Shown here: positions 1 through 64,000 of the stretch, piece after piece
Position numbering within the stretch: position 1 is the first letter of the stretch
Layout: each line of letters starts with the position of its first letter
Source: an uncultured Actinomycetes bacterium
GTDB taxonomy: Bacteria; Actinomycetota; UBA4738; HRBIN12
Direction of reading: 5' to 3'
NCBI GenBank assembly: GCA_963713185.1
Contig: CAVQKV010000004.1
Span: 248,416-312,415 of the forward strand
DNA length: 64,000 nt
Notes under the pieces: model-generated
The model's database searches: none
The model's input: the letters and a program-made list of their open reading frames with translations, nothing else
Told to the model about the DNA's origin: nothing
Position numbers and translations under genes: made by a program

Positions 1-1046
1 GAGCTGGACGATGGCGCGCCCGATCGTTGCCTCGTCGGTCTCCTCGCGGACCATCGCCGCGCGGACCAGCCGCGCGATCCCGATGCCGGCCGCGCCGGCA
101 CCCACGAAGACGAACCGCTGTTCGGACAGGGGCTGGCGCAGGATCCGGAGCGATGACAAGATCCCGCCCACCACCACGGCGGACGTCCCCTGGATGTCGT
201 CGTTGAACGAGGTGATCCGGCGCCGGTAGCGGTCGAGCAGGCGGATCGCGTTGTGCTGCTTGAAGTCCTCCCACTGCAGGACGGCGTGCGGGAAGACCTC
301 GAGCACGCCCTCGACGAACGCCTCGATGAACGCGTCGTACGCCGGTCCGCGGAGCCGCGGGTGCCGGTAGCCGAGATACATCGGGTCGGACAAGAGGTCC
401 TCGTTGTCGGTTCCGACGTCGAGCGACACCGGGAGCGTGAGCGCCGGGTAGATCCCCGCGCCAGCCGTGTACAGGGCGAGCTTGCCGACCGGGATCCCCA
501 TCCCGCCCGCGCCCTGGTCGCCGAGGCCGAGGATCCGTTCGTTGTCGGTGGCGACGATCAGTCGGACGTCCTCGTGCCGGGCGTTGCGGAGCAGCTCGGG
601 GATCCGGCCAGCGTCGTTCGGCGTGAGCCACAGGCCGCGGGGACGCCGCAGGATATGGCTGTACTCCTGGCAGGCGCGCCCGACGACCGGCGTGTAGACG
701 ATCGGCAGGAGCTCCTCGAGGTGCTCGGTGAGCATGCGGTAGAAGAGCGTCTCGTTGCGATCCTGGAGCGCCGCGAGGCCGATGAACCGTTCGAGGTCGT
801 CCCCCTTGCGGCGGTTCTTCTCGATCTCGAGGTCGACCTGCTCCTCGATCGTGAGCACGCGCGTCGGCAGCAGGCCGTGCAGGCCGAAGGCGTCGCGCTC
901 GGCGTCGGTGAACGCGGTGTCCTTGTTGAGCAGCGGGTGTTCGAGCAGGTCGGACCCGCGCAGCGGGACCTCGGCGGTCTCGCCCGTCCGGAGGGCGCGG
1001 ACCCATGCGTGCTCGGTCTGACGGTCCGGTTCGGCGGTGAGCAGAC

Positions 1047-1050
<4 letters not shown>
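1..1050 (-). CDS. NAD-dependent malic enzyme (runs off window start)
   Basis: Manual translation: LLNKDTAFT...[11 protein letters not shown]...[28 protein letters not shown]...[11 protein letters not shown] overlaps the pntB stop (ATGA). Confidence 0.93.
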
Positions 1051-2449
<1,399 letters not shown>

Positions 2450-2453
<4 letters not shown>

Positions 2454-2776
2454 GCCGCCGCCCCCTTGCCGTGCGGGGGGCGTGGCGCGGGGGGCTCCCG
2501 GCGCTTGAACATCTTCAGCATCCGGTCGGTGATCAGGAACCCGGAGACGATGTTCGTCGTGGCGGCGAACACGGCGATCGCGCCGAGGATCGTGGCGAAT
2601 GTCGCCTCACCGGCCCCGGCAAGGACCAGGGATCCGACGATCGAGATCGCCGACAGCGCGTTGGTGAGCGACATCAGCGGCGTGTGTAGGAGCCCGGGGA
2701 CCCGCGTGATCACCGCGTACCCGAGGAAGGAGGCGAGCGCGAAGATGAACAGGCTGACCTCGAGCTCATTGGACAT
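2450..2776 (-). CDS. pntA: NAD(P) transhydrogenase alpha subunit, membrane part (PntAb)
   Basis: [13 protein letters not shown] and [16 protein letters not shown] motifs; overlaps pntB. Confidence 0.95.
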
Positions 2777-3950
2777 GACCGACCTCCGCCAAGCACTCGA
2801 CGACCCGCTTGTGAACGACCTCGCCGCCCCGTGCGACGAGCGTGCCTCGGATGATCTCGTCGTCCCGATCGGGGTCGATCCGCCCTTCCTGCACGACGTG
2901 GAGCAGGAAGGCCGTCATGTTCTTCGAGTACATGAGGCTCGCCTCGTGGGGGACGTGGGCGGCGAGGTTGGTCGGACCGAGGATCGTGACGCGGTTCTCG
3001 GTGACCACCCGGTGGTTGGCTCGGGTCAACGCGCAGTTGCCGCCTCGGTCGGCCGCCACGTCGACGATCACGGACCCGGGCTGCATCCCGGCGACCGCCT
3101 CGGCCGTGATCAGCTGTGGCGCCTTCTTCCCGGGGATCACCGCGGTCGTGATGACCACGTCCACGCCCTGAACGACCTGCGCCATCAGCTCCTGCTGTCG
3201 CTGGTAGAAGGCCTCGCCGAGCTCCTTCGCGTAGCCGCTGATGTCCTCCGCGTCGCCGGGCTCGAGCGGGAGCAGGACCGCACGCGCGCCGAGGCTCTCG
3301 ATGTCCTCCTGCGCCGCCGGCCGTACGTCGTACCCCTGGACGACCGCCCCGAGACGTCGCGCCGTGGCGATCGCCTGGAGGCCGGCCACGCCGGCACCGA
3401 CCACGAACACCTGCGCGGGGGGGACGGTGCCCGCGGCCGTGGTGAGCATCGGGAACATCTTCGGCAGCCGGTCCGCCGCCATCAGGACCGCCTTGTACCC
3501 CACGACCGTCATCTGTGACGACATCACGTCCATGCTCTGCGCCCGTGAGATCCGGGGCATGAAGTCCAGGGCGAACGCCAAGATCTTGGCCTCGGCGGCC
3601 TGGCTCACGCCCACCGGACACACGAGACAGTCGGCCATGCCCACGATGACCTGGTCCGGATGCATCCGCTCGACGTCCTCGCGACCCTTCTCGAGGTTGG
3701 CGCCGCAGGTCCGCACCTGGGCGATCACGTCGGCGTCGTAGACCTCGTCGCGGGTGCCGACCTGCGCGCCGTGCGCGAGGTAGGCATCGTCCGTGAAGCC
3801 CGCCGCGTCCCCAGCTCCGGTCTCGACGATGACCTCCAGGCCGGACTTCGTGAGCGCCGGTAGCACCGGTGGCGTAAGCGCCACGCGCGTCTCACCCGGG
3901 AACGTCTCCCGAGGCACTCCCACGCGCAATCGCTCGCCCTCCACGAGCAC
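2766..3950 (-). CDS. pntA: NAD(P) transhydrogenase alpha subunit, NAD-binding domain I (PntAa)
   Basis: C-terminal part of ORF 2766..5723: GVPRETFPGETRVALTP, PRISRAQSMDVMSS, GAGVAGLQAIATARRLGA. GTG start (3944 or 3950) is approximate. Confidence 0.93.
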   Translation of the reverse strand: MLVEGERLRVGVPRETFPGETRVALTPPVLPALTKSGLEVIVETGAGDAAGFTDDAYLAHGAQVGTRDEVYDADVIAQVRTCGANLEKGREDVERMHPDQVIVGMADCLVCPVGVSQAAEAKILAFALDFMPRISRAQSMDVMSSQMTVVGYKAVLMAADRLPKMFPMLTTAAGTVPPAQVFVVGAGVAGLQAIATARRLGAVVQGYDVRPAAQEDIESLGARAVLLPLEPGDAEDISGYAKELGEAFYQRQQELMAQVVQGVDVVITTAVIPGKKAPQLITAEAVAGMQPGSVIVDVAADRGGNCALTRANHRVVTENRVTILGPTNLAAHVPHEASLMYSKNMTAFLLHVVQEGRIDPDRDDEIIRGTLVARGGEVVHKRVVECLAEVGHVQ

Positions 3951-4051
3951 ACCGTCCCAGGAGCGGGGGCGACGCCTTAGGGCGGGGCGGCCCCTCGTGG
4001 CTGGGACATCCGGCCCGCCGCGATCCGGGGGCGTGACCTGCGGTTCTGGGT

Positions 4052-5707
4052 CTACCGGGCGAGTTCGCGACGGAGCGCCATCAGCGGCAGGGAGCCGAGC
4101 GCGAGCAGCCGGTCGTGGAACGCCGCGGAGCGAGAAGCCGTCCCCCTCGCGGTCGGCGGCGGCGGCGCGCTGGCGCTCGATCTCGAACTGCCCGATCTTG
4201 TACGACAACGCCTGGCCGGGCATCGTGATGTAGCGATCGGTCTCGATCGTCGGCCTCGACGTTCGGCAACCCCGCCTCCTCGAGGGTCGCGATCGCGCGC
4301 TCCCTCGGCCATCCGAGCGCGTGGATGCCGGTGTCGACGACCAGCCGCGCCGCCCGCATCCCCTGGAGGTCGAGCATGCCGAGGCGCTCCGACTCGTCCT
4401 GGTAAGGCCCATCTCGTCGGCGAGGCGCTCGCTGTACAGGCCCCATCCCTCCGTGAAGGCGCTGCCGGCCAGGAACCCGCCGAACCGGCGCAGCGGCGGG
4501 CCGCCCCTCCATCTCCTGCTCGAGCGCGATCTGGAAGTGGTGGCCCGGGGTTGGCCTCGTGGTAGGTGGTCGAGGCGAGCTGGTGCTTCGGCTTGCGCCC
4601 GAGGTCGAAGCCGTTGACGTAGTAGACGCCCGGCCGAGATCCGTCCTCGGTGGGCGGGTTGTAGAAGGCGAAGGGCATGTCGGCCTCGCGGAAGGCTTCG
4701 ACGAGCCGGACCTCGCAGTTGGCGCCCGGGACCCGGCCGAACCACGAGGGTGCCGCCTCCCAGCTCTTGCGGACCTGCTCCTCGGCGGCCGCCTTCAGGT
4801 CCTCGGGCGACGCGAAGCGGAACGCCGCGTCGGTCGCGATCGCGGCCTCCGCGGCGGCGGCGTCCGGATGGCCGAGGACCGCGGCCGAGCGCGCGCGCTC
4901 CTCCTGGATCGCCGACAGATCGCCGACGCCGAGCTCGTGGACCTCCGTGGCGCCGAGCTCGAGCGTCGTCCACGACAGGATCTGCGCCGCGTACATGGCG
5001 TCGCCCCCCGGGAGGGCCAGCAGGCCGATCGTCTCGGTCGCATGGGGCAGGTAGTCGCGGATCCCCTCCCGGTACCGCTCGAGCGCGGGGAGGAGGTACG
5101 TCCCGATCGCCTCGACGACCGGCGCCCGTCCCGCCGCGTCGTCCCCGCCGACCGGCGCGAGCGCCGGCGAGTCGTCGGCGCCGGCCCCGATGAGCCGCTC
5201 GGTCTGGGCGAGGGCACGGTCGGCGACGATCCGTGGCGCCGTGACGCCGTCGGCGATCCCCTCGCGCATGATCTCGAGCTCCGCGTCGTAGTAGGCGGGC
5301 ATCGCCGCGATCCGGGCCGCGTAGCGCTCGACCCGTTCGGGTGTGTCGGCCAGCTGGAGCGAGGCGAGCTCGCCCACCAACCCCGCCGGACCCCACAGGT
5401 GGCTCACGGCGGCCAGCCGATCCGTCCGGTGCTCCAGCGCGGCGAGGTCGCGGCGTGCGATCGCCTCGAGGATGTCCAGGCTGATCCGCAGGTCCTCGTC
5501 GAGCGCGTCGACCTCGAGCAGGCCGAGCTCCTCGAGGGCCCCGCGGTGCAGGCGCTCGCGGAACGCCCGGCCGTCCGGCCCCGGGTCGGGGAGCCGGTCG
5601 TCGTAGCGTTCGTCGCCGATCGCCGTCCCGAGTAGCGGCTCGGACTCGAGCAGCCCGTCCCAGTACCGCTCGATCAGGCGGGTCGCCGCCGCGCCGTCGT
5701 CTGCCAT
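4052..5707 (-). CDS. DUF885 family protein (frameshifted)
   Basis: AFYNPPTEDGSRPGVYYVN, HEANPGHH(FQI), AFTEGWGLYSE, RYITMPGQALSYKIG spread over three frames; several indels between about 4130 and 4550. Confidence 0.85.
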   Translation of the reverse strand: MADDGAAATRLIERYWDGLLESEPLLGTAIGDERYDDRLPDPGPDGRAFRERLHRGALEELGLLEVDALDEDLRISLDILEAIARRDLAALEHRTDRLAAVSHLWGPAGLVGELASLQLADTPERVERYAARIAAMPAYYDAELEIMREGIADGVTAPRIVADRALAQTERLIGAGADDSPALAPVGGDDAAGRAPVVEAIGTYLLPALERYREGIRDYLPHATETIGLLALPGGDAMYAAQILSWTTLELGATEVHELGVGDLSAIQEERARSAAVLGHPDAAAAEAAIATDAAFRFASPEDLKAAAEEQVRKSWEAAPSWFGRVPGANCEVRLVEAFREADMPFAFYNPPTEDGSRPGVYYVNGFDLGRKPKHQLASTTYHEANPGPPLPDRARAGDGGAARRCAGSAGSWPAAPSRRDGACTASASPTRWALPGRVGAPRHARPPGDAGGAAGRRHRHPRARMAEGARDRDPRGGGVAERRGRRSRPIATSRCPARRCRTRSGSSRSSASAPPPPTARGTASRSAAFHDRLLALGSLPLMALRRELAR

Positions 5708-5867
5708 CGTTCCGTCCTCCCACCCGGCGGTTCCCCGCGTAGGGCCGCCCATCCTAGCGGACCGAACTTCGCCGACACGGTCGAGCCGGACCGCTCACGG
5801 ACCGAACCTTGGGACGGGTCCCGACGTTGTCTTGTCTCGGGTCCGGTCTGCGCAGGGGGGATGGAGG

Positions 5868-6863
5868 ATGCGGTCGTTCGTCGCGCGCGGGTTCGCGTTG
5901 CTCGCTGTGTCCGGGCTCGCGGTCTGCGTCCGCTCGCCCGAGGTCGTGGGGACCGCGGGGCACGACCCGGCGCCCCCCGAGGCATCGCGGCTCGATGCCG
6001 CGGTCGTGGGGCCTGCCCGTGGCCCCTCGATCCCGGGTGCGGATGCGAGCGCCGACCGCAGGTCATCCGCGAGGACCGCGCCGTACGTGGGTCTGGGGAC
6101 CTGGATCGACATCTACGACACCGACGTGTGGGAGCACCCGGTGCACGAGGTCCGCGCCATGGCCGCCCACGGCATCCGGACGATCTACCTGCAGACCTCC
6201 AACTACAACCGGAACCGGCCGTTCGTGTATCGCGGAGGCGTCGAGGCGATCGTGGACGCGGCGCACCGGCGGGGGCTCGAGGTGGTGGCCTGGTACCTGC
6301 CCGGGTTCCGCGACCTCCCGGCCGACCTCCGGCGCACGGTACGGTCGATCCGGTTCGAGACGGCCCGCGGCAACCGGTTCGACTCGTTCGCCCTCGACAT
6401 CGAGTCGCCGGAGGTCCGCCGGCCGAGCCTCCGGACCGCGCGGCTCCTCCGCCTTTCGGCCACGATCCGTCGCGAGGCGGGCGCCGACTACCCGCTCGGC
6501 GCCATCGTGGCCTCGCCGGACCGGCTGGTTCGGACCGAGCCGCACTTTTGGCCGGGCTTCCCGTGGCGCCGCCTCGCCGACACCTACGACGTCTTCCTTC
6601 CGATGACGTACTACACCTACCGGGTCCGGGGACCGCGCGCCGCGGCCTGGTACACGGCGCAGAACGTGCGCATCATCCGGCAGCAGACCGCGGGCCTGAA
6701 CGTGCCGATCCACGTCGTCGGAGGGATCTCCTTCGATGCGACCGGGCCCGAGACCCAAGGCTTCGTCCACGGCGTCCTGGACCGCGACGTGATCGGGGCG
6801 AGCTACTACACCTTCCCGGGGATCACGCTCGATCAGTGGAAGGCGCTCAGCGCTCTCCGCTGA
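5868..6863 (+). CDS. Secreted TIM-barrel glycoside-hydrolase-like protein
   Basis: Hydrophobic N-terminus; GH18-like FDSFALDIES and FLPMTYY segments. Family uncertain. Confidence 0.55.
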   Translation: MRSFVARGFALLAVSGLAVCVRSPEVVGTAGHDPAPPEASRLDAAVVGPARGPSIPGADASADRRSSARTAPYVGLGTWIDIYDTDVWEHPVHEVRAMAAHGIRTIYLQTSNYNRNRPFVYRGGVEAIVDAAHRRGLEVVAWYLPGFRDLPADLRRTVRSIRFETARGNRFDSFALDIESPEVRRPSLRTARLLRLSATIRREAGADYPLGAIVASPDRLVRTEPHFWPGFPWRRLADTYDVFLPMTYYTYRVRGPRAAAWYTAQNVRIIRQQTAGLNVPIHVVGGISFDATGPETQGFVHGVLDRDVIGASYYTFPGITLDQWKALSALR

Positions 6864-6866
6864 GGC

Positions 6867-7873
6867 CTACCCGACCCATCCGAAGTGGCGCCGGCGGACA
6901 TCGGCCTTCGTCGAGTCGTCGAGGAAGCTCGCCTCGATCGCGTTCGCGGTGACGCGGCGGAGGTCGTCGTCGGAGAACCCCAGGTGCTCGACGCAGGTCT
7001 CCAGCTCGCCCGTGAGGTCGATGGCGAACAGCCCGGGGTTGTCGGTGTTGATCGTGACCGAGACGTCCTGGTCAAGCAGCCGCCGCGCCGGATGGTGGGG
7101 GAGGTCGGTCACCGCGTGCGTCCGCAGGTTCGACGTCGGACACATCTCGAGCGTCACGCCCCGGTCGCGGACCAGCGCCGTCACCTCTGGGTCGTCGGCC
7201 ACGCTCACCCCGTGACCCAGGCGCTCAGAGCCGAGCACCTCGACGGCCTCCCGCGGGAACGCGGGCCCGCCCGACTCGCCGTAGTGCGTCGTGAGCCGCA
7301 GGCCCGAGCCCGCGAGCCCCGCGACGACGTCGGCGTACAGGGACGGCGGGTAGGCCCGCTCGTCGCCCGCGAGGTCGAAGGCCACCAGATGGTCGCGGTG
7401 GCGCAGCGCGAACGCGGCCGTCCGCTCGGCCGAGTCCATGCCGTAGTTGCGACTCGCGATCGCGATCAGCCCGACCGCGACGTCGAACGCTCGCGCGCCG
7501 CGCTCGACCCCCCGGGCGATCGCCGCCATCGCACCGTCCCAGTCCAGGCCGTGGGGCAGGCACAGGAACCCGGGCGAGAACCTGAGCTCGGCCAGGCGGA
7601 CGCCGTCCGCGGCGAGGTCCTCGACCGCCTCGAACGCGATCCGTTCGGCCGCCGCCTCGTCGAAGAAGGCGCCCTGCGCGAGCTCGAACCGGCCAGGACG
7701 GCCTCGAGGGAGGCCATCGGCGCCAGGACCTGCGCGCGATCCGCGAGCTCGGCCGGCGTGGATTCCGCGAGTGGGTCGCCGGCCTCGCGGTACAGGTCGA
7801 TCAGGGTCTGGAGGCGGATCGCGCCCTCGAGGTGGCGGTGCAGGTCGACCTTCGCCACGGCTTTGAGATCCAC
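6867..7873 (-). CDS. add: Adenosine deaminase (frameshift near 7690)
   Basis: KVDLHRHLEGAIR, HYGESGG, RLGHG, LEMCPTSN and INTDNPG motifs. Confidence 0.88.
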
Positions 7874-7912
7874 GGCCCTAGCAATAGCATGCGGGGCGAC
7901 CGAAGGGGGACG

Positions 7913-8716
7913 ATGCTGCTCCAGGGCAAGAAGCTGCTCGTGACGGGCGTGCTGACGCGCGAGTCGATCGCGTACGCGGCGGCGCAGGCCCTGCAGGAGA
8001 AGGGTGCCGAGATCGTCCTCACGTCGTTCGGCCGGGCGATGGGCCTGACCGAGAAGGTCTCGAGGCGCCTGCCGGAGCCCGCCGACGTCCTGGAGATGGA
8101 CGCGAACGACCCCGCCCACATCGAGGCCGTGTCGGCCGAGATCGGCTCGCGCTGGGGGCGGCTCGACGGGTTCCTCCACGCGATCGCGTTCGCCCCGCAG
8201 GACGCGCTCGGCGGCAACTTCCTGCAGACCCCGTGGGAGAGCGTTGGGACCGCGATCCAGACGAGCGCGTACTCTCTGAAGGCCATCGCGGTCGGGCTGC
8301 TGCCGCACATGCGTGAGCACGGCGGGGCGATCGTCTCGCTCGACTTCGACGCTCGGGTCGCTTGGCCCGTCTACGACTGGATGGGCGTGGCGAAGGCCTC
8401 GCTCGAGTCGGTGACGCGGTACCTGGCCCGCGATCTGGGCCCGCACGCGATCCGGGTGAACACGGTCTCGGCCGGCCCGCTGCGCACGATGGCGGGCAAG
8501 GGCATCCCGGGGTTCCAGGCCCTGGCCGACGGGTGGAGCGCGCGGGCGCCCCTCGGCTGGAACATGAGCGACGCGAGCCCGATCGCGGACACGATCGTCT
8601 TCCTGCTGTCGGATCTCTCGCGGGGGATCACGGGCGAGATGGTGCACGTCGACGGCGGCTACCACGCGATGGGCGCCGCCCCCCCGCACGAGGCCCCGGG
8701 CACCGCGCGCGCCTAG
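7913..8716 (+). CDS. fabI: Enoyl-ACP reductase (FabI/InhA type)
   Basis: LLQGKKLLVTGV...SIAY, YDWMGVAKASLES, VSAGPLRT, VHVDGG. Confidence 0.93.
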   Translation: MLLQGKKLLVTGVLTRESIAYAAAQALQEKGAEIVLTSFGRAMGLTEKVSRRLPEPADVLEMDANDPAHIEAVSAEIGSRWGRLDGFLHAIAFAPQDALGGNFLQTPWESVGTAIQTSAYSLKAIAVGLLPHMREHGGAIVSLDFDARVAWPVYDWMGVAKASLESVTRYLARDLGPHAIRVNTVSAGPLRTMAGKGIPGFQALADGWSARAPLGWNMSDASPIADTIVFLLSDLSRGITGEMVHVDGGYHAMGAAPPHEAPGTARA

Positions 8717-10545
8717 CGGAGCGCGATCCCCGCCTCGAGCGCGAGCGCCTTCTGCGCGCGCGCGATGATGCGGAACGCCTCCTTCAGTCCCTGCCGGGCA
8801 ACGCCGCCGAGCTCCTTCGGGTCGACGAAGTCGTCCGGCGCCTGCCCCGAGCGGAGCTGCTCGACGTGGTGGTGGAGCCGGACCTCCCACAGGAACCGGA
8901 ACGCCTCCTCGAGCCCCTCGCGGGTCTCGGCGTCGATCGCGCCCGCCCCCTCCGCGGCCCGCAGCCGGTCGATCGTCCGCTTCGCCGTGACGCCTGAGCG
9001 GATCGCGCAGGCCCGCGCGATGTTGCCCACGATGAGGATCCCCCCGTGCTTGAGGTCCACGGTCCCGGGGTGCTCGCCGCCGTGCTCCACGATCAGGCCG
9101 CGCACGAACCCGATCGGCGGCCGCAGGTCGAGGGCCCGCCGGACCAGGTTCTGGAGGAACGTCGGCCGCTCGACGGCGGCGGCCATCGCCCCGTCCAGGG
9201 CGACGTCCGCCTCGAGCGCGCCCGCGACGCGCCGGAAGTCGAAGATGATCGACAGCTGCTCGCTCGCCTTCGGGCTCTCCTCGCGCATCCAGTGGTCGAA
9301 CCGCCGCAGCCAGTCCTCCACGGGCAGGCGCAGCGCTTCGTTCGTCGCCATGACGTTGCCGCGGCACCGTTCGAACCCCGCGTCCTCCAGGCCCGCGGTC
9401 ACGAACTCGGCGAGCGGCGCCAGCGAAGGATCCGCCGTCTCCCGGTCGCCCTCGAACGCGAACGCGTGGTCCTGGTCGGTGCGGATCGCCTGCTCCTGGC
9501 GGGCGGCGCTTCCGAGCGCGAGCCACGCCCACGGGACCGGCGGCTCCCCGTGCGCGGCGATCGCGAGCTCGAGCAGCCGTCGGGTCGCGGCGTCGATCGC
9601 GAACGCGATCACGTGACCGACGTCGACCGGGTCGGCGCTCGAGTCGACGAGCGCGGTGATCACGTTCGGGAGCTCGGCGATCGCGGCGGTGACCCCGTCG
9701 CGATCGGGTGCGCGCTCGACCGCGCTCTTAAGCGCGAACGGCGTGTTGCGCCCGATCCCCATCAGGTCCGTGTCGGTCACCACCCCGACCACCGCCGCCC
9801 CCGGGTCGGCGATCGGGAAGTGGTGGAACCCGCCCTCGAGCATCCGGAGCAGCACCTCGCCCACCATCGTGTCCGACGGCACGGTCTCGGCCCGGGGCGT
9901 CATCACCTCGCCGACGGGTGTGTCGCCGCTTCGGCGCTGCGCGACCACCCGCGAGCGCAGGTCGCGGTCGGTCAGGATGCCGACGTCGCCGTCGGCCGAC
10001 GGGATCAACAGGCATGAGACGCGTTCGCGCGCCATGAGGTCGGCCGCTTCGGCGACGGGCGTCGCGGGATCGCACGTGACGGGCGGCCGTCGGACGAGCG
10101 CGCCGACCTCCCGGTAGCGGACCAGGTCGATCTCGCTCTTCAGGGTCTCGTCGACCCGGGCGATCCGTCGTCGGACGCTCGCGGCGACGAACGCGACCCC
10201 GGCGCCCGAACGCAGGACCTCGTTCGCGACGGCGGCGTCGATCAGGTAGCAGAGCGTGTCCTCGGACGCGCGGACGGTCGCCGTCGGCGCGACCTGCCCG
10301 AGCAGCGACCACATCCCGAAGACGTCGCCCTCGCCGATCTCGTCGATCACGCGGCCGTCGTCGACGATCTCGGCCTCGCCGCGGCGCACGACGAACAGGT
10401 GCGTCGCCGGGGCGCCGGCCTGCTGCAGGATCAGGGTGCCCGGGGCGAAGTGCTCGATCTGGACGTTCGAGACGACCCGGTCCAGCTCGTCCGCGCTCAG
10501 GGCGTCGAACGGCGGATGCTCGGCCAGGAACGAGCGGACGTCCAC
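8713..10545 (-). CDS. cNMP-binding/CBS/DUF294 nucleotidyltransferase-like protein
   Basis: cNMP domain (HPPF, GEGDVFG), CBS pair (GILTDRDLR), LGSAARQEQ..TDQD, VDLKHGG. Confidence 0.9.
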   Translation of the reverse strand: MDVRSFLAEHPPFDALSADELDRVVSNVQIEHFAPGTLILQQAGAPATHLFVVRRGEAEIVDDGRVIDEIGEGDVFGMWSLLGQVAPTATVRASEDTLCYLIDAAVANEVLRSGAGVAFVAASVRRRIARVDETLKSEIDLVRYREVGALVRRPPVTCDPATPVAEAADLMARERVSCLLIPSADGDVGILTDRDLRSRVVAQRRSGDTPVGEVMTPRAETVPSDTMVGEVLLRMLEGGFHHFPIADPGAAVVGVVTDTDLMGIGRNTPFALKSAVERAPDRDGVTAAIAELPNVITALVDSSADPVDVGHVIAFAIDAATRRLLELAIAAHGEPPVPWAWLALGSAARQEQAIRTDQDHAFAFEGDRETADPSLAPLAEFVTAGLEDAGFERCRGNVMATNEALRLPVEDWLRRFDHWMREESPKASEQLSIIFDFRRVAGALEADVALDGAMAAAVERPTFLQNLVRRALDLRPPIGFVRGLIVEHGGEHPGTVDLKHGGILIVGNIARACAIRSGVTAKRTIDRLRAAEGAGAIDAETREGLEEAFRFLWEVRLHHHVEQLRSGQAPDDFVDPKELGGVARQGLKEAFRIIARAQKALALEAGIALR

Positions 10546-10621
10546 GCCGGGAGCCTACGCCGGTCGAGGCGTCGGCCGGAACCATGGGGCCGGCCCCGGG
10601 GTCTGCCACACCGAGGACCCG

Positions 10622-10661
10622 TGAGCGATCCCGGATGAGCGATCCCGGATGAGCGATCCCG
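10622..10661 (+). repeat. 14-bp tandem repeat (TGAGCGATCCCGGA, about 2.9 copies) spanning a start codon
   Basis: gTGAGCGATCCCGGA TGAGCGATCCCGGA TGAGCGATCCCG read directly. Confidence 0.9.
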
Positions 10662-12155
10662 AACTCCCGATCCCGCTCGGCCCGTGCTCGAACGGCGAGT
10701 ACGAGCCCGTCCCGCCGACGCCGGTCGTGCGCGAGGCGCGGCGCCGAGCCCTCGAGACGACCCGCGCAAACGCGTCCCGGCTCGGGCTCTCCCGCCGGAT
10801 GTTCCTGCGCTCGCTCTGCGCGGCGTCGACCGTGCTGCTCGCGCTCGACGCGTGCACGCGCGAGGCGCACCGCGCGGCGCCCGACGTGCCGACGTCGGGC
10901 CCCGGCGGCGGGTTCGAGATCCCACCGGAGGCCACCACCGAGCCCGCGGCGGCCGAGGAGGCCGTGGCGGGCGAGGAGTTCGTCATGGACGTGCAGGGCC
11001 ACCTGCTCGAGTACGACCTCAACCCCGTCTTCCACGGCCAGGACTTCTTACGCGGCGTTCCCCCAGCAGGACTGCGGCGAGGACGACCCGAGGGTGTGCT
11101 TCTCGATCGAGCACTTCCTCGAGGCATTCTTCATCCGCAGCGATACGAACGTCGTCGTGCTCTCGGCGCTGCCGATCTACCCGGAAGGCTCGCCCCTGTC
11201 ACCCCAGATCATGGCCGAGACCCGTCGCATCGTGGAGGGGCTGTGCCGCGACGAACGGATCCTGCTCCACGGCCAGGTGCTCCCGAACGTCGGCTCGCTC
11301 GGCTCGGTCCTCCGCGGTATGGAGGACAGCGCGAGCCGCTACCCGATCCGCGCCTGGAAGACGTTCACGCACTTCCCCGACTTCTTCGAGCCGGGCGGAG
11401 GGGGCTGGTGGTTGGACGACCACGAACGCGGGCTCCCCGCGGTCGGCGAGCCGTTCATCCGCCGGAGCCTCGAGCTCGGCATCTCGACGGTCTGCGTGCA
11501 CAAGGGGTTGTCGGGCGGAAGCAGGTTCGCATCGCCGATGGACGTCGGCCCGGCGGCCCGCCGGCACCCCGACGCGAACCTCGTCGTGTACCACTCGGGC
11601 TTCGAGACCGGCACGTTCGAGGGCCCGTACACCGCGGCGACCGCCGAGGCCGGCGTGAACCGGCTGATCGCCTCGCTCGAACGCGCGGGAATCGGACCGA
11701 ACGAGAACGTGTACGCCGAGCTCGGCACGACGTGGTGGAACCTGTTGCGCACGCCGACCCAGGCCGCGCACGTGCTCGGCAAGCTGCTGAAGCACGTAGG
11801 CGAGGACAACGTCGTCTGGGGCACCGACTGCCTGTTCTACGGATCGCCCCAGCCGCAGATCCAGGCGTTCCGGACATTCACGATCTCGAACGAGTTCCAG
11901 GAGCGGTACGGCTACCCCGAGCTCACCAAGGAGCTCAAGTCGAAGGTGCTCGGGCGCAACGCCGCGCGGCTGTACGGGATCCAGCCCGTGCCGCCGCGAT
12001 GCGACTTCACCCGTCGTCAGCTGGCGAAGATCCGCGAGGAGCTGCGTGACGGCGATCGCGTGCTCGGGCCGGCCACCTTCGTCGCCTCGGCCAACGTTCG
12101 CGAACACCACCGGATGGAGGTGTCGAGCGCCTCCGATGGCGCGAGGTCGGACTAG
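10649..12155 (+). CDS. Amidohydrolase-2 family protein with Tat-like motif (frameshift near 11050)
   Basis: SNGEY N-terminus, LSRRMFLRS, MDVQGH, VCVHKG, VVYHSG, VWGTD. Confidence 0.8.
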
Positions 12156-12988
12156 AGCGCGAGGTCGGACGCGGTGAGCTGGTTCCCATACGGCCCCTTC
12201 CCCGATGCGCACCACGCCCCGCAGCGTGCCGCGACCGCCAGGGCGCGCTCGGTCTCCATGCCCTGTCCGAGCGCGAACGTGAGCCCCGCCGCGAAGGAGT
12301 CGCCGGCGCCGTACGTGTCGACGACGGGTCCCGGTGGCGGGATGGGATCGTAGGTGCCGGCCCGGCCGTCGTCGGTCTCGAAGCGCCCACCGTGCAGGGC
12401 GTCGGTCCGGACGACCAGGTGCGGCGGGTGGGTGAGCGCGTCGGGGTCGAACGCCTCGGCCGGGTCGTTGGCGCTCCCGACGACCGCGTCGAGGTGCACG
12501 TCCGCCGCGACGAGCAGATCCCTGACGCGGCTGGTGGCGACCAGCACCCGAGCCCGACGCGCCTCGCGGAGCGCTCCCGGGTTGCCGGCGGTGAAGTACA
12601 CGGCGTCGACGACCTCGAGCTCGTTCCACGGCAGCCGATCCGATGCGTCCGGCTGGAGCCGCCGTCCGAGCGTCGTGATCGTCCGTTCTCCGTCTCCATC
12701 GACGAACACCACCGCGCGCCGGGTCGGCTCATCTCGGATGGTGGTCTCGAGCCGAACGCCGAGCGCTTGAAGCCGTCGCCGAGACCGATGGCCGCGCTCA
12801 TCGTCGCCGAGGGCGGTGTAGAAGGTGCATGCACCCGCCAGCCGCGCGAGCTGCACGGCCGCGACCGCCCCGCCGCCCCCGGGCTCTTCCCAGCCCCCCG
12901 TGGCATGCACGATCTGTCCGGCGGCCGGGACGCGCGCGACGTGACCGAACTCGATCCACTCGACATGCCCGACGACCGCGGTGCGCAT
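12152..12988 (-). CDS. PfkB family carbohydrate kinase
   Basis: PGGGGAVAAVQLARL and VVDTYGAGDSFAAGL signatures. Confidence 0.9.
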   Translation of the reverse strand: MRTAVVGHVEWIEFGHVARVPAAGQIVHATGGWEEPGGGGAVAAVQLARLAGACTFYTALGDDERGHRSRRRLQALGVRLETTIRDEPTRRAVVFVDGDGERTITTLGRRLQPDASDRLPWNELEVVDAVYFTAGNPGALREARRARVLVATSRVRDLLVAADVHLDAVVGSANDPAEAFDPDALTHPPHLVVRTDALHGGRFETDDGRAGTYDPIPPPGPVVDTYGAGDSFAAGLTFALGQGMETERALAVAARCGAWCASGKGPYGNQLTASDLAL

Positions 12989-13014
12989 CTGGGGCAGTGT
13001 GGCATCCTCACCAC

Positions 13015-14075
13015 GTGGAGCAGCGCCGACTGACGTCGTTCAGCCACGGGGCCGGGTGCGGGTGCAAGCTCGGGCCCACCGACCTCGAGACCGTCCTCGG
13101 AACGCTCGCGCTCCCCGAGCTGCAGGCAAACGTGCTCGTCGCCGCGGACACGGGTGACGACGCCGCGGTGGTCCGGCTGTCGGACGGGCAGGCGCTGGTC
13201 GCGACGCTCGACTTCTTCACGCCGATCGTCGACGACCCGTACGACTGGGGCCGGATCGCCGCGACGAACGCGCTCTCCGACGTCTACGCGATGGGGGCGC
13301 GGCCGTTCCTCGCGCTGAACGTCGCCGCGTGGCCCGTCGACGATCTGCCGCTCGAGATGCTCGGCGAGGTACTGCAGGGCGGGATCGATGTCGCGAGCAA
13401 GGCCGGCGCGGCGGTCCTGGGCGGGCACACGATCACCGACCCCGAGCCGAAGTACGGGATGGTCGCGTTGGGTCTGGCCGACCCCGAACGGATCGTGCGC
13501 AACTCCACGGTGCCACCCGAGGCGCACCTGTTCCTCACGAAGCCGCTCGGGATCGGCATCGCGACCACGGCCCACAAGCGTGGGGTCGCCGAGCACGAGC
13601 TCCTCTCCGCCGCCGTCGAGCTGATGACGACGCTGAACGATGCCGCCGCCGAGGCGATGGTCGAGGTCGGCGCCGAGGCGGCGACCGACGTGACCGGGTT
13701 CGGATTGCTGGGGCACCTCCGCCGGATGCTGGCCACGTCGGGCGTCGGGGCGAGGATCGACGCATCGGCGGTGCCGGTGCTCCCCGGGGTGCTCGACCTC
13801 GCGATGCTCGACATCGTCCCGGGCGGGACCCAGTCGCAACCACGCCTATCTGTCGCCGCAACCGTCCAGTGGGGCGAGGCTCTCGCTACCCGAGCAGCTG
13901 GTGCTGGCGGACGCCCAGACCTCGGGCGGCCTGCTGATCGCGGCCACGGATCACGAGTCGGATGGCTCGGCGAGCTGACCGGCCGCGGCCTGGTCTGGGC
14001 CGACGTCGGCGTGACCGTCGAGGGCCGACCCGGCACGACGCCGTCACCGGACGGCTGGCGGGACACGCGGGCTGA
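13015..14075 (+). CDS. selD: Selenide, water dikinase, Cys-type (frameshifts about 13840-14040)
   Basis: RLTSFSHGAGCGCKLGP, DDAAV, DFFTPIVDDPYDWGRIAATNALSDVYAMG, TDVTGFGLLGH, DAQTSGGLL. Confidence 0.92.
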
Positions 14076-14087
14076 ACGATCGTTCAG

Positions 14088-14112
14088 GGAATACCACCGC
14101 GCTGGTAGGGTT
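14088..14112 (+). promoter_or_regulatory. Putative SigH/SigR-type ECF promoter for the mec-moeB-cysO operon
   Basis: GGAAT-N17-GTT, 13 nt before the mec ATG. The orthologous operon is SigH-regulated in M. tuberculosis. Confidence 0.55.
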
Positions 14113-14125
14113 CTTTGCACCTGCG

Positions 14126-14528
14126 ATGTTGGAGACTCGACCGGGGCTTCTTCGACGAGATGGTGGAGCACGGGCTCGCCGCGTTCCCGAACGAGGCCTG
14201 CGGCCTGCTCGCGGGCAAGGAGGGTCGGCCGGTCAAGTTCTTCGCGATGACCAACCAGCGACGCGAGCCCGGTCACCTACCGGCTCGACCCGAAGGAGCA
14301 GCTGCGGGTGTTCGACGAGATCGACGACGAGGGCTGGGACCTGCTGGGGATCTTCCACACGCATACGCACTCGGAGGCCTACCCGTCCGAGACCGACCTG
14401 CGGCAGGCCTTCTACCCGGAGACGTACGTACCTGGTGATGTCGCTCTCGGACCGCAGCGAACCCGGCGCTGCGGGGGTTCCGGATCGGCGAGGGCCGCGT
14501 CGACGAGGAGGAGGTCGCGATCGGATGA
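14126..14528 (+). CDS. mec: JAB/Mov34 metallopeptidase (CysO-cysteine peptidase Mec), frameshifted
   Basis: PNEACGLLAG and GIFHTHTHSEAYPSETD (JAMM motif) across frames. Confidence 0.88.
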
Positions 14529-15383
14529 GCGGGCCCGGCCTTCACCGAGGAGCAGGTCCGCCGGTACGCGCGTCACATCATCCTGCCCGGGATCGGCGGG
14601 CAAGGGCAGCGGAAGCTGCTCGATGCCAAGGTGCTCTGCATCGGGGCGGGCGGGCTCGGATCGCCGGTGGCGATGTACCTGGCGGCGGCCGGGGTCGGAA
14701 CCCTCGGGATCTTGGACTTCGACAGGGTCGACGAGTCGAACCTGCAGCGTCAGATCATCCACTCGACCGCGGACGTCGGGCGGCCGAAGGTCGAGAGCGC
14801 CGCCGACCGGCTGCGCGCGATCAACCCGACGATCGAGGTCGTCCCCTACGACACGATCCTGTCCTCGGCGAACGCGTTCGAGGTGCTCGGGCCGTGGGAC
14901 GTCGTCGTCGACGGGACCGACAACTTCCCGGTCCGCTACCTCGTGAACGACGCGACCCAGTTCCTCGGCAAGCCGCTCGTGTACGGCTCGATCTACCAGT
15001 GGGACGGGCAGGCGACCGTGTTCATGCCGGGCCAGGAGGCGCCGTGCTACCGGTGCCTGTTCCCGCAGCCGCCGCCGCCCGGCACCGTCCCCTCGTGCGC
15101 GGAGGGCGGCGTGTTCGGGGTGCTCCCCGGGATCGTCGGCTCGATCCAGGCCACGGAGGCGGTCAAGCTCATCACCGGCAAGGGCGACCCGTTGGTCGGC
15201 CGACTCCTGATCTTCGACGCGCTCCAGATGGACTTCCAGACGGTGCGGGTCCGGTGGGACGCGGACTGCCCCGTCTGCGGCAAGGAGCCGTCGATCACCG
15301 AGCTGATCGACTACGACGCCTTCTGCGGTCTCACGCCGGGGCAGGTGCCGCCCGAGGCCGAGCACGGCGTCGCGACGAGCTGA
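14525..15383 (+). CDS. moeB: MoeB/ThiF-family adenylyltransferase (E1-like), no rhodanese domain
   Basis: RYARHIIL, GAGGLGSP, DFDRVDESNLQRQ, DGTDNF, CYRC, CPVC; indel near 14540. Confidence 0.9.
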
Positions 15384-15409
15384 GGAACCGAGATGGAAGG
15401 ACGGATCTC

Positions 15410-15698
15410 ATGGCCCGCGTGAAGCTCCCCACGATCCTGCGGGCGCACGCCGGAGGCGAGCGCGACGTCGACGCCGAGGGGACGACGCTCCGGGAGCTCC
15501 TTCGAGATCTCGAGACGCCGGTACCCGGGCATCACCGAGATGGTCCTCACGGACGACGGCGCCTTGCACCGGTTCGTGAACGTCTACGTGAACGACGAGG
15601 ACGTCCGCTACCTCGGTTCGCTGGAGACCGAGGTGGATCCGGACGACACGGTCTCGATCCTTCCGGCGGTGGCCGGCGGCGCCTCGGGCGGCAGCTGA
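15410..15698 (+). CDS. cysO: Ubiquitin-like sulfur carrier (CysO/MoaD family), frameshift near 15520
   Basis: VKLPTILR...LHRFVNVYVNDEDVRYL...SILPAVAGGASGGS*. Confidence 0.88.
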
Positions 15699-15813
15699 GT
15701 CGACCGGCGCGCGTAACCCGCCACCCTCCGGGAGCGTTCTTCCCTCGATAGGTCTACATTCCGGGTGTCGCCATGAGGCATCTCATGACCGAAGAGCGGG
15801 GGTGACCAGTCCC

Positions 15814-18012
15814 ATGCGGAGACTCGTCCTCGCGGTCGTCGCGCTGCTGGCGATCGCATCGGTGCCGGTCGTGACCTCGGCGGCGCCGGGGTCGGGATCG
15901 GGAAGGCTCGGACCCGATGTCCGAGAGCTGGATCCCGAAGCTCATCACGCGCTCGCGCTGTCTCCACACGCGAAGCAGGAGATCCGCGCTTCCGCTGCAG
16001 TGCTTCCTCGCCACCTCGCGCCCCCCGTGGTGGGTGAGGAGCGGCTCTGGCTCGCCACCGACACGACGCAGGGCGACTACGTGAAGCAGTACACGCTTCG
16101 GGGGGTCGGCGACAACATCGAGGTCTGGGTCGCGAGCGATGAGGACAAGATCTCGGCAGGCACCGATTTCCCAGCGGGCGACTGTCGCAACGACGGGAAG
16201 CGCAACGTCGTCACCGACGCGCAGGTCCAGTACCTGATCGCTCAGTTCGACAGCAACATGTATCCGATCGAGTCGAACGCGTTCAGCGTGGCCCCTTCTC
16301 GCGACGGCAGCAATGCGTTCCTCGCGAAGCTCCTGGGTCTTCCCAAGGGCTACTACCGAGGACCCGGGGACCGCATCGTCACGCTCATCGACAACGTTCG
16401 CGACGACAACTTCTACGACACGAACAGCGCGACGTCACAGCCGTACATCGCCGGCTTCTACACGTCCTTCTACGACGACTTGACCAACCGGCTGGTAATG
16501 TCGGTCGACGCGTTCGATTGGGCCCACCGGACGGGGGCGAACCCTCCGAACGAGCCGTCCTCGGATCCCTGCCTCAATGCCACGGCTCGCCCCTTCCTCT
16601 ACGAGGGAACGTTCGCGCACGAATACCAACACCTGCTCGAGAACTACGTCGACGCCGACGAAGTGAGCTGGGTGAACGAGGGCGTCTCCGACTACGCCCA
16701 GACGATCACCGGCTACGTCGATCCATCGATCCCCGTGACGCAGATCGGGTTCGACAGCCACATCCAAGGGTTCCTCGGATTCAACGATGTGCTCACACCG
16801 GCGAATCCGATCCCGCGACCAGGCGGACCGGAGAACTCGCTCACGCTTTGGGGGGACCAGACGGACTACCCGACGGAGATCTTCGCCGACTATGGCGCAG
16901 CGTACTCATTCATGGAATACCTGGCAGGGCGTTTCGGACACCCGTTCCTGACGAGTCTGCATCTAGGGCCCGAGAACGGTCTCGACTCGCTAGCGGCGCT
17001 GCTGACGCAGGCCGGTTCGACGGCCAAGCCGCTGGACGTGCTCGCGTCCTGGGCGACGATGGTCGCGGTCGACAAGTCCCTGGATGATGGGTTCACGCTC
17101 ACGGGCGGGACACCTGCAGAATTCAGAACCCCCACGCTGCACGCGGAGATCGATTGGGACAACGACCAGGCGTTCGCCGGACCGGGTGTTCCCCCGAACG
17201 GCTCCGATTACGTGCGTCTCCGCAATGCCTCCGACGCCTACCTGAGCGCAGGAAAGGTCGACAGCGTCGAGTTCAGCGGCGCGAGCAAGCTCGCGAAGTT
17301 GCCCGTCGAGTGGAAGGTCGACAAGAGTCCTCCGAAGGGTGGTCCCTCCAAGGCCTTGTACTCGGGTAAGGGCGACAACCTCGACCGGGCGATCGCACGC
17401 AAGGTCCGGGTCGAGGACGGTGTCCTCGAGGTCGATATGGCGTGGGACACTGAGGAGGGCTACGACTACGCATACGTCCAGGTCTCGACCGACGGCGGCA
17501 AGCAGTACAAGAGCGTCCGGTGTACCGACTCCATCGACGCGCCCCTCGGCCCGGGCTTCGACGGCGACTCCGGCGGGTTCGTCACCGAGCGGTGCAACCT
17601 CCACCGCTACGCCGGCGACCAGGTGATCCTCGCCTTCCGTTATGTCACGGACGGCGGGGTGATCCTTCCCGGGTACTGGGTCGGCAAGGTCGATCTCGAC
17701 GGACAGGTGGTTTCGAACGGGACGGGGCTCAAGGGTTGGAAGTCCATCACGCAGATCCACCCGGTGGACGTAAAGAAGTGGGTCGTTCGCCTGGTCGCGA
17801 TCGACGAGACCACGCACCAGGTTCGGATCGGCACGCTCACGCTCGACGGCAACTTCGATGGGTCGCTCTCGGGTGCCGATCTGGACGCGCTGATCGGCAC
17901 GACGGGCAGCACCGTCGCCGCCATCGTGACGTTCTTGGACCGTACCGAACAAACCCTGCAGACCGCGCCGTACACGCTCACCGTGAACGACGTGCTGCAA
18001 CCGGGCGGGTAA
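15814..18012 (+). CDS. Secreted zinc metallopeptidase (immune inhibitor A/M6-M30-like)
   Basis: Signal peptide, FAHEYQH and WVNEG; C-terminal MAM-like segment (EEGYDYAYVQVSTDGG...FRYVTD). Confidence 0.78.
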   Translation: MRRLVLAVVALLAIASVPVVTSAAPGSGSGRLGPDVRELDPEAHHALALSPHAKQEIRASAAVLPRHLAPPVVGEERLWLATDTTQGDYVKQYTLRGVGDNIEVWVASDEDKISAGTDFPAGDCRNDGKRNVVTDAQVQYLIAQFDSNMYPIESNAFSVAPSRDGSNAFLAKLLGLPKGYYRGPGDRIVTLIDNVRDDNFYDTNSATSQPYIAGFYTSFYDDLTNRLVMSVDAFDWAHRTGANPPNEPSSDPCLNATARPFLYEGTFAHEYQHLLENYVDADEVSWVNEGVSDYAQTITGYVDPSIPVTQIGFDSHIQGFLGFNDVLTPANPIPRPGGPENSLTLWGDQTDYPTEIFADYGAAYSFMEYLAGRFGHPFLTSLHLGPENGLDSLAALLTQAGSTAKPLDVLASWATMVAVDKSLDDGFTLTGGTPAEFRTPTLHAEIDWDNDQAFAGPGVPPNGSDYVRLRNASDAYLSAGKVDSVEFSGASKLAKLPVEWKVDKSPPKGGPSKALYSGKGDNLDRAIARKVRVEDGVLEVDMAWDTEEGYDYAYVQVSTDGGKQYKSVRCTDSIDAPLGPGFDGDSGGFVTERCNLHRYAGDQVILAFRYVTDGGVILPGYWVGKVDLDGQVVSNGTGLKGWKSITQIHPVDVKKWVVRLVAIDETTHQVRIGTLTLDGNFDGSLSGADLDALIGTTGSTVAAIVTFLDRTEQTLQTAPYTLTVNDVLQPGG

Positions 18013-18033
18013 CCCAACGCTCGAGCATCTGGC

Positions 18034-18064
18034 GGGGGTCGGGTCTGCAAGGACCCGACCCCCC
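18034..18064 (+). terminator. GC-rich hairpin after the peptidase gene
   Basis: GGGGGTCGGGTC-tgcaag-GACCCGACCCCC inverted repeat; no U-tract. Confidence 0.6.
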
Positions 18065-18158
18065 TCGCCCGTACGCTGGGATAATCCGCTTCGATGTCCG
18101 TTCCCGAACCCCGCGGCCTCCGCGCGTCGTCGATGACGCCCGGCCGGGACCGGCCGCG

Positions 18159-19091
18159 ATGAGGTTCGTCGACCTCCTGGAGGCGATCGGCGACACGCCG
18201 CTCGTGGGTCTGCCCGCCTTGAGCCCTCGACCCGGGGTCCGGCTGTGGGCCAAGCTGGAGGGCCAGAACCCGACCGGTTCGGTGAAGGACCGGATCGCCA
18301 AGGCCATGATCGAGGCCGCCGAGGCCGCCGGCGAGCTCACACCCGAACGCACGATCCTCGAACCGACCTCGGGCAACACCGGCATCGCGCTCGCGATGGT
18401 CGCCCGGCGCAAGGGCTACCGGCTCACCGTGGTCATCCCCGACAACGCGAGTGAGGAGCGGATCCGGCTCCTCGAGTTGTTCGGTGCCGAGATCGTGCTC
18501 TCGCCCGGCGACAGGGGCACCAACGGCTCGATCGAGGTCGCCCGCCGCCTGGCGATCGACGAGCGCTACTTCATGCCGTTCCAGTACGGGAACCCGGCGA
18601 ACCCGCGGGCCCACGAGGAGGGCACCGGTGAGGAGATCGTCCGGGACCTCCCGGGGATCACGCACTTCGTCGCCGGGCTCGGGACCGGGGGGACCCTCAC
18701 GGGCGTCGGCCGGCGGCTGAAGCGTCACGACCCGAACGTCCAGATCGTCGCGGCCGAGCCGGAGCTCGGCGACCTCGTCTACGGGCTGCGGTCGCTGGAG
18801 GACGGGTTCGTCCCCCCGATCTTCGACGCGTCGATCCTGGACCGGAAGTTCCTGGTCAACGCCTCGGACTCGCTGCGGGCGACGCGCGAGCTCACCGAGC
18901 GCGAGGGCATCTTCGCCGGCATCTCCTCGGGTGCGGTCCTGCACGTCGGTCGTCGCGTCGCGTCCGAGCTCGACCGCGGCGAGATCGTCTGCCTGCTCGC
19001 GGACGGCGGCTGGAAGTACCTGTCGACCCAGGCCTGGGCGCCCGAACTCGAGCGCGCCGAGAAGAACGTCTCCGAGACCCTATGGTGGTAG
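18159..19091 (+). CDS. cysM: PLP-dependent cysteine synthase (CysM type)
   Basis: IGDTPLV, KLEGQNPTGSVKDR, EPTSGNTGIAL, GLGTGGT, DGGWKYLST. Confidence 0.92.
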   Translation: MRFVDLLEAIGDTPLVGLPALSPRPGVRLWAKLEGQNPTGSVKDRIAKAMIEAAEAAGELTPERTILEPTSGNTGIALAMVARRKGYRLTVVIPDNASEERIRLLELFGAEIVLSPGDRGTNGSIEVARRLAIDERYFMPFQYGNPANPRAHEEGTGEEIVRDLPGITHFVAGLGTGGTLTGVGRRLKRHDPNVQIVAAEPELGDLVYGLRSLEDGFVPPIFDASILDRKFLVNASDSLRATRELTEREGIFAGISSGAVLHVGRRVASELDRGEIVCLLADGGWKYLSTQAWAPELERAEKNVSETLWW

Positions 19092-19149
19092 GCGCGCGCA
19101 TGCCGGATGGTGACCGGATGAGCCGGCGATCGGCTCCCCCGAGGCTCCG

Positions 19150-19977
19150 ATGAGCGACCCGCGGCCGATCGGCATCTTCGACTCCGGCGTCGGCGGGCTC
19201 ACGGTGGCGCGCGCCGTCTTCGACCTGCTGCCGAACGAGCCGATCCTGTACGTGGGGGACAACGGCCGGTTCCCATACGGTCCGCGTCCACTCGAGGAGA
19301 TCCGCGCCTTCGCGCTCGAGATCGCCGAGTACCTGGCCGACCGCGAGGTCAAGATGCTCGTGGTCGCCTGCAACTCGATCGAGGTGGCCGCGATCGCCGA
19401 CGTCGCCGGCGCGCACGGCGTGCCCGTGATCGGCGTGATCGACCCGGGCGCCCGCGCCGCCGTGCACGCGACCCGGAACCGACGGATCGGCCTGATCGGC
19501 ACCGAGGCCACCGTCGCGAGCGGGGCGTACGCGCGCGCCATCGCGAGGACCGGCGCCGACGTGGAGCTGTTCTCGGCCGCCTGCCCGGTCTTCGTCCAGC
19601 ACGTGGAGGCCGGCGACACCTCGAGCGACGAGTTGCTCGAGGCCGCGCGGGGGTATCTTGTTCCGCTGGCTGAAGAGGGGATCGACACCCTGATCCTAGG
19701 GTGCACGCACTACCCGATGCTCTCCGGGCTGATCCAGATGGTGATGGGGGAGGACGTGCTGCTCGTTTCGTCCGCCGAGGAGACCGCCAAGGACGTGTAT
19801 TCGACGCTCCGTGCGGCCTCGCTGCTGCGCGAGGGCGCGGGGGAGCCGAGGCACGGGTTCCTGACCACGGGCGACCCGGAGCGGTTCCGGCAGGTGGCCC
19901 ATCATTTCCTGGGGCCCGAGCTCGAGGGCGTGGGCCCCGTCGAGGTGCGGGTCGTCGAGGGGGTCCCGTGGAGCTGA
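19150..19977 (+). CDS. murI: Glutamate racemase
   Basis: IGIFDSGVGGLTV, VACNS, LILGCTHYP. Confidence 0.96.
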   Translation: MSDPRPIGIFDSGVGGLTVARAVFDLLPNEPILYVGDNGRFPYGPRPLEEIRAFALEIAEYLADREVKMLVVACNSIEVAAIADVAGAHGVPVIGVIDPGARAAVHATRNRRIGLIGTEATVASGAYARAIARTGADVELFSAACPVFVQHVEAGDTSSDELLEAARGYLVPLAEEGIDTLILGCTHYPMLSGLIQMVMGEDVLLVSSAEETAKDVYSTLRAASLLREGAGEPRHGFLTTGDPERFRQVAHHFLGPELEGVGPVEVRVVEGVPWS

Positions 19978-20720
19978 CCATCCTCGGCTCGAGCGGGACC
20001 TGGCCGAACGCGGACACGGCGACCTCCGGCTACCTCGTGCAGCACGACGGGTTCAACCTGTGGATGGACGCCGGCACCGGGACGCTCGCGAACCTGCAGC
20101 AGTACATCGACATCCCCGACCTGCACGCGATCGTGATCTCGCACGAGCACCCCGATCACTTCGTCGACCTGTACCCGGCCTTCTACGCGTGGCACTACGG
20201 CGAGCTCGGCGAGCCGGGGCTCCCGGTGTTCGTGCCCACCGACTTCACCCAGCGGCTTGCCGACCTCGTGGCGATCGACTCGCAGGTGGCGATGCGCACG
20301 GCGTTCGCGTTCACCGAGGTGGCGCCCGGTGAGGCGTTCGACGTGGGGCCGTTCCGCGTCAAGACCGAGCCGATGGCCCATCTCGGGCTCCCGGCGCTCG
20401 GGTTCCGCGTCGCCGCCGACGGCCAGGTGCTCGCGTACACGGGGGACACCGGGCCGACCCATCACGTCGAGGTGCTCGCGCGCGACGCCGACCTGCTGCT
20501 CGCCGAGGCCACGTGGCAGGACCGCGACGACCTCCTGCCGTTCCACATGTCGTCGCGCCAGGCCGCCGACCACGCGCGCGAGGCCGGTGTCGGCAAGCTC
20601 GTCCTCACGCACATCTGGCCGTCGCTCGACCACCAGATCTCGAAGGATCAGGCCGGCGAGGAATACGAGGGGCCGATCGAGACCGCCGTCGAGGGTATGC
20701 GGTTCGGGGTCGGTTCGTGA
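19968..20720 (+). CDS. MBL-fold metallo-hydrolase (Rv1339-like)
   Basis: [21 protein letters not shown]; conserved position between murI and rph. Confidence 0.88.
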
Positions 20721-21436
20721 CGATCCGGCCCGACGGCCGCGCGACGGACGAGCTGCGCCCGGTCGCCGCCGAGCTCGGGTTCCAGGAGTGGGCCGAGGGG
20801 TCGGTGCTGTTCTCGATGGGGCGGACGAAGGTGTTGGTCGCGGCGACCGTCCAGGACGAGGCGCCCCGATGGCTGCGGGGCAGCGGCACCGGCTGGGTCA
20901 CGGGCGAGTACGCGATGCTCCCGCGGGCAACGAACGAACGCACGTTCCGCGAGGTGAACAAGGGCCGTCCGAGCGGCCGGACGCAGGAGATCCAGCGGCT
21001 GATCGGGCGGTCGCTCCGAGCGGTGACCGACCTGAAGCGCCTGGGCGAGCGCACGATCACGATCGACTGCGACGTCCTCGTCGCGGACGCCGGCACGCGG
21101 TGCGCCTCGATCACGGGCGGGTACATCGCCCTCGCCCTCGCGCTGCGCGGCCTCGCGGAACGGAAGTCGATCGAGGGCGACCTGCTGACGGACACCGTGG
21201 CCGCCGTGAGCGTGGGCGTCGTCGGCGGCGACGCGCTGCTCGACCTGTCGTACGAGGAGGACGCCGGCGCCGAGGTCGACTGCAACGTCGTGATGACCGG
21301 TTCGGGGCGCCTCGTCGAGATCCAGGGGACGGCCGAGGGCGAGCCGTTCTCCAGAGGCGACCTCGACGCGCTGCTCGACCTCGCGGAGGCGGGGATCAAG
21401 CAGCTGACCCAGATCCAGCGCGACGTCCTCGCGTAG
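20717..21436 (+). CDS. rph: Ribonuclease PH
   Basis: [53 protein letters not shown]. Confidence 0.96.
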
Positions 21437-21439
21437 CCC

Positions 21440-22039
21440 GTGCCCTTCCCTGAGCGGATCGCGCTCGCGACCAAGAACCCGCACAAGCTCCGCGAGCTCG
21501 AACGCATCTGCCGGGACTGGCCGGTCGAGTGGCTCACGGTCGACAACCACGAGGGCCCCTGGCCCGACGTCGACGAGCCGCACGACACCTACCTGCACAA
21601 CGCGCTCGAGAAAGCGGTGGCCGTCGCCGACGCGCTCGGGGTGCCGGCCGTGGCCGACGATTCCGGGATCGAGGTCGACGGGTTGGACGGCGCGCCGGGT
21701 CCGCGCTCCGCCCGGTTCGCGGGGGAGGGCGCGACCGATGCCGAGAACCTCGAGCAGTTGCTCGTTTCGGTCGCGCGGTTCGAGCCGGAACACCGGACGG
21801 CCCGCTACCGATGCGTCGCGGCGATCGCCTATCCCGACGGCCACGCCGTGCATGCCGAGGGCACGTGCGAGGGGATCCTCGCGGCCGCGCCCCGGGGGGA
21901 GGGCGGCTTCGGCTACGACCCCATCTTCGTCCCGCATGGCGAGCACCGGACGATGGCCGAGCTCGCGGACGACGAGAAGGACCGCATCAGCCACCGGGGC
22001 CGGGCGTTCCGAGCCCTGGCCGAGCTCCTGGCCCGGTAG
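21440..22039 (+). CDS. rdgB: dITP/XTP pyrophosphatase
   Basis: ATKNPHKLRE, ADDSG, GFGYDPIF, ISHRGRA. Confidence 0.96.
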   Translation: MPFPERIALATKNPHKLRELERICRDWPVEWLTVDNHEGPWPDVDEPHDTYLHNALEKAVAVADALGVPAVADDSGIEVDGLDGAPGPRSARFAGEGATDAENLEQLLVSVARFEPEHRTARYRCVAAIAYPDGHAVHAEGTCEGILAAAPRGEGGFGYDPIFVPHGEHRTMAELADDEKDRISHRGRAFRALAELLAR

Positions 22040-22261
22040 ATCCCCACGCTCGCGGTCATCTTGCTCGTGGGTGCGGGTGCGGCGTACGGCGTCACCCCTT
22101 ACCTGCAGAACGAGCTCGAGGCCGACGCCACCAAGGACGCCCGCAAGCTGTCCGTCGACGTCCTCCAGCCGCTGCTGATCCCCGCCGATGGGCAGGATCC
22201 GGTCCGCGGGGCTCGGTACGAGGCCCAGCTCGGGGGCGCCCGAGACCCCTCACGCGTCTGA
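22040..22261 (+). pseudogene. Fragment resembling the N-terminus of a membrane sensor protein
   Basis: Hydrophobic stretch followed by ARKLSVDVLQPLL; no clear start; abuts the rdgB stop. Confidence 0.3.
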
Positions 22262-22283
22262 GCGTCCCCGGGACCTGCCTCGG

Positions 22284-22526
22284 TCAGCCCGTATAGCCCT
22301 CCACCTCGTCCGGAGCCCGGACCCGCGCCTCGTCGGGGTCCATCCCGGCCGCCCGTCGCGCACGCCGCTGGTGCAGGAGGTCCCAGCACTGGTCGAGGGT
22401 CACCTCGAGCTCCTTCATGCGCTGGCGGTCCGCCTCGCTCGCCTCGCCGCGGGACTCGGCCTCCCACAGCGCGTGCTCCTGGTGGGCGAGCTCGTTGATC
22501 CGTTCGACGAGCTGCTGGTCATCCAT
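22284..22526 (-). CDS. DUF2630 family protein
   Basis: LEVTLDQCWDLLHQRRARR...VEGY signature. Confidence 0.88.
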   Translation of the reverse strand: MDDQQLVERINELAHQEHALWEAESRGEASEADRQRMKELEVTLDQCWDLLHQRRARRAAGMDPDEARVRAPDEVEGYTG

Positions 22527-22610
22527 CGTCCCCTCCGGTTCGACGGTCTTCGACCACGATACGTCGCGGGGCGATGGGCGGCCGCGCGGCTCCTCGGCGA
22601 TGATGTCGGG

Positions 22611-23996
22611 ATGTCGAACCTCAGGGAACTCCTGTCCGCGACAACCGAGCGGGTCGCCCGTTACCGCGAGGCCGTCCCCGAGCACCCGGTCGCACGCCGG
22701 GTGGACGTCGAGCGCTTCCGCGAGACGTTCGCCGGCCCGTTCCCCGCCGAGGGCGGCGGCGCGGAGACCGCGATCGAGGAGCTCGCGACCGCGGTCGAAC
22801 CCGTGCTGACCGCATCGGCGGGGCCCCGGTACTTCGGCTTCGTGGTCGGGGGAGCGCTCGACGCCGCTACGTGCGCCGACATCCTCACGACGGGGTGGGA
22901 CCAGGTCGGGTTCAACGCCGTGATGTCGCCGGCGGCCGCGCTGGTCGAGGAGGTCGCCGGCGCGTGGCTGAAGGAGGCGCTCGGCCTGCCGCCGGGCGCG
23001 TCGTTCGGCATCGTGACGGGCGCCCAGGGCGCGAACACCGTGGGGCTCGCGGCGGCGCGGCATCGGGTGCTCGAGCGCGCGGGATGGGACGTCGAGCGCG
23101 ACGGCCTCACCGGCGCGCCGAGGCTGCGCGTGGTGGCGGGGGAAGAGCGTCACGCGACGATCGACCGCTCCCTGCGGCTGCTCGGGATCGGCGCGGGCTC
23201 GGTCGAGGCCGTACCGAGTCGGCCCAACGGCGCCATCGACCCCGATGCCCTCGTGGCGGCGATCGAGGCCGGCTCCGGGACACCCACCATCGTGTGCGTG
23301 CAAGCCGGGAACGTGAACACCGGGGCGTTCGACGACCTCGCGTTGGCGTGCGGGGCGGCGCACCGGCACGGGGCGTGGGTGCACGTCGACGGCGCGTTCG
23401 GCCTGTGGGCCGCGGCGAGCCCGGCGTTCGAGCACCTCGTCGCCGGCGGGCAGGGCGCCGACTCCTGGACGGTCGACGGGCACAAGTGGCTGAACCTGCC
23501 GTACGACACGGGCTTCGCGTTCTGCGCGGATCCGCAGGCCCACGCGGCGTCGATGTCGTACACGGCGGCGTACCTCGTCGGCCAGGGCGAGGGGTCGGTC
23601 CGGGCGCCCTCCGACTTCGTGCCCGAGTCCTCCCGGCGGGCGAGGGGGTTCGTGACCTGGGCCGCGTTGCGCGAGCTCGGGCGGGACGGGCTCGCCGAGC
23701 TCGTCGACCGCTGCTGCGCGCTCGCTCGGCGCTTCGCCGAACAGCTGGAGGCGACCGAGGGCGCCACGATCGCCAACGACGTCGTCCTGAACCAGGTGCT
23801 CGTCGGGTTCGGCAGCGACGAGCGGACCGACCGGGTCATCGACGGCGTCCAACGCAACGGCGTTTGCTGGATGGGTGGTACGACCTGGCACGGCCGCCGC
23901 CTGATGCGCATCTCGGTCTCCAACTGGACGACGACGGAGGCCGACGTGGACCGCTCGGTCGGGTCGATCCGGCGCGTGCTGGCCGCCGAGACGTAG
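22611..23996 (+). CDS. PLP-dependent group II amino-acid decarboxylase
   Basis: PRYFGFVVGG, WVHVDGAFGLW, DGHKWLNLPY. Confidence 0.9.
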   Translation: MSNLRELLSATTERVARYREAVPEHPVARRVDVERFRETFAGPFPAEGGGAETAIEELATAVEPVLTASAGPRYFGFVVGGALDAATCADILTTGWDQVGFNAVMSPAAALVEEVAGAWLKEALGLPPGASFGIVTGAQGANTVGLAAARHRVLERAGWDVERDGLTGAPRLRVVAGEERHATIDRSLRLLGIGAGSVEAVPSRPNGAIDPDALVAAIEAGSGTPTIVCVQAGNVNTGAFDDLALACGAAHRHGAWVHVDGAFGLWAAASPAFEHLVAGGQGADSWTVDGHKWLNLPYDTGFAFCADPQAHAASMSYTAAYLVGQGEGSVRAPSDFVPESSRRARGFVTWAALRELGRDGLAELVDRCCALARRFAEQLEATEGATIANDVVLNQVLVGFGSDERTDRVIDGVQRNGVCWMGGTTWHGRRLMRISVSNWTTTEADVDRSVGSIRRVLAAET

Positions 23997-24003
23997 CGGT
24001 CGC

Positions 24004-24842
24004 GTGATCCTGGTCACCGGAGCGGGCAAGGTCGGGCGGCACGTCGTATCGCGGCTGCACGGGTCCGGCGCGCCGGTGCGGGTCCTCACCCGTCATCCGG
24101 CCCTGGCGGACGTCCCCGGCGGGGTCGAGGTGGTCGGCGGGGACCTGTCGCATGCGGACAGCCTCGCGCCCTGCCTCGACGGGGTCGAGGCCGTGTTCCT
24201 GATCTGGCCGCAACCGACGGCGACCGGTCCGCTCGCGGCCGTCGAGGTCATCGCCCGGTACGTCGGACGCGTCGCCTACCTGTCGTCGTCGACCGTGCGC
24301 GACGACCTCGCGGTGCAGAGCCACCCGATGACCGCGATCCACGCGGACATCGAGCACGCGATCGAACGTTCGGGCGCCGACTGGACCTTCCTGCGGGTGG
24401 GGAAGATCGCGACCAACACCCTGTTCTGGTCGACGCAGATCGCCGAGGGGGTCGTGCGGCTGCCGTTCCCGGACGCGGGGCGCTCGCCGGTCGTCGAGTC
24501 GGACATCGGCGCGGTCGCCGCCCGAACGTTGCTGGACGAAGGTCACGTGGGCGCGAAGCACATCCTGTCCGGCCCGGAGCCGCTGACCGAGGGCGACCTC
24601 GTCCGCATCATCGGCGAGGTGATTGGGCGACCGATCCGCGTCGAGCGGATCCCCCCGAGGTAGCTCGAGCCGAGCTCGTCCGGAACGGCGAGTCCCCGGA
24701 GGTCGCGGAAGCGGCGCTCGCTTTGTGGGAGCGGCTGGTCACCGAGCCCGAGCCGGTCACCCCGACGGTCGAGGAGATCACTGGCGCGCCCGGTCGGACG
24801 TTCCGTGACTGGGCGGTCGAGCACGCGTCGGCCTTCGGGTAA
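24004..24842 (+). CDS. NmrA-like NAD(P)H-binding protein (frameshift in C-run near 24655)
   Basis: ILVTGAGKVG; shifted frame continues ...VEEITGAPGRTFRDWAVEHASAFG*. Confidence 0.82.
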
Positions 24843-24875
24843 GGGCGTGGCACGCGATCGCCTCGGCCCCGTGGA

Positions 24876-25634
24876 TCAGGCGCCTTTGCGTCCCACCACC
24901 GCCCGGAGCCCCTCCGGCAGGACCTCGGTGCCGAACGACGGCGCGACCGTCGCGCGCACGCCGTGCCGTTCGAGCAGTTCGGGGACGCGCACGGTCTCGA
25001 GCAGCACGTTCTCGTGTCGCTCGTCGTCCCGTCGCCACGAGCCGTCCTCGTTGCGCGAGAAGATCGCCATGTCGCGGACGAACCGGTCCGGAGCCGGCAC
25101 CGTGCGCCGGGTGACGAGCGCCCACTCGTCCGTCACCCACCCGGCGGGCTCGAGGTCCCGCCGAACCTCCCCGTACTCCAGGTCGCAGAGGTCGATGGCG
25201 AGCAACCCACCGGGTCGGAGCGCCTCTGCGATCGCGATCAGCGCCGTATCGATCGCGGGGGCATCCGGGAGGTAGTTGAGCACGTGTCCGACGGAGACGA
25301 TCGCGTCGGCGTCGGGGATCGGATCGTCGGGCAGCGCGAGCCGGCGGATCTCCAGCGCGTCGGCGACGTACCCGCGTGCCACGTCGAGCATCGCGGGAGA
25401 CGCATCGGTCGCGATCACCCGGTGGCCGGCGTCGAGGAGGTACCGCGTGAGCAGACCGCTGCCGCAGCCGAGCTCGACGACCAGGCCGTCGCGTTGGCGC
25501 ACCGGCTCGAGGAGCCTCAGGACGCCCGGCGCGCAGTCGTCGGCGTGGAAGCCGAACCCGAGGTGGTGGATCAGCGCGAGGTCGGGTCGGTAGTAGGGCT
25601 CGTGCGGAGGGTCCACCCCGCCATCCTCACGCAC
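24876..25634 (-). CDS. Class I SAM-dependent methyltransferase
   Basis: VVELGCGSG, DASPAML, LRPGG; start approximate. Confidence 0.85.
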   Translation of the reverse strand: MREDGGVDPPHEPYYRPDLALIHHLGFGFHADDCAPGVLRLLEPVRQRDGLVVELGCGSGLLTRYLLDAGHRVIATDASPAMLDVARGYVADALEIRRLALPDDPIPDADAIVSVGHVLNYLPDAPAIDTALIAIAEALRPGGLLAIDLCDLEYGEVRRDLEPAGWVTDEWALVTRRTVPAPDRFVRDMAIFSRNEDGSWRRDDERHENVLLETVRVPELLERHGVRATVAPSFGTEVLPEGLRAVVGRKGA

Positions 25635-25681
25635 CGCCGCGCCCGTGTCATCGCCACCGTCGGACCTGGCACGATGCCACG

Positions 25682-26194
25682 ATGCGGAGGACGAACGCCG
25701 CGATCGGCAGCGCGGTCTTCTTCGTGCTCGCCCCCGGGGTCGTGGCGGGCGCGATCCCCTGGTGGTTGACGGGATGGGAGGTTCGGTGGTCCTGGCCTGC
25801 GCCGGTCCGCGTCGCCGGCGCGGCGTTCGTCGCGGTCGGTGTGGTCGTGCTTGTGCAGGCGTTCGGGCGGTTCGTCCGGGAAGGGCTCGGGACGCCTGCG
25901 CCGGTCGCGCCGACCGAGACCCTGGTCGTCGGCGGCCTCTACCGGTACGTCCGCAACCCCATGTACCTCGCGGTGCTGGCGACGATCGTGGGCCAGGGCC
26001 TGCTGCTCGGTCAGGCCGTCCTGTTCGGGTACGCGGTCGTGGTCTGGGTGGCGTTCGCGTCGTTCGTGCGCCTCTACGAGGAGCCGCACCTCAGCCAGCG
26101 CTTCGGGGCGAGCTACCAGGTGTATCGCGCGGCGGTCCCGGCATGGGTCCCTCGCCCTCGTCCGTGGACGGCCACGGACGAGGGCGTCCGGTAG
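25682..26194 (+). CDS. Isoprenylcysteine carboxylmethyltransferase family membrane protein
   Basis: GLYRYVRNPMY, EEPHL...FGASY. Confidence 0.87.
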   Translation: MRRTNAAIGSAVFFVLAPGVVAGAIPWWLTGWEVRWSWPAPVRVAGAAFVAVGVVVLVQAFGRFVREGLGTPAPVAPTETLVVGGLYRYVRNPMYLAVLATIVGQGLLLGQAVLFGYAVVVWVAFASFVRLYEEPHLSQRFGASYQVYRAAVPAWVPRPRPWTATDEGVR

Positions 26195-26205
26195 GGTTCG
26201 GCGCC

Positions 26206-27682
26206 ATGGCCGACCCGCGCGTGGTGCGCACCGACCTCGTCGACGGGGTCGCCTACCCGCCCGCGCGCACCGGCCTGCGCGGGAGTCACCCGGGCTCGTA
26301 CGACACCGCCCACTCGATCCGCGACGGCGAGCGGTTCGAGATCGACGACCTGCCGGTGGAGGAGGCCGTCGACGCGGTGGTCGTGGGCGCGGGGATGAGC
26401 GGGCTCGCGGCGGCGTGGTTCTACCGCGAGCTCCGGCCGGATGACCGCCTCCTGATCCTCGACAACCACGACGATTTCGGCGGCCTCGACCGGGAGCTGT
26501 ACCCGTCGCTCGGCCTCTCGCGCGGCGTCTTCTTCACGCGCGAGGCGTTCGGCGAGGACCGCCTGGTGACCGGCGACCCGATGCGGATGGTGGCCGACGA
26601 CATCGCGCCCGATCGCATGAACGAGCGCCCTGTGGAAGGGTTCATCGGCGAATTCCCCGTGTCCGAAGACTCGAAGGCCCGGCTCATCGAGCTGTTCACC
26701 TCGGACCGCGACGCGCTTGAGGGGATGTCCGCGGACGAGAAGGTCGCCCTGCTGCGGAGGACGAGCTACCGCGACTTCGTCGTGAAGTACTGGGCCTGCC
26801 CGACGAGGCCGCCGACACGTTCCAGCGGCGCTCGTGCGACTTCTTCGCGCGGGAGACGGACTCGGTCTCGGCGCTCGAGCTGATGGAAACCGGCTACCCG
26901 GGGTTCTCCGGGATGGAGCTGCCGATCGGCGAGGAGGCGGCCGCCTAGATGGAGGAGCCATACATCTTCCACTTCCCCGACGGGAACGCGTCCCTCGCCC
27001 GGCTGATCGTCCGCTCGCTGATCCCCGGCGTTGCGCCGGGCACCACGATGGCGGACGTCGTGACCGCGCGCTTCGACTACGGCAGGCTCGACGAGCCCGG
27101 CGCGCCTATCCGCCTGCGGCTCCGCAGCACGGTCGTCCACGTGCGGAACGCCGACGGCGGTGTCGACCTCAGGTACGTGCGCGACGGGGCGGTGCATCGC
27201 ATCCGCGCCGGACGCTGCGTCCTCGCCGGCTACCACATGATGATCCCGGCGATCATGCCCGAGCTCCCCGACGAGCAACGCGTGGCGCTGTGGCAGAACG
27301 TGAAGGCCCCGCTCTGCGACGTGAAGGTCGCTCGCGCGCGACTGGAACCCGTGGGTCCGCCTGGGCGTGCACGAGATCACGAACCCGATGGGCTTCTTTT
27401 CGAGGATCACGCTCGAGGCTACCCGGTCAGCATCGCGCGACTGCCGGTTCCCGGTTCGCCCGACGAGCCGACGGTGCTCCACCTCGTGTACGTCTCTCTA
27501 CGGTGCAGAACCGCGGTCCTCGACACGCCCGCACAACGTCCCGGCAGGCGCGGCGGCGCTGTGCGAGATGACGTACCGAGGAACTTCGAGGCCGCGGGTG
27601 CGCGACGAGCTTCGCCGGAACCTCGCCCGCCCGGGAGGCTTCCAGCGGCCCGCGACACGTGGCCATCACCGTGAACCAGTAG
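26206..27682 (+). pseudogene. Spermidine-dehydrogenase-like FAD oxidoreductase, degraded
   Basis: YPPARTGLRGSHPGS, VVGAGMSGL, LDNHDDFGG, HFPDGNAS; apparent internal deletion, in-frame TAG at 26946, frameshifts, truncated C-terminus. Confidence 0.75.
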
Positions 27683-27735
27683 GGGCCGGCTGCTCGTGCA
27701 CGGGCGAGCGAGGCCGCTTCCGAGGAGGTCACCCG

Positions 27736-28813
27736 ATGATGAGCCAGGAGGACCTCGACGAACGGGTCCGCTCCGCCATGGGCCGCAGGGTCCCGGGAGT
27801 GGCGTTGGTCGTCGTCGGACGTGATGGCGCCCGTGCCCGGTCGGCGGTCGGGCGCGCGGATCTCGTCTCCGGGACGCCGATCGCGACCGACATGGTCATC
27901 CCGTGGTTCTCGATGACCAAGATCGCCACCGCGACCACGGTGCTCAGGCTCGTGGAGCGCGGGACGTTCTCGCTCGACGCTCCCGCGTTGCCGTTGGTCC
28001 CGGCGATGCGATCCCTGCGGCCACAGGAGTGGGCCGAACGGATCACCATGAGGCATCTGCTCCAACATGCAGGTGGCCTCGTCAACCCGATCCCCGTCGG
28101 CTGGATCCATCCCGCGGAGGAGCCCGGACCCGACCCCGACGCGTTCCTCGAAGGGTTGCTGACGAAGCATGCGAAGCTCCGGTTCGAGCCCGGCAGCCGC
28201 TCGAGCTACTCGAACCTCAGCACGCTGATCCTCGGGTCGGCGATCGCGCGGACCACGGAAAAGCGCTACGAGGAGGTCGCCAGCCAGGAGGTGCTCGAAC
28301 CCCTCGGGATGTCGTCGTCGGGGTTCACCTTCGCCCCCGGCGTCCCCGCGGCGACGGGGTACCACCCGCGTCGGAGCCCGATGCGCGTGTTCCTCCCCCG
28401 ATGGGTCACGGGGCAGGCCGTCGGTCGCTGGGTGGGGTTCCGGCGGTTCCTGCTCGACGGCGCCGCCTACGGGGGTCTGCTCGGGACCGCGGAGGACGCG
28501 GCGCGGTTCCTGCGGATGCACCTCGGCGACGGTGAGCTCGACGGGGGAGCGCGTGATCTCCTCGGCTTCGGCGAGCGAGATGCGGTCGACTCGGGGTCGC
28601 CGGTTCGATCTCGGACTGGGATGGTTCGTCCCGGCCAACCAGCGGGACGCCGACCCTCCGTTCGTCGAGCACCTCGGCGGGGGAGCGGGGTTCTTCAACG
28701 TGATGCGGATGTATCCGACGCTCGGCGTCGGCGCCGTCGTGATGGGCAACTCCACCAAGTACGACATCGACGCGATCGCGCGGCTCGCGCGTGAGTTCCC
28801 GGGCACGGCATGA
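27736..28813 (+). CDS. Serine hydrolase, beta-lactamase family (frameshift near 28548)
   Basis: SMTK (SxxK), LLQHAGG, YSN, HLGG. Confidence 0.85.
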
Positions 28814-28930
28814 GTTGGGGGCGGCGCACCGCCGCTCCAAGCCAGAGGTTGACGTGAAGGCGCAGCGATCAGCCGACGCGTTCCGAAGGCGCCTGAGCGA
28901 CGGCCGTCGTCAGCCCCGCACGACTCGGGA

Positions 28931-29278
28931 TCAGCTCCTCGCCTTCGCCCGTGCCTTGACGATCGCCCGGATGGCGAACAGGCCGACGATCGCGACCACC
29001 TGGGCGCCGAGGATGATCCGGTTGAGATCGATGGCGGGTTGCCACGTCATCTCGTCGCCTCGGATAAGGAACGCCCCGACCGGGCGGGCGCTCACCCCGA
29101 ACCCGCTCCCCGAGCCCTTCCCCTCGCCGCCGGGGCCCTGCCCGTCTCCTCCGCCGGCTCCGCCCTGAACCCGGGCGGCCGGGATCACCGTGATCCCGTT
29201 CTTCTCGTACGGGTCGCCGAACACCCGCTTCACGGTGATCGCGTCCCGCGCCTGCGCGATGACGTCCTGAACCTCCAT
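28931..29278 (-). CDS. GerW/YtfJ family protein
   Basis: KRVFGDPYEKNGITVIPAARV...GSGFG...RPVG. Confidence 0.8.
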   Translation of the reverse strand: MEVQDVIAQARDAITVKRVFGDPYEKNGITVIPAARVQGGAGGGDGQGPGGEGKGSGSGFGVSARPVGAFLIRGDEMTWQPAIDLNRIILGAQVVAIVGLFAIRAIVKARAKARS

Positions 29279-29402
29279 GGGGCCCTCCTTCCGCTCTCCT
29301 CCATGATGCCCACGCTGAGCAGAGTTCACTCCTCCGACCACCCGGGCGACGGCGCCGGATGGCACCCTGCTCACCGGCCGTCCGGCCGACGGCGCGCCCT
29401 GC

Positions 29403-31034
29403 CTACGTCCTGATCTCCACGTTCGTCCAGACGTTCGAGTCGCCCGCCGGCTTCGGGGGTGAGTCGCGACCGTCGGTCCAGACGGGCAGGATGAGCTCGT
29501 CGGAGACGGAGATCTGGTTGTAGTCCCCGATGAAGCAGCCGCACGTGAAGAACGACTTCCTGGCGTCGAACGACGCCGTCGAGATCAGGTCGTTGCTCCA
29601 GGTCAGCTCCTCCGTCCGTGGATCCGCCCTGGAAGGTCGAGATCAGATGGTTCGCCTGGTCGAGCCGGGTGTCCTGCCAGATGGCGAACCACTCGCCGTT
29701 CGAGTCGATGCCGATCGCCGGGAAGAACTGGTCGCCTCGAGCGGCCTCTCCGTCCGATCCGATGCTGATGGTCGTCGGCGAGGTCCACGTCGTCCCGAAG
29801 TCGTCGGAGGTCTGGAGCGAGATGTCCGCGCCCGAGACGGTGCGATCGATGTTGTTCTGATAGACAGCGCCAGCCGTCCGCGCGTCGCGTCGTACGCGAA
29901 CGAGAGCGTGTTCGGGAACCGAACGTCGCCCTTGCCGGGTAGGTTGTCGTTGGCGTTCGGGTTGTCGGCGAACCATCCCGGCTGGTCGACGCGCACGACC
30001 GGACCGAAGGACGCCCCGCCATCCGTGGATCGCGCGAAGAACAACGCGTGATCGATGCTCGTGTTGCAGTCCTCCTGGACGAACGCCACGTCGAGCCCAC
30101 CCCGGTCGTCTACGACGGGCGTCGAGAACTGGTTCGCCGAGGCTCCCACCCCTTTCGCGCCTGGCGCATCGGGGACGATCGCCGTCCGCGTCCACACCGA
30201 GGTCGACGGATCTGCGGTCGGGATCGAGTCGGTGTAGGCCGCCTGGACGGGACAGTAGTCGCTCCGCGCGTACGAGCCGCCGGTCATGTGGAACTTGGTC
30301 CAGGTGACGTAGATCCGTCCGAAATGCGGGCTCGACGGCGTGTTGTCGACCGCCATCAGCTCCTTGTCGTTGAAGATCGAGGCGTCGATCGATCCGTCGG
30401 AGGCGCGGTTCGTCACCACGAGCCCGGGATCGAGCGACGAGCTCCAGGTCTTGCCGCCGTCAACGGACTTCCACACCTGCACCTCGGAAGCCGGCGTGGT
30501 CACGAAGTAGCAGAGCGTGGAGAGGTAGAACGCGTGATCGCGCAGGCTGTAGGCGACCGACGGGTCGGACGCGAAGCAGCGGCTCCCGTCGAACGAGAAC
30601 TTCGGGTCCTTCCACTGACTGGTCCACGTCTGCCCGCCGTCGGTCGTGTACCCGATCCAGAATCCATCGCCCGTGTAGTCGTTGGACGCGGCCACGGCGT
30701 TCATCGGGTCATCGAGGCTCGCGGCGATCGAGGGCTCATCCTGGGGCAGGGGCGGACTGCTGTCGCCGTTCATCTGGACGTTGTCGAGCGCGGGGACCGC
30801 GAGCGCGTGCCTCGGCGACGTCGGCTTGGTGGAGACGACGATGTCGCCGTTCGCCTGCGCGAGGCGTTCCCGGACGCCGTTGGAGATGCCGCCGTCCCAG
30901 TGCTTGACGTGCTTGATCCAAGCCGGAACCTTGTCCGCCGAGGCGCCGGATGCGCCGACGCCGGCGAGGAACGCGGCACTCACCAGCAACACGGCCGCGA
31001 TGCGACCGATCCGGAGTCGAGGAACAGGGGCCAT
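29403..31034 (-). CDS. Secreted sialidase-like BNR/Asp-box protein (frameshifted)
   Basis: Signal peptide; repeated S/T-x-DGG-x-TW boxes; C-terminal FIGDYN. Confidence 0.8.
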
Positions 31035-31224
31035 GGCCTTCCCTCCTCTGGACGCGTCAGACATCCATGAAGCCGCGCTGCAGGCTCCGTTGTCAAGGCA
31101 CGGTCCCCGCCCGACCCGCTGATGCAGGTCCGAACGACCCAAGCGCCACCTCTCGCACGTCGTCACCTTGGGCAGGGGAGATGTCCTCACTCGTTTCGCG
31201 AGTCCGAGGCGGAGGAGAGGCAAC

Positions 31225-31731
31225 ATGAACATCGAGTACATCCACGCATCGAGGTACGGCAACGGAGCAAGGGTGGCCCAGGCCTTCAAGGACGACATGG
31301 CCTCCAGCGGCATCGTGGTCGCCGTCCACCACATCCGGGACGTGAGAGCCACGGAGCTTTCCCCGGCCGACCTGTACGTGTTCAGTTCCCCCGGGCGCAT
31401 GGGGAAGCCGATCCGTGGCATGCGCCGATTCCTCAAGGACCTCCGGCTCCCCACGGGCACGCGGTACGGGATCCTGACGACCGAGATGGCGCCGCAGCCG
31501 GACAAGAAGACCGGGCGGATGCCCTCGGAAGAGGAGATCTGCCGGTTCCAGCGGGTCCGCCCGATCATGAACGAGCTCCTGCAGGGCAAGGGCCTGATCG
31601 AGGTGGACGAGGACAAGGTCTTCGTGACCGGGATCCGGGGTCCTCTGGAGGAGGGCTGGCGGGAGAAGGTTGGAGGCTTCGCCGCGCGGATCCGTGACGC
31701 TGAGGCAGCCTCGAGTCGCAGAGCGTCGTAG
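31225..31731 (+). CDS. Flavodoxin-like protein
   Basis: SRYGNGARVA, DLYVFSSPGRMG, GPLEEG; GGAG RBS. Confidence 0.72.
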   Translation: MNIEYIHASRYGNGARVAQAFKDDMASSGIVVAVHHIRDVRATELSPADLYVFSSPGRMGKPIRGMRRFLKDLRLPTGTRYGILTTEMAPQPDKKTGRMPSEEEICRFQRVRPIMNELLQGKGLIEVDEDKVFVTGIRGPLEEGWREKVGGFAARIRDAEAASSRRAS

Positions 31732-31911
31732 GCGAGGGCCGCCGCGGTCGATTGCGGTTCAGGGGAAGACGGACCGCGCTGGTCTGGGACCACTTCGGTG
31801 CCCACGATGGACTCCTCGCCCATGAGCGACACGTCGCGTCGGTGACCCCGATCACCGGCTGTGCACCCCGTCATGTGCGAGAAACGTCACCACGGGATGT
31901 GGAGGCGGACC

Positions 31912-32067
31912 ATGCAGCAGATCAGGATCGGGCAGAAGGCTCCGTTCCATGAGCGACGCGATCGCTACGCCGTGCTGCCGCTCGATCCGCGCGACCCGGA
32001 CATCCTGCGGGCGAAGCAGCTCCTGCGCCGCGAGACGCCGAGCCGTCCCGATGGGATCAAACGCTGA
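31912..32067 (+). CDS. Small hypothetical protein (PLDPRDPDILRAK motif)
   Basis: GGAGG RBS then ATG; 51 aa; motif recalled from actinobacterial small proteins. Confidence 0.5.
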   Translation: MQQIRIGQKAPFHERRDRYAVLPLDPRDPDILRAKQLLRRETPSRPDGIKR

Positions 32068-32231
32068 GCGTTCCCGTTGAGCTTGGCAGCGCCTGCTCCA
32101 CTCCTCTGGCTGGTCCCGTCGCGTTCAAGAGAGATGAGCGCGATGCGGCCCAGCTTCCAGGACCGGATCACCCGACAACCTCAGGGGCGAGGGGTCACGC
32201 GGCGAGGTCCCGAACACCGTGCAGTGGCAAC

Positions 32232-32544
32232 GGCGGGGATACGATCTCGGCTGCGGCGCCGGCATCGCGCTCGGCTAAGCCACCTGCGGCGAGGTCGGCT
32301 TCGACGGCCGCTCCGACTACGCGGCGATCGGCGGTGACGAATCTCGCATCTCGGCTCGCGGACGAGGCGGCCGCCGGCCAGATCCTGATCACGCGGCGTC
32401 TCTATGCAGAGGTCGACGATGCCGTCGAGGTGGAGCCGATCGGGCGAGTTCAACCTCCGGGGGTTCCAGCGATCGGTCGCTGCCTTCAACGTCATCGCCG
32501 TCCGCGAGCCGGCGGACGAGCTGTCTCGGCTGCTGGAACGGTGA
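32232..32544 (+). pseudogene. Class III adenylate/guanylate cyclase C-terminal remnant
   Basis: GIALG*ATCGEVGFDGRSDYAAIG..VTNLASRL..A..GQILI; TAA at 32276, frameshifts, no N-terminus. Confidence 0.75.
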
Positions 32545-32720
32545 CCGCCTTCCCTTCGTGACCGATCGTCCCAGAAGACCACTGGCCAACTCCAACGCGT
32601 GGTACCGCCTTGCTGGGCTGACCTCGCGTTGCGCAAGGAGTGGCCCCAGGGGGGCAGGGCTTTCAGCACTGTCCCCCTCGGATGCCGAGCCTAGGTTGGG
32701 CATGGGAGGAGGTGAACACG

Positions 32721-33215
32721 ATGAAGCTGGCGGTGTATGAGGAGATCGGAGAGTTGGAGCGTCGCATGGATGACCTGATGCGATCGTTCCTCGGGCCGAG
32801 GGCCCGGTTCACGCGTCCGGTCCTCCCGCTGTTCCTCCACAAGCCCTTCGTGCCGACCACCGATGTCTTCGTCCGCGACGAGGCCCTCGTGATCCGCGTC
32901 GAGCTTCCGGGCATCGATCCGGGGACCGACGTCGCGGTGAGCGTCGAAGACGGGTACGTCGTGATCCGCGGCGAGCGGAAGCAGGAGGAGGAGCTGAAGG
33001 AGGAGGCCTACTACCGGCTGGAGACCGCCTACGGGACCTTCGAGCGGTTCGTCCCGCTCCCCGAGGGGTTCGAGGAGGCCGAGATCGAGGCCGGGTACGA
33101 GGACGGCGTGCTGGAGGTGATCGTGCCTGCGGCAGCCAAGGCGCTGGAGCCTCCGAAGCCGAGGACCATCCCGATCAAGACCGCCCTGCCGGTCAAGGCC
33201 GCGAAGGTCGCCTGA
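32721..33215 (+). CDS. Hsp20/alpha-crystallin small heat-shock protein
   Basis: ELPGID, IRGER, YGTFER..PLP, AGYEDGVLEV; strong RBS. Confidence 0.92.
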   Translation: MKLAVYEEIGELERRMDDLMRSFLGPRARFTRPVLPLFLHKPFVPTTDVFVRDEALVIRVELPGIDPGTDVAVSVEDGYVVIRGERKQEEELKEEAYYRLETAYGTFERFVPLPEGFEEAEIEAGYEDGVLEVIVPAAAKALEPPKPRTIPIKTALPVKAAKVA

Positions 33216-33316
33216 GGAAGCAGCGGCGCTCTTGCGCTCGCCCATCTCTCCGGAGGGCCACGGGAGAGGAACGTCCCGTGGCCTTCGCGGTTCACTCGGA
33301 CGCGTCCGAGAAGCGA

Positions 33317-33667
33317 TCAGCAGGTGACGTGCAAGATCGCGTTCGTGTTCTTGGGCTCGGCCCGCAGCGCCCGGATTGCCTCACGGGTCGGGACGGTCAC
33401 CAGCGTCACTCCTCGCCGATCGGCCTCGGCCTTGACCTCGTGCATCACGGGAAGGGCACCGTCCGCCCCGGTGCCCACCACAAGGCGCCGGCACCCCCAG
33501 GGGATGTCCTCCTCGATCGATAGGGGGGTGTGGCCGAAGGCATCGCGGAAGGGCCTCGATGCCTTCTTCTTCCGCTTGCGGACCCGTTCGCCAGCGATCA
33601 CGACATCGTGCTCGTACACCACGCCGTCGATGCGGATCGAGCCGAAGGTGAACCGATCGATGTGCAT
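33317..33667 (-). CDS. Mth938-like (DUF498) protein
   Basis: FGSIRIDG..YEHDVVI, LVVGTGADG, terminal HVTC. Confidence 0.82.
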   Translation of the reverse strand: MHIDRFTFGSIRIDGVVYEHDVVIAGERVRKRKKKASRPFRDAFGHTPLSIEEDIPWGCRRLVVGTGADGALPVMHEVKAEADRRGVTLVTVPTREAIRALRAEPKNTNAILHVTC

Positions 33668-33876
33668 GGCCTCGCAGACAGGGTACGTCGAGGCCGGATC
33701 GTCGGGCCAGTTCTCCATCGGGAGGAAGAGGTGCCGCGGGCGCGGCAAGGCCGACGCCAGCCTCGAGGACCCTAGGCTCGGCCTGGACGTGAGGGCGGCG
33801 CGGGGAGTGGTGCCGGACCCGAACGCCAGCTCCGCCACGGCCGAACTCCCGCGAAAGCCGCTTGTACGCTGAGTCG

Positions 33877-35440
33877 ATGGGAGACGCGGGAGGCGGGGTC
33901 CGGCTGGCTGAGCTGGTGGCGGCGCTGTCGCTCGCGACGGATCTTGGGCTAGGTCAACCCCAGGAACACATCATCCGCCAGACGCTCATCGCGATGCGGA
34001 TGGCGGAGCTCGAAGGCTTGTCCGATGACGAGCGGGCCGCGATCTTCTACGTGTCGTTGCTCGCATGGGTCGGTTGCGTCGCCGACGCGCACGAGATGGG
34101 CAAGTGGTTCGGCGACGATAGGACCGTGCGGGCCGACAGCTATCTGGTCGACATGACCGGTCTGCCGATGATGCGCTTCATGATCGGCCACGTCGCCAGC
34201 GGGAGTCCCCCGATCCAGCGGCTCACGATGATCGGTCGGTTCCTCGCAGGTGGGTCGAGGGAGGTCAAGCGGTCCATGGCCGCCCACTGTGAGGCGTCGG
34301 GCGACCTGTCGATGCGGCTCGGATTGGGTCCCGAGGTGCGCGACCCGCTGCAGCAGGCGTTCGAGCGGTGGGACGGGAAGGGCTCCCCCGCCAAGCTGTC
34401 AGGTCCGCAGATCGCTCGGATCATGCGGATCGTCCACGTGGCCAACGACGTGGAGATGCTGCATCGGATCGGCGGGGTGGACGCCGCGGTCGAGATGCTT
34501 CGCTCCCGACGGGGCACGGAGTTCGATCCCGATCTCGTGGACCACTTCTGCGCCCGCGCCGCGGAACTGCTCGCCTCGCTCAACGAGGTCGACGGCTGGG
34601 ACGCGCTCATCGGCGGTCACGGAGAGTTGGGACGTGAGCTCACTGGGGAGGACCTCGATCAGGCGCTGGAGGCCTTCGCCGACTACGCGGATGTCAAGTC
34701 GCCGTACAAGCTCGGACATTCGCGAGCGGTCGCGCAACTCGCTGCGACAGCCGCCGCCACGGTCGGCCTGCCAGCGACGATGTCGCGCTCGTTCGTCGAG
34801 CCGCGCTCGTGAGCGACGTCGGCGCGATCGGGGTGTCTGCCGGGATCTTGGACAAGGCCGGGCCGCTGACCGAGGCCGAACGAGAGCGGGTCCGCACCCA
34901 CCCCTACCTCACGGCGCGAACGTTCTCGAAGCCGCCCGCGCTGGCCGCGATCGGCCAGCTGGCGGCCAAGCACCACGAGCGGCTCGACGGATCCGGCTAC
35001 CCGTCGGGCCTCACAGCCGACACCATCCCGATGACCGCCCGTCTGATCGCGGCCGCCGACGTGTACCAGGCGCTGCTCGAACCGCGCCCCCACCGCGACG
35101 CGCGTGCGCGGGACGCGGCCCAGGAGGTCGCGGCGGCGGAGGTCACCACGGTCGGCTGGACGGCGAAGCGGTTCGAGCCGTGCTGGATGCAGCAGGACAT
35201 CGAGTGCGCCGTCAGGCGAGCCACCCGGGAGGGCTCACGGCTCGCGAGGTCGAGGTGCTGGTACTGCTCTCCCGGGGGATGACCAGGAAACAGATCGCGC
35301 AGGAACTGACCATCTCGGCCAAGACGGTCAGTAACCACGAGGAACACATCTACGCCAAGCTCGGCGTGAGCACGCGCGGCGCGGCCGCGATGTACGCGAT
35401 GCGACATGGGCTCGTCGACCTGAGCGGAGTCGCCGACTGA
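33877..35440 (+). CDS. HD-GYP-like domain plus LuxR HTH regulator (frameshifts near 34780 and 35148)
   Basis: RLAELVAALSLATDLGLGQP, ERWDGKG, HHERLDGSGYP, LTAREVEVL...KTV.NH..HIYAKLG. Confidence 0.85.
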
Positions 35441-35536
35441 GCTCTGCGGGATAGGGGCGAAGACACAAGGGGGCAAGAGACGAGCTTCGAGCCCTCTCCG
35501 CGATCCGTCGGCGCACTCGAAGAGCTCTCCCGGGAA

Positions 35537-35554
35537 ATGGGGCAGATGCCTCAT
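35537..35554. promoter_or_regulatory. Palindromic candidate operator
   Basis: ATGGGGCA-GA-TGCCTCAT (one mismatch), 34 nt upstream of the TusA-like ATG and just after the LuxR regulator. Confidence 0.5.
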
Positions 35555-35588
35555 GACCCGTGGACGTGGGCTGCCTACCGTTCGAACC

Positions 35589-35854
35589 ATGACCGGCGCA
35601 GCGGAGAACGCGGAGCCGAACGGGAGCCACCGGTTCGACGCGGGCACGCTGAGCTGCGCCGACGGCCTGGCCGGGGAGTTCCGCCGGCGGATCGAAGCGA
35701 TCTCGGTCGGCGACGTCCTCGTGGTCGAGTACGCGCGACCCCGCGGCGAAGGAAGACCTGCCGCTCGCTGGCCCGGATGATGGGCCACGCGGTTCGTTCG
35801 ATCGAGACGCCTGGTGACGGGCGTCTCCTGATCACGGTGGAAAGGAGGCGATGA
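35589..35854 (+). CDS. TusA/SirA-like sulfurtransferase (frameshifted)
   Basis: FDAGTLSC...GDVLVV..DPAAKEDL...ARMMGH pattern; lacks canonical CPxP. Confidence 0.65.
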
Positions 35855-35856
35855 GG

Positions 35857-36222
35857 ATGAGCGAGAAGCTGATCTTCAACTGCACGCACGGTAAGGAGGA
35901 CCCCGAGCGGGCCACGCTCCCGTTCGTGGCGGCCAACATCGCGGCCACGGCCGGTCAAGACGCGGTGGTGCTGTGCACGATCGAGGCGGTCTGGCTCGGC
36001 ACGGCCGGCGGCACCGACGGCATCGCCTAGAGGGCTGCCGGTGCTTAACGAGCTCTACGGGGAGTTCGTGGACAACGGCGGGCAGGTCTGGCTGTGCGGG
36101 GCGTGCACGAAACCCCGGGGCATCGGCGAGGACCAGGTGAGCAGAAGGGCGCGACGATCGTCGGGGCGGCGAAGGTCGTCGAGGAGGTCGTGGCCGGCGC
36201 GAGGACCGTGGCGTTCGCGTGA
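35857..36222 (+). CDS. DsrE family protein (frameshifted)
   Basis: THGKEDPERATLPFVAAN, GGQVWLCGAC...RG, GATIVGAA. Confidence 0.8.
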
Positions 36223-36447
36223 ATGGAAGTTGCGATGAGTGACATGCGCTGGGACGGAGGAGCTACGTACGAGGTGACCTTCGGGGGACGCTCCCGGTGT
36301 TCTGGAAGCGCGGGTTCGCGAACCTGCTGCGATCAGGACCTTCATGGGTTGACGAGCAGGGTGGCGCAGACGCTCGGCTCAGACCACCCCGAGTAAGCCG
36401 ACGCGACCGCCCGCCATCCGATCACCGTCGGTCTCGTTCGGCGCCTG

Positions 36448-37092
36448 TCAGGCGGCGTCGGCCGGACGGGAGAGCGCGTCGCTCACGCGACGGAAGACCG
36501 CGTACGTGAACGATTGACTGACACCGGCTGGTGTCGTGTGGATGTACCGCTCTGACGCGGTCAACCTGAACCTGGATCCGCAGCGCACGGCGAGAGCCTC
36601 CGCGTCGTAGCGAGCAACGGGGAGGCCGCTGCACATCGCCGGACCATCGAGCGCAAACGTCCCCATGACCGCAACGCCGCCCGGAGTCACGGTGCGCTCG
36701 CACAGTGCAACGTAGGCGTCCTGCTCCGGCCGCTTCGTCAAGAAGTGGAAGACCGCACGGTCGTGCCACACGTCGAAGGTCCCGAGATCGTGCATCTCGG
36801 CCACGTCCCCGACGATCCACTCGACGCCTTCGGCCGCGTCGCCGAGACGGGCCTTCGTGATCTCGATAGCGCTGCTCGACACGTCGAGTACGGCGAGGCG
36901 CGACAAGCGCAGATCGACGAGATGATCGACGAGGCGAGAGGCGCCGCCGCCGATGTCGATGACACTCCGCGCTCCAGCGTCAATGGCTCGACGCACGAGC
37001 CGAAGCGACAACGCAGGGGTCGCCTCGTACCAACTGACCTCGTCGGGAGAACGAGTCCGATGGATGGACTCCCAATGGGTCTTCCTGTCCAC
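36448..37092 (-). CDS. Class I SAM-dependent methyltransferase
   Basis: HWE...EVSWY, VIDIGGGAS, VWHDRAVFHFL, CSGLP. Confidence 0.88.
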   Translation of the reverse strand: MDRKTHWESIHRTRSPDEVSWYEATPALSLRLVRRAIDAGARSVIDIGGGASRLVDHLVDLRLSRLAVLDVSSSAIEITKARLGDAAEGVEWIVGDVAEMHDLGTFDVWHDRAVFHFLTKRPEQDAYVALCERTVTPGGVAVMGTFALDGPAMCSGLPVARYDAEALAVRCGSRFRLTASERYIHTTPAGVSQSFTYAVFRRVSDALSRPADAA

Positions 37093-37182
37093 TGCCGAGG
37101 TGTACGGCCGACTCGTTGTCCATCCTAGGAGGGGCGGTCAGCGTGACCCGGTGCGCTCCTCTCTCCGCCCCAGGCGGGACCA

Positions 37183-38321
37183 CTACAGCTGCCGCAGGGC
37201 CTCCACGACCCGATCGACATCCGCTTCGTCGTTGTAGGCGTGCAGCGAGATCCTGAGCCCGCCGGCTCGTCCGCCGCAGATGATCCGGTGCTCGGACGCG
37301 AGGCGGGCCGCGGTCATCCTTGGCTCATGCTCGCGATGCCGCAACGAGACGATGTGGGAGGCGGCTGCGGGGTCGCTGAGCGGCCGGAACGGCCGCCACC
37401 CGAGCTCGGCGACCTGATCGAGGAGCCTCGCTGCCAAGCTTCGCGCATGCTGGTCGATCCTGCTGAACCCTGCGGACGACAGCATCCGCATCGACGACTC
37501 CAGTCCGATCGCCGAGACGTACGACATCGTCGAGAGCTCGAAGCGGCGTGCGTCGTCGGCGAGACGGAGCGTCCCCGGGTCGAAGGCGAACGGGTCTCGG
37601 GCCCCCTTCCAGCCGACGAGGCAGGGGAGACCACCGACCAGTCCCGAAGCGAGAGCGAGCAGGGCCACGCCACCGTGTGCGCACAACCACTTGTAGCCGC
37701 TCGTGACCACGGCGTCGGCACCCCATCCGGTCATATCGACGGGCCCCGCGCCAGCCAGCTGCGTCGCGTCGACGACCACGCGAGCACCGACCTCCCCGGC
37801 CCGCTCGACCACGCGTCCGACGTCGATCCGCGTGCCGGTGGCGTACTGGACGACGCTGAACGCCACGACCACCGTGGTGGGATCGATCGCGTCGACGAGA
37901 TCGCTGACCGAGATCCCGATCGGGGCGGTCCTCGACGGATCGCAGCGTGATCTCGCGACGCTCGGCGGCAGCGAGCCACGGGTAGGTCACGCTCGGGAAG
38001 TCCGATGCCACGAGGAGGACCGTCCCGCGCTCGGGTCTAAGCAGCGAGGTCACCTGGCCCAGACCCTCGCTCGCGCCCCCGACCACGGCGACCGCGTCGG
38101 ACGTGGTTCCGAGCACCTCCGCGCCGACCGCTCGGACCCCGTCGAGGATCGTTGCCTCCTGATCGTCCGCTGAGGTACAGGTTCCCGAACTGCGCCGTCT
38201 CGTTCACGAATGCGTGCATCGACTCGACCGCGGCGGCGGGTATCAACCCCAGCGAGGCTTGGTTGAGGTACGTGCATCGATCGAGTGCGACGAACCAGTC
38301 ACGAGGAACGAGTGAGGGCAT
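37183..38321 (-). CDS. Aminotransferase class V (cysteine desulfurase/selenocysteine lyase-like), frameshifted
   Basis: YLNQASLG, DFPSV, VDATQLAG, SGYKWL, LRISLHAYND. Confidence 0.8.
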
Positions 38322-38444
38322 CGGGTGACCTCCGGTCGGTGACGATGGCCGCGAGACCGTTCGTGTAGATACTGAGAGCTCTCTTTCGAGCTGCTCCATT
38401 CGGCTCAGGGTAGCCGTCGGACCAGCCGGAGGCCCAGCGTGCAA

Positions 38445-38545
38445 GGGCACCGATCCTAAGGTTGCTGCGGAGGCACAGACCCTAACCGTTGGTGTCATCC
38501 TGTGTCATCTGGTGTCGGCCCTTGTCGTCCGGTGTCGTTCCGTCG
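38445..38545 (-). repeat. att-like repeat copy A: truncated tRNA-Leu fragment plus 10-bp phased repeats
   Basis: gggcaccg-atcctaag gttgctgcgg..aggcac, then tgtcatcctg/tgtcatctgg/tgtcggccct/tgtcgtccgg/tgtcgttccg; homologous to the 58 kb and 62 kb copies. Confidence 0.8.
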
Positions 38546-38569
38546 GAAGTCATGTGAAGCCGGCGCCGC

Positions 38570-41360
38570 TCAACGGGCGGTCTCGGCGAGGGCACGTGCC
38601 GGGGCAACGGCCTGTTGCGCATCGATCACGGTCAACTTCGGTGCGCGTCGCCGGCGGATCCACTTGCTGCCCTCGATGACCAGGGGGAGGACCAGGGCGA
38701 GACCGATGGAGGCGAGCCACTGCGGACCGGTGAGGGACGTGGTCAGCAGGCCGCTCTGGAGATGGGGCAGCTCCGTCGCGAGGAAGAGCAGTGTGACGGG
38801 GACCAGCGAGATCATCACGGCCTTGAGGATCGGGGAGGTGAGCCCGCTGGCCGGGATCACGGCGGTTGGTCAGCGCGTTGAGGACCGTTCCCAGGCCCAT
38901 CACGACGAACGTCATCGTCATGGATGCGCTCGCGTGTTCGGTGCTCGGCTGGTCCGGACCCGCCACGAGGGGGGTCAGGGCGGCCAGGAAGAGGACCGTG
39001 GCATAGAGGACCCAGAAGGCGATCGCCGTCCGGTTGGTGATGGGGACTTTCGGATCCCTCGGGGGTCGGTGCATGACGTCCGGGTCCCCGGGGTCCACGG
39101 CGATGATCACGACGCCGGCCGAGGTCGCGAAGAAGAGCAGGAAGAGCACCATCGAGGGTGTCAGCGCAACCCCTTCGTTGATGTCGAACGTCGTAGCGGC
39201 GAGGAAGAGCATCACGAGCGACAGCAGCTGCGTCATCTGGTACCGGACGTACGAGACGACCTTGTCGTACACGCTTCGGCCGATCTCGACGGCGTGCACG
39301 AGCGTGCCGAAGTTGTCGTCGGTGAGGATCATCCGCGCGGCCTGCTTGGTGACCTCGCTCCCGCTGCCCATCGCCACGCCGATGTCAGCCTGCTTCAGCG
39401 CGGCCGCGTCGTTCACTGCATCGCCGGTCATCGCGACGATCAGGCCCTGCTCCTGCATGGACCGGGCCAGGCGGAGCTTGTCCTCCGGCGAGACCCGGCC
39501 GAAGACGTGGAGCTCGGGAAGCCGGCGGGCGAGCTCGTCATCCGAGAGCGCCTGCAACTCGCTGCCGCTGATCGCGCCCGGTCCCAGCCCGAGCGTCTCG
39601 CCGATCGCCTGGGCGGTCACGGCGTGGTCGCCGGTGATCATCCGGACGTCGATGCCGGCCCCGAGCGCCGTCCGGACCGCGCCCTTCGCCTCGGCGCGGA
39701 GCGGATCGATGATCCCCACCATCCCGACGAAGCCAAGGTCGGTCGTCAGCGACATCGGATCAGCGGCCATCGCCTGCGTCTCGTCCTCCTCGATCAGCCG
39801 GGCCGCGAAGGCGAGCACCCGCAGCCCCTTCTCGCCCATGCGTTCGTTGGCGGCGTCGATGCCGGGACGCGCCTCGTCGATCGGTACCTGTGAGCCGCTG
39901 AGCGGCCCCCCCGACTCGGTGCACCTCGCCAGCACGACGTCGGGGCCCCCCTTGACCAGCTGGATGACGTGCTCCACCCCGTCGACCGGCACCCGGTGGA
40001 AGGTGGCCATGAACTTGTAGTCGGAGTCGAACGGCACCTCGGCGATGCGCGGGTACGCCCGCCGCGTCTCCTCGGCGTCGACGCCGAGCTTGGCCGCCAG
40101 CACCACCAGCGCCGCCTCGGTCGGGTCGCCGACCACCGACCCGTCATCGGCCACGGTGGCGTCGCTGTCCAGGGCGACGCCGAGCGCCAGCCGCGTGAAG
40201 TCGGGCACCGGGAGGCCGGCGACGGACATGATCGCACCGGTCTTGCCGTATCCCTCGCCCTCGACCGTGAACCAGGAGCCGTTCGCATAGATCGTCGAGA
40301 CCATCATCTGGTTCATCGTGAGCGTGCCGGTCTTGTCGGTGTTGATGGCGCTGGTGGCGCCGAGGGTCTCCACGTCGGTGAGGTTCTTGACGACGGCCTT
40401 GGACTCGGCGAGCTGCTTCGCGCCCAGGGAGAGCAGTCCCGCGACGAAGGCCGGGAGGCCCGTCGGGATCGCCGAGATGGCCATCGCCGTGCCGAGCAGC
40501 AGGAGCTCGCTGCCCTGCATGCCGCGTGCCAGCCCGACCACCACGATGTACGCGACCGCGCCCCACGCGATGATGCCGAGGACCTTCGTCAGGGAGTCGA
40601 GCTCCCTCTGCAGCGGCGAGCGGGTCCGCGTGACCGAGGTCAGCATCGTGGCGATCTGACCCATCTGGGTCTGCATCCCGGTGGCGGTCACGACGATCGA
40701 CCCGGTGCCTCTGGTCACCGAGGTGTTCTGGAAGAGCATGTTCGACCGGTCGCCGAGCGCCACGTCCTCGTTCGGCAGGACGCCCGCGTCCTTCGCGACC
40801 GGAGCGCTCTCCCCGGTCAGGGCGGCCTCCTGCGCCTCCAGCGTCGCCGAGTGCGTGATCCGCCCGTCCGCGGGGACGATGTCGCCGGCTTCCAGCTGGA
40901 CGATGTCGCCGGGGACCGCCTCGACGGCCGGGACGAGGGCGACCTCGCCGCCACGCAGCACCCTGGACTGCGGCACCTGCATCTTCGACAGCGCGTCGAC
41001 GCTGGCCCTGGCCTTCAGCTCCTGCCGGGTGCCGAGCACGACGTTGAGGAGGATGAGCAGACCGACGATGACGCCCGTGGGGACCTCGCCGATCGCGAGG
41101 CTCACCACGGTGACCGCCACGAGCATGAGGTTCATCGGGTCGCGCAACTGCTGCAGCGCGATCGCCCACATCGACGGCGGCTTCTCGCCGGTGATCTGGT
41201 TCGGGCCGTGCGCGGAGAGCCGCTTCGCCGCCTCGGCGGCGGTCAGCCCCGTGCTCGCGTCGGACCCCATCGCCGTCACCACATCCGACGCCTCACGGGC
41301 GTAGGGGGGAACCTCCGCCGGATCGGCCGCGCTCACCGCCACCTCGTGCTCGGCGTCCAT
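38570..41360 (-). CDS. Cation-transporting P-type ATPase (P2 type), frameshift near 38860
   Basis: LTGES, DKTGTLT, GDPTE, MITGD, TGDAVNDAAALK, DDNF. Confidence 0.92.
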
Positions 41361-41475
41361 CGCTCCACACCTCCTCACGGATGCGACCCGTGGGGCCTTC
41401 GATATCGGTCCGTCCCCGGGGTGGTCGAGAGGATATCCGCGCCGGCGCCTCACCGGGTCGGCACCGAGCCTCCGC

Positions 41476-41727
41476 TCAGTCCGTGGTTCGATCGCCTGCG
41501 TCTGCCACGGCGGAGATCAACCACTGCACCGCGCCGAAGATGGTTGGATGGATCCTCTCGTCGCCGATCCGATCCAGGACACCGTTCTTGGGAACGATGA
41601 GCGCGACGGCGAGTCCCGCGATGAGATCGCTCTTGAGCCAGCGACGGTCGTAGGAGCGGATCCAGGCGGCCATCGGTACGAGCGGCCATCGGTCCCGCAC
41701 CGGCGCCCCGTGGGCGCTTCGAGTCAT
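41476..41727 (-). pseudogene. SulP anion transporter remnant (N-terminus fused to STAS tail)
   Basis: WIRSYDRRWLKSDLIAGLAVALIVPKN joined directly to GVLDRIGDERIHPTI. Confidence 0.72.
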
Positions 41728-41862
41728 GGGCCGGACGATACCGGACCTGGATGATCGAACCGCCCACGGCACGAGCCACCTCGACGGACGTTCGACCTTT
41801 CGTCGCGCTAGCATCGCTCGACCGACACCGTTTCGGTGTCGACCAGCAGAGGAGCCCGGAGG

Positions 41863-43353
41863 ATGGGCACCATCGTTCCCCGTTGGGAGTGGCGAACCTT
41901 CGGCAGGCACCTTTCCAAGGCACGGGCCGGCTTCGATCGGCTCCAACCGGACCGGGTCGACGAGAGCGACGAGCTGTACCTCCTGCCGGCTTCCGGCGGC
42001 AGCGTCAAGATCCGGAGCGACCTCGTCGACATCAAGGTCCTGCAAGACGTGGATGGAGACGGTCTGGAGCTGTGGAAGCCGGTCATGAAGCAGGGGTTCC
42101 CCCTGTCCGCGGCCGACGTGACCAAGGTGTTCGAAGCGCTCCGGCTCCCCGCCGAACCGGCCCTGCCTGCCGAGTCCCTCGAGGCGCTCCTGGCTGCGCT
42201 TCGCGAGCGACGGGCAGAGATGAGAGCGGTGGAAGTGCACAAGCGTCGTGCGCACTACACCTTCGAGGGCTGCCTGGCCGAAGTCAGCGACGTGGAGGTG
42301 CCCGAGCGCCGAACCTGCTCGATCGCGATCGAGTCGGAAGACCCCGCGGCGGTCCTCGGCGCGATCGCCGCCGCCGGGCTGGTCGGCTACATCAACACCA
42401 GCTATCCGATCGGTCTCGCGGCCCTCATCGACGACGCACCAGAGCGATACGCCGTCATCGACGTGGGGACGAACTCGATCAAGTTCCACGTGGGCGAGCC
42501 GAGCCGTGATGGCTCGTGGCGCACCGTCGTCGATCGCGCCGAGATCACGCTTCTCGGCGAGGGGCTCGCCGAGCGTGGCGCGATCGACGCCGAGGGACTG
42601 GAGCGAACGGCGGCGGCGATCTCTGGGATGGCGGACGAGGCCAGGGCAGAAGGCGCGCATGCCATCGTCGCGGTGGGCACGGCCGGGCTCAGGATGGCGA
42701 GGAACAGCGAGGCCGTGATCGCCGCGATCCACCATCGTGCCGGCGTCACCATCGAGATCATCCCGGGTGGCGAGGAGGCACGGCTCGCCTATCAGGCCGC
42801 GCAGACCTCGCTCGGACGTCCGGCAGGCTCCTCGGTCGTGTTCGACACCGGCGGCGGGAGCACGCAGTTCACGTTCGGCCACGGTTCGGACGTCGATGAG
42901 CGCTTCAGCGTCGACGTGGGCGCCGTGCGCTTGACGGAGCGCTTCGGGCTTGCCGGCGCGGTGACCGAGGACACGCTCCGGGACACGATCGCCGCGATCT
43001 CGACGGACCTCGAAGGGCTCGACGGCCGACCGACCCCCGAGACGATCATCGCGATGGGAGGCGTGGTCACGAACATGACGGCCGTGAAGCACGGGCTGGC
43101 CACGTACGACCCCGACGCCGTGAACGGAGCGGTCCTCGAGGGCTCGGAGATCGACCGGCAGATCGAGCGCTACCGGTCGATGGACGCCGGGGCTCGCCGC
43201 GCCATCGTTGGCCTGCAGCCCAAACGTGCGGAGGTGATCCTGGCCGGCGCGTGCATCGTGCGCATGGTCCTGGAGAAGCTCGGTGGGACCTCGGTCGTGG
43301 TGAGCGATCGCGGCCTTCGCCACGGGGTGCTCGCCGAGCGGTTCGGCAGCTAG
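41863..43353 (+). CDS. Ppx/GppA phosphatase with N-terminal CYTH-like domain
   Basis: IDVGTNS, GTAGLR, EEARL, DTGGGSTQ, GLRHG; extra about 190 aa starting PRWEWRTFG. Confidence 0.82.
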   Translation: MGTIVPRWEWRTFGRHLSKARAGFDRLQPDRVDESDELYLLPASGGSVKIRSDLVDIKVLQDVDGDGLELWKPVMKQGFPLSAADVTKVFEALRLPAEPALPAESLEALLAALRERRAEMRAVEVHKRRAHYTFEGCLAEVSDVEVPERRTCSIAIESEDPAAVLGAIAAAGLVGYINTSYPIGLAALIDDAPERYAVIDVGTNSIKFHVGEPSRDGSWRTVVDRAEITLLGEGLAERGAIDAEGLERTAAAISGMADEARAEGAHAIVAVGTAGLRMARNSEAVIAAIHHRAGVTIEIIPGGEEARLAYQAAQTSLGRPAGSSVVFDTGGGSTQFTFGHGSDVDERFSVDVGAVRLTERFGLAGAVTEDTLRDTIAAISTDLEGLDGRPTPETIIAMGGVVTNMTAVKHGLATYDPDAVNGAVLEGSEIDRQIERYRSMDAGARRAIVGLQPKRAEVILAGACIVRMVLEKLGGTSVVVSDRGLRHGVLAERFGS

Positions 43354-43544
43354 GAGGGCGATCACCATCGACCAGGGAGCCACACCCTGGTTGACTGCTG
43401 ACGAGACGTGGTGACTGGGACGCGTGGCGGGTACCGCGGGGCCTGAACAGGTCGAGGGAGTAAGCGGAGCATGCGATGCCAGAGCGGACGCGGAGTGGCG
43501 TGGGACGCGAGCGGCGCTTGGCACCTCCGGCGCGACGTGGCACG

Positions 43545-44003
43545 ATGTCGCGGGTGACCGGCAGACCCGCCGAGGCGGAGCACCTGCGCGACCTCGCGCG
43601 GCTGCGCCGCGTCCGCGACAGGATCGACCGGGAGTACGCGCAGCCGCTGGACGTCGAGTCGCTCGCGCGCGGCGCGCACATGTCTGCCGGGCACCTCAGC
43701 CGCCAGTTCCGGCTCGCCTTCGACGAGTCGCCGTACAGCTACCTGATGACGCGGCGCATCGAGCGCGCGATGGCGCTGCTGCGTCGTGGCGACCTCAGCG
43801 TCACCGAGGTCTGTTTCGCGGTCGGCTGCTCGTCGCTGGGCACTTTCAGCACTCGCTTCACCGAGCTGGTCGGGATGCCGCCCAGCGACTACCGGCGCCA
43901 CGAGGCGGGCTCGATGGCGGGGATGCCGCCGTGCGTGGCGAAACAGGTGACCAGACCGATCAGGAATCGAGAAGCGCCGCTCCTAGAGCCGCACGTAGCA
44001 TGA
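43545..44003 (+). CDS. AraC family HTH regulator
   Basis: RVRDRIDREYAQPLD, RRIERAMALL, SLGTFSTRF. Confidence 0.9.
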   Translation: MSRVTGRPAEAEHLRDLARLRRVRDRIDREYAQPLDVESLARGAHMSAGHLSRQFRLAFDESPYSYLMTRRIERAMALLRRGDLSVTEVCFAVGCSSLGTFSTRFTELVGMPPSDYRRHEAGSMAGMPPCVAKQVTRPIRNREAPLLEPHVA

Positions 44004-44008
44004 CCGCC

Positions 44009-44419
44009 ATGGACATCACCATCTTCCAGGCCCTCCTCCCGCACGACGACCCCGACGCCTCCCTGGCCTTCTATCGCGATACCCTCGGCTTCGAGGTCCG
44101 CAACGACGTCGAGTACGGCGGGATGCACTGGATCACGGTCGGCCCCGCCGAGCAGCCGGGCACGTCCATCGTCCTGTACCCGCCGGCCGCAGCTCCCGGT
44201 ATCACCGACGACGAGCGTCGCACCATCGCCGAGATGATGGCCAAGGGCACCTACGCCAGCATCAACCTGGCCACCACCGACGTCGACGGCACGTTCGAGC
44301 AGCTGCAGGCCGGCGACGCCGAGGTCGTTCAGGAGCCGACCGACCAACCGTACGGGATCCGCGACTGCGCCTTCCGCGATCCCGCGGGCAACCTGATCCG
44401 CATCCAGGAGCTGCGGTGA
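44009..44419 (+). CDS. VOC/glyoxalase family protein
   Basis: LAFYRDTLGF, QPYGIRDCAFRDPAGN. Confidence 0.9.
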   Translation: MDITIFQALLPHDDPDASLAFYRDTLGFEVRNDVEYGGMHWITVGPAEQPGTSIVLYPPAAAPGITDDERRTIAEMMAKGTYASINLATTDVDGTFEQLQAGDAEVVQEPTDQPYGIRDCAFRDPAGNLIRIQELR

Positions 44420-44485
44420 GCCGTCCGGCGTTCGCACCGGAGGTCAAGCGGCTGGGAACCGTTCGGGGCAAGGAGGTGCTTCGAG

Positions 44486-44956
44486 ATGGCTGAGAGGGAA
44501 GCTGCGAAGAAGAGCACGCAGGGGTCCGCCAAGCGCACCAGTGCGACGAACGAGAAGTTCACGGCCGATGAACGTGCCGCGATGAGGCAGCGTGTCAAAG
44601 AGCTGAAGGCTGTCAAGAACAAGGAGGAATGGGAACGAGAGGTGCTCGCGAAGATCGCCGAGATGCCGGCACGCGATCGCACCTTGGCCGAGCGGTTCCA
44701 CGCCATCGTCAAGGCCAGCGCGCCAGACCTCTCGCCGAAGACCTGGTACGGGATGCCCGCGTACGCCAAGGACGACAAGATCGTCTGCTTCTTCCAAAGC
44801 GCGGCCAAGTTCAACGCGAGGTACGCGAGCTTCGGCTTCAACGACACGGCGAACCTCGACGAGGGCGCCATGTGGCCGACCTCCTTCGCGCTGAAGAAGT
44901 TGACGGCCACCGAGGAGAAGAAGATCGGCGCGCTCGTGAAGAGAGCGGTGCGCTGA
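44486..44956 (+). CDS. DUF1801 (YdhG-like) protein
   Basis: [21 protein letters not shown]; usual AraC-VOC-DUF1801 trio. Confidence 0.85.
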
Positions 44957-45149
44957 GGACCGAGCTCGCAGCTGGGCCCCGCCCTAGGCGTGATCGTCGG
45001 TGGGACGGCCTGAGCGGTCCGGCCTGGCTGCCAGTACGACCAGATGGACGTCAAACCCACGACGTTGATGTGTGGGTGGCCAGAGCCAGAGGGCTCGTTC
45101 TCCCTGGCTGGAGAAGGCGGGAAGGACCCGGCCCACGCGAGCTGATGAA

Positions 45150-45437
45150 CCCGGCAAGATGCCCCCCACCGAGGAGGCGCGGAGCCGAGCGATGGATGAC
45201 TGGCAGCTGTGGTTCGAGGACGTCGGACACGCGGTGAAGGGCATGGGCTTTCCCTTCATGGCCATGGCAAGACACGTGTCCAAGCGAGGCGTGACCGAAC
45301 AGCGTGGAGCGACGACCGGCTACCTCATCGTCGAGGCCGACTCGGTCGAGGAAGTCCTCGACCTCGCCAAGGCGTGCCCGGTCCTCGAGGCGGGAACGAG
45401 GATCACGGTCTTCGAGCCCTTCGCGGTCGACCCCTGA
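45150..45437 (+). pseudogene. YciI-like protein, 5'-truncated
   Basis: TGYLIVEADSVEEVLDLAKACP; typical N-terminal strand is missing. Confidence 0.6.
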
Positions 45438-45469
45438 TCGACGAAGGGACGCCTTCGAGCGCCCGGTCG

Positions 45470-45718
45470 CTAGGACGCTCGCCGAAGGAGCTCTCGGGCG
45501 TGTCTCCACGCGAAGATCGGGACGAACTCGCGAAGCCGAGCACCTGCGAACTCTCCAAGCGCATGCTTGGCCGCTTCGTCGATCCTCTCCTCGGTTTGGT
45601 CCTCGTACTCGCCTGCCAGCTGCTTCTTCAGCCCCGGCAGGGGATCCTTGATGGCCTCTTCCAGTCGGTTACGGCCCCGTGGGCTCATCTGGCTCCCCGA
45701 TCGATCGACCGTCCACAT
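45470..45718 (-). CDS. Small three-helix-bundle (DUF3562-like) protein
   Basis: FAGARLREFVPIFAWRHARE motif. Confidence 0.6.
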   Translation of the reverse strand: MWTVDRSGSQMSPRGRNRLEEAIKDPLPGLKKQLAGEYEDQTEERIDEAAKHALGEFAGARLREFVPIFAWRHARELLRRAS

Positions 45719-45950
45719 GCTCCACCACCGTCGAAACAGCGCAGGTCTTCCGTCCCGATGGTGTTGGGACTCGTCTTCACCCCGTTGGGGGGGATCCTTA
45801 GAAGGCGGTAGGGCCACCGCTCGGCGCCGACTCCGGTGCTCCCAGTGCCCCGGGTAAGCCTCGTCAGGCTGGCTGAGCGGGCTTCTGAACGATGGGTGCT
45901 GGATACGTCTCTGCCGCCGCACCGGTCCCCCCTACGTCTGATGTGCACCG

Positions 45951-46862
45951 TCAGTCAGGCACGAGGAGCAGGTGGTGTACGGGCGGGAGCCCCGTCACGA
46001 GCTCGATCCACGTGAGGCCGCCGTCGTCCGATCCGAACACCCGACCGTCCGCGGTGCCGAACGCGGCGAACGATCCGTCGTTCAGGGCATCGAGGCAGTA
46101 CGTGTCGAGGTTGTCGTCGAACCATCCGGGGAGCCCCATGCGACAGCGCTCGAACCCGCCACCTGCCAGACCCGCCCGGTAGACGCCGGCGTGCCCGCCC
46201 CGCGGTCCGTCAGAGGTCGATACGAGCACCCGGTCCCCGCAGACCACGACCGCGCGGGAATAGCGAGCCTCGAGCCCTTCGTCGCGCAACGACCAGGTTG
46301 CGCCACTGTCGGTGCTCGCCGAGAGTCCTCGCGCGCCGGCGGCGAAGACGAAGCCCTCGGCCGTCGCGACCTGGTGCACGTCCGCGTCCACGTCGATCGT
46401 CGGGTTCCAGGTTCGGCCGTGGTCACTGGTGTGCAGGATGCCTCCCACGTGGACGTTGACGAACACGTCGTCTCCCCACTCGGAGATCGAGCGTGTGTCA
46501 GGAGGTCCGCCCCAGGGGGTGTACCAGGTCTCGCGTCCCTCGGCGGCGTCGAACGCAGGGACCGGCTGGAGTGTGCTATCCGTGAGACGGAACAGGCGAG
46601 CCCCCGAGGTGCCGACATGGACGGCATCGGTCATGGCGATGCAGGTGGCCTCCACACCCTCGAGCCTCGCGACGTGCCGCCACTCGTCTTCAGGCGCGTG
46701 CCAGAGCTCGGCCCGGTCCACGATCGCCCAGAGCTGGGGTCCGTCGCGCACCACAGCGGTCACCGGCCGACCCAGCTGCCGCGTGGGCTCTTCCTGCCCG
46801 CGCTCGTCGAACGTGTGCAGGCCGTCCCGCGCCGCTACGAGGATCTGGGGCATCCCCGGCAT
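45951..46862 (-). CDS. BNR/WD40-YVTN-like beta-propeller protein
   Basis: WYTPWGGPPDTRS, NVHVGGI, SDHGRTW, STDSGATW, SDDGGLTW. Confidence 0.78.
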   Translation of the reverse strand: MPGMPQILVAARDGLHTFDERGQEEPTRQLGRPVTAVVRDGPQLWAIVDRAELWHAPEDEWRHVARLEGVEATCIAMTDAVHVGTSGARLFRLTDSTLQPVPAFDAAEGRETWYTPWGGPPDTRSISEWGDDVFVNVHVGGILHTSDHGRTWNPTIDVDADVHQVATAEGFVFAAGARGLSASTDSGATWSLRDEGLEARYSRAVVVCGDRVLVSTSDGPRGGHAGVYRAGLAGGGFERCRMGLPGWFDDNLDTYCLDALNDGSFAAFGTADGRVFGSDDGGLTWIELVTGLPPVHHLLLVPD

Positions 46863-46968
46863 GCTCTCACGGCGGAAGAGTCCTTCCCATTTCACCGTGG
46901 GGTTCGTCGACGCTCGACGGCCCAGGTAATCGAACCTTGGTAGCTCATCCACGGTCACCATCGACCTG

Positions 46969-47065
46969 GTGGCCGAGCACTCGCGCATGGATGTGGCCCG
47001 GAAGGCGGGGGCGGACACCGATCACATCGATCGGTTGGTCGACCTCGGGATCCTCAGGCCCGACG
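46969..47065 (+). pseudogene. MerR-like N-terminal fragment (as in some actinobacterial cyclases)
   Basis: VARKAGADTDHIDRLVDLGILRP, after which similarity is lost. Confidence 0.35.
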
Positions 47066-47412
47066 TCCTTAGGGCCATGGATCGAACCAACGTTCCTACG
47101 GTCTCCCTGGGGTCGTCGGCGTTCGCCGTCGTAAGGCTCGTTCCGAGTCACGACTCGTTCTGAGTCGATGACGTGCTTCACCTCACGGCACTCGAGCACG
47201 TCCGGAGGCGCCTCGGTGAGGTCGGCTGCCCCCGGACTGGACGGGACGCCCGACGACCAGAGCCGACCGCGACTCCGCCGATCCGCCAGACCCGTGCTCG
47301 AACGGGCGTCGGCGGGCGCGTTGGACGAAGAGCGGCCGGGCCCTCGCGACGCCTCTCTCTGACTCGATCACCATCGAGCCCCCGGATGCTTGCAGCGAAC
47401 GGGCGGCGGCAG

Positions 47413-48279
47413 ATGCGACGAGCTGGCGTAGTGTTCGCAAGCGTGAGCCGGGGACGACGCGAAGGCAGACCGACGCACGGGGGTCGGGTCATCATCTACC
47501 CCGACCGCATCGCCGCCGTCGTCTTCGACATGGACGGGGTCGTGACGGACACCGCGTCGGTCCACGCCGACGCTTGGGCGCGGCTGTTCGACGGATTCCT
47601 CCAGGCTCGGGCGGTGAGCACCGGTGAGACGTTCCGGCCGTTCATGCCCGATGACTACCGGCGCTTCATCGATGGCAGGCCACGGTACGACGGCGTCCGG
47701 AGCTTCCTCGGGGCCAGAGGCATCAGGCTCCCGGATGGGGACGCCTCCGATCCACCCGACCGGGAGACGGTCTGCGGGCTCGGGAACCGCAAGGACGGCT
47801 ATTTCCTCGAGCACCTCCACGAGCACGGCGTCGCCGCATTCCCGACCACCGTCGTCTTGGTCGAGGAGCTGCGGGCGGCCGGCGTTCGAACCGCCGTGAT
47901 CTCCGCGAGCAGGAACCTCGACGAGGTGCTTGCGGCCGCGCGCGTCGAGCACCTCTTCGATCTGCGGGTGGGAGGTGCGGAGGCGGATCGCCTCGGGCTG
48001 GCCGGGAAGCCCGACCCCGCCATCTTCCTCGAGGCCGCTCGGCGCCTCGGGATCGACCCGCGACGTGCGGCCGTGGTGGAGGATGCGCTGGCCGGCGTCG
48101 AAGCGGGGCAGCGGGGAGGGTTCATGCTCGTGATCGGGGTGGACCGTTCCGATCACCGGGCCGAACTCCTCGCGGCCGGGGCCGACGTCGTGGTCCGCGA
48201 TCTCGGTGAGGTGACCGTGTCGAGCGGATCGGCACCCACCGTCGAGGGGACGGGCGCCGGAAAGGGAGCATCGGGCTGA
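47413..48279 (+). CDS. HAD hydrolase, beta-phosphoglucomutase family
   Basis: FDMDGVVTDTA, DGRPRYDGVRSFL, GKPDPAIF, VEDA; start uncertain. Confidence 0.88.
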   Translation: MRRAGVVFASVSRGRREGRPTHGGRVIIYPDRIAAVVFDMDGVVTDTASVHADAWARLFDGFLQARAVSTGETFRPFMPDDYRRFIDGRPRYDGVRSFLGARGIRLPDGDASDPPDRETVCGLGNRKDGYFLEHLHEHGVAAFPTTVVLVEELRAAGVRTAVISASRNLDEVLAAARVEHLFDLRVGGAEADRLGLAGKPDPAIFLEAARRLGIDPRRAAVVEDALAGVEAGQRGGFMLVIGVDRSDHRAELLAAGADVVVRDLGEVTVSSGSAPTVEGTGAGKGASG

Positions 48280-50678
48280 ACGGCTGGGAGCTCGTCCACG
48301 AGGGGTTCGACCCGGATCGCGAGGGCCTCCGCGAGGCCCTGTGCACGTTGGGGAACGGACGCTTCGCCACACGCGGCGCGGCGCCCGAGGCGTTCGCCGA
48401 CGGCGTTCACTACCCGGGTACCTATGCGGCCGGCGTCTACAACCGGCTCACGACGTCCCTCGGCGGACGAGAGGTGGAGAACGAGGACCTCGTCAACCTG
48501 CCGAACTGGCTCCCGCTCGGATTCCGGGTCGAGGGCGGGGGGTGGTTCGACGTCCGCACGGTCGAGCTCCTGGGTTACCGGCAGGAGTTGAACCTGCGGA
48601 CGGGCACCCTCTCGCGCCACGTTCGGTTCCGCAACCATGACGGGTTCGAGTCGAGGCTCATCCAGCGCCGGATCGTCTCGATGGACGACCCGCATCTCGC
48701 CGCGCTCGAAACCACGATCGTGGCGGAGAACTGGTCGGGGCGGCTCCACGTTCGATCCTCGCTGGACGGCGCGGTGGTCAACGCGGGGGTCCCTCGGTAC
48801 CGGGACCTCGCCAACCGCCACCTCGCGCCCGTCGAGCAGCGCGTCGTCGACGACGAGACCGTGGGCCTGACGGTCGAGACGACCCAGTCACACGTTCGCG
48901 TCGCCGTCGCGGCACGGACGAGGGCGTACCGCAACGGCGAGTCGGCAGATGGCGACCGCCGTCTGCTCGACGAGCGCGGCCGGATCGGTCATGAGCTGTC
49001 GCTCGACCTCGCCCTCGGGGACGCCGTGATGGTGGAGAAGGTCGTGACCCTCTTCACCTCGAGGGATCAGGCCGCTTCGGACCCCGGCTACGAGGCCGGA
49101 GCGTGGGTCACGAGGTCCGACAGCTTCGAGCGGCTGCACGAACGTCACCGGGCGGCGTGGGATCGACTGTGGGAGCGGTTCGACATCGCGATCGAGGGGC
49201 CCGAGCGGGCGCAACTGGTCCTGCGACTCCACGTGTTCCACATGCTGCAGACGTTGTCTCCGCACACGATCGACCTCGACGTCGGGGTCCCGGCTCGCGG
49301 GCTGCACGGGGAGGCGTATCGAGGCCATGTCTTCTGGGATGAGCTGTTCGTCTTCCCGTTGCTCAACTACCGGCTGCCGATCCTCACCAGGTCCCTGCTC
49401 GAGTACCGGCACCGCCGGCTCCGGCAGGCCCGGTGGGCGGCGCGCGAGGCCGGCTACGGGGGAGCCCTGTTCCCGTGGCAGAGTGGCAGCGACGGCCGGG
49501 AGGAGACGCAGCCTCTGCATCTCAACCCGCGATCCGGCCGATGGCTCCCGGACCACTCGCACCTCCAGCGACACGTCAATCTCGCGATCGCGTACAACGT
49601 CTGGCAGCACTTCCAGGTCACGGGGGACGTCGGCTTCCTCCGGTACCACGGGGCCGAGATCGTCCTTGAGTGCGCGCGCCTGTTCTCGAGCCTCGCCACG
49701 TACGAACCGGCTCGCGAGCGGTACGACATCCGCGGAGTCATGGGACCCGACGAGTACCACGATGCCTATCCCGGGCGCGAGACGCCCGGGTACGACAACA
49801 ACGCCTACACGAACGTGATGACGGCGTGGCTGATGTGTCGGGCCCTGGAGACCAGGGACGTGCTGCCCGCGCACCTGTGGAGCGAGCTCCGGGACGAGCT
49901 CGGCGTGACCGAGGAGGAGCTGGGCCGGTGGGACGATCTCAGCCGCCGGATCTTCGTGCCGTTCCACGACGGCGTCATCAGCCAGTTCGAGGGATACGAC
50001 GGACTCCGGGAGCTCGACTGGGAGGCCTACCGGCGACGGTACGGCGACATCGGAAGGCTCGACCGGATCCTGGAGGCCGAGGGGGACACCCCGAACCGGT
50101 ATCGGTTGTCCAAGCAGGCAGACGTCCTGATGTTGTTCTACCTGCTGTCGGCGCGAGAGCTGGCGGAGCTGTTCGAGCGGTTGGGGTACCCGTTCGATCC
50201 CGAGCGGGATATCGGGCGGAACGTGGACTACTACCTGGCGCGGACCTCGGACGGCTCGACGCTGTCGGGCGTGGTCCACGCCTGGGTCCTCGCTCGGCTC
50301 GACCGCGCTCGCTCCTGGGACCGCTTCATCGCGGCCCTCGAGAGCGACGTGGCCGATACCCAGGGAGGGACCACCCCGGAGGGGATCCACCTCGGTGCGA
50401 TGGCCGGCACGGTGGACATCGTTCAGCGCGCGTATACGGGTCTGGTCGCGCGCCAGGACTGCCTGTGGTTCGAGCCCGCCCTCCCGAAGGAGCTGACACG
50501 CCTGGAGATGGAGCTGCACTATCGACAGCAACGGCTCAGGGTCGAGGTCACGCCCGATCGTCTCCGCTTGGTCACGCGTCCGGGAACGGCCGCACCGATC
50601 CGCGTGGGCTTCCAGGGCGTCGTCGTGGAGCTGCGCCCCGGCACCGCGACCGAATGGCCGCTGGACTCGGGAAGCTAG
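48276..50678 (+). CDS. Glycoside hydrolase family 65 (trehalose/maltose-type phosphorylase)
   Basis: EALCTLGNGRFATRG, ARGLHGEAYRGHVFWDE, GPDEYH, KQADVLML, EGIHLGAM. Homology extends upstream to a CTG at 48276. Confidence 0.92.
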   Translation: MNGWELVHEGFDPDREGLREALCTLGNGRFATRGAAPEAFADGVHYPGTYAAGVYNRLTTSLGGREVENEDLVNLPNWLPLGFRVEGGGWFDVRTVELLGYRQELNLRTGTLSRHVRFRNHDGFESRLIQRRIVSMDDPHLAALETTIVAENWSGRLHVRSSLDGAVVNAGVPRYRDLANRHLAPVEQRVVDDETVGLTVETTQSHVRVAVAARTRAYRNGESADGDRRLLDERGRIGHELSLDLALGDAVMVEKVVTLFTSRDQAASDPGYEAGAWVTRSDSFERLHERHRAAWDRLWERFDIAIEGPERAQLVLRLHVFHMLQTLSPHTIDLDVGVPARGLHGEAYRGHVFWDELFVFPLLNYRLPILTRSLLEYRHRRLRQARWAAREAGYGGALFPWQSGSDGREETQPLHLNPRSGRWLPDHSHLQRHVNLAIAYNVWQHFQVTGDVGFLRYHGAEIVLECARLFSSLATYEPARERYDIRGVMGPDEYHDAYPGRETPGYDNNAYTNVMTAWLMCRALETRDVLPAHLWSELRDELGVTEEELGRWDDLSRRIFVPFHDGVISQFEGYDGLRELDWEAYRRRYGDIGRLDRILEAEGDTPNRYRLSKQADVLMLFYLLSARELAELFERLGYPFDPERDIGRNVDYYLARTSDGSTLSGVVHAWVLARLDRARSWDRFIAALESDVADTQGGTTPEGIHLGAMAGTVDIVQRAYTGLVARQDCLWFEPALPKELTRLEMELHYRQQRLRVEVTPDRLRLVTRPGTAAPIRVGFQGVVVELRPGTATEWPLDSGS

Positions 50679-50720
50679 ATCCGCAGGTCGGAGAGGCGAC
50701 AGAGGGGGAGTCGAACTCCT
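50678..50720 (-). repeat. att-like repeat copy B: degenerate tRNA-Leu 3' end plus flank
   Basis: gatccgcaggtc-ggagag-gcgacagagggggagtcgaactcc matches 62325-62368 (gatccgcaggtcagagggagtgcgagaggggagagtcgaactcc). Confidence 0.7.
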
Positions 50721-50938
50721 ACTCCTCGGCGCTCGCGATCGGAGTGACCGTGTGGGCTGCTCCGGAAGGGGCTCGCCTCTGTAAGTCCATCGGCCGACTG
50801 CCTGCACCGCTCGAGAGCGTTTCAGGATGCAGGATCCGCTTCGGACGGGGAAGGCGTCGTCGTCGATCGATGTCAGCTTCGGAACCGCCGGGGTGAGCGT
50901 CGGGTTTCGTCCGCGACAACTCGCAGAAGGGGTCTTCG

Positions 50939-53563
50939 ATGCACCGATCGAGAACCAGACCGGTCAGGGTAGTGCGGTCGCTGACGACCGCCCTGACCCT
51001 CGCCGCATCCGTGGGGATTGCCACGCCGGTGCAAGCCGACGTCTGCTCCTCGGGAGCCCATACGCTCTCCACGTTCGGGGATCGGGTGTACCCGGAGATG
51101 GGCAACGGCGGCTACCGAAGCGTCCACACGGACATCCACATCGTCTATGACACCGCGACGAACCTGTTCCTGCCCGGCAACCACGTCGAACTCACCGATC
51201 AGGCGACACAGTGTCTGAGCGACTTCAGCCTAGACTTCGAGCGCAGCTCCGCCAATCTCAGCGCCGGCCCGAACATGACCGTGGATTCGATCACGGTGAA
51301 CGGCGATCCCGCGACGTTCACGTTCGTCCAGCCGACCTACCCAGGCGACCCGAACGGGCAGGACGATCCCGACCCGGCAGCGCACGCCGTCTCGAACGTG
51401 AATCCCGTGAGCGCTTCGAACCCGAACCCGCCCGCGTGTTCTCCCCAGGTCGGCAACAACTCCCAGAATGGTCAGCAGTGCCCCGCCAACAAGCTGGTGA
51501 TCACGCCCTCGGCTCCGATCCCTGACGGGTCGATGTTCACGATCTCGATCGCCTACACGGGCAGGCCAGGGGTCTACAACGACGGGGACGGCACGACCGA
51601 GGGATGGTTCAGGTCGAACACCGCCGCTGCGCCGAACGACGGCGCCTTCGTCACCACCGAGCCGGTCGGCAGCATGGCCTGGATGCCGCTCAACAACCAC
51701 CCGAGCGCCAAGCCGACCTACGACATCTACGACACCGTCAACGCCGGCAAGACCGCGATCTCCGCCGGTGAACTCGTCTCCGTGCAAGACAATCCACCCG
51801 ACGCCAACTTCCCCGGCGGTTCGGTGACCTGGCACTGGCACTCGCCCGAGCCGATCGCCAGCTACCTGTTGACGAACAGCATCGGGAGCTTCGACCTCAC
51901 CCACCAGATCATCGATGGGATCGACTACTTCCAGGCGCAAGCGAGCTCTCTCTCCGCCAACGCGAAGGCGGCGAACAAGGCGATCATGGACCAACAGCCG
52001 GACATCACCCGGTTCGAGAGCCAGTTCAACGGGCCTTTCCCCTTCACCGCGAACGGCGTCCAGATCGGCCTCATCACCGCAGGCTTCGAGGAGGAGATGC
52101 AGACGAAGATCGCGTTCCAGCGCGGCACGATCTCCCTGGGAACCTTCAACCACGAGAACATGCACCAGTGGTTCGGGGACAACGTCTCCGAGGCGGCCTT
52201 CAACCTGACCTTCTGGAAGGAGGGCTGGGCGACCGTCGGGCAGTACCTGCAGTCGGCGCGCACCGTGCAGACGAACGCTGGGGGCCCGGGTACGCCCGCC
52301 GGGGATGCCGCCTTCGATACGAGTCTGATCAACCGCTTCAACACGAACTACGGGAACGGTGGCTCGTTCTGGACGGGCGCGCCATCGAAGCCGACCGTCG
52401 GCACCCTGTTCACCACCAGTTTCACCTACACGCGCCCGGGCACCGCGTACCTCGCCCTCCGTCAGATCCTCGACGCGTCGGCGTCGAGGCCGGCATCGGA
52501 CCGGTGGATCGGCGCGATGAAGCAGATCCAGAGCGACTTCGGCGGCGGCACCATCACCGAGGCGCAGCTGGAGGACGTGTTCCACCAGTGGTTGCCGAAC
52601 CAGAGCACCGGATGCCACGCGAGGCTCGATGACTTCTTCATGCAGTGGTTCGATACCGCCTACCCGGGCGGCGGCGGCCTCAACAGGCCGCAGATCACCG
52701 GGCCCGGATTGGCCGGGCCGGGCTTCTACGACGACAACGGCCCCTGCACCCGGGCCGACCAGACGATCACCTTCGACCCGTTGCCGGACCGGTCCTTCGG
52801 CGACCCCGACTTCAACGTGACGGCGTCTTCAGATTCGGGCCTGCCCGTGTCGTTCGCCGCGGGTGGTCCGTGCTCCGTCTCCGGCAACACGGTGCACATC
52901 ACGGGCCTCGGCTCGTGCACAATCACCGCCTCGCAGGCGGGGGACGGTGTCTTCAAGCCCGCGATGCGCGTCTCACAGACGTTCCTGATCCGACCGACGC
53001 TCACGGCTCTCAGCGACGCTCACGTGTGGGTGGGGCTGAAGAACAGCGACGACCAAGGCACCCGTTTCGATCTCCAGGTCGAGCTGCTGAAGAACAGCAC
53101 CCCGGTCGCATCGGGCCTGCTCCGGTGCGTCACCGGCGTCACGAGGAACTCGTCACTCGCGAAGGAGGTCATCGTCCCCTGGGATCCCTTCTCGGCCGTG
53201 ACCCTTGGACCTGGTGATGTACTGGCCCTGAGGGTTTCCACGAGGATCGGGACGAACGCGAACAACACCAAGTGCGCCGGTCACAACAACGCGGTAGGGC
53301 TGCGGCTCTACTACGACGCGCTGGATCGAGCATCGAGCGTCGGCGCCACCCTCAGCCCCGATCCGAGCATCAGCCTCTACTTACATTCCGACGGTTCGGT
53401 CTGCCCAGCGAATGGTGAGAGTGCTGGAGTCACGACACGCTCGCTCGACCCGTCGGCTCCGACCGCGACGAGCGCGAAGTGCAAGGATTCGAGCAGCATC
53501 AACTTCAACGGCGGGAACCCGTGGGCGGTGATCGGCGTGTGGAGCCGTCCTCCGCAGGCGTAG
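50939..53563 (+). CDS. Secreted M1 family aminopeptidase with Ig-like C-terminal domains
   Basis: Signal peptide, YPEMGNGGY, NNHPSAK, HENMH-x18-E (FWKEG), QTITF Ig-like segment. Confidence 0.85.
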   Translation: MHRSRTRPVRVVRSLTTALTLAASVGIATPVQADVCSSGAHTLSTFGDRVYPEMGNGGYRSVHTDIHIVYDTATNLFLPGNHVELTDQATQCLSDFSLDFERSSANLSAGPNMTVDSITVNGDPATFTFVQPTYPGDPNGQDDPDPAAHAVSNVNPVSASNPNPPACSPQVGNNSQNGQQCPANKLVITPSAPIPDGSMFTISIAYTGRPGVYNDGDGTTEGWFRSNTAAAPNDGAFVTTEPVGSMAWMPLNNHPSAKPTYDIYDTVNAGKTAISAGELVSVQDNPPDANFPGGSVTWHWHSPEPIASYLLTNSIGSFDLTHQIIDGIDYFQAQASSLSANAKAANKAIMDQQPDITRFESQFNGPFPFTANGVQIGLITAGFEEEMQTKIAFQRGTISLGTFNHENMHQWFGDNVSEAAFNLTFWKEGWATVGQYLQSARTVQTNAGGPGTPAGDAAFDTSLINRFNTNYGNGGSFWTGAPSKPTVGTLFTTSFTYTRPGTAYLALRQILDASASRPASDRWIGAMKQIQSDFGGGTITEAQLEDVFHQWLPNQSTGCHARLDDFFMQWFDTAYPGGGGLNRPQITGPGLAGPGFYDDNGPCTRADQTITFDPLPDRSFGDPDFNVTASSDSGLPVSFAAGGPCSVSGNTVHITGLGSCTITASQAGDGVFKPAMRVSQTFLIRPTLTALSDAHVWVGLKNSDDQGTRFDLQVELLKNSTPVASGLLRCVTGVTRNSSLAKEVIVPWDPFSAVTLGPGDVLALRVSTRIGTNANNTKCAGHNNAVGLRLYYDALDRASSVGATLSPDPSISLYLHSDGSVCPANGESAGVTTRSLDPSAPTATSAKCKDSSSINFNGGNPWAVIGVWSRPPQA

Positions 53564-53672
53564 GTGAGCTCGAGGGTCTCGAGTGCGGGCGCCGGGCCGG
53601 CCCCCACATCCAGGTCACCGCGATGGACGTTCCGACGGACGGCACGACGTTGCCGGGCACGCTCGATGACGA

Positions 53673-54518
53673 TTAGACATCTGTTGTCGATCTCGTGAGC
53701 TCCTCGCTCACCTCCCAGATTCGCCGCTGAAGTTGCGTGTTCGTTGCCTCGGCGGTCGCTTGGATCTCCTTCCGGCCGTGGTAGAAGCGGCCGTTGCTCC
53801 CGGCAAGCTCGGGTGCGGTCGCGAGATCGGCCACGGACCGACCCGCGCGCACGGCGGAGCCGGAGACGAGCCAGGTGAGCATCCGGAACGGCGCGGGCGC
53901 CTCCCGCATGATGCTCGAGCGCACCCGTCCCGGATGGACGGCGTTGACGGTGACCCCCGTGCCTGTCAGCCGGCGCGCGAGCTCGAAGGTGAACATCAGG
54001 TTCGCCACCTTCGAAGCGCCGAAGGCCGCGAACGGTCGGTAGCGCCGCTCGCCTTGGAGATCGTCGAAGTCGATCTTGGTTGTCGCCGGAGCCGTCACGT
54101 TCAGGACCCGCGCGGACCCGGTCCGCTTCAAGAGGTCCAGGAGCTGGTTCGTGAGGAGGAAGTAGGCCAAGTGGTTCAGCGCGAAGGTCATCTCGAGGCC
54201 GTCGACGGTCACGCGGCGTCGTCGGAAGAAGGCGCCGGCACAGTTGACGAGCACGTCGAGACGGTCGTGATCGCGGCGGAACACCCCGGCCAGCTCGCGG
54301 ATCGAGTCCTGTGAGGAGAGGTCGGCGACGAGTACCTCGACCCGGTCGCTCCCGGTCGTCCGCCGGATCTCCTCGACCGTTGCCTCCCCCCTGGCGCCGT
54401 CGCGCGCGACCAGGACCGTCGTCGCCTCCATCGCCGCGAGCGCCTGAGCGGTCGCCTTCCCGATCCCAGAGGTGGCGCCGGTGACGAGGCAGATCCGGTC
54501 GACGATCTGGTCGGTCAC
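53673..54518 (-). CDS. Short-chain dehydrogenase/reductase
   Basis: [32 protein letters not shown]; catalytic YxxxK appears as FGASK. Confidence 0.85.
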
Positions 54519-55194
54519 TGTACGACCGCGATGTTGAACGTGCCGGTTCCGAGCGCACCCCAGATCCGGAGCCACAGCGGCAGGTACATCTCGGTACCGC
54601 GAGCGGTGGTGATGTCGCCGAGGTCAAGGACGTGCCTCCAGCCGAACGAGCGCAGGATCTCCGTCACCTGGGCCTTGGCCTGCTCGTCGTTCCCGCTCAC
54701 GAAGACCGTGTGCTCGCCGGCACCGACGAGCGAGGGATCGGCCATCACGAACGCGTTCATCGTGTTCAGCGCCTTCACGATCTTCATCCGGGGGAACGCA
54801 CGCTGGATCTGCTCCCGAGCGAGTCCGTCTTCGAGACTAACAGGGACGGCGGCATGCCTTGGGAGACGTCGAGGGGGTTGGCGATGTCGATGAGCACCTT
54901 GCCGTCGAGGTTCGCCTCACCGGCCGCGTGGAGCGCCTCGAGCGAACCTGCGCCGTTCGTCGCGTTGACGAGGAGCTCGCCGTGCTCGGCCGCCTCGGCG
55001 AAGCTTCCGAGTCCGACGTCGGTGTTCCTGACGTGCCAGTCGGCGAACATCTCGTGGGTGATCTGGTTGGGCTCGGTCGATGCGAGGAGCGCCGCCACGT
55101 CCCGCGTGCCGATCGTGACCTCGTAACCGAGTTCGACGAGCCGTGCGCCGATCGTGCGCCCGACGGTACCGGTCCCGAGGACTCCGACCTTCAT
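54515..55194 (-). CDS. NADPH-dependent F420 reductase family oxidoreductase (frameshift near 54815)
   Basis: [28 protein letters not shown]. Confidence 0.85.
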
Positions 55195-55342
55195 GACACG
55201 CCCACCGCGCGGTAGCCGTCGCGGTAGAACAGCCGCTCGCACCGCACGGCGCGGGCTGGACCGTCGAACGCGGCAAGGTGCGATTTGACCTAGGGACGTG
55301 GCGATGTGTATGTGAAGGCCTCTTCTGGGAGGAGGGGGGGCC

Positions 55343-56383
55343 ATGCTACGTCGTTCGGTCTTCGTGGTCGGTGCCGTCGTCCTTGTCGCGATCGCTGCCC
55401 TGGCGCCGCCAGCGGCTGCCGTTCCCGCCTATGACTTCGCGACGCCCGTGTTCGGGCTCGCCACGCGGGGCGACTCGCTCCTGGCAGCTGATGCTGGTGC
55501 AGGCATCGTTCGGCTCGGCGCCGACACGGGTAAGCTCGTCGTCGAGCTCCCGGGCGTCACGGACGTGGCGCCGCTGAAAGACGGCCGCATGTGGGCACTA
55601 ACCAGCGCTCCGAAGGATCGCAAGCTGTACCGGGTCGCTGACCGACAGCCCCGCGTCGTCGCGAACCTCGGCAAGTTCGAGCGCACGGTCAATCCCGACG
55701 AAGGTGAGATCGACTCCAACCCCTTCGATCTGGCCAAGCTTCCCCACGGGGAAGTGCTCGTCGCGGACGCCGCCGCGAACGCGCTGTTGATCGCCAACCG
55801 AGAGGGCGACGTGGACTGGGTGGCGACGCTCCCTGATGAGGTGGTCTCCACGGCCAACGCCAAGGCCCTCGTCGGGTGTCCGAACGCAGACCCTGACTTC
55901 GCCGACATCTGCGCGCTGCCCGCGCAGATCCCCGCCCAAGCGGTGACGACGAGTGTGGCCGTGGGACCCGATGGTGCGTACTACCTGACTGAGCTCAAGG
56001 GGTTCCCCGCGCCGCTAGGCGAGTCCCGTGTCTGGCGCATCGAGCCTGGGACTCTGCACGCTCACTGCGACGTTGACGTTACCGATTCGCCGTGTTCCGT
56101 CGTCGCCGACGGGTTTACCTCGATCGTTGACATCAACTTCGCCCCGGACGGCACGGCGTTCGTGGTCGAGCTCGACGAGGCGAGCTGGGCCGCGGTTGAG
56201 ATCGTTCCCGACAAAGCTGCCGGCGGAACGGTGAACGAGTGCAGCTCGACGACCTGGACGTGCACACAGAACGCCACCGCACTGTCGATGCCGACGGCAG
56301 TCGCCGTGAACGACTCTGGAGCGGCGTTCGCGGTGGTCTCTGCGCTGGTTCCAGGTGAGGCGGAGGTGATCGAGCTGAGCTGA
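55343..56383 (+). CDS. ScyD/ScyE family secreted beta-propeller protein
   Basis: DSNPF, VADAAAN, VGPDGAYYLTELKGFP. Confidence 0.8.
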   Translation: MLRRSVFVVGAVVLVAIAALAPPAAAVPAYDFATPVFGLATRGDSLLAADAGAGIVRLGADTGKLVVELPGVTDVAPLKDGRMWALTSAPKDRKLYRVADRQPRVVANLGKFERTVNPDEGEIDSNPFDLAKLPHGEVLVADAAANALLIANREGDVDWVATLPDEVVSTANAKALVGCPNADPDFADICALPAQIPAQAVTTSVAVGPDGAYYLTELKGFPAPLGESRVWRIEPGTLHAHCDVDVTDSPCSVVADGFTSIVDINFAPDGTAFVVELDEASWAAVEIVPDKAAGGTVNECSSTTWTCTQNATALSMPTAVAVNDSGAAFAVVSALVPGEAEVIELS

Positions 56384-56456
56384 CGCATCGCAGTCAGGTA
56401 CCTGCCTGGAGTCTCCCCCCGCCGCCTGGCGCCCGACACCTGTTACCACCAGGTTC

Positions 56457-56780
56457 TCGGGGGAAAACGTCGCGATGGTGCTCGCGCCGATGGTGGCGCT
56501 CGGGGCGGCGCTCCGGCTGTCGCGCTGGCCGCGGTTCGCGCTCGGGATGGGGACCGTCGCGTTCTTCGTCGTGCTCACCGGCGCCGAGCCCTCCGTGATG
56601 CGAGCCGGCGTGATGGCCGGGCTCGCCCTCATCGGCATCCTGCTCGGCCGGCCGAGGAGCACCGGCTCGATCCTGGCCGGCGCGGTCCTGATCCTCCTCG
56701 TGATCGATCCCGCGCTCGTCTGGTCGGTCGAGTTCCAGCTGTCGGTCGCGGCCACCGCAAGCATGGTCGCGCTGGCGAGC
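56457..56780 (+). pseudogene. comEC: comEC internal fragment (Competence domain)
   Basis: SGENVAMV...LTGAEPSVMRAGVM...IDP...FQLSVAAT; both ends missing. Confidence 0.82.
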
Positions 56781-57074
56781 TGGGGTGACCTCGCGGGGAG
56801 TCGTCGGTTCCGGGAATCGGTACAGAGGTGCCTCGCACCTGGGACAGGCGGTCCCGTCCGTCTCGCCGGTTCAGTCACACCGGAGGCGGACCCGCTCGTT
56901 CAGAACGGCCTCCTCGGCCAGTCACGCGGGCATGGCTCGCAGATTCTCGGGCGGAGTCTAGACCGCGGGCTCGCGGTGCGGCGCTGGCTCCCGGTGCGCC
57001 TGGTGGTCGGGTGAGACCCCGAGACCGGCGACACAGTTCCCTTCAGCACGGAGACCGGTGGCTACTTCCGCCGG

Positions 57075-57230
57075 TCACCTGAGGCGGTGCGTGAACCGTC
57101 TACGCGCAATCGGAACAATGAGCACGAGCAGGATGATCGCGGCTGTTACCCCAGCGTGAAGGGCGGGCGGCAACCACATGAACGTCGCGGCGATGAGGAA
57201 CAACGCCACACTCAGCCTGACTCTGAGCAT
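57075..57230 (-). CDS. Possible small membrane protein (one indel)
   Basis: MLRVRLSVALFLIAATFMWLPP then RWVTAAIILLVLIVPIARRRF; GGAGG upstream. Confidence 0.3.
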   Translation of the reverse strand: MLRVRLSVALFLIAATFMWLPPALHAGVTAAIILLVLIVPIARRRFTHRLR

Positions 57231-57280
57231 CACTCCATCCCTCCACCCCTACCCGTCAACTCGGCCCCCGATCCGACATC

Positions 57281-57497
57281 TCACGCGTGGTGGAGCCGCG
57301 CGCGGACAAGGTGGTAGAGCCCGATCAGCAGAGGAATCAGGGCAAACAGCGGAAGTAGCTCGGCGTCGTGTGTACCTTCCCGATTGGTCGTCGCGACGAG
57401 CCACCACATGGCGAGCATCCCGGCAAGAACAAACGCTCCGGCGATGAGCCAGCGAATCCCCTGAGCGCCTCTCTTCTTGAGAGGTTCGAGGCTTCAT
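57281..57497 (-). CDS. Small two-TM membrane protein (one indel just after the start)
   Basis: AGGAGG RBS; GIRWLIAGAFVLAGMLAMWWLV...LLPLFALIPLLIGLYHLVRARL. Confidence 0.45.
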
Positions 57498-57714
57498 GTC
57501 GCCTCCTGTCGACGACTTGCATGTCAACCGTCTGACCACGGATGGCCAGCGGAGAGAGGCCTTCGGCCCGATTGGCGCGGGCCGCCTGTCATGTACGTTC
57601 CGGGAACGTCACCAGCGTCACGCGTCCAGAGTACCGACTTGCCCGCCCGTACACAGGGGATGAGACTAGATTCGGCCTCAGGCTGCGTCGCCCGAACCGA
57701 AAGGAGGTCACCGC

Positions 57715-57993
57715 ATGATCGCGGCCGACATTTCGTTCTGGACCGTCGTTTGGTATGCCTTCGCCGGTCTTGTCATCGGTTTGCTGGCGCGGCTACTCAT
57801 GCCGGGCAGGCAGAACATGAACATCGTCGTGACGATCCTGCTTGGCGTGATCGCCGCTATCGTCGGTGCCTTCTTGTGGAATGCGATCTTCGTGGATCAG
57901 GAGGGTGTCGCGTGGATCGGTGGGATCGTGGTCGCGGTTATCCTTCTCTGGCTCTATTCGCGGTTCGCACCGAAGGCCCGCCGGAGCGAATGA
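57715..57993 (+). CDS. GlsB/YeaQ/YmgE (transglycosylase-associated) membrane protein
   Basis: GLVIGLLARLLMPG...TILLGVIAAIVG; AGGAGG RBS. Confidence 0.85.
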   Translation: MIAADISFWTVVWYAFAGLVIGLLARLLMPGRQNMNIVVTILLGVIAAIVGAFLWNAIFVDQEGVAWIGGIVVAVILLWLYSRFAPKARRSE

Positions 57994-58118
57994 CTCTGCC
58001 TTCGTAGCCTCCCGTTATCGCTCACTCGGGCGACATTCCTGGACGCTCGCCCACGACGACGTTCCCTTTGCGGCCGTGTCATAGCTCGGAAAATGCGGTC
58101 GGATCCGGACGAGCCAGG

Positions 58119-58171
58119 GTGCGAGAGGGGGGAGTCGAACCCCCACGCCCTTGCGGGCACCGGATCCTAAG
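58119..58171 (-). tRNA. tRNA-Leu(TAG) 3'-half fragment (att core, not an intact gene), copy C
   Basis: Minus strand CTTAGGA-TCCGG-T-GCCCGCAAGGGC-GT-GGGGG TTCGACT CCCCC-CTCTCGC-A: anticodon loop, long variable arm, T arm, acceptor 3' strand. No 5' half. Confidence 0.88.
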
Positions 58172-58370
58172 TTTGCTGCGGCCAGGCACGGATCTCGGCT
58201 CTACCTGTCGTCCTATGTCATCTGATGTCGTCCTATGTCATCCGGTGTCGTTCCGTCGTGAGCAAGATGTGAGCAAGAGCCGATGACCGGAGCGCCTTCC
58301 ACGTCTACGTGGAGCAGAATCCGCGGATCGAGAGGGCCGGGTGTGGCAGGGACGAAGATCGTCGCTCAGC
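58172..58370. repeat. att arm: five 10-bp repeats, paired GTGAGCAAG, conserved extension
   Basis: tgtcgtccta/tgtcatctga/tgtcgtccta/tgtcatccgg/tgtcgttccg, gtgagcaag-at-gtgagcaag; homologous to 62397-62594. Confidence 0.85.
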
Positions 58371-58382
58371 GAGAGGGGAACC

Positions 58383-59327
58383 ATGAGTGAGCAGAAGAGC
58401 CTCCACGTCGTCCTCGGGATGGGTCCACTGGGCATCGCCGTGGCCCGCCATCTGACGACTCGAGGAGAACGAGTTCGAGCGGTGAGCCGAACGGGCCGCG
58501 TCCACCTGTCGGAGAGTGTGGAAGTCGTCGCCGCGAACGTCGGGGCGGGGGCCGAAGCGACTCAGGCGTGCGAGGGGGCAGCCGTCGTCTATCACTGTGC
58601 CAACCCGCCGTACGCGAAATGGCGCGAGCTACATCCTCCGCTCATGCAGGCGATCATCGAGGGGGCGGCGGCGGCCGAAGCGAAGCTCGTGTTCGGGGAC
58701 AACCTCTACGCCTACGGCCGGGTGGATGGACCTCTTACCGAGGACATGCCCGACCGGGCCGAGGGCCCCAACGGCCGTACCCGGGCGGAGATCGCGGAGA
58801 AGCTGATGCAGGCTCACGAGTTGGGTCGGATCCGGGCGACGATCGGGCGGGGCTCGGACTTCTTCGGTCCCCACGCGCACCTCTCGACGGTCGGTGACCG
58901 GGTCTTCGCCCGGGCGATGGCGGGGAAGCCGGCACAGGTCCTGGGCAACCCCGATGTCCCGCATACCGTGACCTACATCGACGACTTCGCCCGCGCCCTC
59001 GTGACGCTGGGGGAACGTGACGAAGCCCTGGGACAGGTGTGGCATGTCCCCAACCCCGAGACGGTCACGATGCGCCGGTTCGTTCAAATGGTCTTCGAGG
59101 CGGCTGGCCAGCCTCCCCGCCTGCGAGCGGCGCCGCGGTGGGGGATCGCGTTCGCAGCCCTGTTCAATCCGACCCTACGTGCTGTGAAGGAGCAGCTCTA
59201 TCAGTCCGAGCAACCTTGGGTGGTCGATAGCGGCAAGTTCGAGCGGGCCTTCGGCTGGGAGGCGACGGCGCTCTCCGATGCCGTCGGTATGACGGTCGCC
59301 TGGTTCCACGAGCATCCGAAGGGCTAA
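58383..59327 (+). CDS. NAD-dependent epimerase/dehydratase family protein
   Basis: VVLGMGPLG, ANPPY, DNLYAYG, SDFFGP, TYIDDFA. Confidence 0.88.
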   Translation: MSEQKSLHVVLGMGPLGIAVARHLTTRGERVRAVSRTGRVHLSESVEVVAANVGAGAEATQACEGAAVVYHCANPPYAKWRELHPPLMQAIIEGAAAAEAKLVFGDNLYAYGRVDGPLTEDMPDRAEGPNGRTRAEIAEKLMQAHELGRIRATIGRGSDFFGPHAHLSTVGDRVFARAMAGKPAQVLGNPDVPHTVTYIDDFARALVTLGERDEALGQVWHVPNPETVTMRRFVQMVFEAAGQPPRLRAAPRWGIAFAALFNPTLRAVKEQLYQSEQPWVVDSGKFERAFGWEATALSDAVGMTVAWFHEHPKG

Positions 59328-59611
59328 GGTCAACGCAACGGACGGCTCCTACATCGAAACGTCCCGCGAGAAGCTCGATGCGCACCTAGGGGACTGCTGC
59401 TGGGGCGCACCGTGCATACCTGGCGTACCACGAGCCGTCTGCCCGAGACGCCCGCGTGTGGACCGTCGCGTTCTTCGAGGCCTACCACCTGCTGACTGCT
59501 TGCCCACCGGCCCCTCCAAGGCGGCGGTCCGACATCGTGCCGTCGGATCCCGCGGCGCTTCGCTCACTGGCGGGAGCTATGGTGAGGTCGTCCTCGGGAG
59601 AGGGAGTTGGC

Positions 59612-60079
59612 ATGGCCGGAGGCAAAGCGCGCCTACCACCCCGGTGGTTCGTCGTGACCTTCTGGCACGTGCACCGGCTGTCCGTCCGGGCCACCGGGGG
59701 GCGCAAGGGGTTGTGGCCTCCGCGCCCGGGTAAGTGGGGCGCCCTGCGGCTCACCACGAGGGGCCGGCGCAGCGGCGAGGCGCGGAGCGTGATCGTCGGC
59801 TACTACGAAGACGGGCTCAACCTGGTCTCGATGGCCATGAACGGCTGGGGTGCGGCCGAGCCAGCGTGGTGGCTGAACCTGCAGGCCCATCCGGAGGCGG
59901 TCGTCGAGCTGGCCGGTCGGATCCGGCGCGAGGTGCTCGGGAGGGCGGCGATAGGCGAGGAGCGTGAGCGGCTGTGGCGGCGCTGGAGTGAGCTGGACAA
60001 GAACCTCGACGACTACGCCGCGCGACGCCCACAGGAAACGGCGGTCGTCGTCCTCGAGCCGCGCGTGGTGGCCGAATGA
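59612..60079 (+). CDS. Deazaflavin (F420)-dependent nitroreductase family protein
   Basis: LTTRGRRSG, PAWWLNLQAHP, YAARR...VVVLEP. Confidence 0.85.
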   Translation: MAGGKARLPPRWFVVTFWHVHRLSVRATGGRKGLWPPRPGKWGALRLTTRGRRSGEARSVIVGYYEDGLNLVSMAMNGWGAAEPAWWLNLQAHPEAVVELAGRIRREVLGRAAIGEERERLWRRWSELDKNLDDYAARRPQETAVVVLEPRVVAE

Positions 60080-60285
60080 GCCGGCCGATTTCACGTCGCA
60101 GCCTGACCAGGGGCTGGAGCGCCGTCAGACCGTGATGACCACGTTGCTCCCGTCTGGCTACCTGGTCGGGAAGCGGGACGCAGCCAACGTCAGCGGGATT
60201 CTTGATTCGGGCTGGAGCACCGGCCCAGCAGCTTCCATGACTGATGTCAACCGAGATTCCGCCGGTCAAGGCCCCGTGCGTCCGG

Positions 60286-60307
60286 ATGTGTCCCGCATGT
60301 GTCCCGC
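60286..60307. repeat. Perfect 11-bp tandem repeat ATGTGTCCCGC x2 (arm-site-like)
   Basis: Read directly; intergenic. Confidence 0.7.
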
Positions 60308-60613
60308 GACGGACCGCAAGAACGTGCAAACGGATGTTGACACGAGACACTCATCGCCCACCAAGAGACTTCTGGCCGCTCGGATCACCAACCCCACGCT
60401 GTTCTCAGTCTCAGGAAGGGTAGGCTTCCAGTCTGATCGCGAAGGCGCCATTCGGTGGGACCGCCCTGCGTGCCCCACTCGCCGTGGGGGAGGAGCGTGT
60501 TGATCTCCCAGGCGATCTGGTCCCCCTTCGCGTCCACGACCCTGACGTCGCGGAGGATGTTATCGAGGGCGCGAGCCTCATCGGTGGTCACCTACCACAC
60601 TTGGCCGCTGGTC

Positions 60614-61669
60614 TCAGCCGCCCGCGCCGGCGGCCGAACGCTTGCGCTGCCGCCGACGCCCGTTCCCACTGCTGGTGCCCATCAGCGGCCGAAGGAACCG
60701 GTCGACGGGGAGCCGCGCCTGGCCGCCCATGCGCCGCTCCACCCACGCCCCGATGGCCACCCACAGTCCAACACCGAGCACGATGATCGCCAAGGTGAAC
60801 AGGAAGTAGCCGGCCACGAAGTCGATGTTCTGCTCGTCGAGGAATCTCGAGTACTCCGACATGCCGCCCATCCCTGAGATCACAGCCAGTGGCAGGAAGA
60901 CGACGTTCACGACGGTCAGGCTCTTGATCAGCACGTTCATGTTGTTGTTCACGATGTTGCCCCGAGCATCGAGCAGGCCAGCGAGCACCGTGGTGTAGAT
61001 GTGACCCTGCCGGTCGGCCTGGCCGTTGTCGATCTCCACGTCGTCGAGCAGCTCCAGGTCCTGGGCGGTCAGGCCTACCCGCTCCGCCGCGGCCCGCAGC
61101 TTCGTCAGCACGACCGCGTTGCTCCCGATGGCGTCGGTGTAGTAGATGAGGTCCTCGGTCAGGTCGAACATGCGCACGAGCGCCCGGTTGTCCAGCGTCC
61201 GGTTCAGCTCGGCCTGGAGGTGCCCGGCCACCCGCTTGATCGCCCGCAGTCGCGCGAGGAACTCCTCCACGGTCGCCTGCATCATCCGCAGCACGAGCTC
61301 ACCGGCCGAGTGCGCCTCGCGGATCCTCGAGAAGTCGATGGGCTGGACCTCGTCGGCAACGACGACAGTGAGGCGGCCGGGGTCCAAGAAGATCCCCACC
61401 GAGGACAGCTCGAAACGAGCCGCGTCGACGTCGGCGCGACGGTCGGGCCGCTTCCAGATGATCGTTGCCCGCTCGGTCAGCGGGTCGAATTCGAGCCGCG
61501 AGATCTCCTCCGGGTCCAGGACCGAGTTGAGCGTGTGCTCGTCGATCCCGAGGCCCTCCTGCAGGAGCTGTCGCTCCTCCTTCGTCGGAGCGGAGAAGAC
61601 CGTGATGGGGCCGGTCTCGGGCGTGACCTCGACGAGCGTTCCTTCCTGAAGCTCGAAGTCTGTGCGCAT
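60614..61669 (-). CDS. corA: CorA family magnesium transporter
   Basis: LDPEEISRLE, NNNMNVLIKSLT, two C-terminal TMs with GMGGMSE variant of the GMN loop; upstream M-box. Confidence 0.88.
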   Translation of the reverse strand: MRTDFELQEGTLVEVTPETGPITVFSAPTKEERQLLQEGLGIDEHTLNSVLDPEEISRLEFDPLTERATIIWKRPDRRADVDAARFELSSVGIFLDPGRLTVVVADEVQPIDFSRIREAHSAGELVLRMMQATVEEFLARLRAIKRVAGHLQAELNRTLDNRALVRMFDLTEDLIYYTDAIGSNAVVLTKLRAAAERVGLTAQDLELLDDVEIDNGQADRQGHIYTTVLAGLLDARGNIVNNNMNVLIKSLTVVNVVFLPLAVISGMGGMSEYSRFLDEQNIDFVAGYFLFTLAIIVLGVGLWVAIGAWVERRMGGQARLPVDRFLRPLMGTSSGNGRRRQRKRSAAGAGG

Positions 61670-61771
61670 CGGGGGACCTCCTTCCGTTGACGCGCGCGGA
61701 TGAGCCGAACATGACTGGTCGACCGCTACGCGGACAGAGGCTCCCTCGGGGTCGCGCGGCCCGCGATGCGC

Positions 61772-61867
61772 CTAGGGGCGGATCGGGCGGCGCACGAACC
61801 GATGCGACCGGGGCGTTCTTCGAGGATGGACATGACCACGTAACGGCAGGGGACTTCGGCCGTCCAT
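61772..61867 (-). CDS. Putative Pro/Arg-rich leader peptide (uORF) between M-box and corA
   Basis: GGAAGGAGGGGT-ATG; MDGRSPLPLRGHVHPRRTPRSHRFVRRPIRP*. Confidence 0.3.
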   Translation of the reverse strand: MDGRSPLPLRGHVHPRRTPRSHRFVRRPIRP

Positions 61868-61959
61868 ACCCCTCCTTCCCGGCCCATCCTCCGCACCTGA
61901 GGCAGGGGTGTACGCCCGCAGGCCATCCGGGCTCGTCGGGACCAGGTCTCGACGCATCC

Positions 61960-62120
61960 CCCACTCGTAAGAGCTTTGGCGCCACACGGCGTAGATCCCT
62001 CTCGGGACCAGCTGCCTGGGGTCAACCCTTATGTCGGGCAGACCTGTCCTGATCCGGAGCGTCTCTCGACGGGCGGGATCAGCAGCCTTTGTCCGTGCGG
62101 TTGCCTCACCGAACGAGGTG
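61960..62120 (-). ncRNA. M-box (ykoK) Mg2+ riboswitch
   Basis: Minus strand CTCGTTcGGTGAGGC...GCTGCTG...GTCGAGAGACGC...ACAGG...CGACATAAGG...GCAGCTGG...TACGCCGTGTGG.GCCAAAGCTCTTACGAG matches ykoK conserved blocks in order; upstream of corA. Confidence 0.9.
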
Positions 62121-62183
62121 CGACTTCGCATCCGGAGTATTGGCGCCTGAGCCGGACGCGTCAACCGTCGCCGACCGCGCGTG

Positions 62184-62343
62184 AGTCGTCTGGTGTCGTC
62201 CTGTGTCACCCGGTGTCGTCCCGTGTCACCCGGTGTCGGGCCGATGTGCCCGGGTCTCGCGTCTGTGAGCAAGTGTGAGCAAGACGGCATCCTCGGCCAG
62301 TCGCTCGACAGGGTCAAGAACGAAGATCCGCAGGTCAGAGGGA
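62184..62343. repeat. att left arm: six 10-bp repeats, paired GTGAGCAAG, GATCCGCAGGTCAG
   Basis: agtcgtctgg/tgtcgtcctg/tgtcacccgg/tgtcgtcccg/tgtcacccgg/tgtcgggccg; gtgagcaag-t-gtgagcaag. Confidence 0.82.
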
Positions 62344-62396
62344 GTGCGAGAGGGGAGAGTCGAACTCCCACGCCCTTGCGGGCACCGGATCCTAAG
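62344..62396 (-). tRNA. tRNA-Leu(TAG) 3'-half fragment (att core), copy D
   Basis: CTTAGGA-TCCGG-T-GCCCGCAAGGGC-GT-GGGAG TTCGACT CTCCC-CTCTCGC-A; no 5' half. Confidence 0.88.
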
Positions 62397-62594
62397 GTTG
62401 CTGCGGCCAGGCACGGATGCCGGCTGCACGTGTCGTCCTGTGTCGTCCCGTGTCGTCAGGTATCCGTGGTGTCGTCCCGTCGTGAGCAAGCGGTGAGCAA
62501 GTGCCGATGAGCGGAGCGCCATCCTCGTCTACGGGAAGCAGAATCCGGGCATCGCTAGGGGTGGGTAGCGCAGGCCCTGGAAGCGTCGCTGAGC
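62397..62594. repeat. att right arm: 10-bp repeats, paired GTGAGCAAG, conserved extension
   Basis: tgtcgtcctg/tgtcgtcccg/tgtcgtcagg/tatccgtgg/tgtcgtcccg, gtgagcaag-cg-gtgagcaag; homologous to 58172-58370. Confidence 0.85.
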
Positions 62595-62621
62595 CGCAAC
62601 GCTTCGCGACCCATCCGTGAC

Positions 62622-62655
62622 GGAGGCCTCACGCGCCCCGGCGGGGTGGGCCTCC
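62622..62655. terminator. Possible hairpin downstream of the dienelactone hydrolase gene
   Basis: GGAGGCCtCAC...GTGGGCCTCC inverted repeat. Confidence 0.3.
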
Positions 62656-62768
62656 CCGCGGTCTAGGAGTGTCGATTCCCGCCGGAAGCGACATCTTGTC
62701 CGCGCTCTTACTCAGGTCGGACGTGTATCCACCTGTTGCTCGACCTGGTCGAGTGTGAGAACGGGCTG

Positions 62769-63443
62769 CTAGGTGTTGGCTGAGCGACTCCTGACGTGCT
62801 CGGCGAAGAAGGCGAGCACCCGGTGCCAGGAATCCTCTGCCGCTGCCGCGTCGTAGGTCTTGGGCAGCTGGTCGTTGAAGAAGGCGTGCTTCGTTCCCGG
62901 GTAGACCTTGATGTCGTGAGGAACTCCAGCGACCGTCAGCTCGGTCTCAAGGATGCGCGCGGCTTTCGTGGTGAAGTCCTTGTCCGGCCACGACCCCACC
63001 ACCGGGCAGAGCCTTCCGATCGCCGTTCTGGGTCTTGGGGCCGTCCCGTAGTAAGGGGCTATGGCCTTCAGGCGTTTGTCCGTGCAGGCCCAGGTGAGCA
63101 CGATCGAGCCGCCAAGGCAGAACCCGACCGCGCCGACCCGCGCAGCGTCGACCTCGGGACGGTTGGCCAGTCGCCCTAGGGCGGCCTTGAGGGCTGGGAC
63201 GCCGAAATAGTCCAGGTTGCCAACCATTCCGCCGATGAACATGCGGGCCATGCACACGACCCGATTGCGGCCGTCGAACAGGTCCACACCGAGGGCCGCA
63301 TACCCGTGCTCGGCCAAGCGCCCGCAGATGTCGCGGATGTTGTCGTTCAATCCGAAGGCTTCGTGGACCACCACTACTCCGGGATGCGGTCCGATGCCCG
63401 CAGGCAAGGCGAGGTAGGAGCTGGACGAGGATTCAGTCTTCAT
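62769..63443 (-). CDS. Dienelactone hydrolase family protein
   Basis: HEAFGLN, GFCLGG, YPGTKHAFFN. Confidence 0.9.
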   Translation of the reverse strand: MKTESSSSSYLALPAGIGPHPGVVVVHEAFGLNDNIRDICGRLAEHGYAALGVDLFDGRNRVVCMARMFIGGMVGNLDYFGVPALKAALGRLANRPEVDAARVGAVGFCLGGSIVLTWACTDKRLKAIAPYYGTAPRPRTAIGRLCPVVGSWPDKDFTTKAARILETELTVAGVPHDIKVYPGTKHAFFNDQLPKTYDAAAAEDSWHRVLAFFAEHVRSRSANT

Positions 63444-63542
63444 CCCGCCAGTATCAGTCGATGCCCTTCTCCGCGTCAGGCACCGCCTGGAAGTGTGGGT
63501 TCGTTAGGAGCGACATCCTGTGACCGGAGAACCGCCGGACGG

Positions 63543-63992
63543 CTACAAAGAAGACGTCTTCGGGTCCTCTAGCAGACGCTTCAGGCTTGTCCAGATTCTC
63601 AGTTCCTGCCGCCGACCAATCCAGGCGACCACCGGGCCCACGAGCTTGAGCACGCCGCGCAGCTCCAACTCCCACGACCACCGCATCCGTGTCCCTCCGG
63701 GAACGGGATCGAACGTCAGGGCGCCTTGAGTATCCATGGAGGACATGTGGGTCGATGACGCGAGTCGCCGGGGTCGCTCGTAGCCGGTGAACTCGATGTC
63801 CATTTTGATGGTTCGGCCCATGCTCACGAGCTCCGCCCGGTACTGCGTGCCGAGGCCGATGGGGCCTTCGGAGATCTGCTCGGCCCGACGCATTCGGGCG
63901 TTGTAGCGGGGCTCGTTCCGCTCGTCGGCGACGAAGTCGAAGACCTCTTCCACCGGTCGGTTGATTACGATCTCACCTTCCACCTGGACCAT
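63543..63992 (-). CDS. SRPBCC (polyketide cyclase/dehydrase-like) protein
   Basis: INRPVEEVFDFVADERNEP, YERPRR, GGTRMRW. Confidence 0.85.
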   Translation of the reverse strand: MVQVEGEIVINRPVEEVFDFVADERNEPRYNARMRRAEQISEGPIGLGTQYRAELVSMGRTIKMDIEFTGYERPRRLASSTHMSSMDTQGALTFDPVPGGTRMRWSWELELRGVLKLVGPVVAWIGRRQELRIWTSLKRLLEDPKTSSL

Positions 63993-64000
63993 GGCGATGT

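Follow-up and report, generated by a model that had tools for sequence, protein, structure and literature searches.

A tandem array of integrase-less segments at tRNA-Leu(TAG) 3' halves in an uncultured class of Actinomycetota

Results

Accessory-gene segments lie in tandem downstream of tRNA-Leu(TAG)

The window is a 64,000-nucleotide stretch of contig C4 in genome G000. From position 38445 onward it holds accessory genes in segments that are set apart by short junctions. Segment A (12.1 kb; 38546-50677, genes on both strands) carries, by Pfam, a P-type ATPase (minus strand), Ppx/GppA, an AraC-type regulator, one unknown gene, YCII, a BNR-like protein, a HAD hydrolase and GH65, and its gap ORFs contained no recombinase. 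Segment B (7.4 kb; 50758-58118, mixed strands) encodes an M1-like peptidase, an SDR and an F420-type oxidoreductase (both minus strand), one unknown, a ComEC fragment and a small membrane ORF. Segment C (3.8 kb; 58341-62184, mixed) has members of the NAD-epimerase and F420H2-dependent quinone reductase families and a minus-strand CorA, with an M-box riboswitch ahead of it (61953-62124, minus strand; Rfam). Segment D begins at 62593 and runs past the end of the window at 64000 to window-equivalent position 68265; it holds a dienelactone hydrolase and an SRPBCC/polyketide-cyclase-like protein (both minus strand) in the window and an ABC-2 transporter pair and an M19 peptidase fragment beyond. 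Gene orientation is thus mixed, and segments bring regulators of their own, such as the M-box. The Pfam and Rfam assignments agree with the sequence-only reading, an earlier interpretation that had listed the P-type ATPase, Ppx, GH65, the M1-like peptidase, the oxidoreductases and CorA with its M-box as cargo.

ARAGORN, run on the whole genome, found no tRNA gene within the window and a single tRNA-Leu(TAG), on the minus strand at C4:340254-340337 (window-equivalent 91839-91922). This intact gene lies 27.8 kb right of the window, on the side and in the orientation that had been predicted. BLAST with the tRNA returned copies of 53-54 nt matching its positions 31/32-84, at 58119-58172 (96.3% identity) and 62344-62396 (96.2%) inside the window and at 68366-68418 and 80719-80771 (98.1% each) to its right. 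Between 38445 and the intact tRNA we therefore count four such 3' halves and two decayed ones (50704 and 38445), all on one strand, co-oriented and downstream of the intact gene. The four co-oriented remnants claimed for the window were confirmed by BLAST and flank matches, and two more lie outside it. The array extends over at least 53 kb, and its distal two-thirds fall within the window. In all junction rows, tRNA identity stops at the 5' edge of the anticodon loop, CTTAGGA, and this one boundary shared by the displaced halves supports the earlier suggestion of repeated site-specific integration at the loop.

Where the tRNA half ends, an arm of about 112 nt follows (the P arm), in which a GCCAGGCAC box is accompanied by five phased repeats of 10 bp (GTGTCGTCC type) and by GTGAGCAAG in two copies. 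The join from core to flank, CACCGGATCCTAAGKTTGCTGCGG, occurs twice in the window, versus 0 times in 100 shuffles. Tandem Repeats Finder placed 10-bp arrays at 38491-38538 (4.8 copies), 58206-58249 (4.4), 62185-62238 (5.4) and 62429-62457 (2.9), and GTGAGCAAG pairs at 58258 and 62264. The junctions, all on the minus strand, differ in completeness. J62 (62185-62592; nhmmer E 8.8e-84) is a complete attP-like junction of the form P'-core-P, with a P' side (62185-62343) of 10-bp repeats, two GTGAGCAAG repeats and the tail GATCCGCAGGTCAGAGGG, a core made of the 53-nt tRNA 3' half (62344-62396), and a P arm from 62397 to about 62592. J58 (58119-58340; E 4.6e-74) combines the 54-nt half at 58119-58172 with a full P arm (GTTTGCTGCGGCCAGGCAC, the 10-bp repeats, and GTGAGCAAG at 58258 and 58269), and its P' side has no GTGAGCAAG pair. 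In J50 (50678-50757) just the tail motif GATCCGCAGGTCGGAGAGG and a 16-nt T-arm stretch (50704-50719) survive, the remaining core and most of the P arm being deleted; to its right the sequence continues the distal P arm of an intact junction in genome G022 (C6:17176) at 93.4% identity, and it was through this homology that J50 was identified. J38, the most distal (38445-38545; E 3.7e-16), consists of a 16-nt core remnant, GGGCACCGATCCTAAG (38445-38460), that spans the anticodon loop and the 3' stem strand, followed directly by the shared flank and a P arm in which the 10-bp repeat occurs 4.8 times and the GTGAGCAAG pair has decayed; its left flank bears no relation to the tRNA.

A junction profile scanned against the whole genome with nhmmer matched only J58, J62, J68, J80, J38, the intact tRNA, a 10-bp repeat block at 62193-62243 that sits inside the P' arm of J62 and, weakly, tRNA-Leu(CAG). 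Scores were 321 for J68, 281 for J62, 249 for J58 and 59 for J38, and J50 was too decayed to be detected in that scan; the claimed leftward decay of the copies is thus roughly borne out, with more decay further from the tRNA. The intact tRNA itself is followed by neither tail nor P' motif in G000 and in G020. As had been proposed, each junction looks, from its sequence, like an attP site, with a tRNA half that starts at the anticodon loop and then an arm with repeats. That the junctions are instead a repeated functional module (a tRNA-like RNA, a promoter or an insulator) or a duplicated local repeat is very improbable. Such a role would fit the conservation of the P arm described below and the cassette gene that starts just after an arm (58341/58385), but the copies occur only in tandem, co-oriented and downstream of the very tRNA whose 3' half they hold, their identity boundary falls at the anticodon loop, genes after the arm run in either direction, and the M-box is the sole Rfam match in window positions 24000-64000.

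The P arm is conserved across genera

We searched related genomes with the 172-nt P arm as query, free of any tRNA sequence. It matched 48 of 294 genomes of the order and class (43/222 in the family; 15 of 78 genera), and a repeat search returned the same 48, four of which are unpublished (G086, G062, G063 and G049). All genomes are MAGs, G000 being 73% complete. The 14 genomes with mapped arrays all have them 3' of tRNA-Leu. On the 5' side a YkuD gene lies in all five whose flank was annotated (G000, G003, G107, G219 and G235), and in G020 an integrase gene takes that place. Together these arrays contain 29 fully bounded segments of 1.5-14.6 kb (median 3.7 kb), every one with att cores on both sides.

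Across 29 junction rows, conservation reaches 90% or more in the repeat columns and falls away sharply past the second GTGAGCAAG. P arms of different genera share 69-73% identity (maximum 85%), as against 53-55% nucleotide identity, and 43-50% at third positions, for the adjacent YkuD gene; judged by these identities, the P arm is far better conserved than its coding neighbor. Arms of G000 resemble one another no more closely than they do those of G003 (mean likeness 0.83 within G000 versus 0.88 for G000-G003). The two sides of the junction fare differently: the P arm is nearly always present, the P' motif in about half of the junctions, and the P'-side GTGAGCAAG pair is missing from many internal junctions, so many cassettes are without two intact arms.

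The arrays encode no intact integrase

Pfam detected no integrase, relaxase or phage domain in 41 called genes and 209 gap ORFs, as the sequence-only reading had claimed. It had also pointed to the DNA beyond 64000 for an intact tRNA-Leu(TAG) with an integrase gene nearby; the tRNA is there, but a six-frame search for PF00589 gave four matches in the G000 genome and none on C4. No segment in this genome yielded an integrase domain in the six-frame search or in Pfam runs on its ORFs, and none of the three outcomes that the sequence-only reading had named as refuting arose for this genome. AICE, prophage and PICI were rejected as identities for the array, in which Pfam found no Rep, FtsK-like Tra or capsid/terminase genes.

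The same holds for the relatives. Of the 44 published genomes with the arm, 43 had all their PF00589 matches listed, and none of these 43 has an intact integrase inside its array. In nine arm-bearing genomes the only PF00589 matches are two that are both XerC/D-like, and four of the nine (G013, G028, G089 and G109) are at least 91% complete; a search of G003, G013 and G028 for serine recombinases found none. Pfam found no recombinase or integrase among the genes of the 29 bounded segments, and no relaxase, FtsK/Tra or Rep gene in the annotated arrays. Outside the genome set, the GTGAGCAAG pair, scanned for in IMG/VR, turned up on 69 contigs that all lack the tRNA core; BLAST against PLSDB and phages gave only matches of tRNA length; and a custom HMM found no integrase at 41 genome-contig loci with the arm pattern, at least six of which are filed under other organisms and probably match by chance. 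None of the sequence sets searched tied an integrase to the arms. The sequence-only reading had proposed one integrase acting in trans and adding cassettes repeatedly: the repeated additions stand, but no trans-acting integrase was found, so that part of the proposal is still conjecture.

Integrase remnants do occur in two arrays. Contig C6 of G022 begins with a 153-aa fragment of the catalytic domain, and in a metagenome contig an integrase fragment of the G022 type adjoins tail and core. The G036 remnant is a pseudogene, interrupted by one frameshift and one TGA, whose end directly abuts a 16-nt piece of core that leads into a P arm. At least some units, then, once had an integrase; no remnants of conjugation genes accompany the two. 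On the 5' side of tRNA-Leu, an integrase gene in G020, a fragment in G106 and a further case in the unpublished G142 are unrelated.

Other tRNAs of G000 carry similar islets. Displaced 3' halves occur at at least 11 of them and bound integrase-less islets, the one at tRNA-Gly with a phage-capsid fragment, while the genome has only one full-length non-Xer integrase; integrase loss after integration must therefore be common in this lineage. With the remnants in G022 and G036, these islets make ordinary decay a serious rival, in which the segments arrived as autonomous islands (AICE, IME, prophage or satellite) whose integrases and mobility genes were removed by the deletion bias of small genomes, leaving a CIME graveyard. 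The rise of junction decay with distance from the tRNA and the fusion of two former cassettes in segment B also fit, and the literature, in the sections drawn on here, offers parallels: a three-step route from ICE or IME to CIME to accretion (PMC5704250), and Tycheposon islands with partial tRNAs and fragmented integrases (bioRxiv 10.1101/2020.12.28.424599). Against it, 29 segments and the arrays of 43 genomes contain no intact integrase, whereas the same MAGs keep full-length integrases beside other tRNAs (71/223 genomes match one query and 50/223 another). Units of only 1.5-2.0 kb still retain a full P arm, and a graveyard does not predict an arm conserved above its coding neighbor across genera. 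We consider such decay a real but rather unlikely explanation.

Cassette content and order change between genomes

Relatives differ in which genes the arrays hold and in how these are ordered. Two blocks are 93.4-93.5% identical between G000 and G022, where the backbone flank shows 77% protein identity, and they stand in reversed order relative to the tRNA; segment B of G000 consists of these two blocks fused, which in G022 are separate cassettes. G000 and G003 share an APH gene at 98.2% identity, versus 80% for YkuD; it belongs to a 1.06-kb patch of that identity inside otherwise unrelated cassettes. G022 also has an MCO block whose orientation to the att sites is inverted. The displaced halves carry the tRNA variant of the host itself (identity to the resident tRNA is 100% and 98% in G106), with two exceptions that carry a foreign variant, G107 C7:132684 and an orphan in G235.

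This turnover could instead reflect a static array, in which a few ancient integrations left junction repeats of about 300 bp that now serve only as homology anchors: cassettes would be gained, lost and reordered between strains and species by homologous recombination after DNA uptake or conjugation, with no present role for an integrase. The APH patch and the inverted MCO block are exchanges not bounded by att sites, and several near-complete genomes with arrays have no candidate integrase, both as expected of homologous recombination. It leaves unexplained, however, why conservation peaks in the repeat motifs and not in the spacers or the distal arm, which vary, why the halves track the host's own tRNA variant, and why a 16-nt loop-plus-stem sits beside a P arm in two independent genomes. 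To judge by their sequences, the 16-nt-core junctions look like recombinase-made joins at secondary sites. We regard a static array as improbable.

Discussion

We conclude, with a probability of roughly 0.55, that the region is a tandem accretion array of CIME-like cassettes formed by tyrosine-type recombination, with an integrase probably acting in trans. Repeated recombination of the tyrosine-integrase type downstream of tRNA-Leu(TAG), with crossover in the anticodon loop, would have built the array. An incoming circle would bring an attP in which the tRNA 3' half lies between the P arm and a short downstream tail. Its integration would restore the tRNA and shove the older 3' half and all earlier units away from the gene, leaving P'-core-P junctions between units. 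Older junctions would then decay by point mutation and deletion, as in J58, J50 and J38. The units lack an integrase and are CIME-like cassettes between att sites, with anything from one to some ten accessory genes of ordinary kinds, and the P arm would be a putative binding platform for the arm domain of the integrase and for an accessory or directionality protein. Since the arrays encode no cognate integrase, we infer that it is supplied in trans, perhaps by a rarer, unsampled element; the cassettes probably depend on such a supply, and may be mobile today. Several observations weigh against this reading: the searches tied no integrase to the arms, integrase remnants sit in two arrays, integrase loss recurs at other tRNAs of G000, many internal junctions are without the P'-side GTGAGCAAG pair, the intact tRNA of G000 and of G020 leads into neither tail nor P' motif, and every genome is a MAG.

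A bolder reading, which we offer tentatively, is that this uncultured class keeps an integron-like exchange of cassettes that uses tRNA attP sites. Circles of one or a few genes, bearing only the tRNA-Leu 3' half and the arm of about 112 nt, would be inserted and excised at the anticodon loop by an integrase absent from the cassettes and from most hosts. The array would then be a shared, reshufflable store, with others perhaps at many tRNAs.

The arrays are the main variable region beside this tRNA in an abundant, uncultured actinobacterial lineage of soil and sediment, and island finders that depend on integrases would miss them entirely. The conserved arm repeats offer a probe for fishing the integrase from unbinned metagenome fractions. 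Should the arrays be graveyards after all, integrase loss must have been unusually fast and clean while the arms stayed conserved, a contrast that would itself need explaining.

Among known systems, CIMEs (cis-mobilizable elements) are described in the sections of PMC5704250 used here as elements that keep att sites, have lost or lack integration and transfer genes, and lie in tandem at tRNA 3' ends, where new arrivals integrate beside them; the Streptococcus ICESt1 family and Streptomyces pathogenicity islands are cited. The array units resemble that description in their att sites, their lack of integration and transfer genes and their tandem placement by a tRNA 3' end. They differ from it in numbering up to six or seven with no functional partner element, in that a unit can be a single gene, and in an arm conserved across a whole uncultured class. 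CIMEs descend from ICEs and IMEs by decay and are mobilised by, or along with, a functional element that has integrated next to them; here there are two integrase remnants (G022 and G036), but Pfam found no relaxase, FtsK/Tra or Rep.

The Islander islands share the co-oriented displaced 3' tDNA fragment downstream of a regenerated tRNA and a crossover centered on the anticodon, a type to which 2083 of 3919 islands belong according to the portion of PMC4383910 drawn on here. That survey required an integrase gene per island and reported arrays of three or more in only four cases. Because each Islander island carries an integrase gene and the segments here carry none, this array would be filtered out.

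Tycheposon islands of Prochlorococcus lie beside tRNAs and grow by pushing older elements inward, with scattered partial tRNAs, degraded elements and niche-adaptive cargo (bioRxiv 10.1101/2020.12.28.424599, in the part relied on here). The array shares this tRNA-adjacent growth and the displacement of older units. Tycheposons, however, encode their own tyrosine recombinase (937 integrase-carrying elements), along with replication or packaging modules; no such recombinase was found in the array, and we rejected that identity. In our searches no member with these arms encoded an integrase, and between the units complete attP-like junctions have been kept.

The likeness to integrons is one of function only: small cassettes in an ordered row, which have a recombination site apiece but encode no recombinase, entering at one primary site. 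The array has no adjacent intI, attI or Pc and no attC, the imperfect palindrome that is folded as a single strand; its sites are of the double-stranded attP type with arm repeats. Integron cassettes are mostly promoterless, co-oriented ORFs, whereas orientation here is mixed and an M-box is present. With no PF00589 in the array or beside the G000 tRNA and junctions that are attP-like tRNA halves, we rejected an integron as such, and the earlier label 'integron-like' survives as a functional analogy. If the cassettes are mobilised in trans, bacteria would have, alongside integrons, a second means of holding an ordered store of small cassettes open to exchange.

The array continues to an intact tRNA-Leu(TAG) right of the window

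The window spans C4:248416-312415 in the source genome (G000; 2.08 Mb in 10 contigs, ~70% G+C, 73% complete). As judged by ARAGORN, this genome has no tRNA gene within the window and a single tRNA-Leu(TAG) 27.8 kb past its right end, on the minus strand at window-equivalent 91839-91922. An intact gene on that side had been predicted from the sequence-only reading. BLAST recovered four copies of the tRNA 3' half, each on the same strand as the intact tRNA and covering tRNA positions 31/32-84 at 96-98% identity, two of them in the window (58119-58172 and 62344-62396) and two outside it (68366-68418 and 80719-80771). Two further copies are decayed: at junction J50 the T arm alone is left (50704-50719), and at J38 there remain 16 nt comprising the loop and the 3' strand of the anticodon stem (38445-38460). 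When the whole genome was scanned with a junction profile, the matches beyond the junctions themselves were the intact tRNA, the 10-bp repeat block on the left side (P') of J62 (62193-62243) and, weakly, tRNA-Leu(CAG). The join of core to flank occurred in 0 of 100 shuffles. Thus, the four tRNA remnants, shared flank and 10-bp repeats first noticed in the window are real, and the array itself is larger than could be seen there, with six segments of 12.1, 7.4, 4.2, 6.0, 12.3 and 11.1 kb.

The cargo of these segments consists of ordinary accessory metabolism, transport and signalling genes, including CorA behind an M-box. The M-box riboswitch (129 bits) lies upstream of CorA at 60614-62124 on the minus strand, with regulator and gene sharing one 3.8-kb cassette. 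The tRNA-proximal segment (window-equivalent 80772-91838; L005/L006) has a normal right arm (P) at its distal end and neither tail nor P' motif beside the intact tRNA; a small membrane-protein ORF stops 11 nt from that tRNA, and no 3'-end-type att repeat was found in the segment. At the other end, ~12 kb of G000-specific DNA (26192-38444) separates J38 from a flank conserved with relatives G003 and G022 (PEMT, 25682-26191), and carries beta-lactamase-family, HSP20, split HD-domain and truncated class-V aminotransferase genes. With no att remnant recognisable in it, this stretch may be older, fully decayed array.

Junctions resemble attP and bear signs of past activity

Described on the plus strand, on which the tRNA reads leftward, a full junction has a core formed by the 53-nt tRNA 3' half between P' and P. 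The P' side is loosely conserved, with a GTGAGCAAG pair ~57 nt from the tRNA end plus a tail, GATCCGCAGGTCAGAGGG. The P arm carries, in order, GTTGCTGCGGCCAGGCAC, five GTGTCGTCC-type repeats spaced 10 bp apart and CGTCGTGAGCAAG-NN-GTGAGCAAG. In every junction, and in all genomes examined, tRNA identity ends at the 5' edge of the anticodon loop, a break that is the signature of tyrosine integrases with crossover at this position. At about ±110 bp, the direct repeats are reminiscent of the arm-type and accessory-protein sites of attP. Xer-mediated (IMEX-like) integration was considered and set aside, as the core appears to lack arms resembling those of dif consensus sequences.

Several observations indicate that the system was once active and that the arm matters. 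Repeat columns are at least 90% conserved over 29 junction rows, with conservation stopping past the second GTGAGCAAG, and the P arm is 69-73% identical between genera, compared with 53-55% for the adjacent YkuD gene, whose third positions are saturated. J50 is a deleted form of an intact G022 junction. The halves match the host's own tRNA variant (for instance, 100% and 98% in G106), as expected if each was formerly the resident 3' half; in two cases, the variant is a foreign one. Cargo is patchily common to genomes at identities above that of the backbone: two blocks, one with the peptidase and one with SDR/F420 genes, are 93.4-93.5% identical between G000 and G022 and stand in opposite array order, and an APH gene is 98.2% identical between G000 and G003. 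Cargo order and content thus vary among relatives. This APH-family phosphotransferase is the sole gene of a 1.06-kb patch (window-equivalent 73491-74546, L005:9491-10546; G003 C1:723418-724472) that sits within otherwise unrelated cassettes, without att-site boundaries, in two species with ~80% backbone identity.

We also compared Logan contigs of four sequencing runs over 44001-64000, not counting uncovered stretches as absence (runs X3 and X5 lack cover over, for example, 44-50.6 kb). One X5 contig, in which a J62-like core is joined to a tRNA 5' half, was considered as an alternative cassette order and rejected, the 5' half being of another variant; it may be no more than the tRNA of a relative together with the adjoining P' side.

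Similar arrays occur in relatives

The P arm alone was matched in 48 of 294 genomes (44 published, four unpublished), corresponding to 43 of the 222 family members and to 15 of 78 genera. Order and class cover an identical set of 294 species genomes in the collection, and a class-level search added none. We mapped arrays in 14 genomes, and wherever the fetched stretch included the intact gene they lay directly 3' of tRNA-Leu(TAG). On its 5' side, a conserved YkuD gene is found in G000, G003, G107, G219 and G235, and is replaced by an integrase or integrase fragment in G020 and G106. Fully bounded segments (n = 29) range from 1.5 to 14.6 kb in length (median, 3.7 kb).

Recurrent cargo in eight genomes (G000, G013, G014, G036, G105, G106, G107 and G219) includes adenylate/guanylate cyclases fused to AAA_16/STAND or hydrolase domains, along with sigma factor pairs, PD40, SRPBCC and DUF4386. 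Individual arrays have their own peculiarities. The tRNA-Leu-adjacent cassette of G031 (L043:5501-8860) encodes a paralogue of leucyl-tRNA synthetase and an acetyltransferase of the Antibiotic_NAT family; in G020, the tRNA-proximal segment (L039:10446-16940) is taken up by an RHS/YD-repeat protein of 2164 aa; and one G054 cassette (L033:9300-14861) was invaded by a Mu-type transposase and by the reverse transcriptase/maturase of a group II intron. In G235, a tRNA-Leu half that has a P arm is an orphan (C7:1286283-1286445; L049), remote from the tRNA-Leu gene and beside era, ybeY and phoH; this half is the tRNA variant of another genus and adjoins a truncated SRPBCC gene.

No intact integrase was found in the arrays

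The absence of integrase, relaxase and phage genes from the array, claimed on first inspection, was upheld. Six-frame searches with PF00589, reading through stops, gave four matches in G000, none on the array's contig, C4. Over 36-96 kb, neither the 41 called genes nor 209 ORFs from the gaps yielded a recombinase, relaxase or phage domain in Pfam; eight ORFs crossing locus borders fell outside this set. Matches of G036 integrase pieces to G000 by tblastn were restricted to C1, C2 and C8.

Across relatives, no integrase was found by Pfam within bounded segments (108 + 74 genes of mapped loci), and no intact integrase lay inside any array among the PF00589 matches listed, which cover 43 of the 44 published arm-bearing genomes fully and leave out one match in the remaining genome, G020. 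In nine arm-bearing genomes, four of them 91-96% complete (G013, G028, G089 and G109), the PF00589 matches amount to two XerC/D-like genes and no more. Serine recombinases are absent from G003, G013 and G028. A candidate in a G054 cassette, picked up by our own HMM (L033:1384-2322, minus strand), lies on the strand opposite a cyclase gene, is unmatched in Pfam and was dismissed as spurious.

Beside the tRNA, G020 encodes a 254-aa tyrosine recombinase 67 bp upstream, opposite the array, and the unpublished G142, a genome without an array, has a singleton integrase immediately upstream of its tRNA-Leu(TAG). No 5'-half duplicates were present upstream of tRNA-Leu in G020, G106 or G142 within the windows fetched.

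Searches further afield gave no cognate integrase. Phage and plasmid records returned only tRNA-length BLAST matches to a 311-nt junction. IMG/VR contigs with the GTGAGCAAG pair (n = 69, mostly low-GC) included none with the tRNA core or 10-bp repeats and were taken as unrelated or chance matches. Scanning genome_contigs for the P-arm pattern yielded 41 loci, mostly titled as uncultured Actinomycetota/Actinomycetes MAGs, none of which held an integrase by our HMM; at least six (under names such as Caldimonas, Rheinheimera and Mycobacterium) are probably chance matches.

Integrase remnants persist at some junctions

Contig C6 of G022 begins with a 153-aa integrase fragment, and on an X3 contig this same fragment stops 13 nt from tail and core. 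G036 retains a pseudogenized integrase bearing a single frameshift and a single TGA; GGCATCGGATCCTAAG directly adjoins its stop codon, and a full P arm comes next. J38 of G000 shares its 16-nt-only core with G036; DNA to the left of these remnants resembles a decayed tRNA half no better than shuffles do (339 and 376 of 500, respectively, reach the observed score). Such junctions would have been made by a recombinase, through joining at secondary sites or through deletion.

Neither family-wide nor metagenome searches turned up close relatives of the remnant integrases. The best family-wide matches to the G022, G036 and G142 integrases were 47-53% identical and lay beside other tRNAs, giving no conserved 'platform' integrase. 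In metagenomes, the closest relative of the G022 fragment was 52% identical, and the 80 loci matched adjoin tRNA-Ser, Thr, Met, Arg and others, with one at tRNA-Leu(TAG) and arm motifs at none.

Displaced 3' halves are also found in G000 at at least 11 other tRNAs: Asp, SeC (two), Glu, Gly, Val, Lys, Ala (two), Arg (two) and Asn. They lie downstream of tRNA genes on C1, C2, C4, C7 and C8 (L253-L259), for example at C1:287589, C1:308221, C7:347901, C7:352738 and C2:152672. Each islet family has its own repeat-bearing arm, with almost no integrases left. The tRNA-SeC arm has three GGACAAGTCTTC repeats, tRNA-Glu and tRNA-Gly islets have a common arm, CTGAGCAGGG occurs at Asp, Glu, Gly and Asn islets, and the tRNA-Gly islet contains a phage-capsid fragment. 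A 5'-type island is present at C2:23691-30541 (L255), where a 255-aa short tyrosine recombinase sits beside tRNA-Gln(CTG), positions 1-37 of which are duplicated 6.8 kb upstream; tRNA-Ser(TGA) likewise has a 5'-half duplicate on its upstream side, at C7:252209.

The remnants in G022 and G036, the 16-nt cores and the other tRNA islets argue against a reading in which these units purely never had an integrase. The main rival, that the array reflects the decay of once-autonomous islands, has these remnants on one side and the integrase-free bounded segments on the other, and we consider it less likely than the reading favoured here. Most likely, with a probability of roughly 0.55, this is an accretion array of CIME-like cassettes (CIMEs being cis-mobilizable elements that keep their att sites), built in trans by a tyrosine integrase that escaped sampling.

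Comparison with known systems

The sequence-only interpretation of integrase-less cassettes added in trans is supported in part: its cognate integrase was not found, and the likeness to an integron is an analogy of function, the array showing none of that system's defining features. Our literature search, which did not extend to supplementary files, did not turn up any account of such arrays from Actinomycetota, which is not proof that none exists. Islander has only 4 arrays of three or more, with every member carrying its own integrase (PMC4383910). The structure fits the published CIME and accretion scheme (PMC5704250) and resembles the tRNA-proximal islands built by tycheposons (bioRxiv 10.1101/2020.12.28.424599). 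The array differs in the number of stacked integrase-less units, their small size and the class-wide conservation of the arm.
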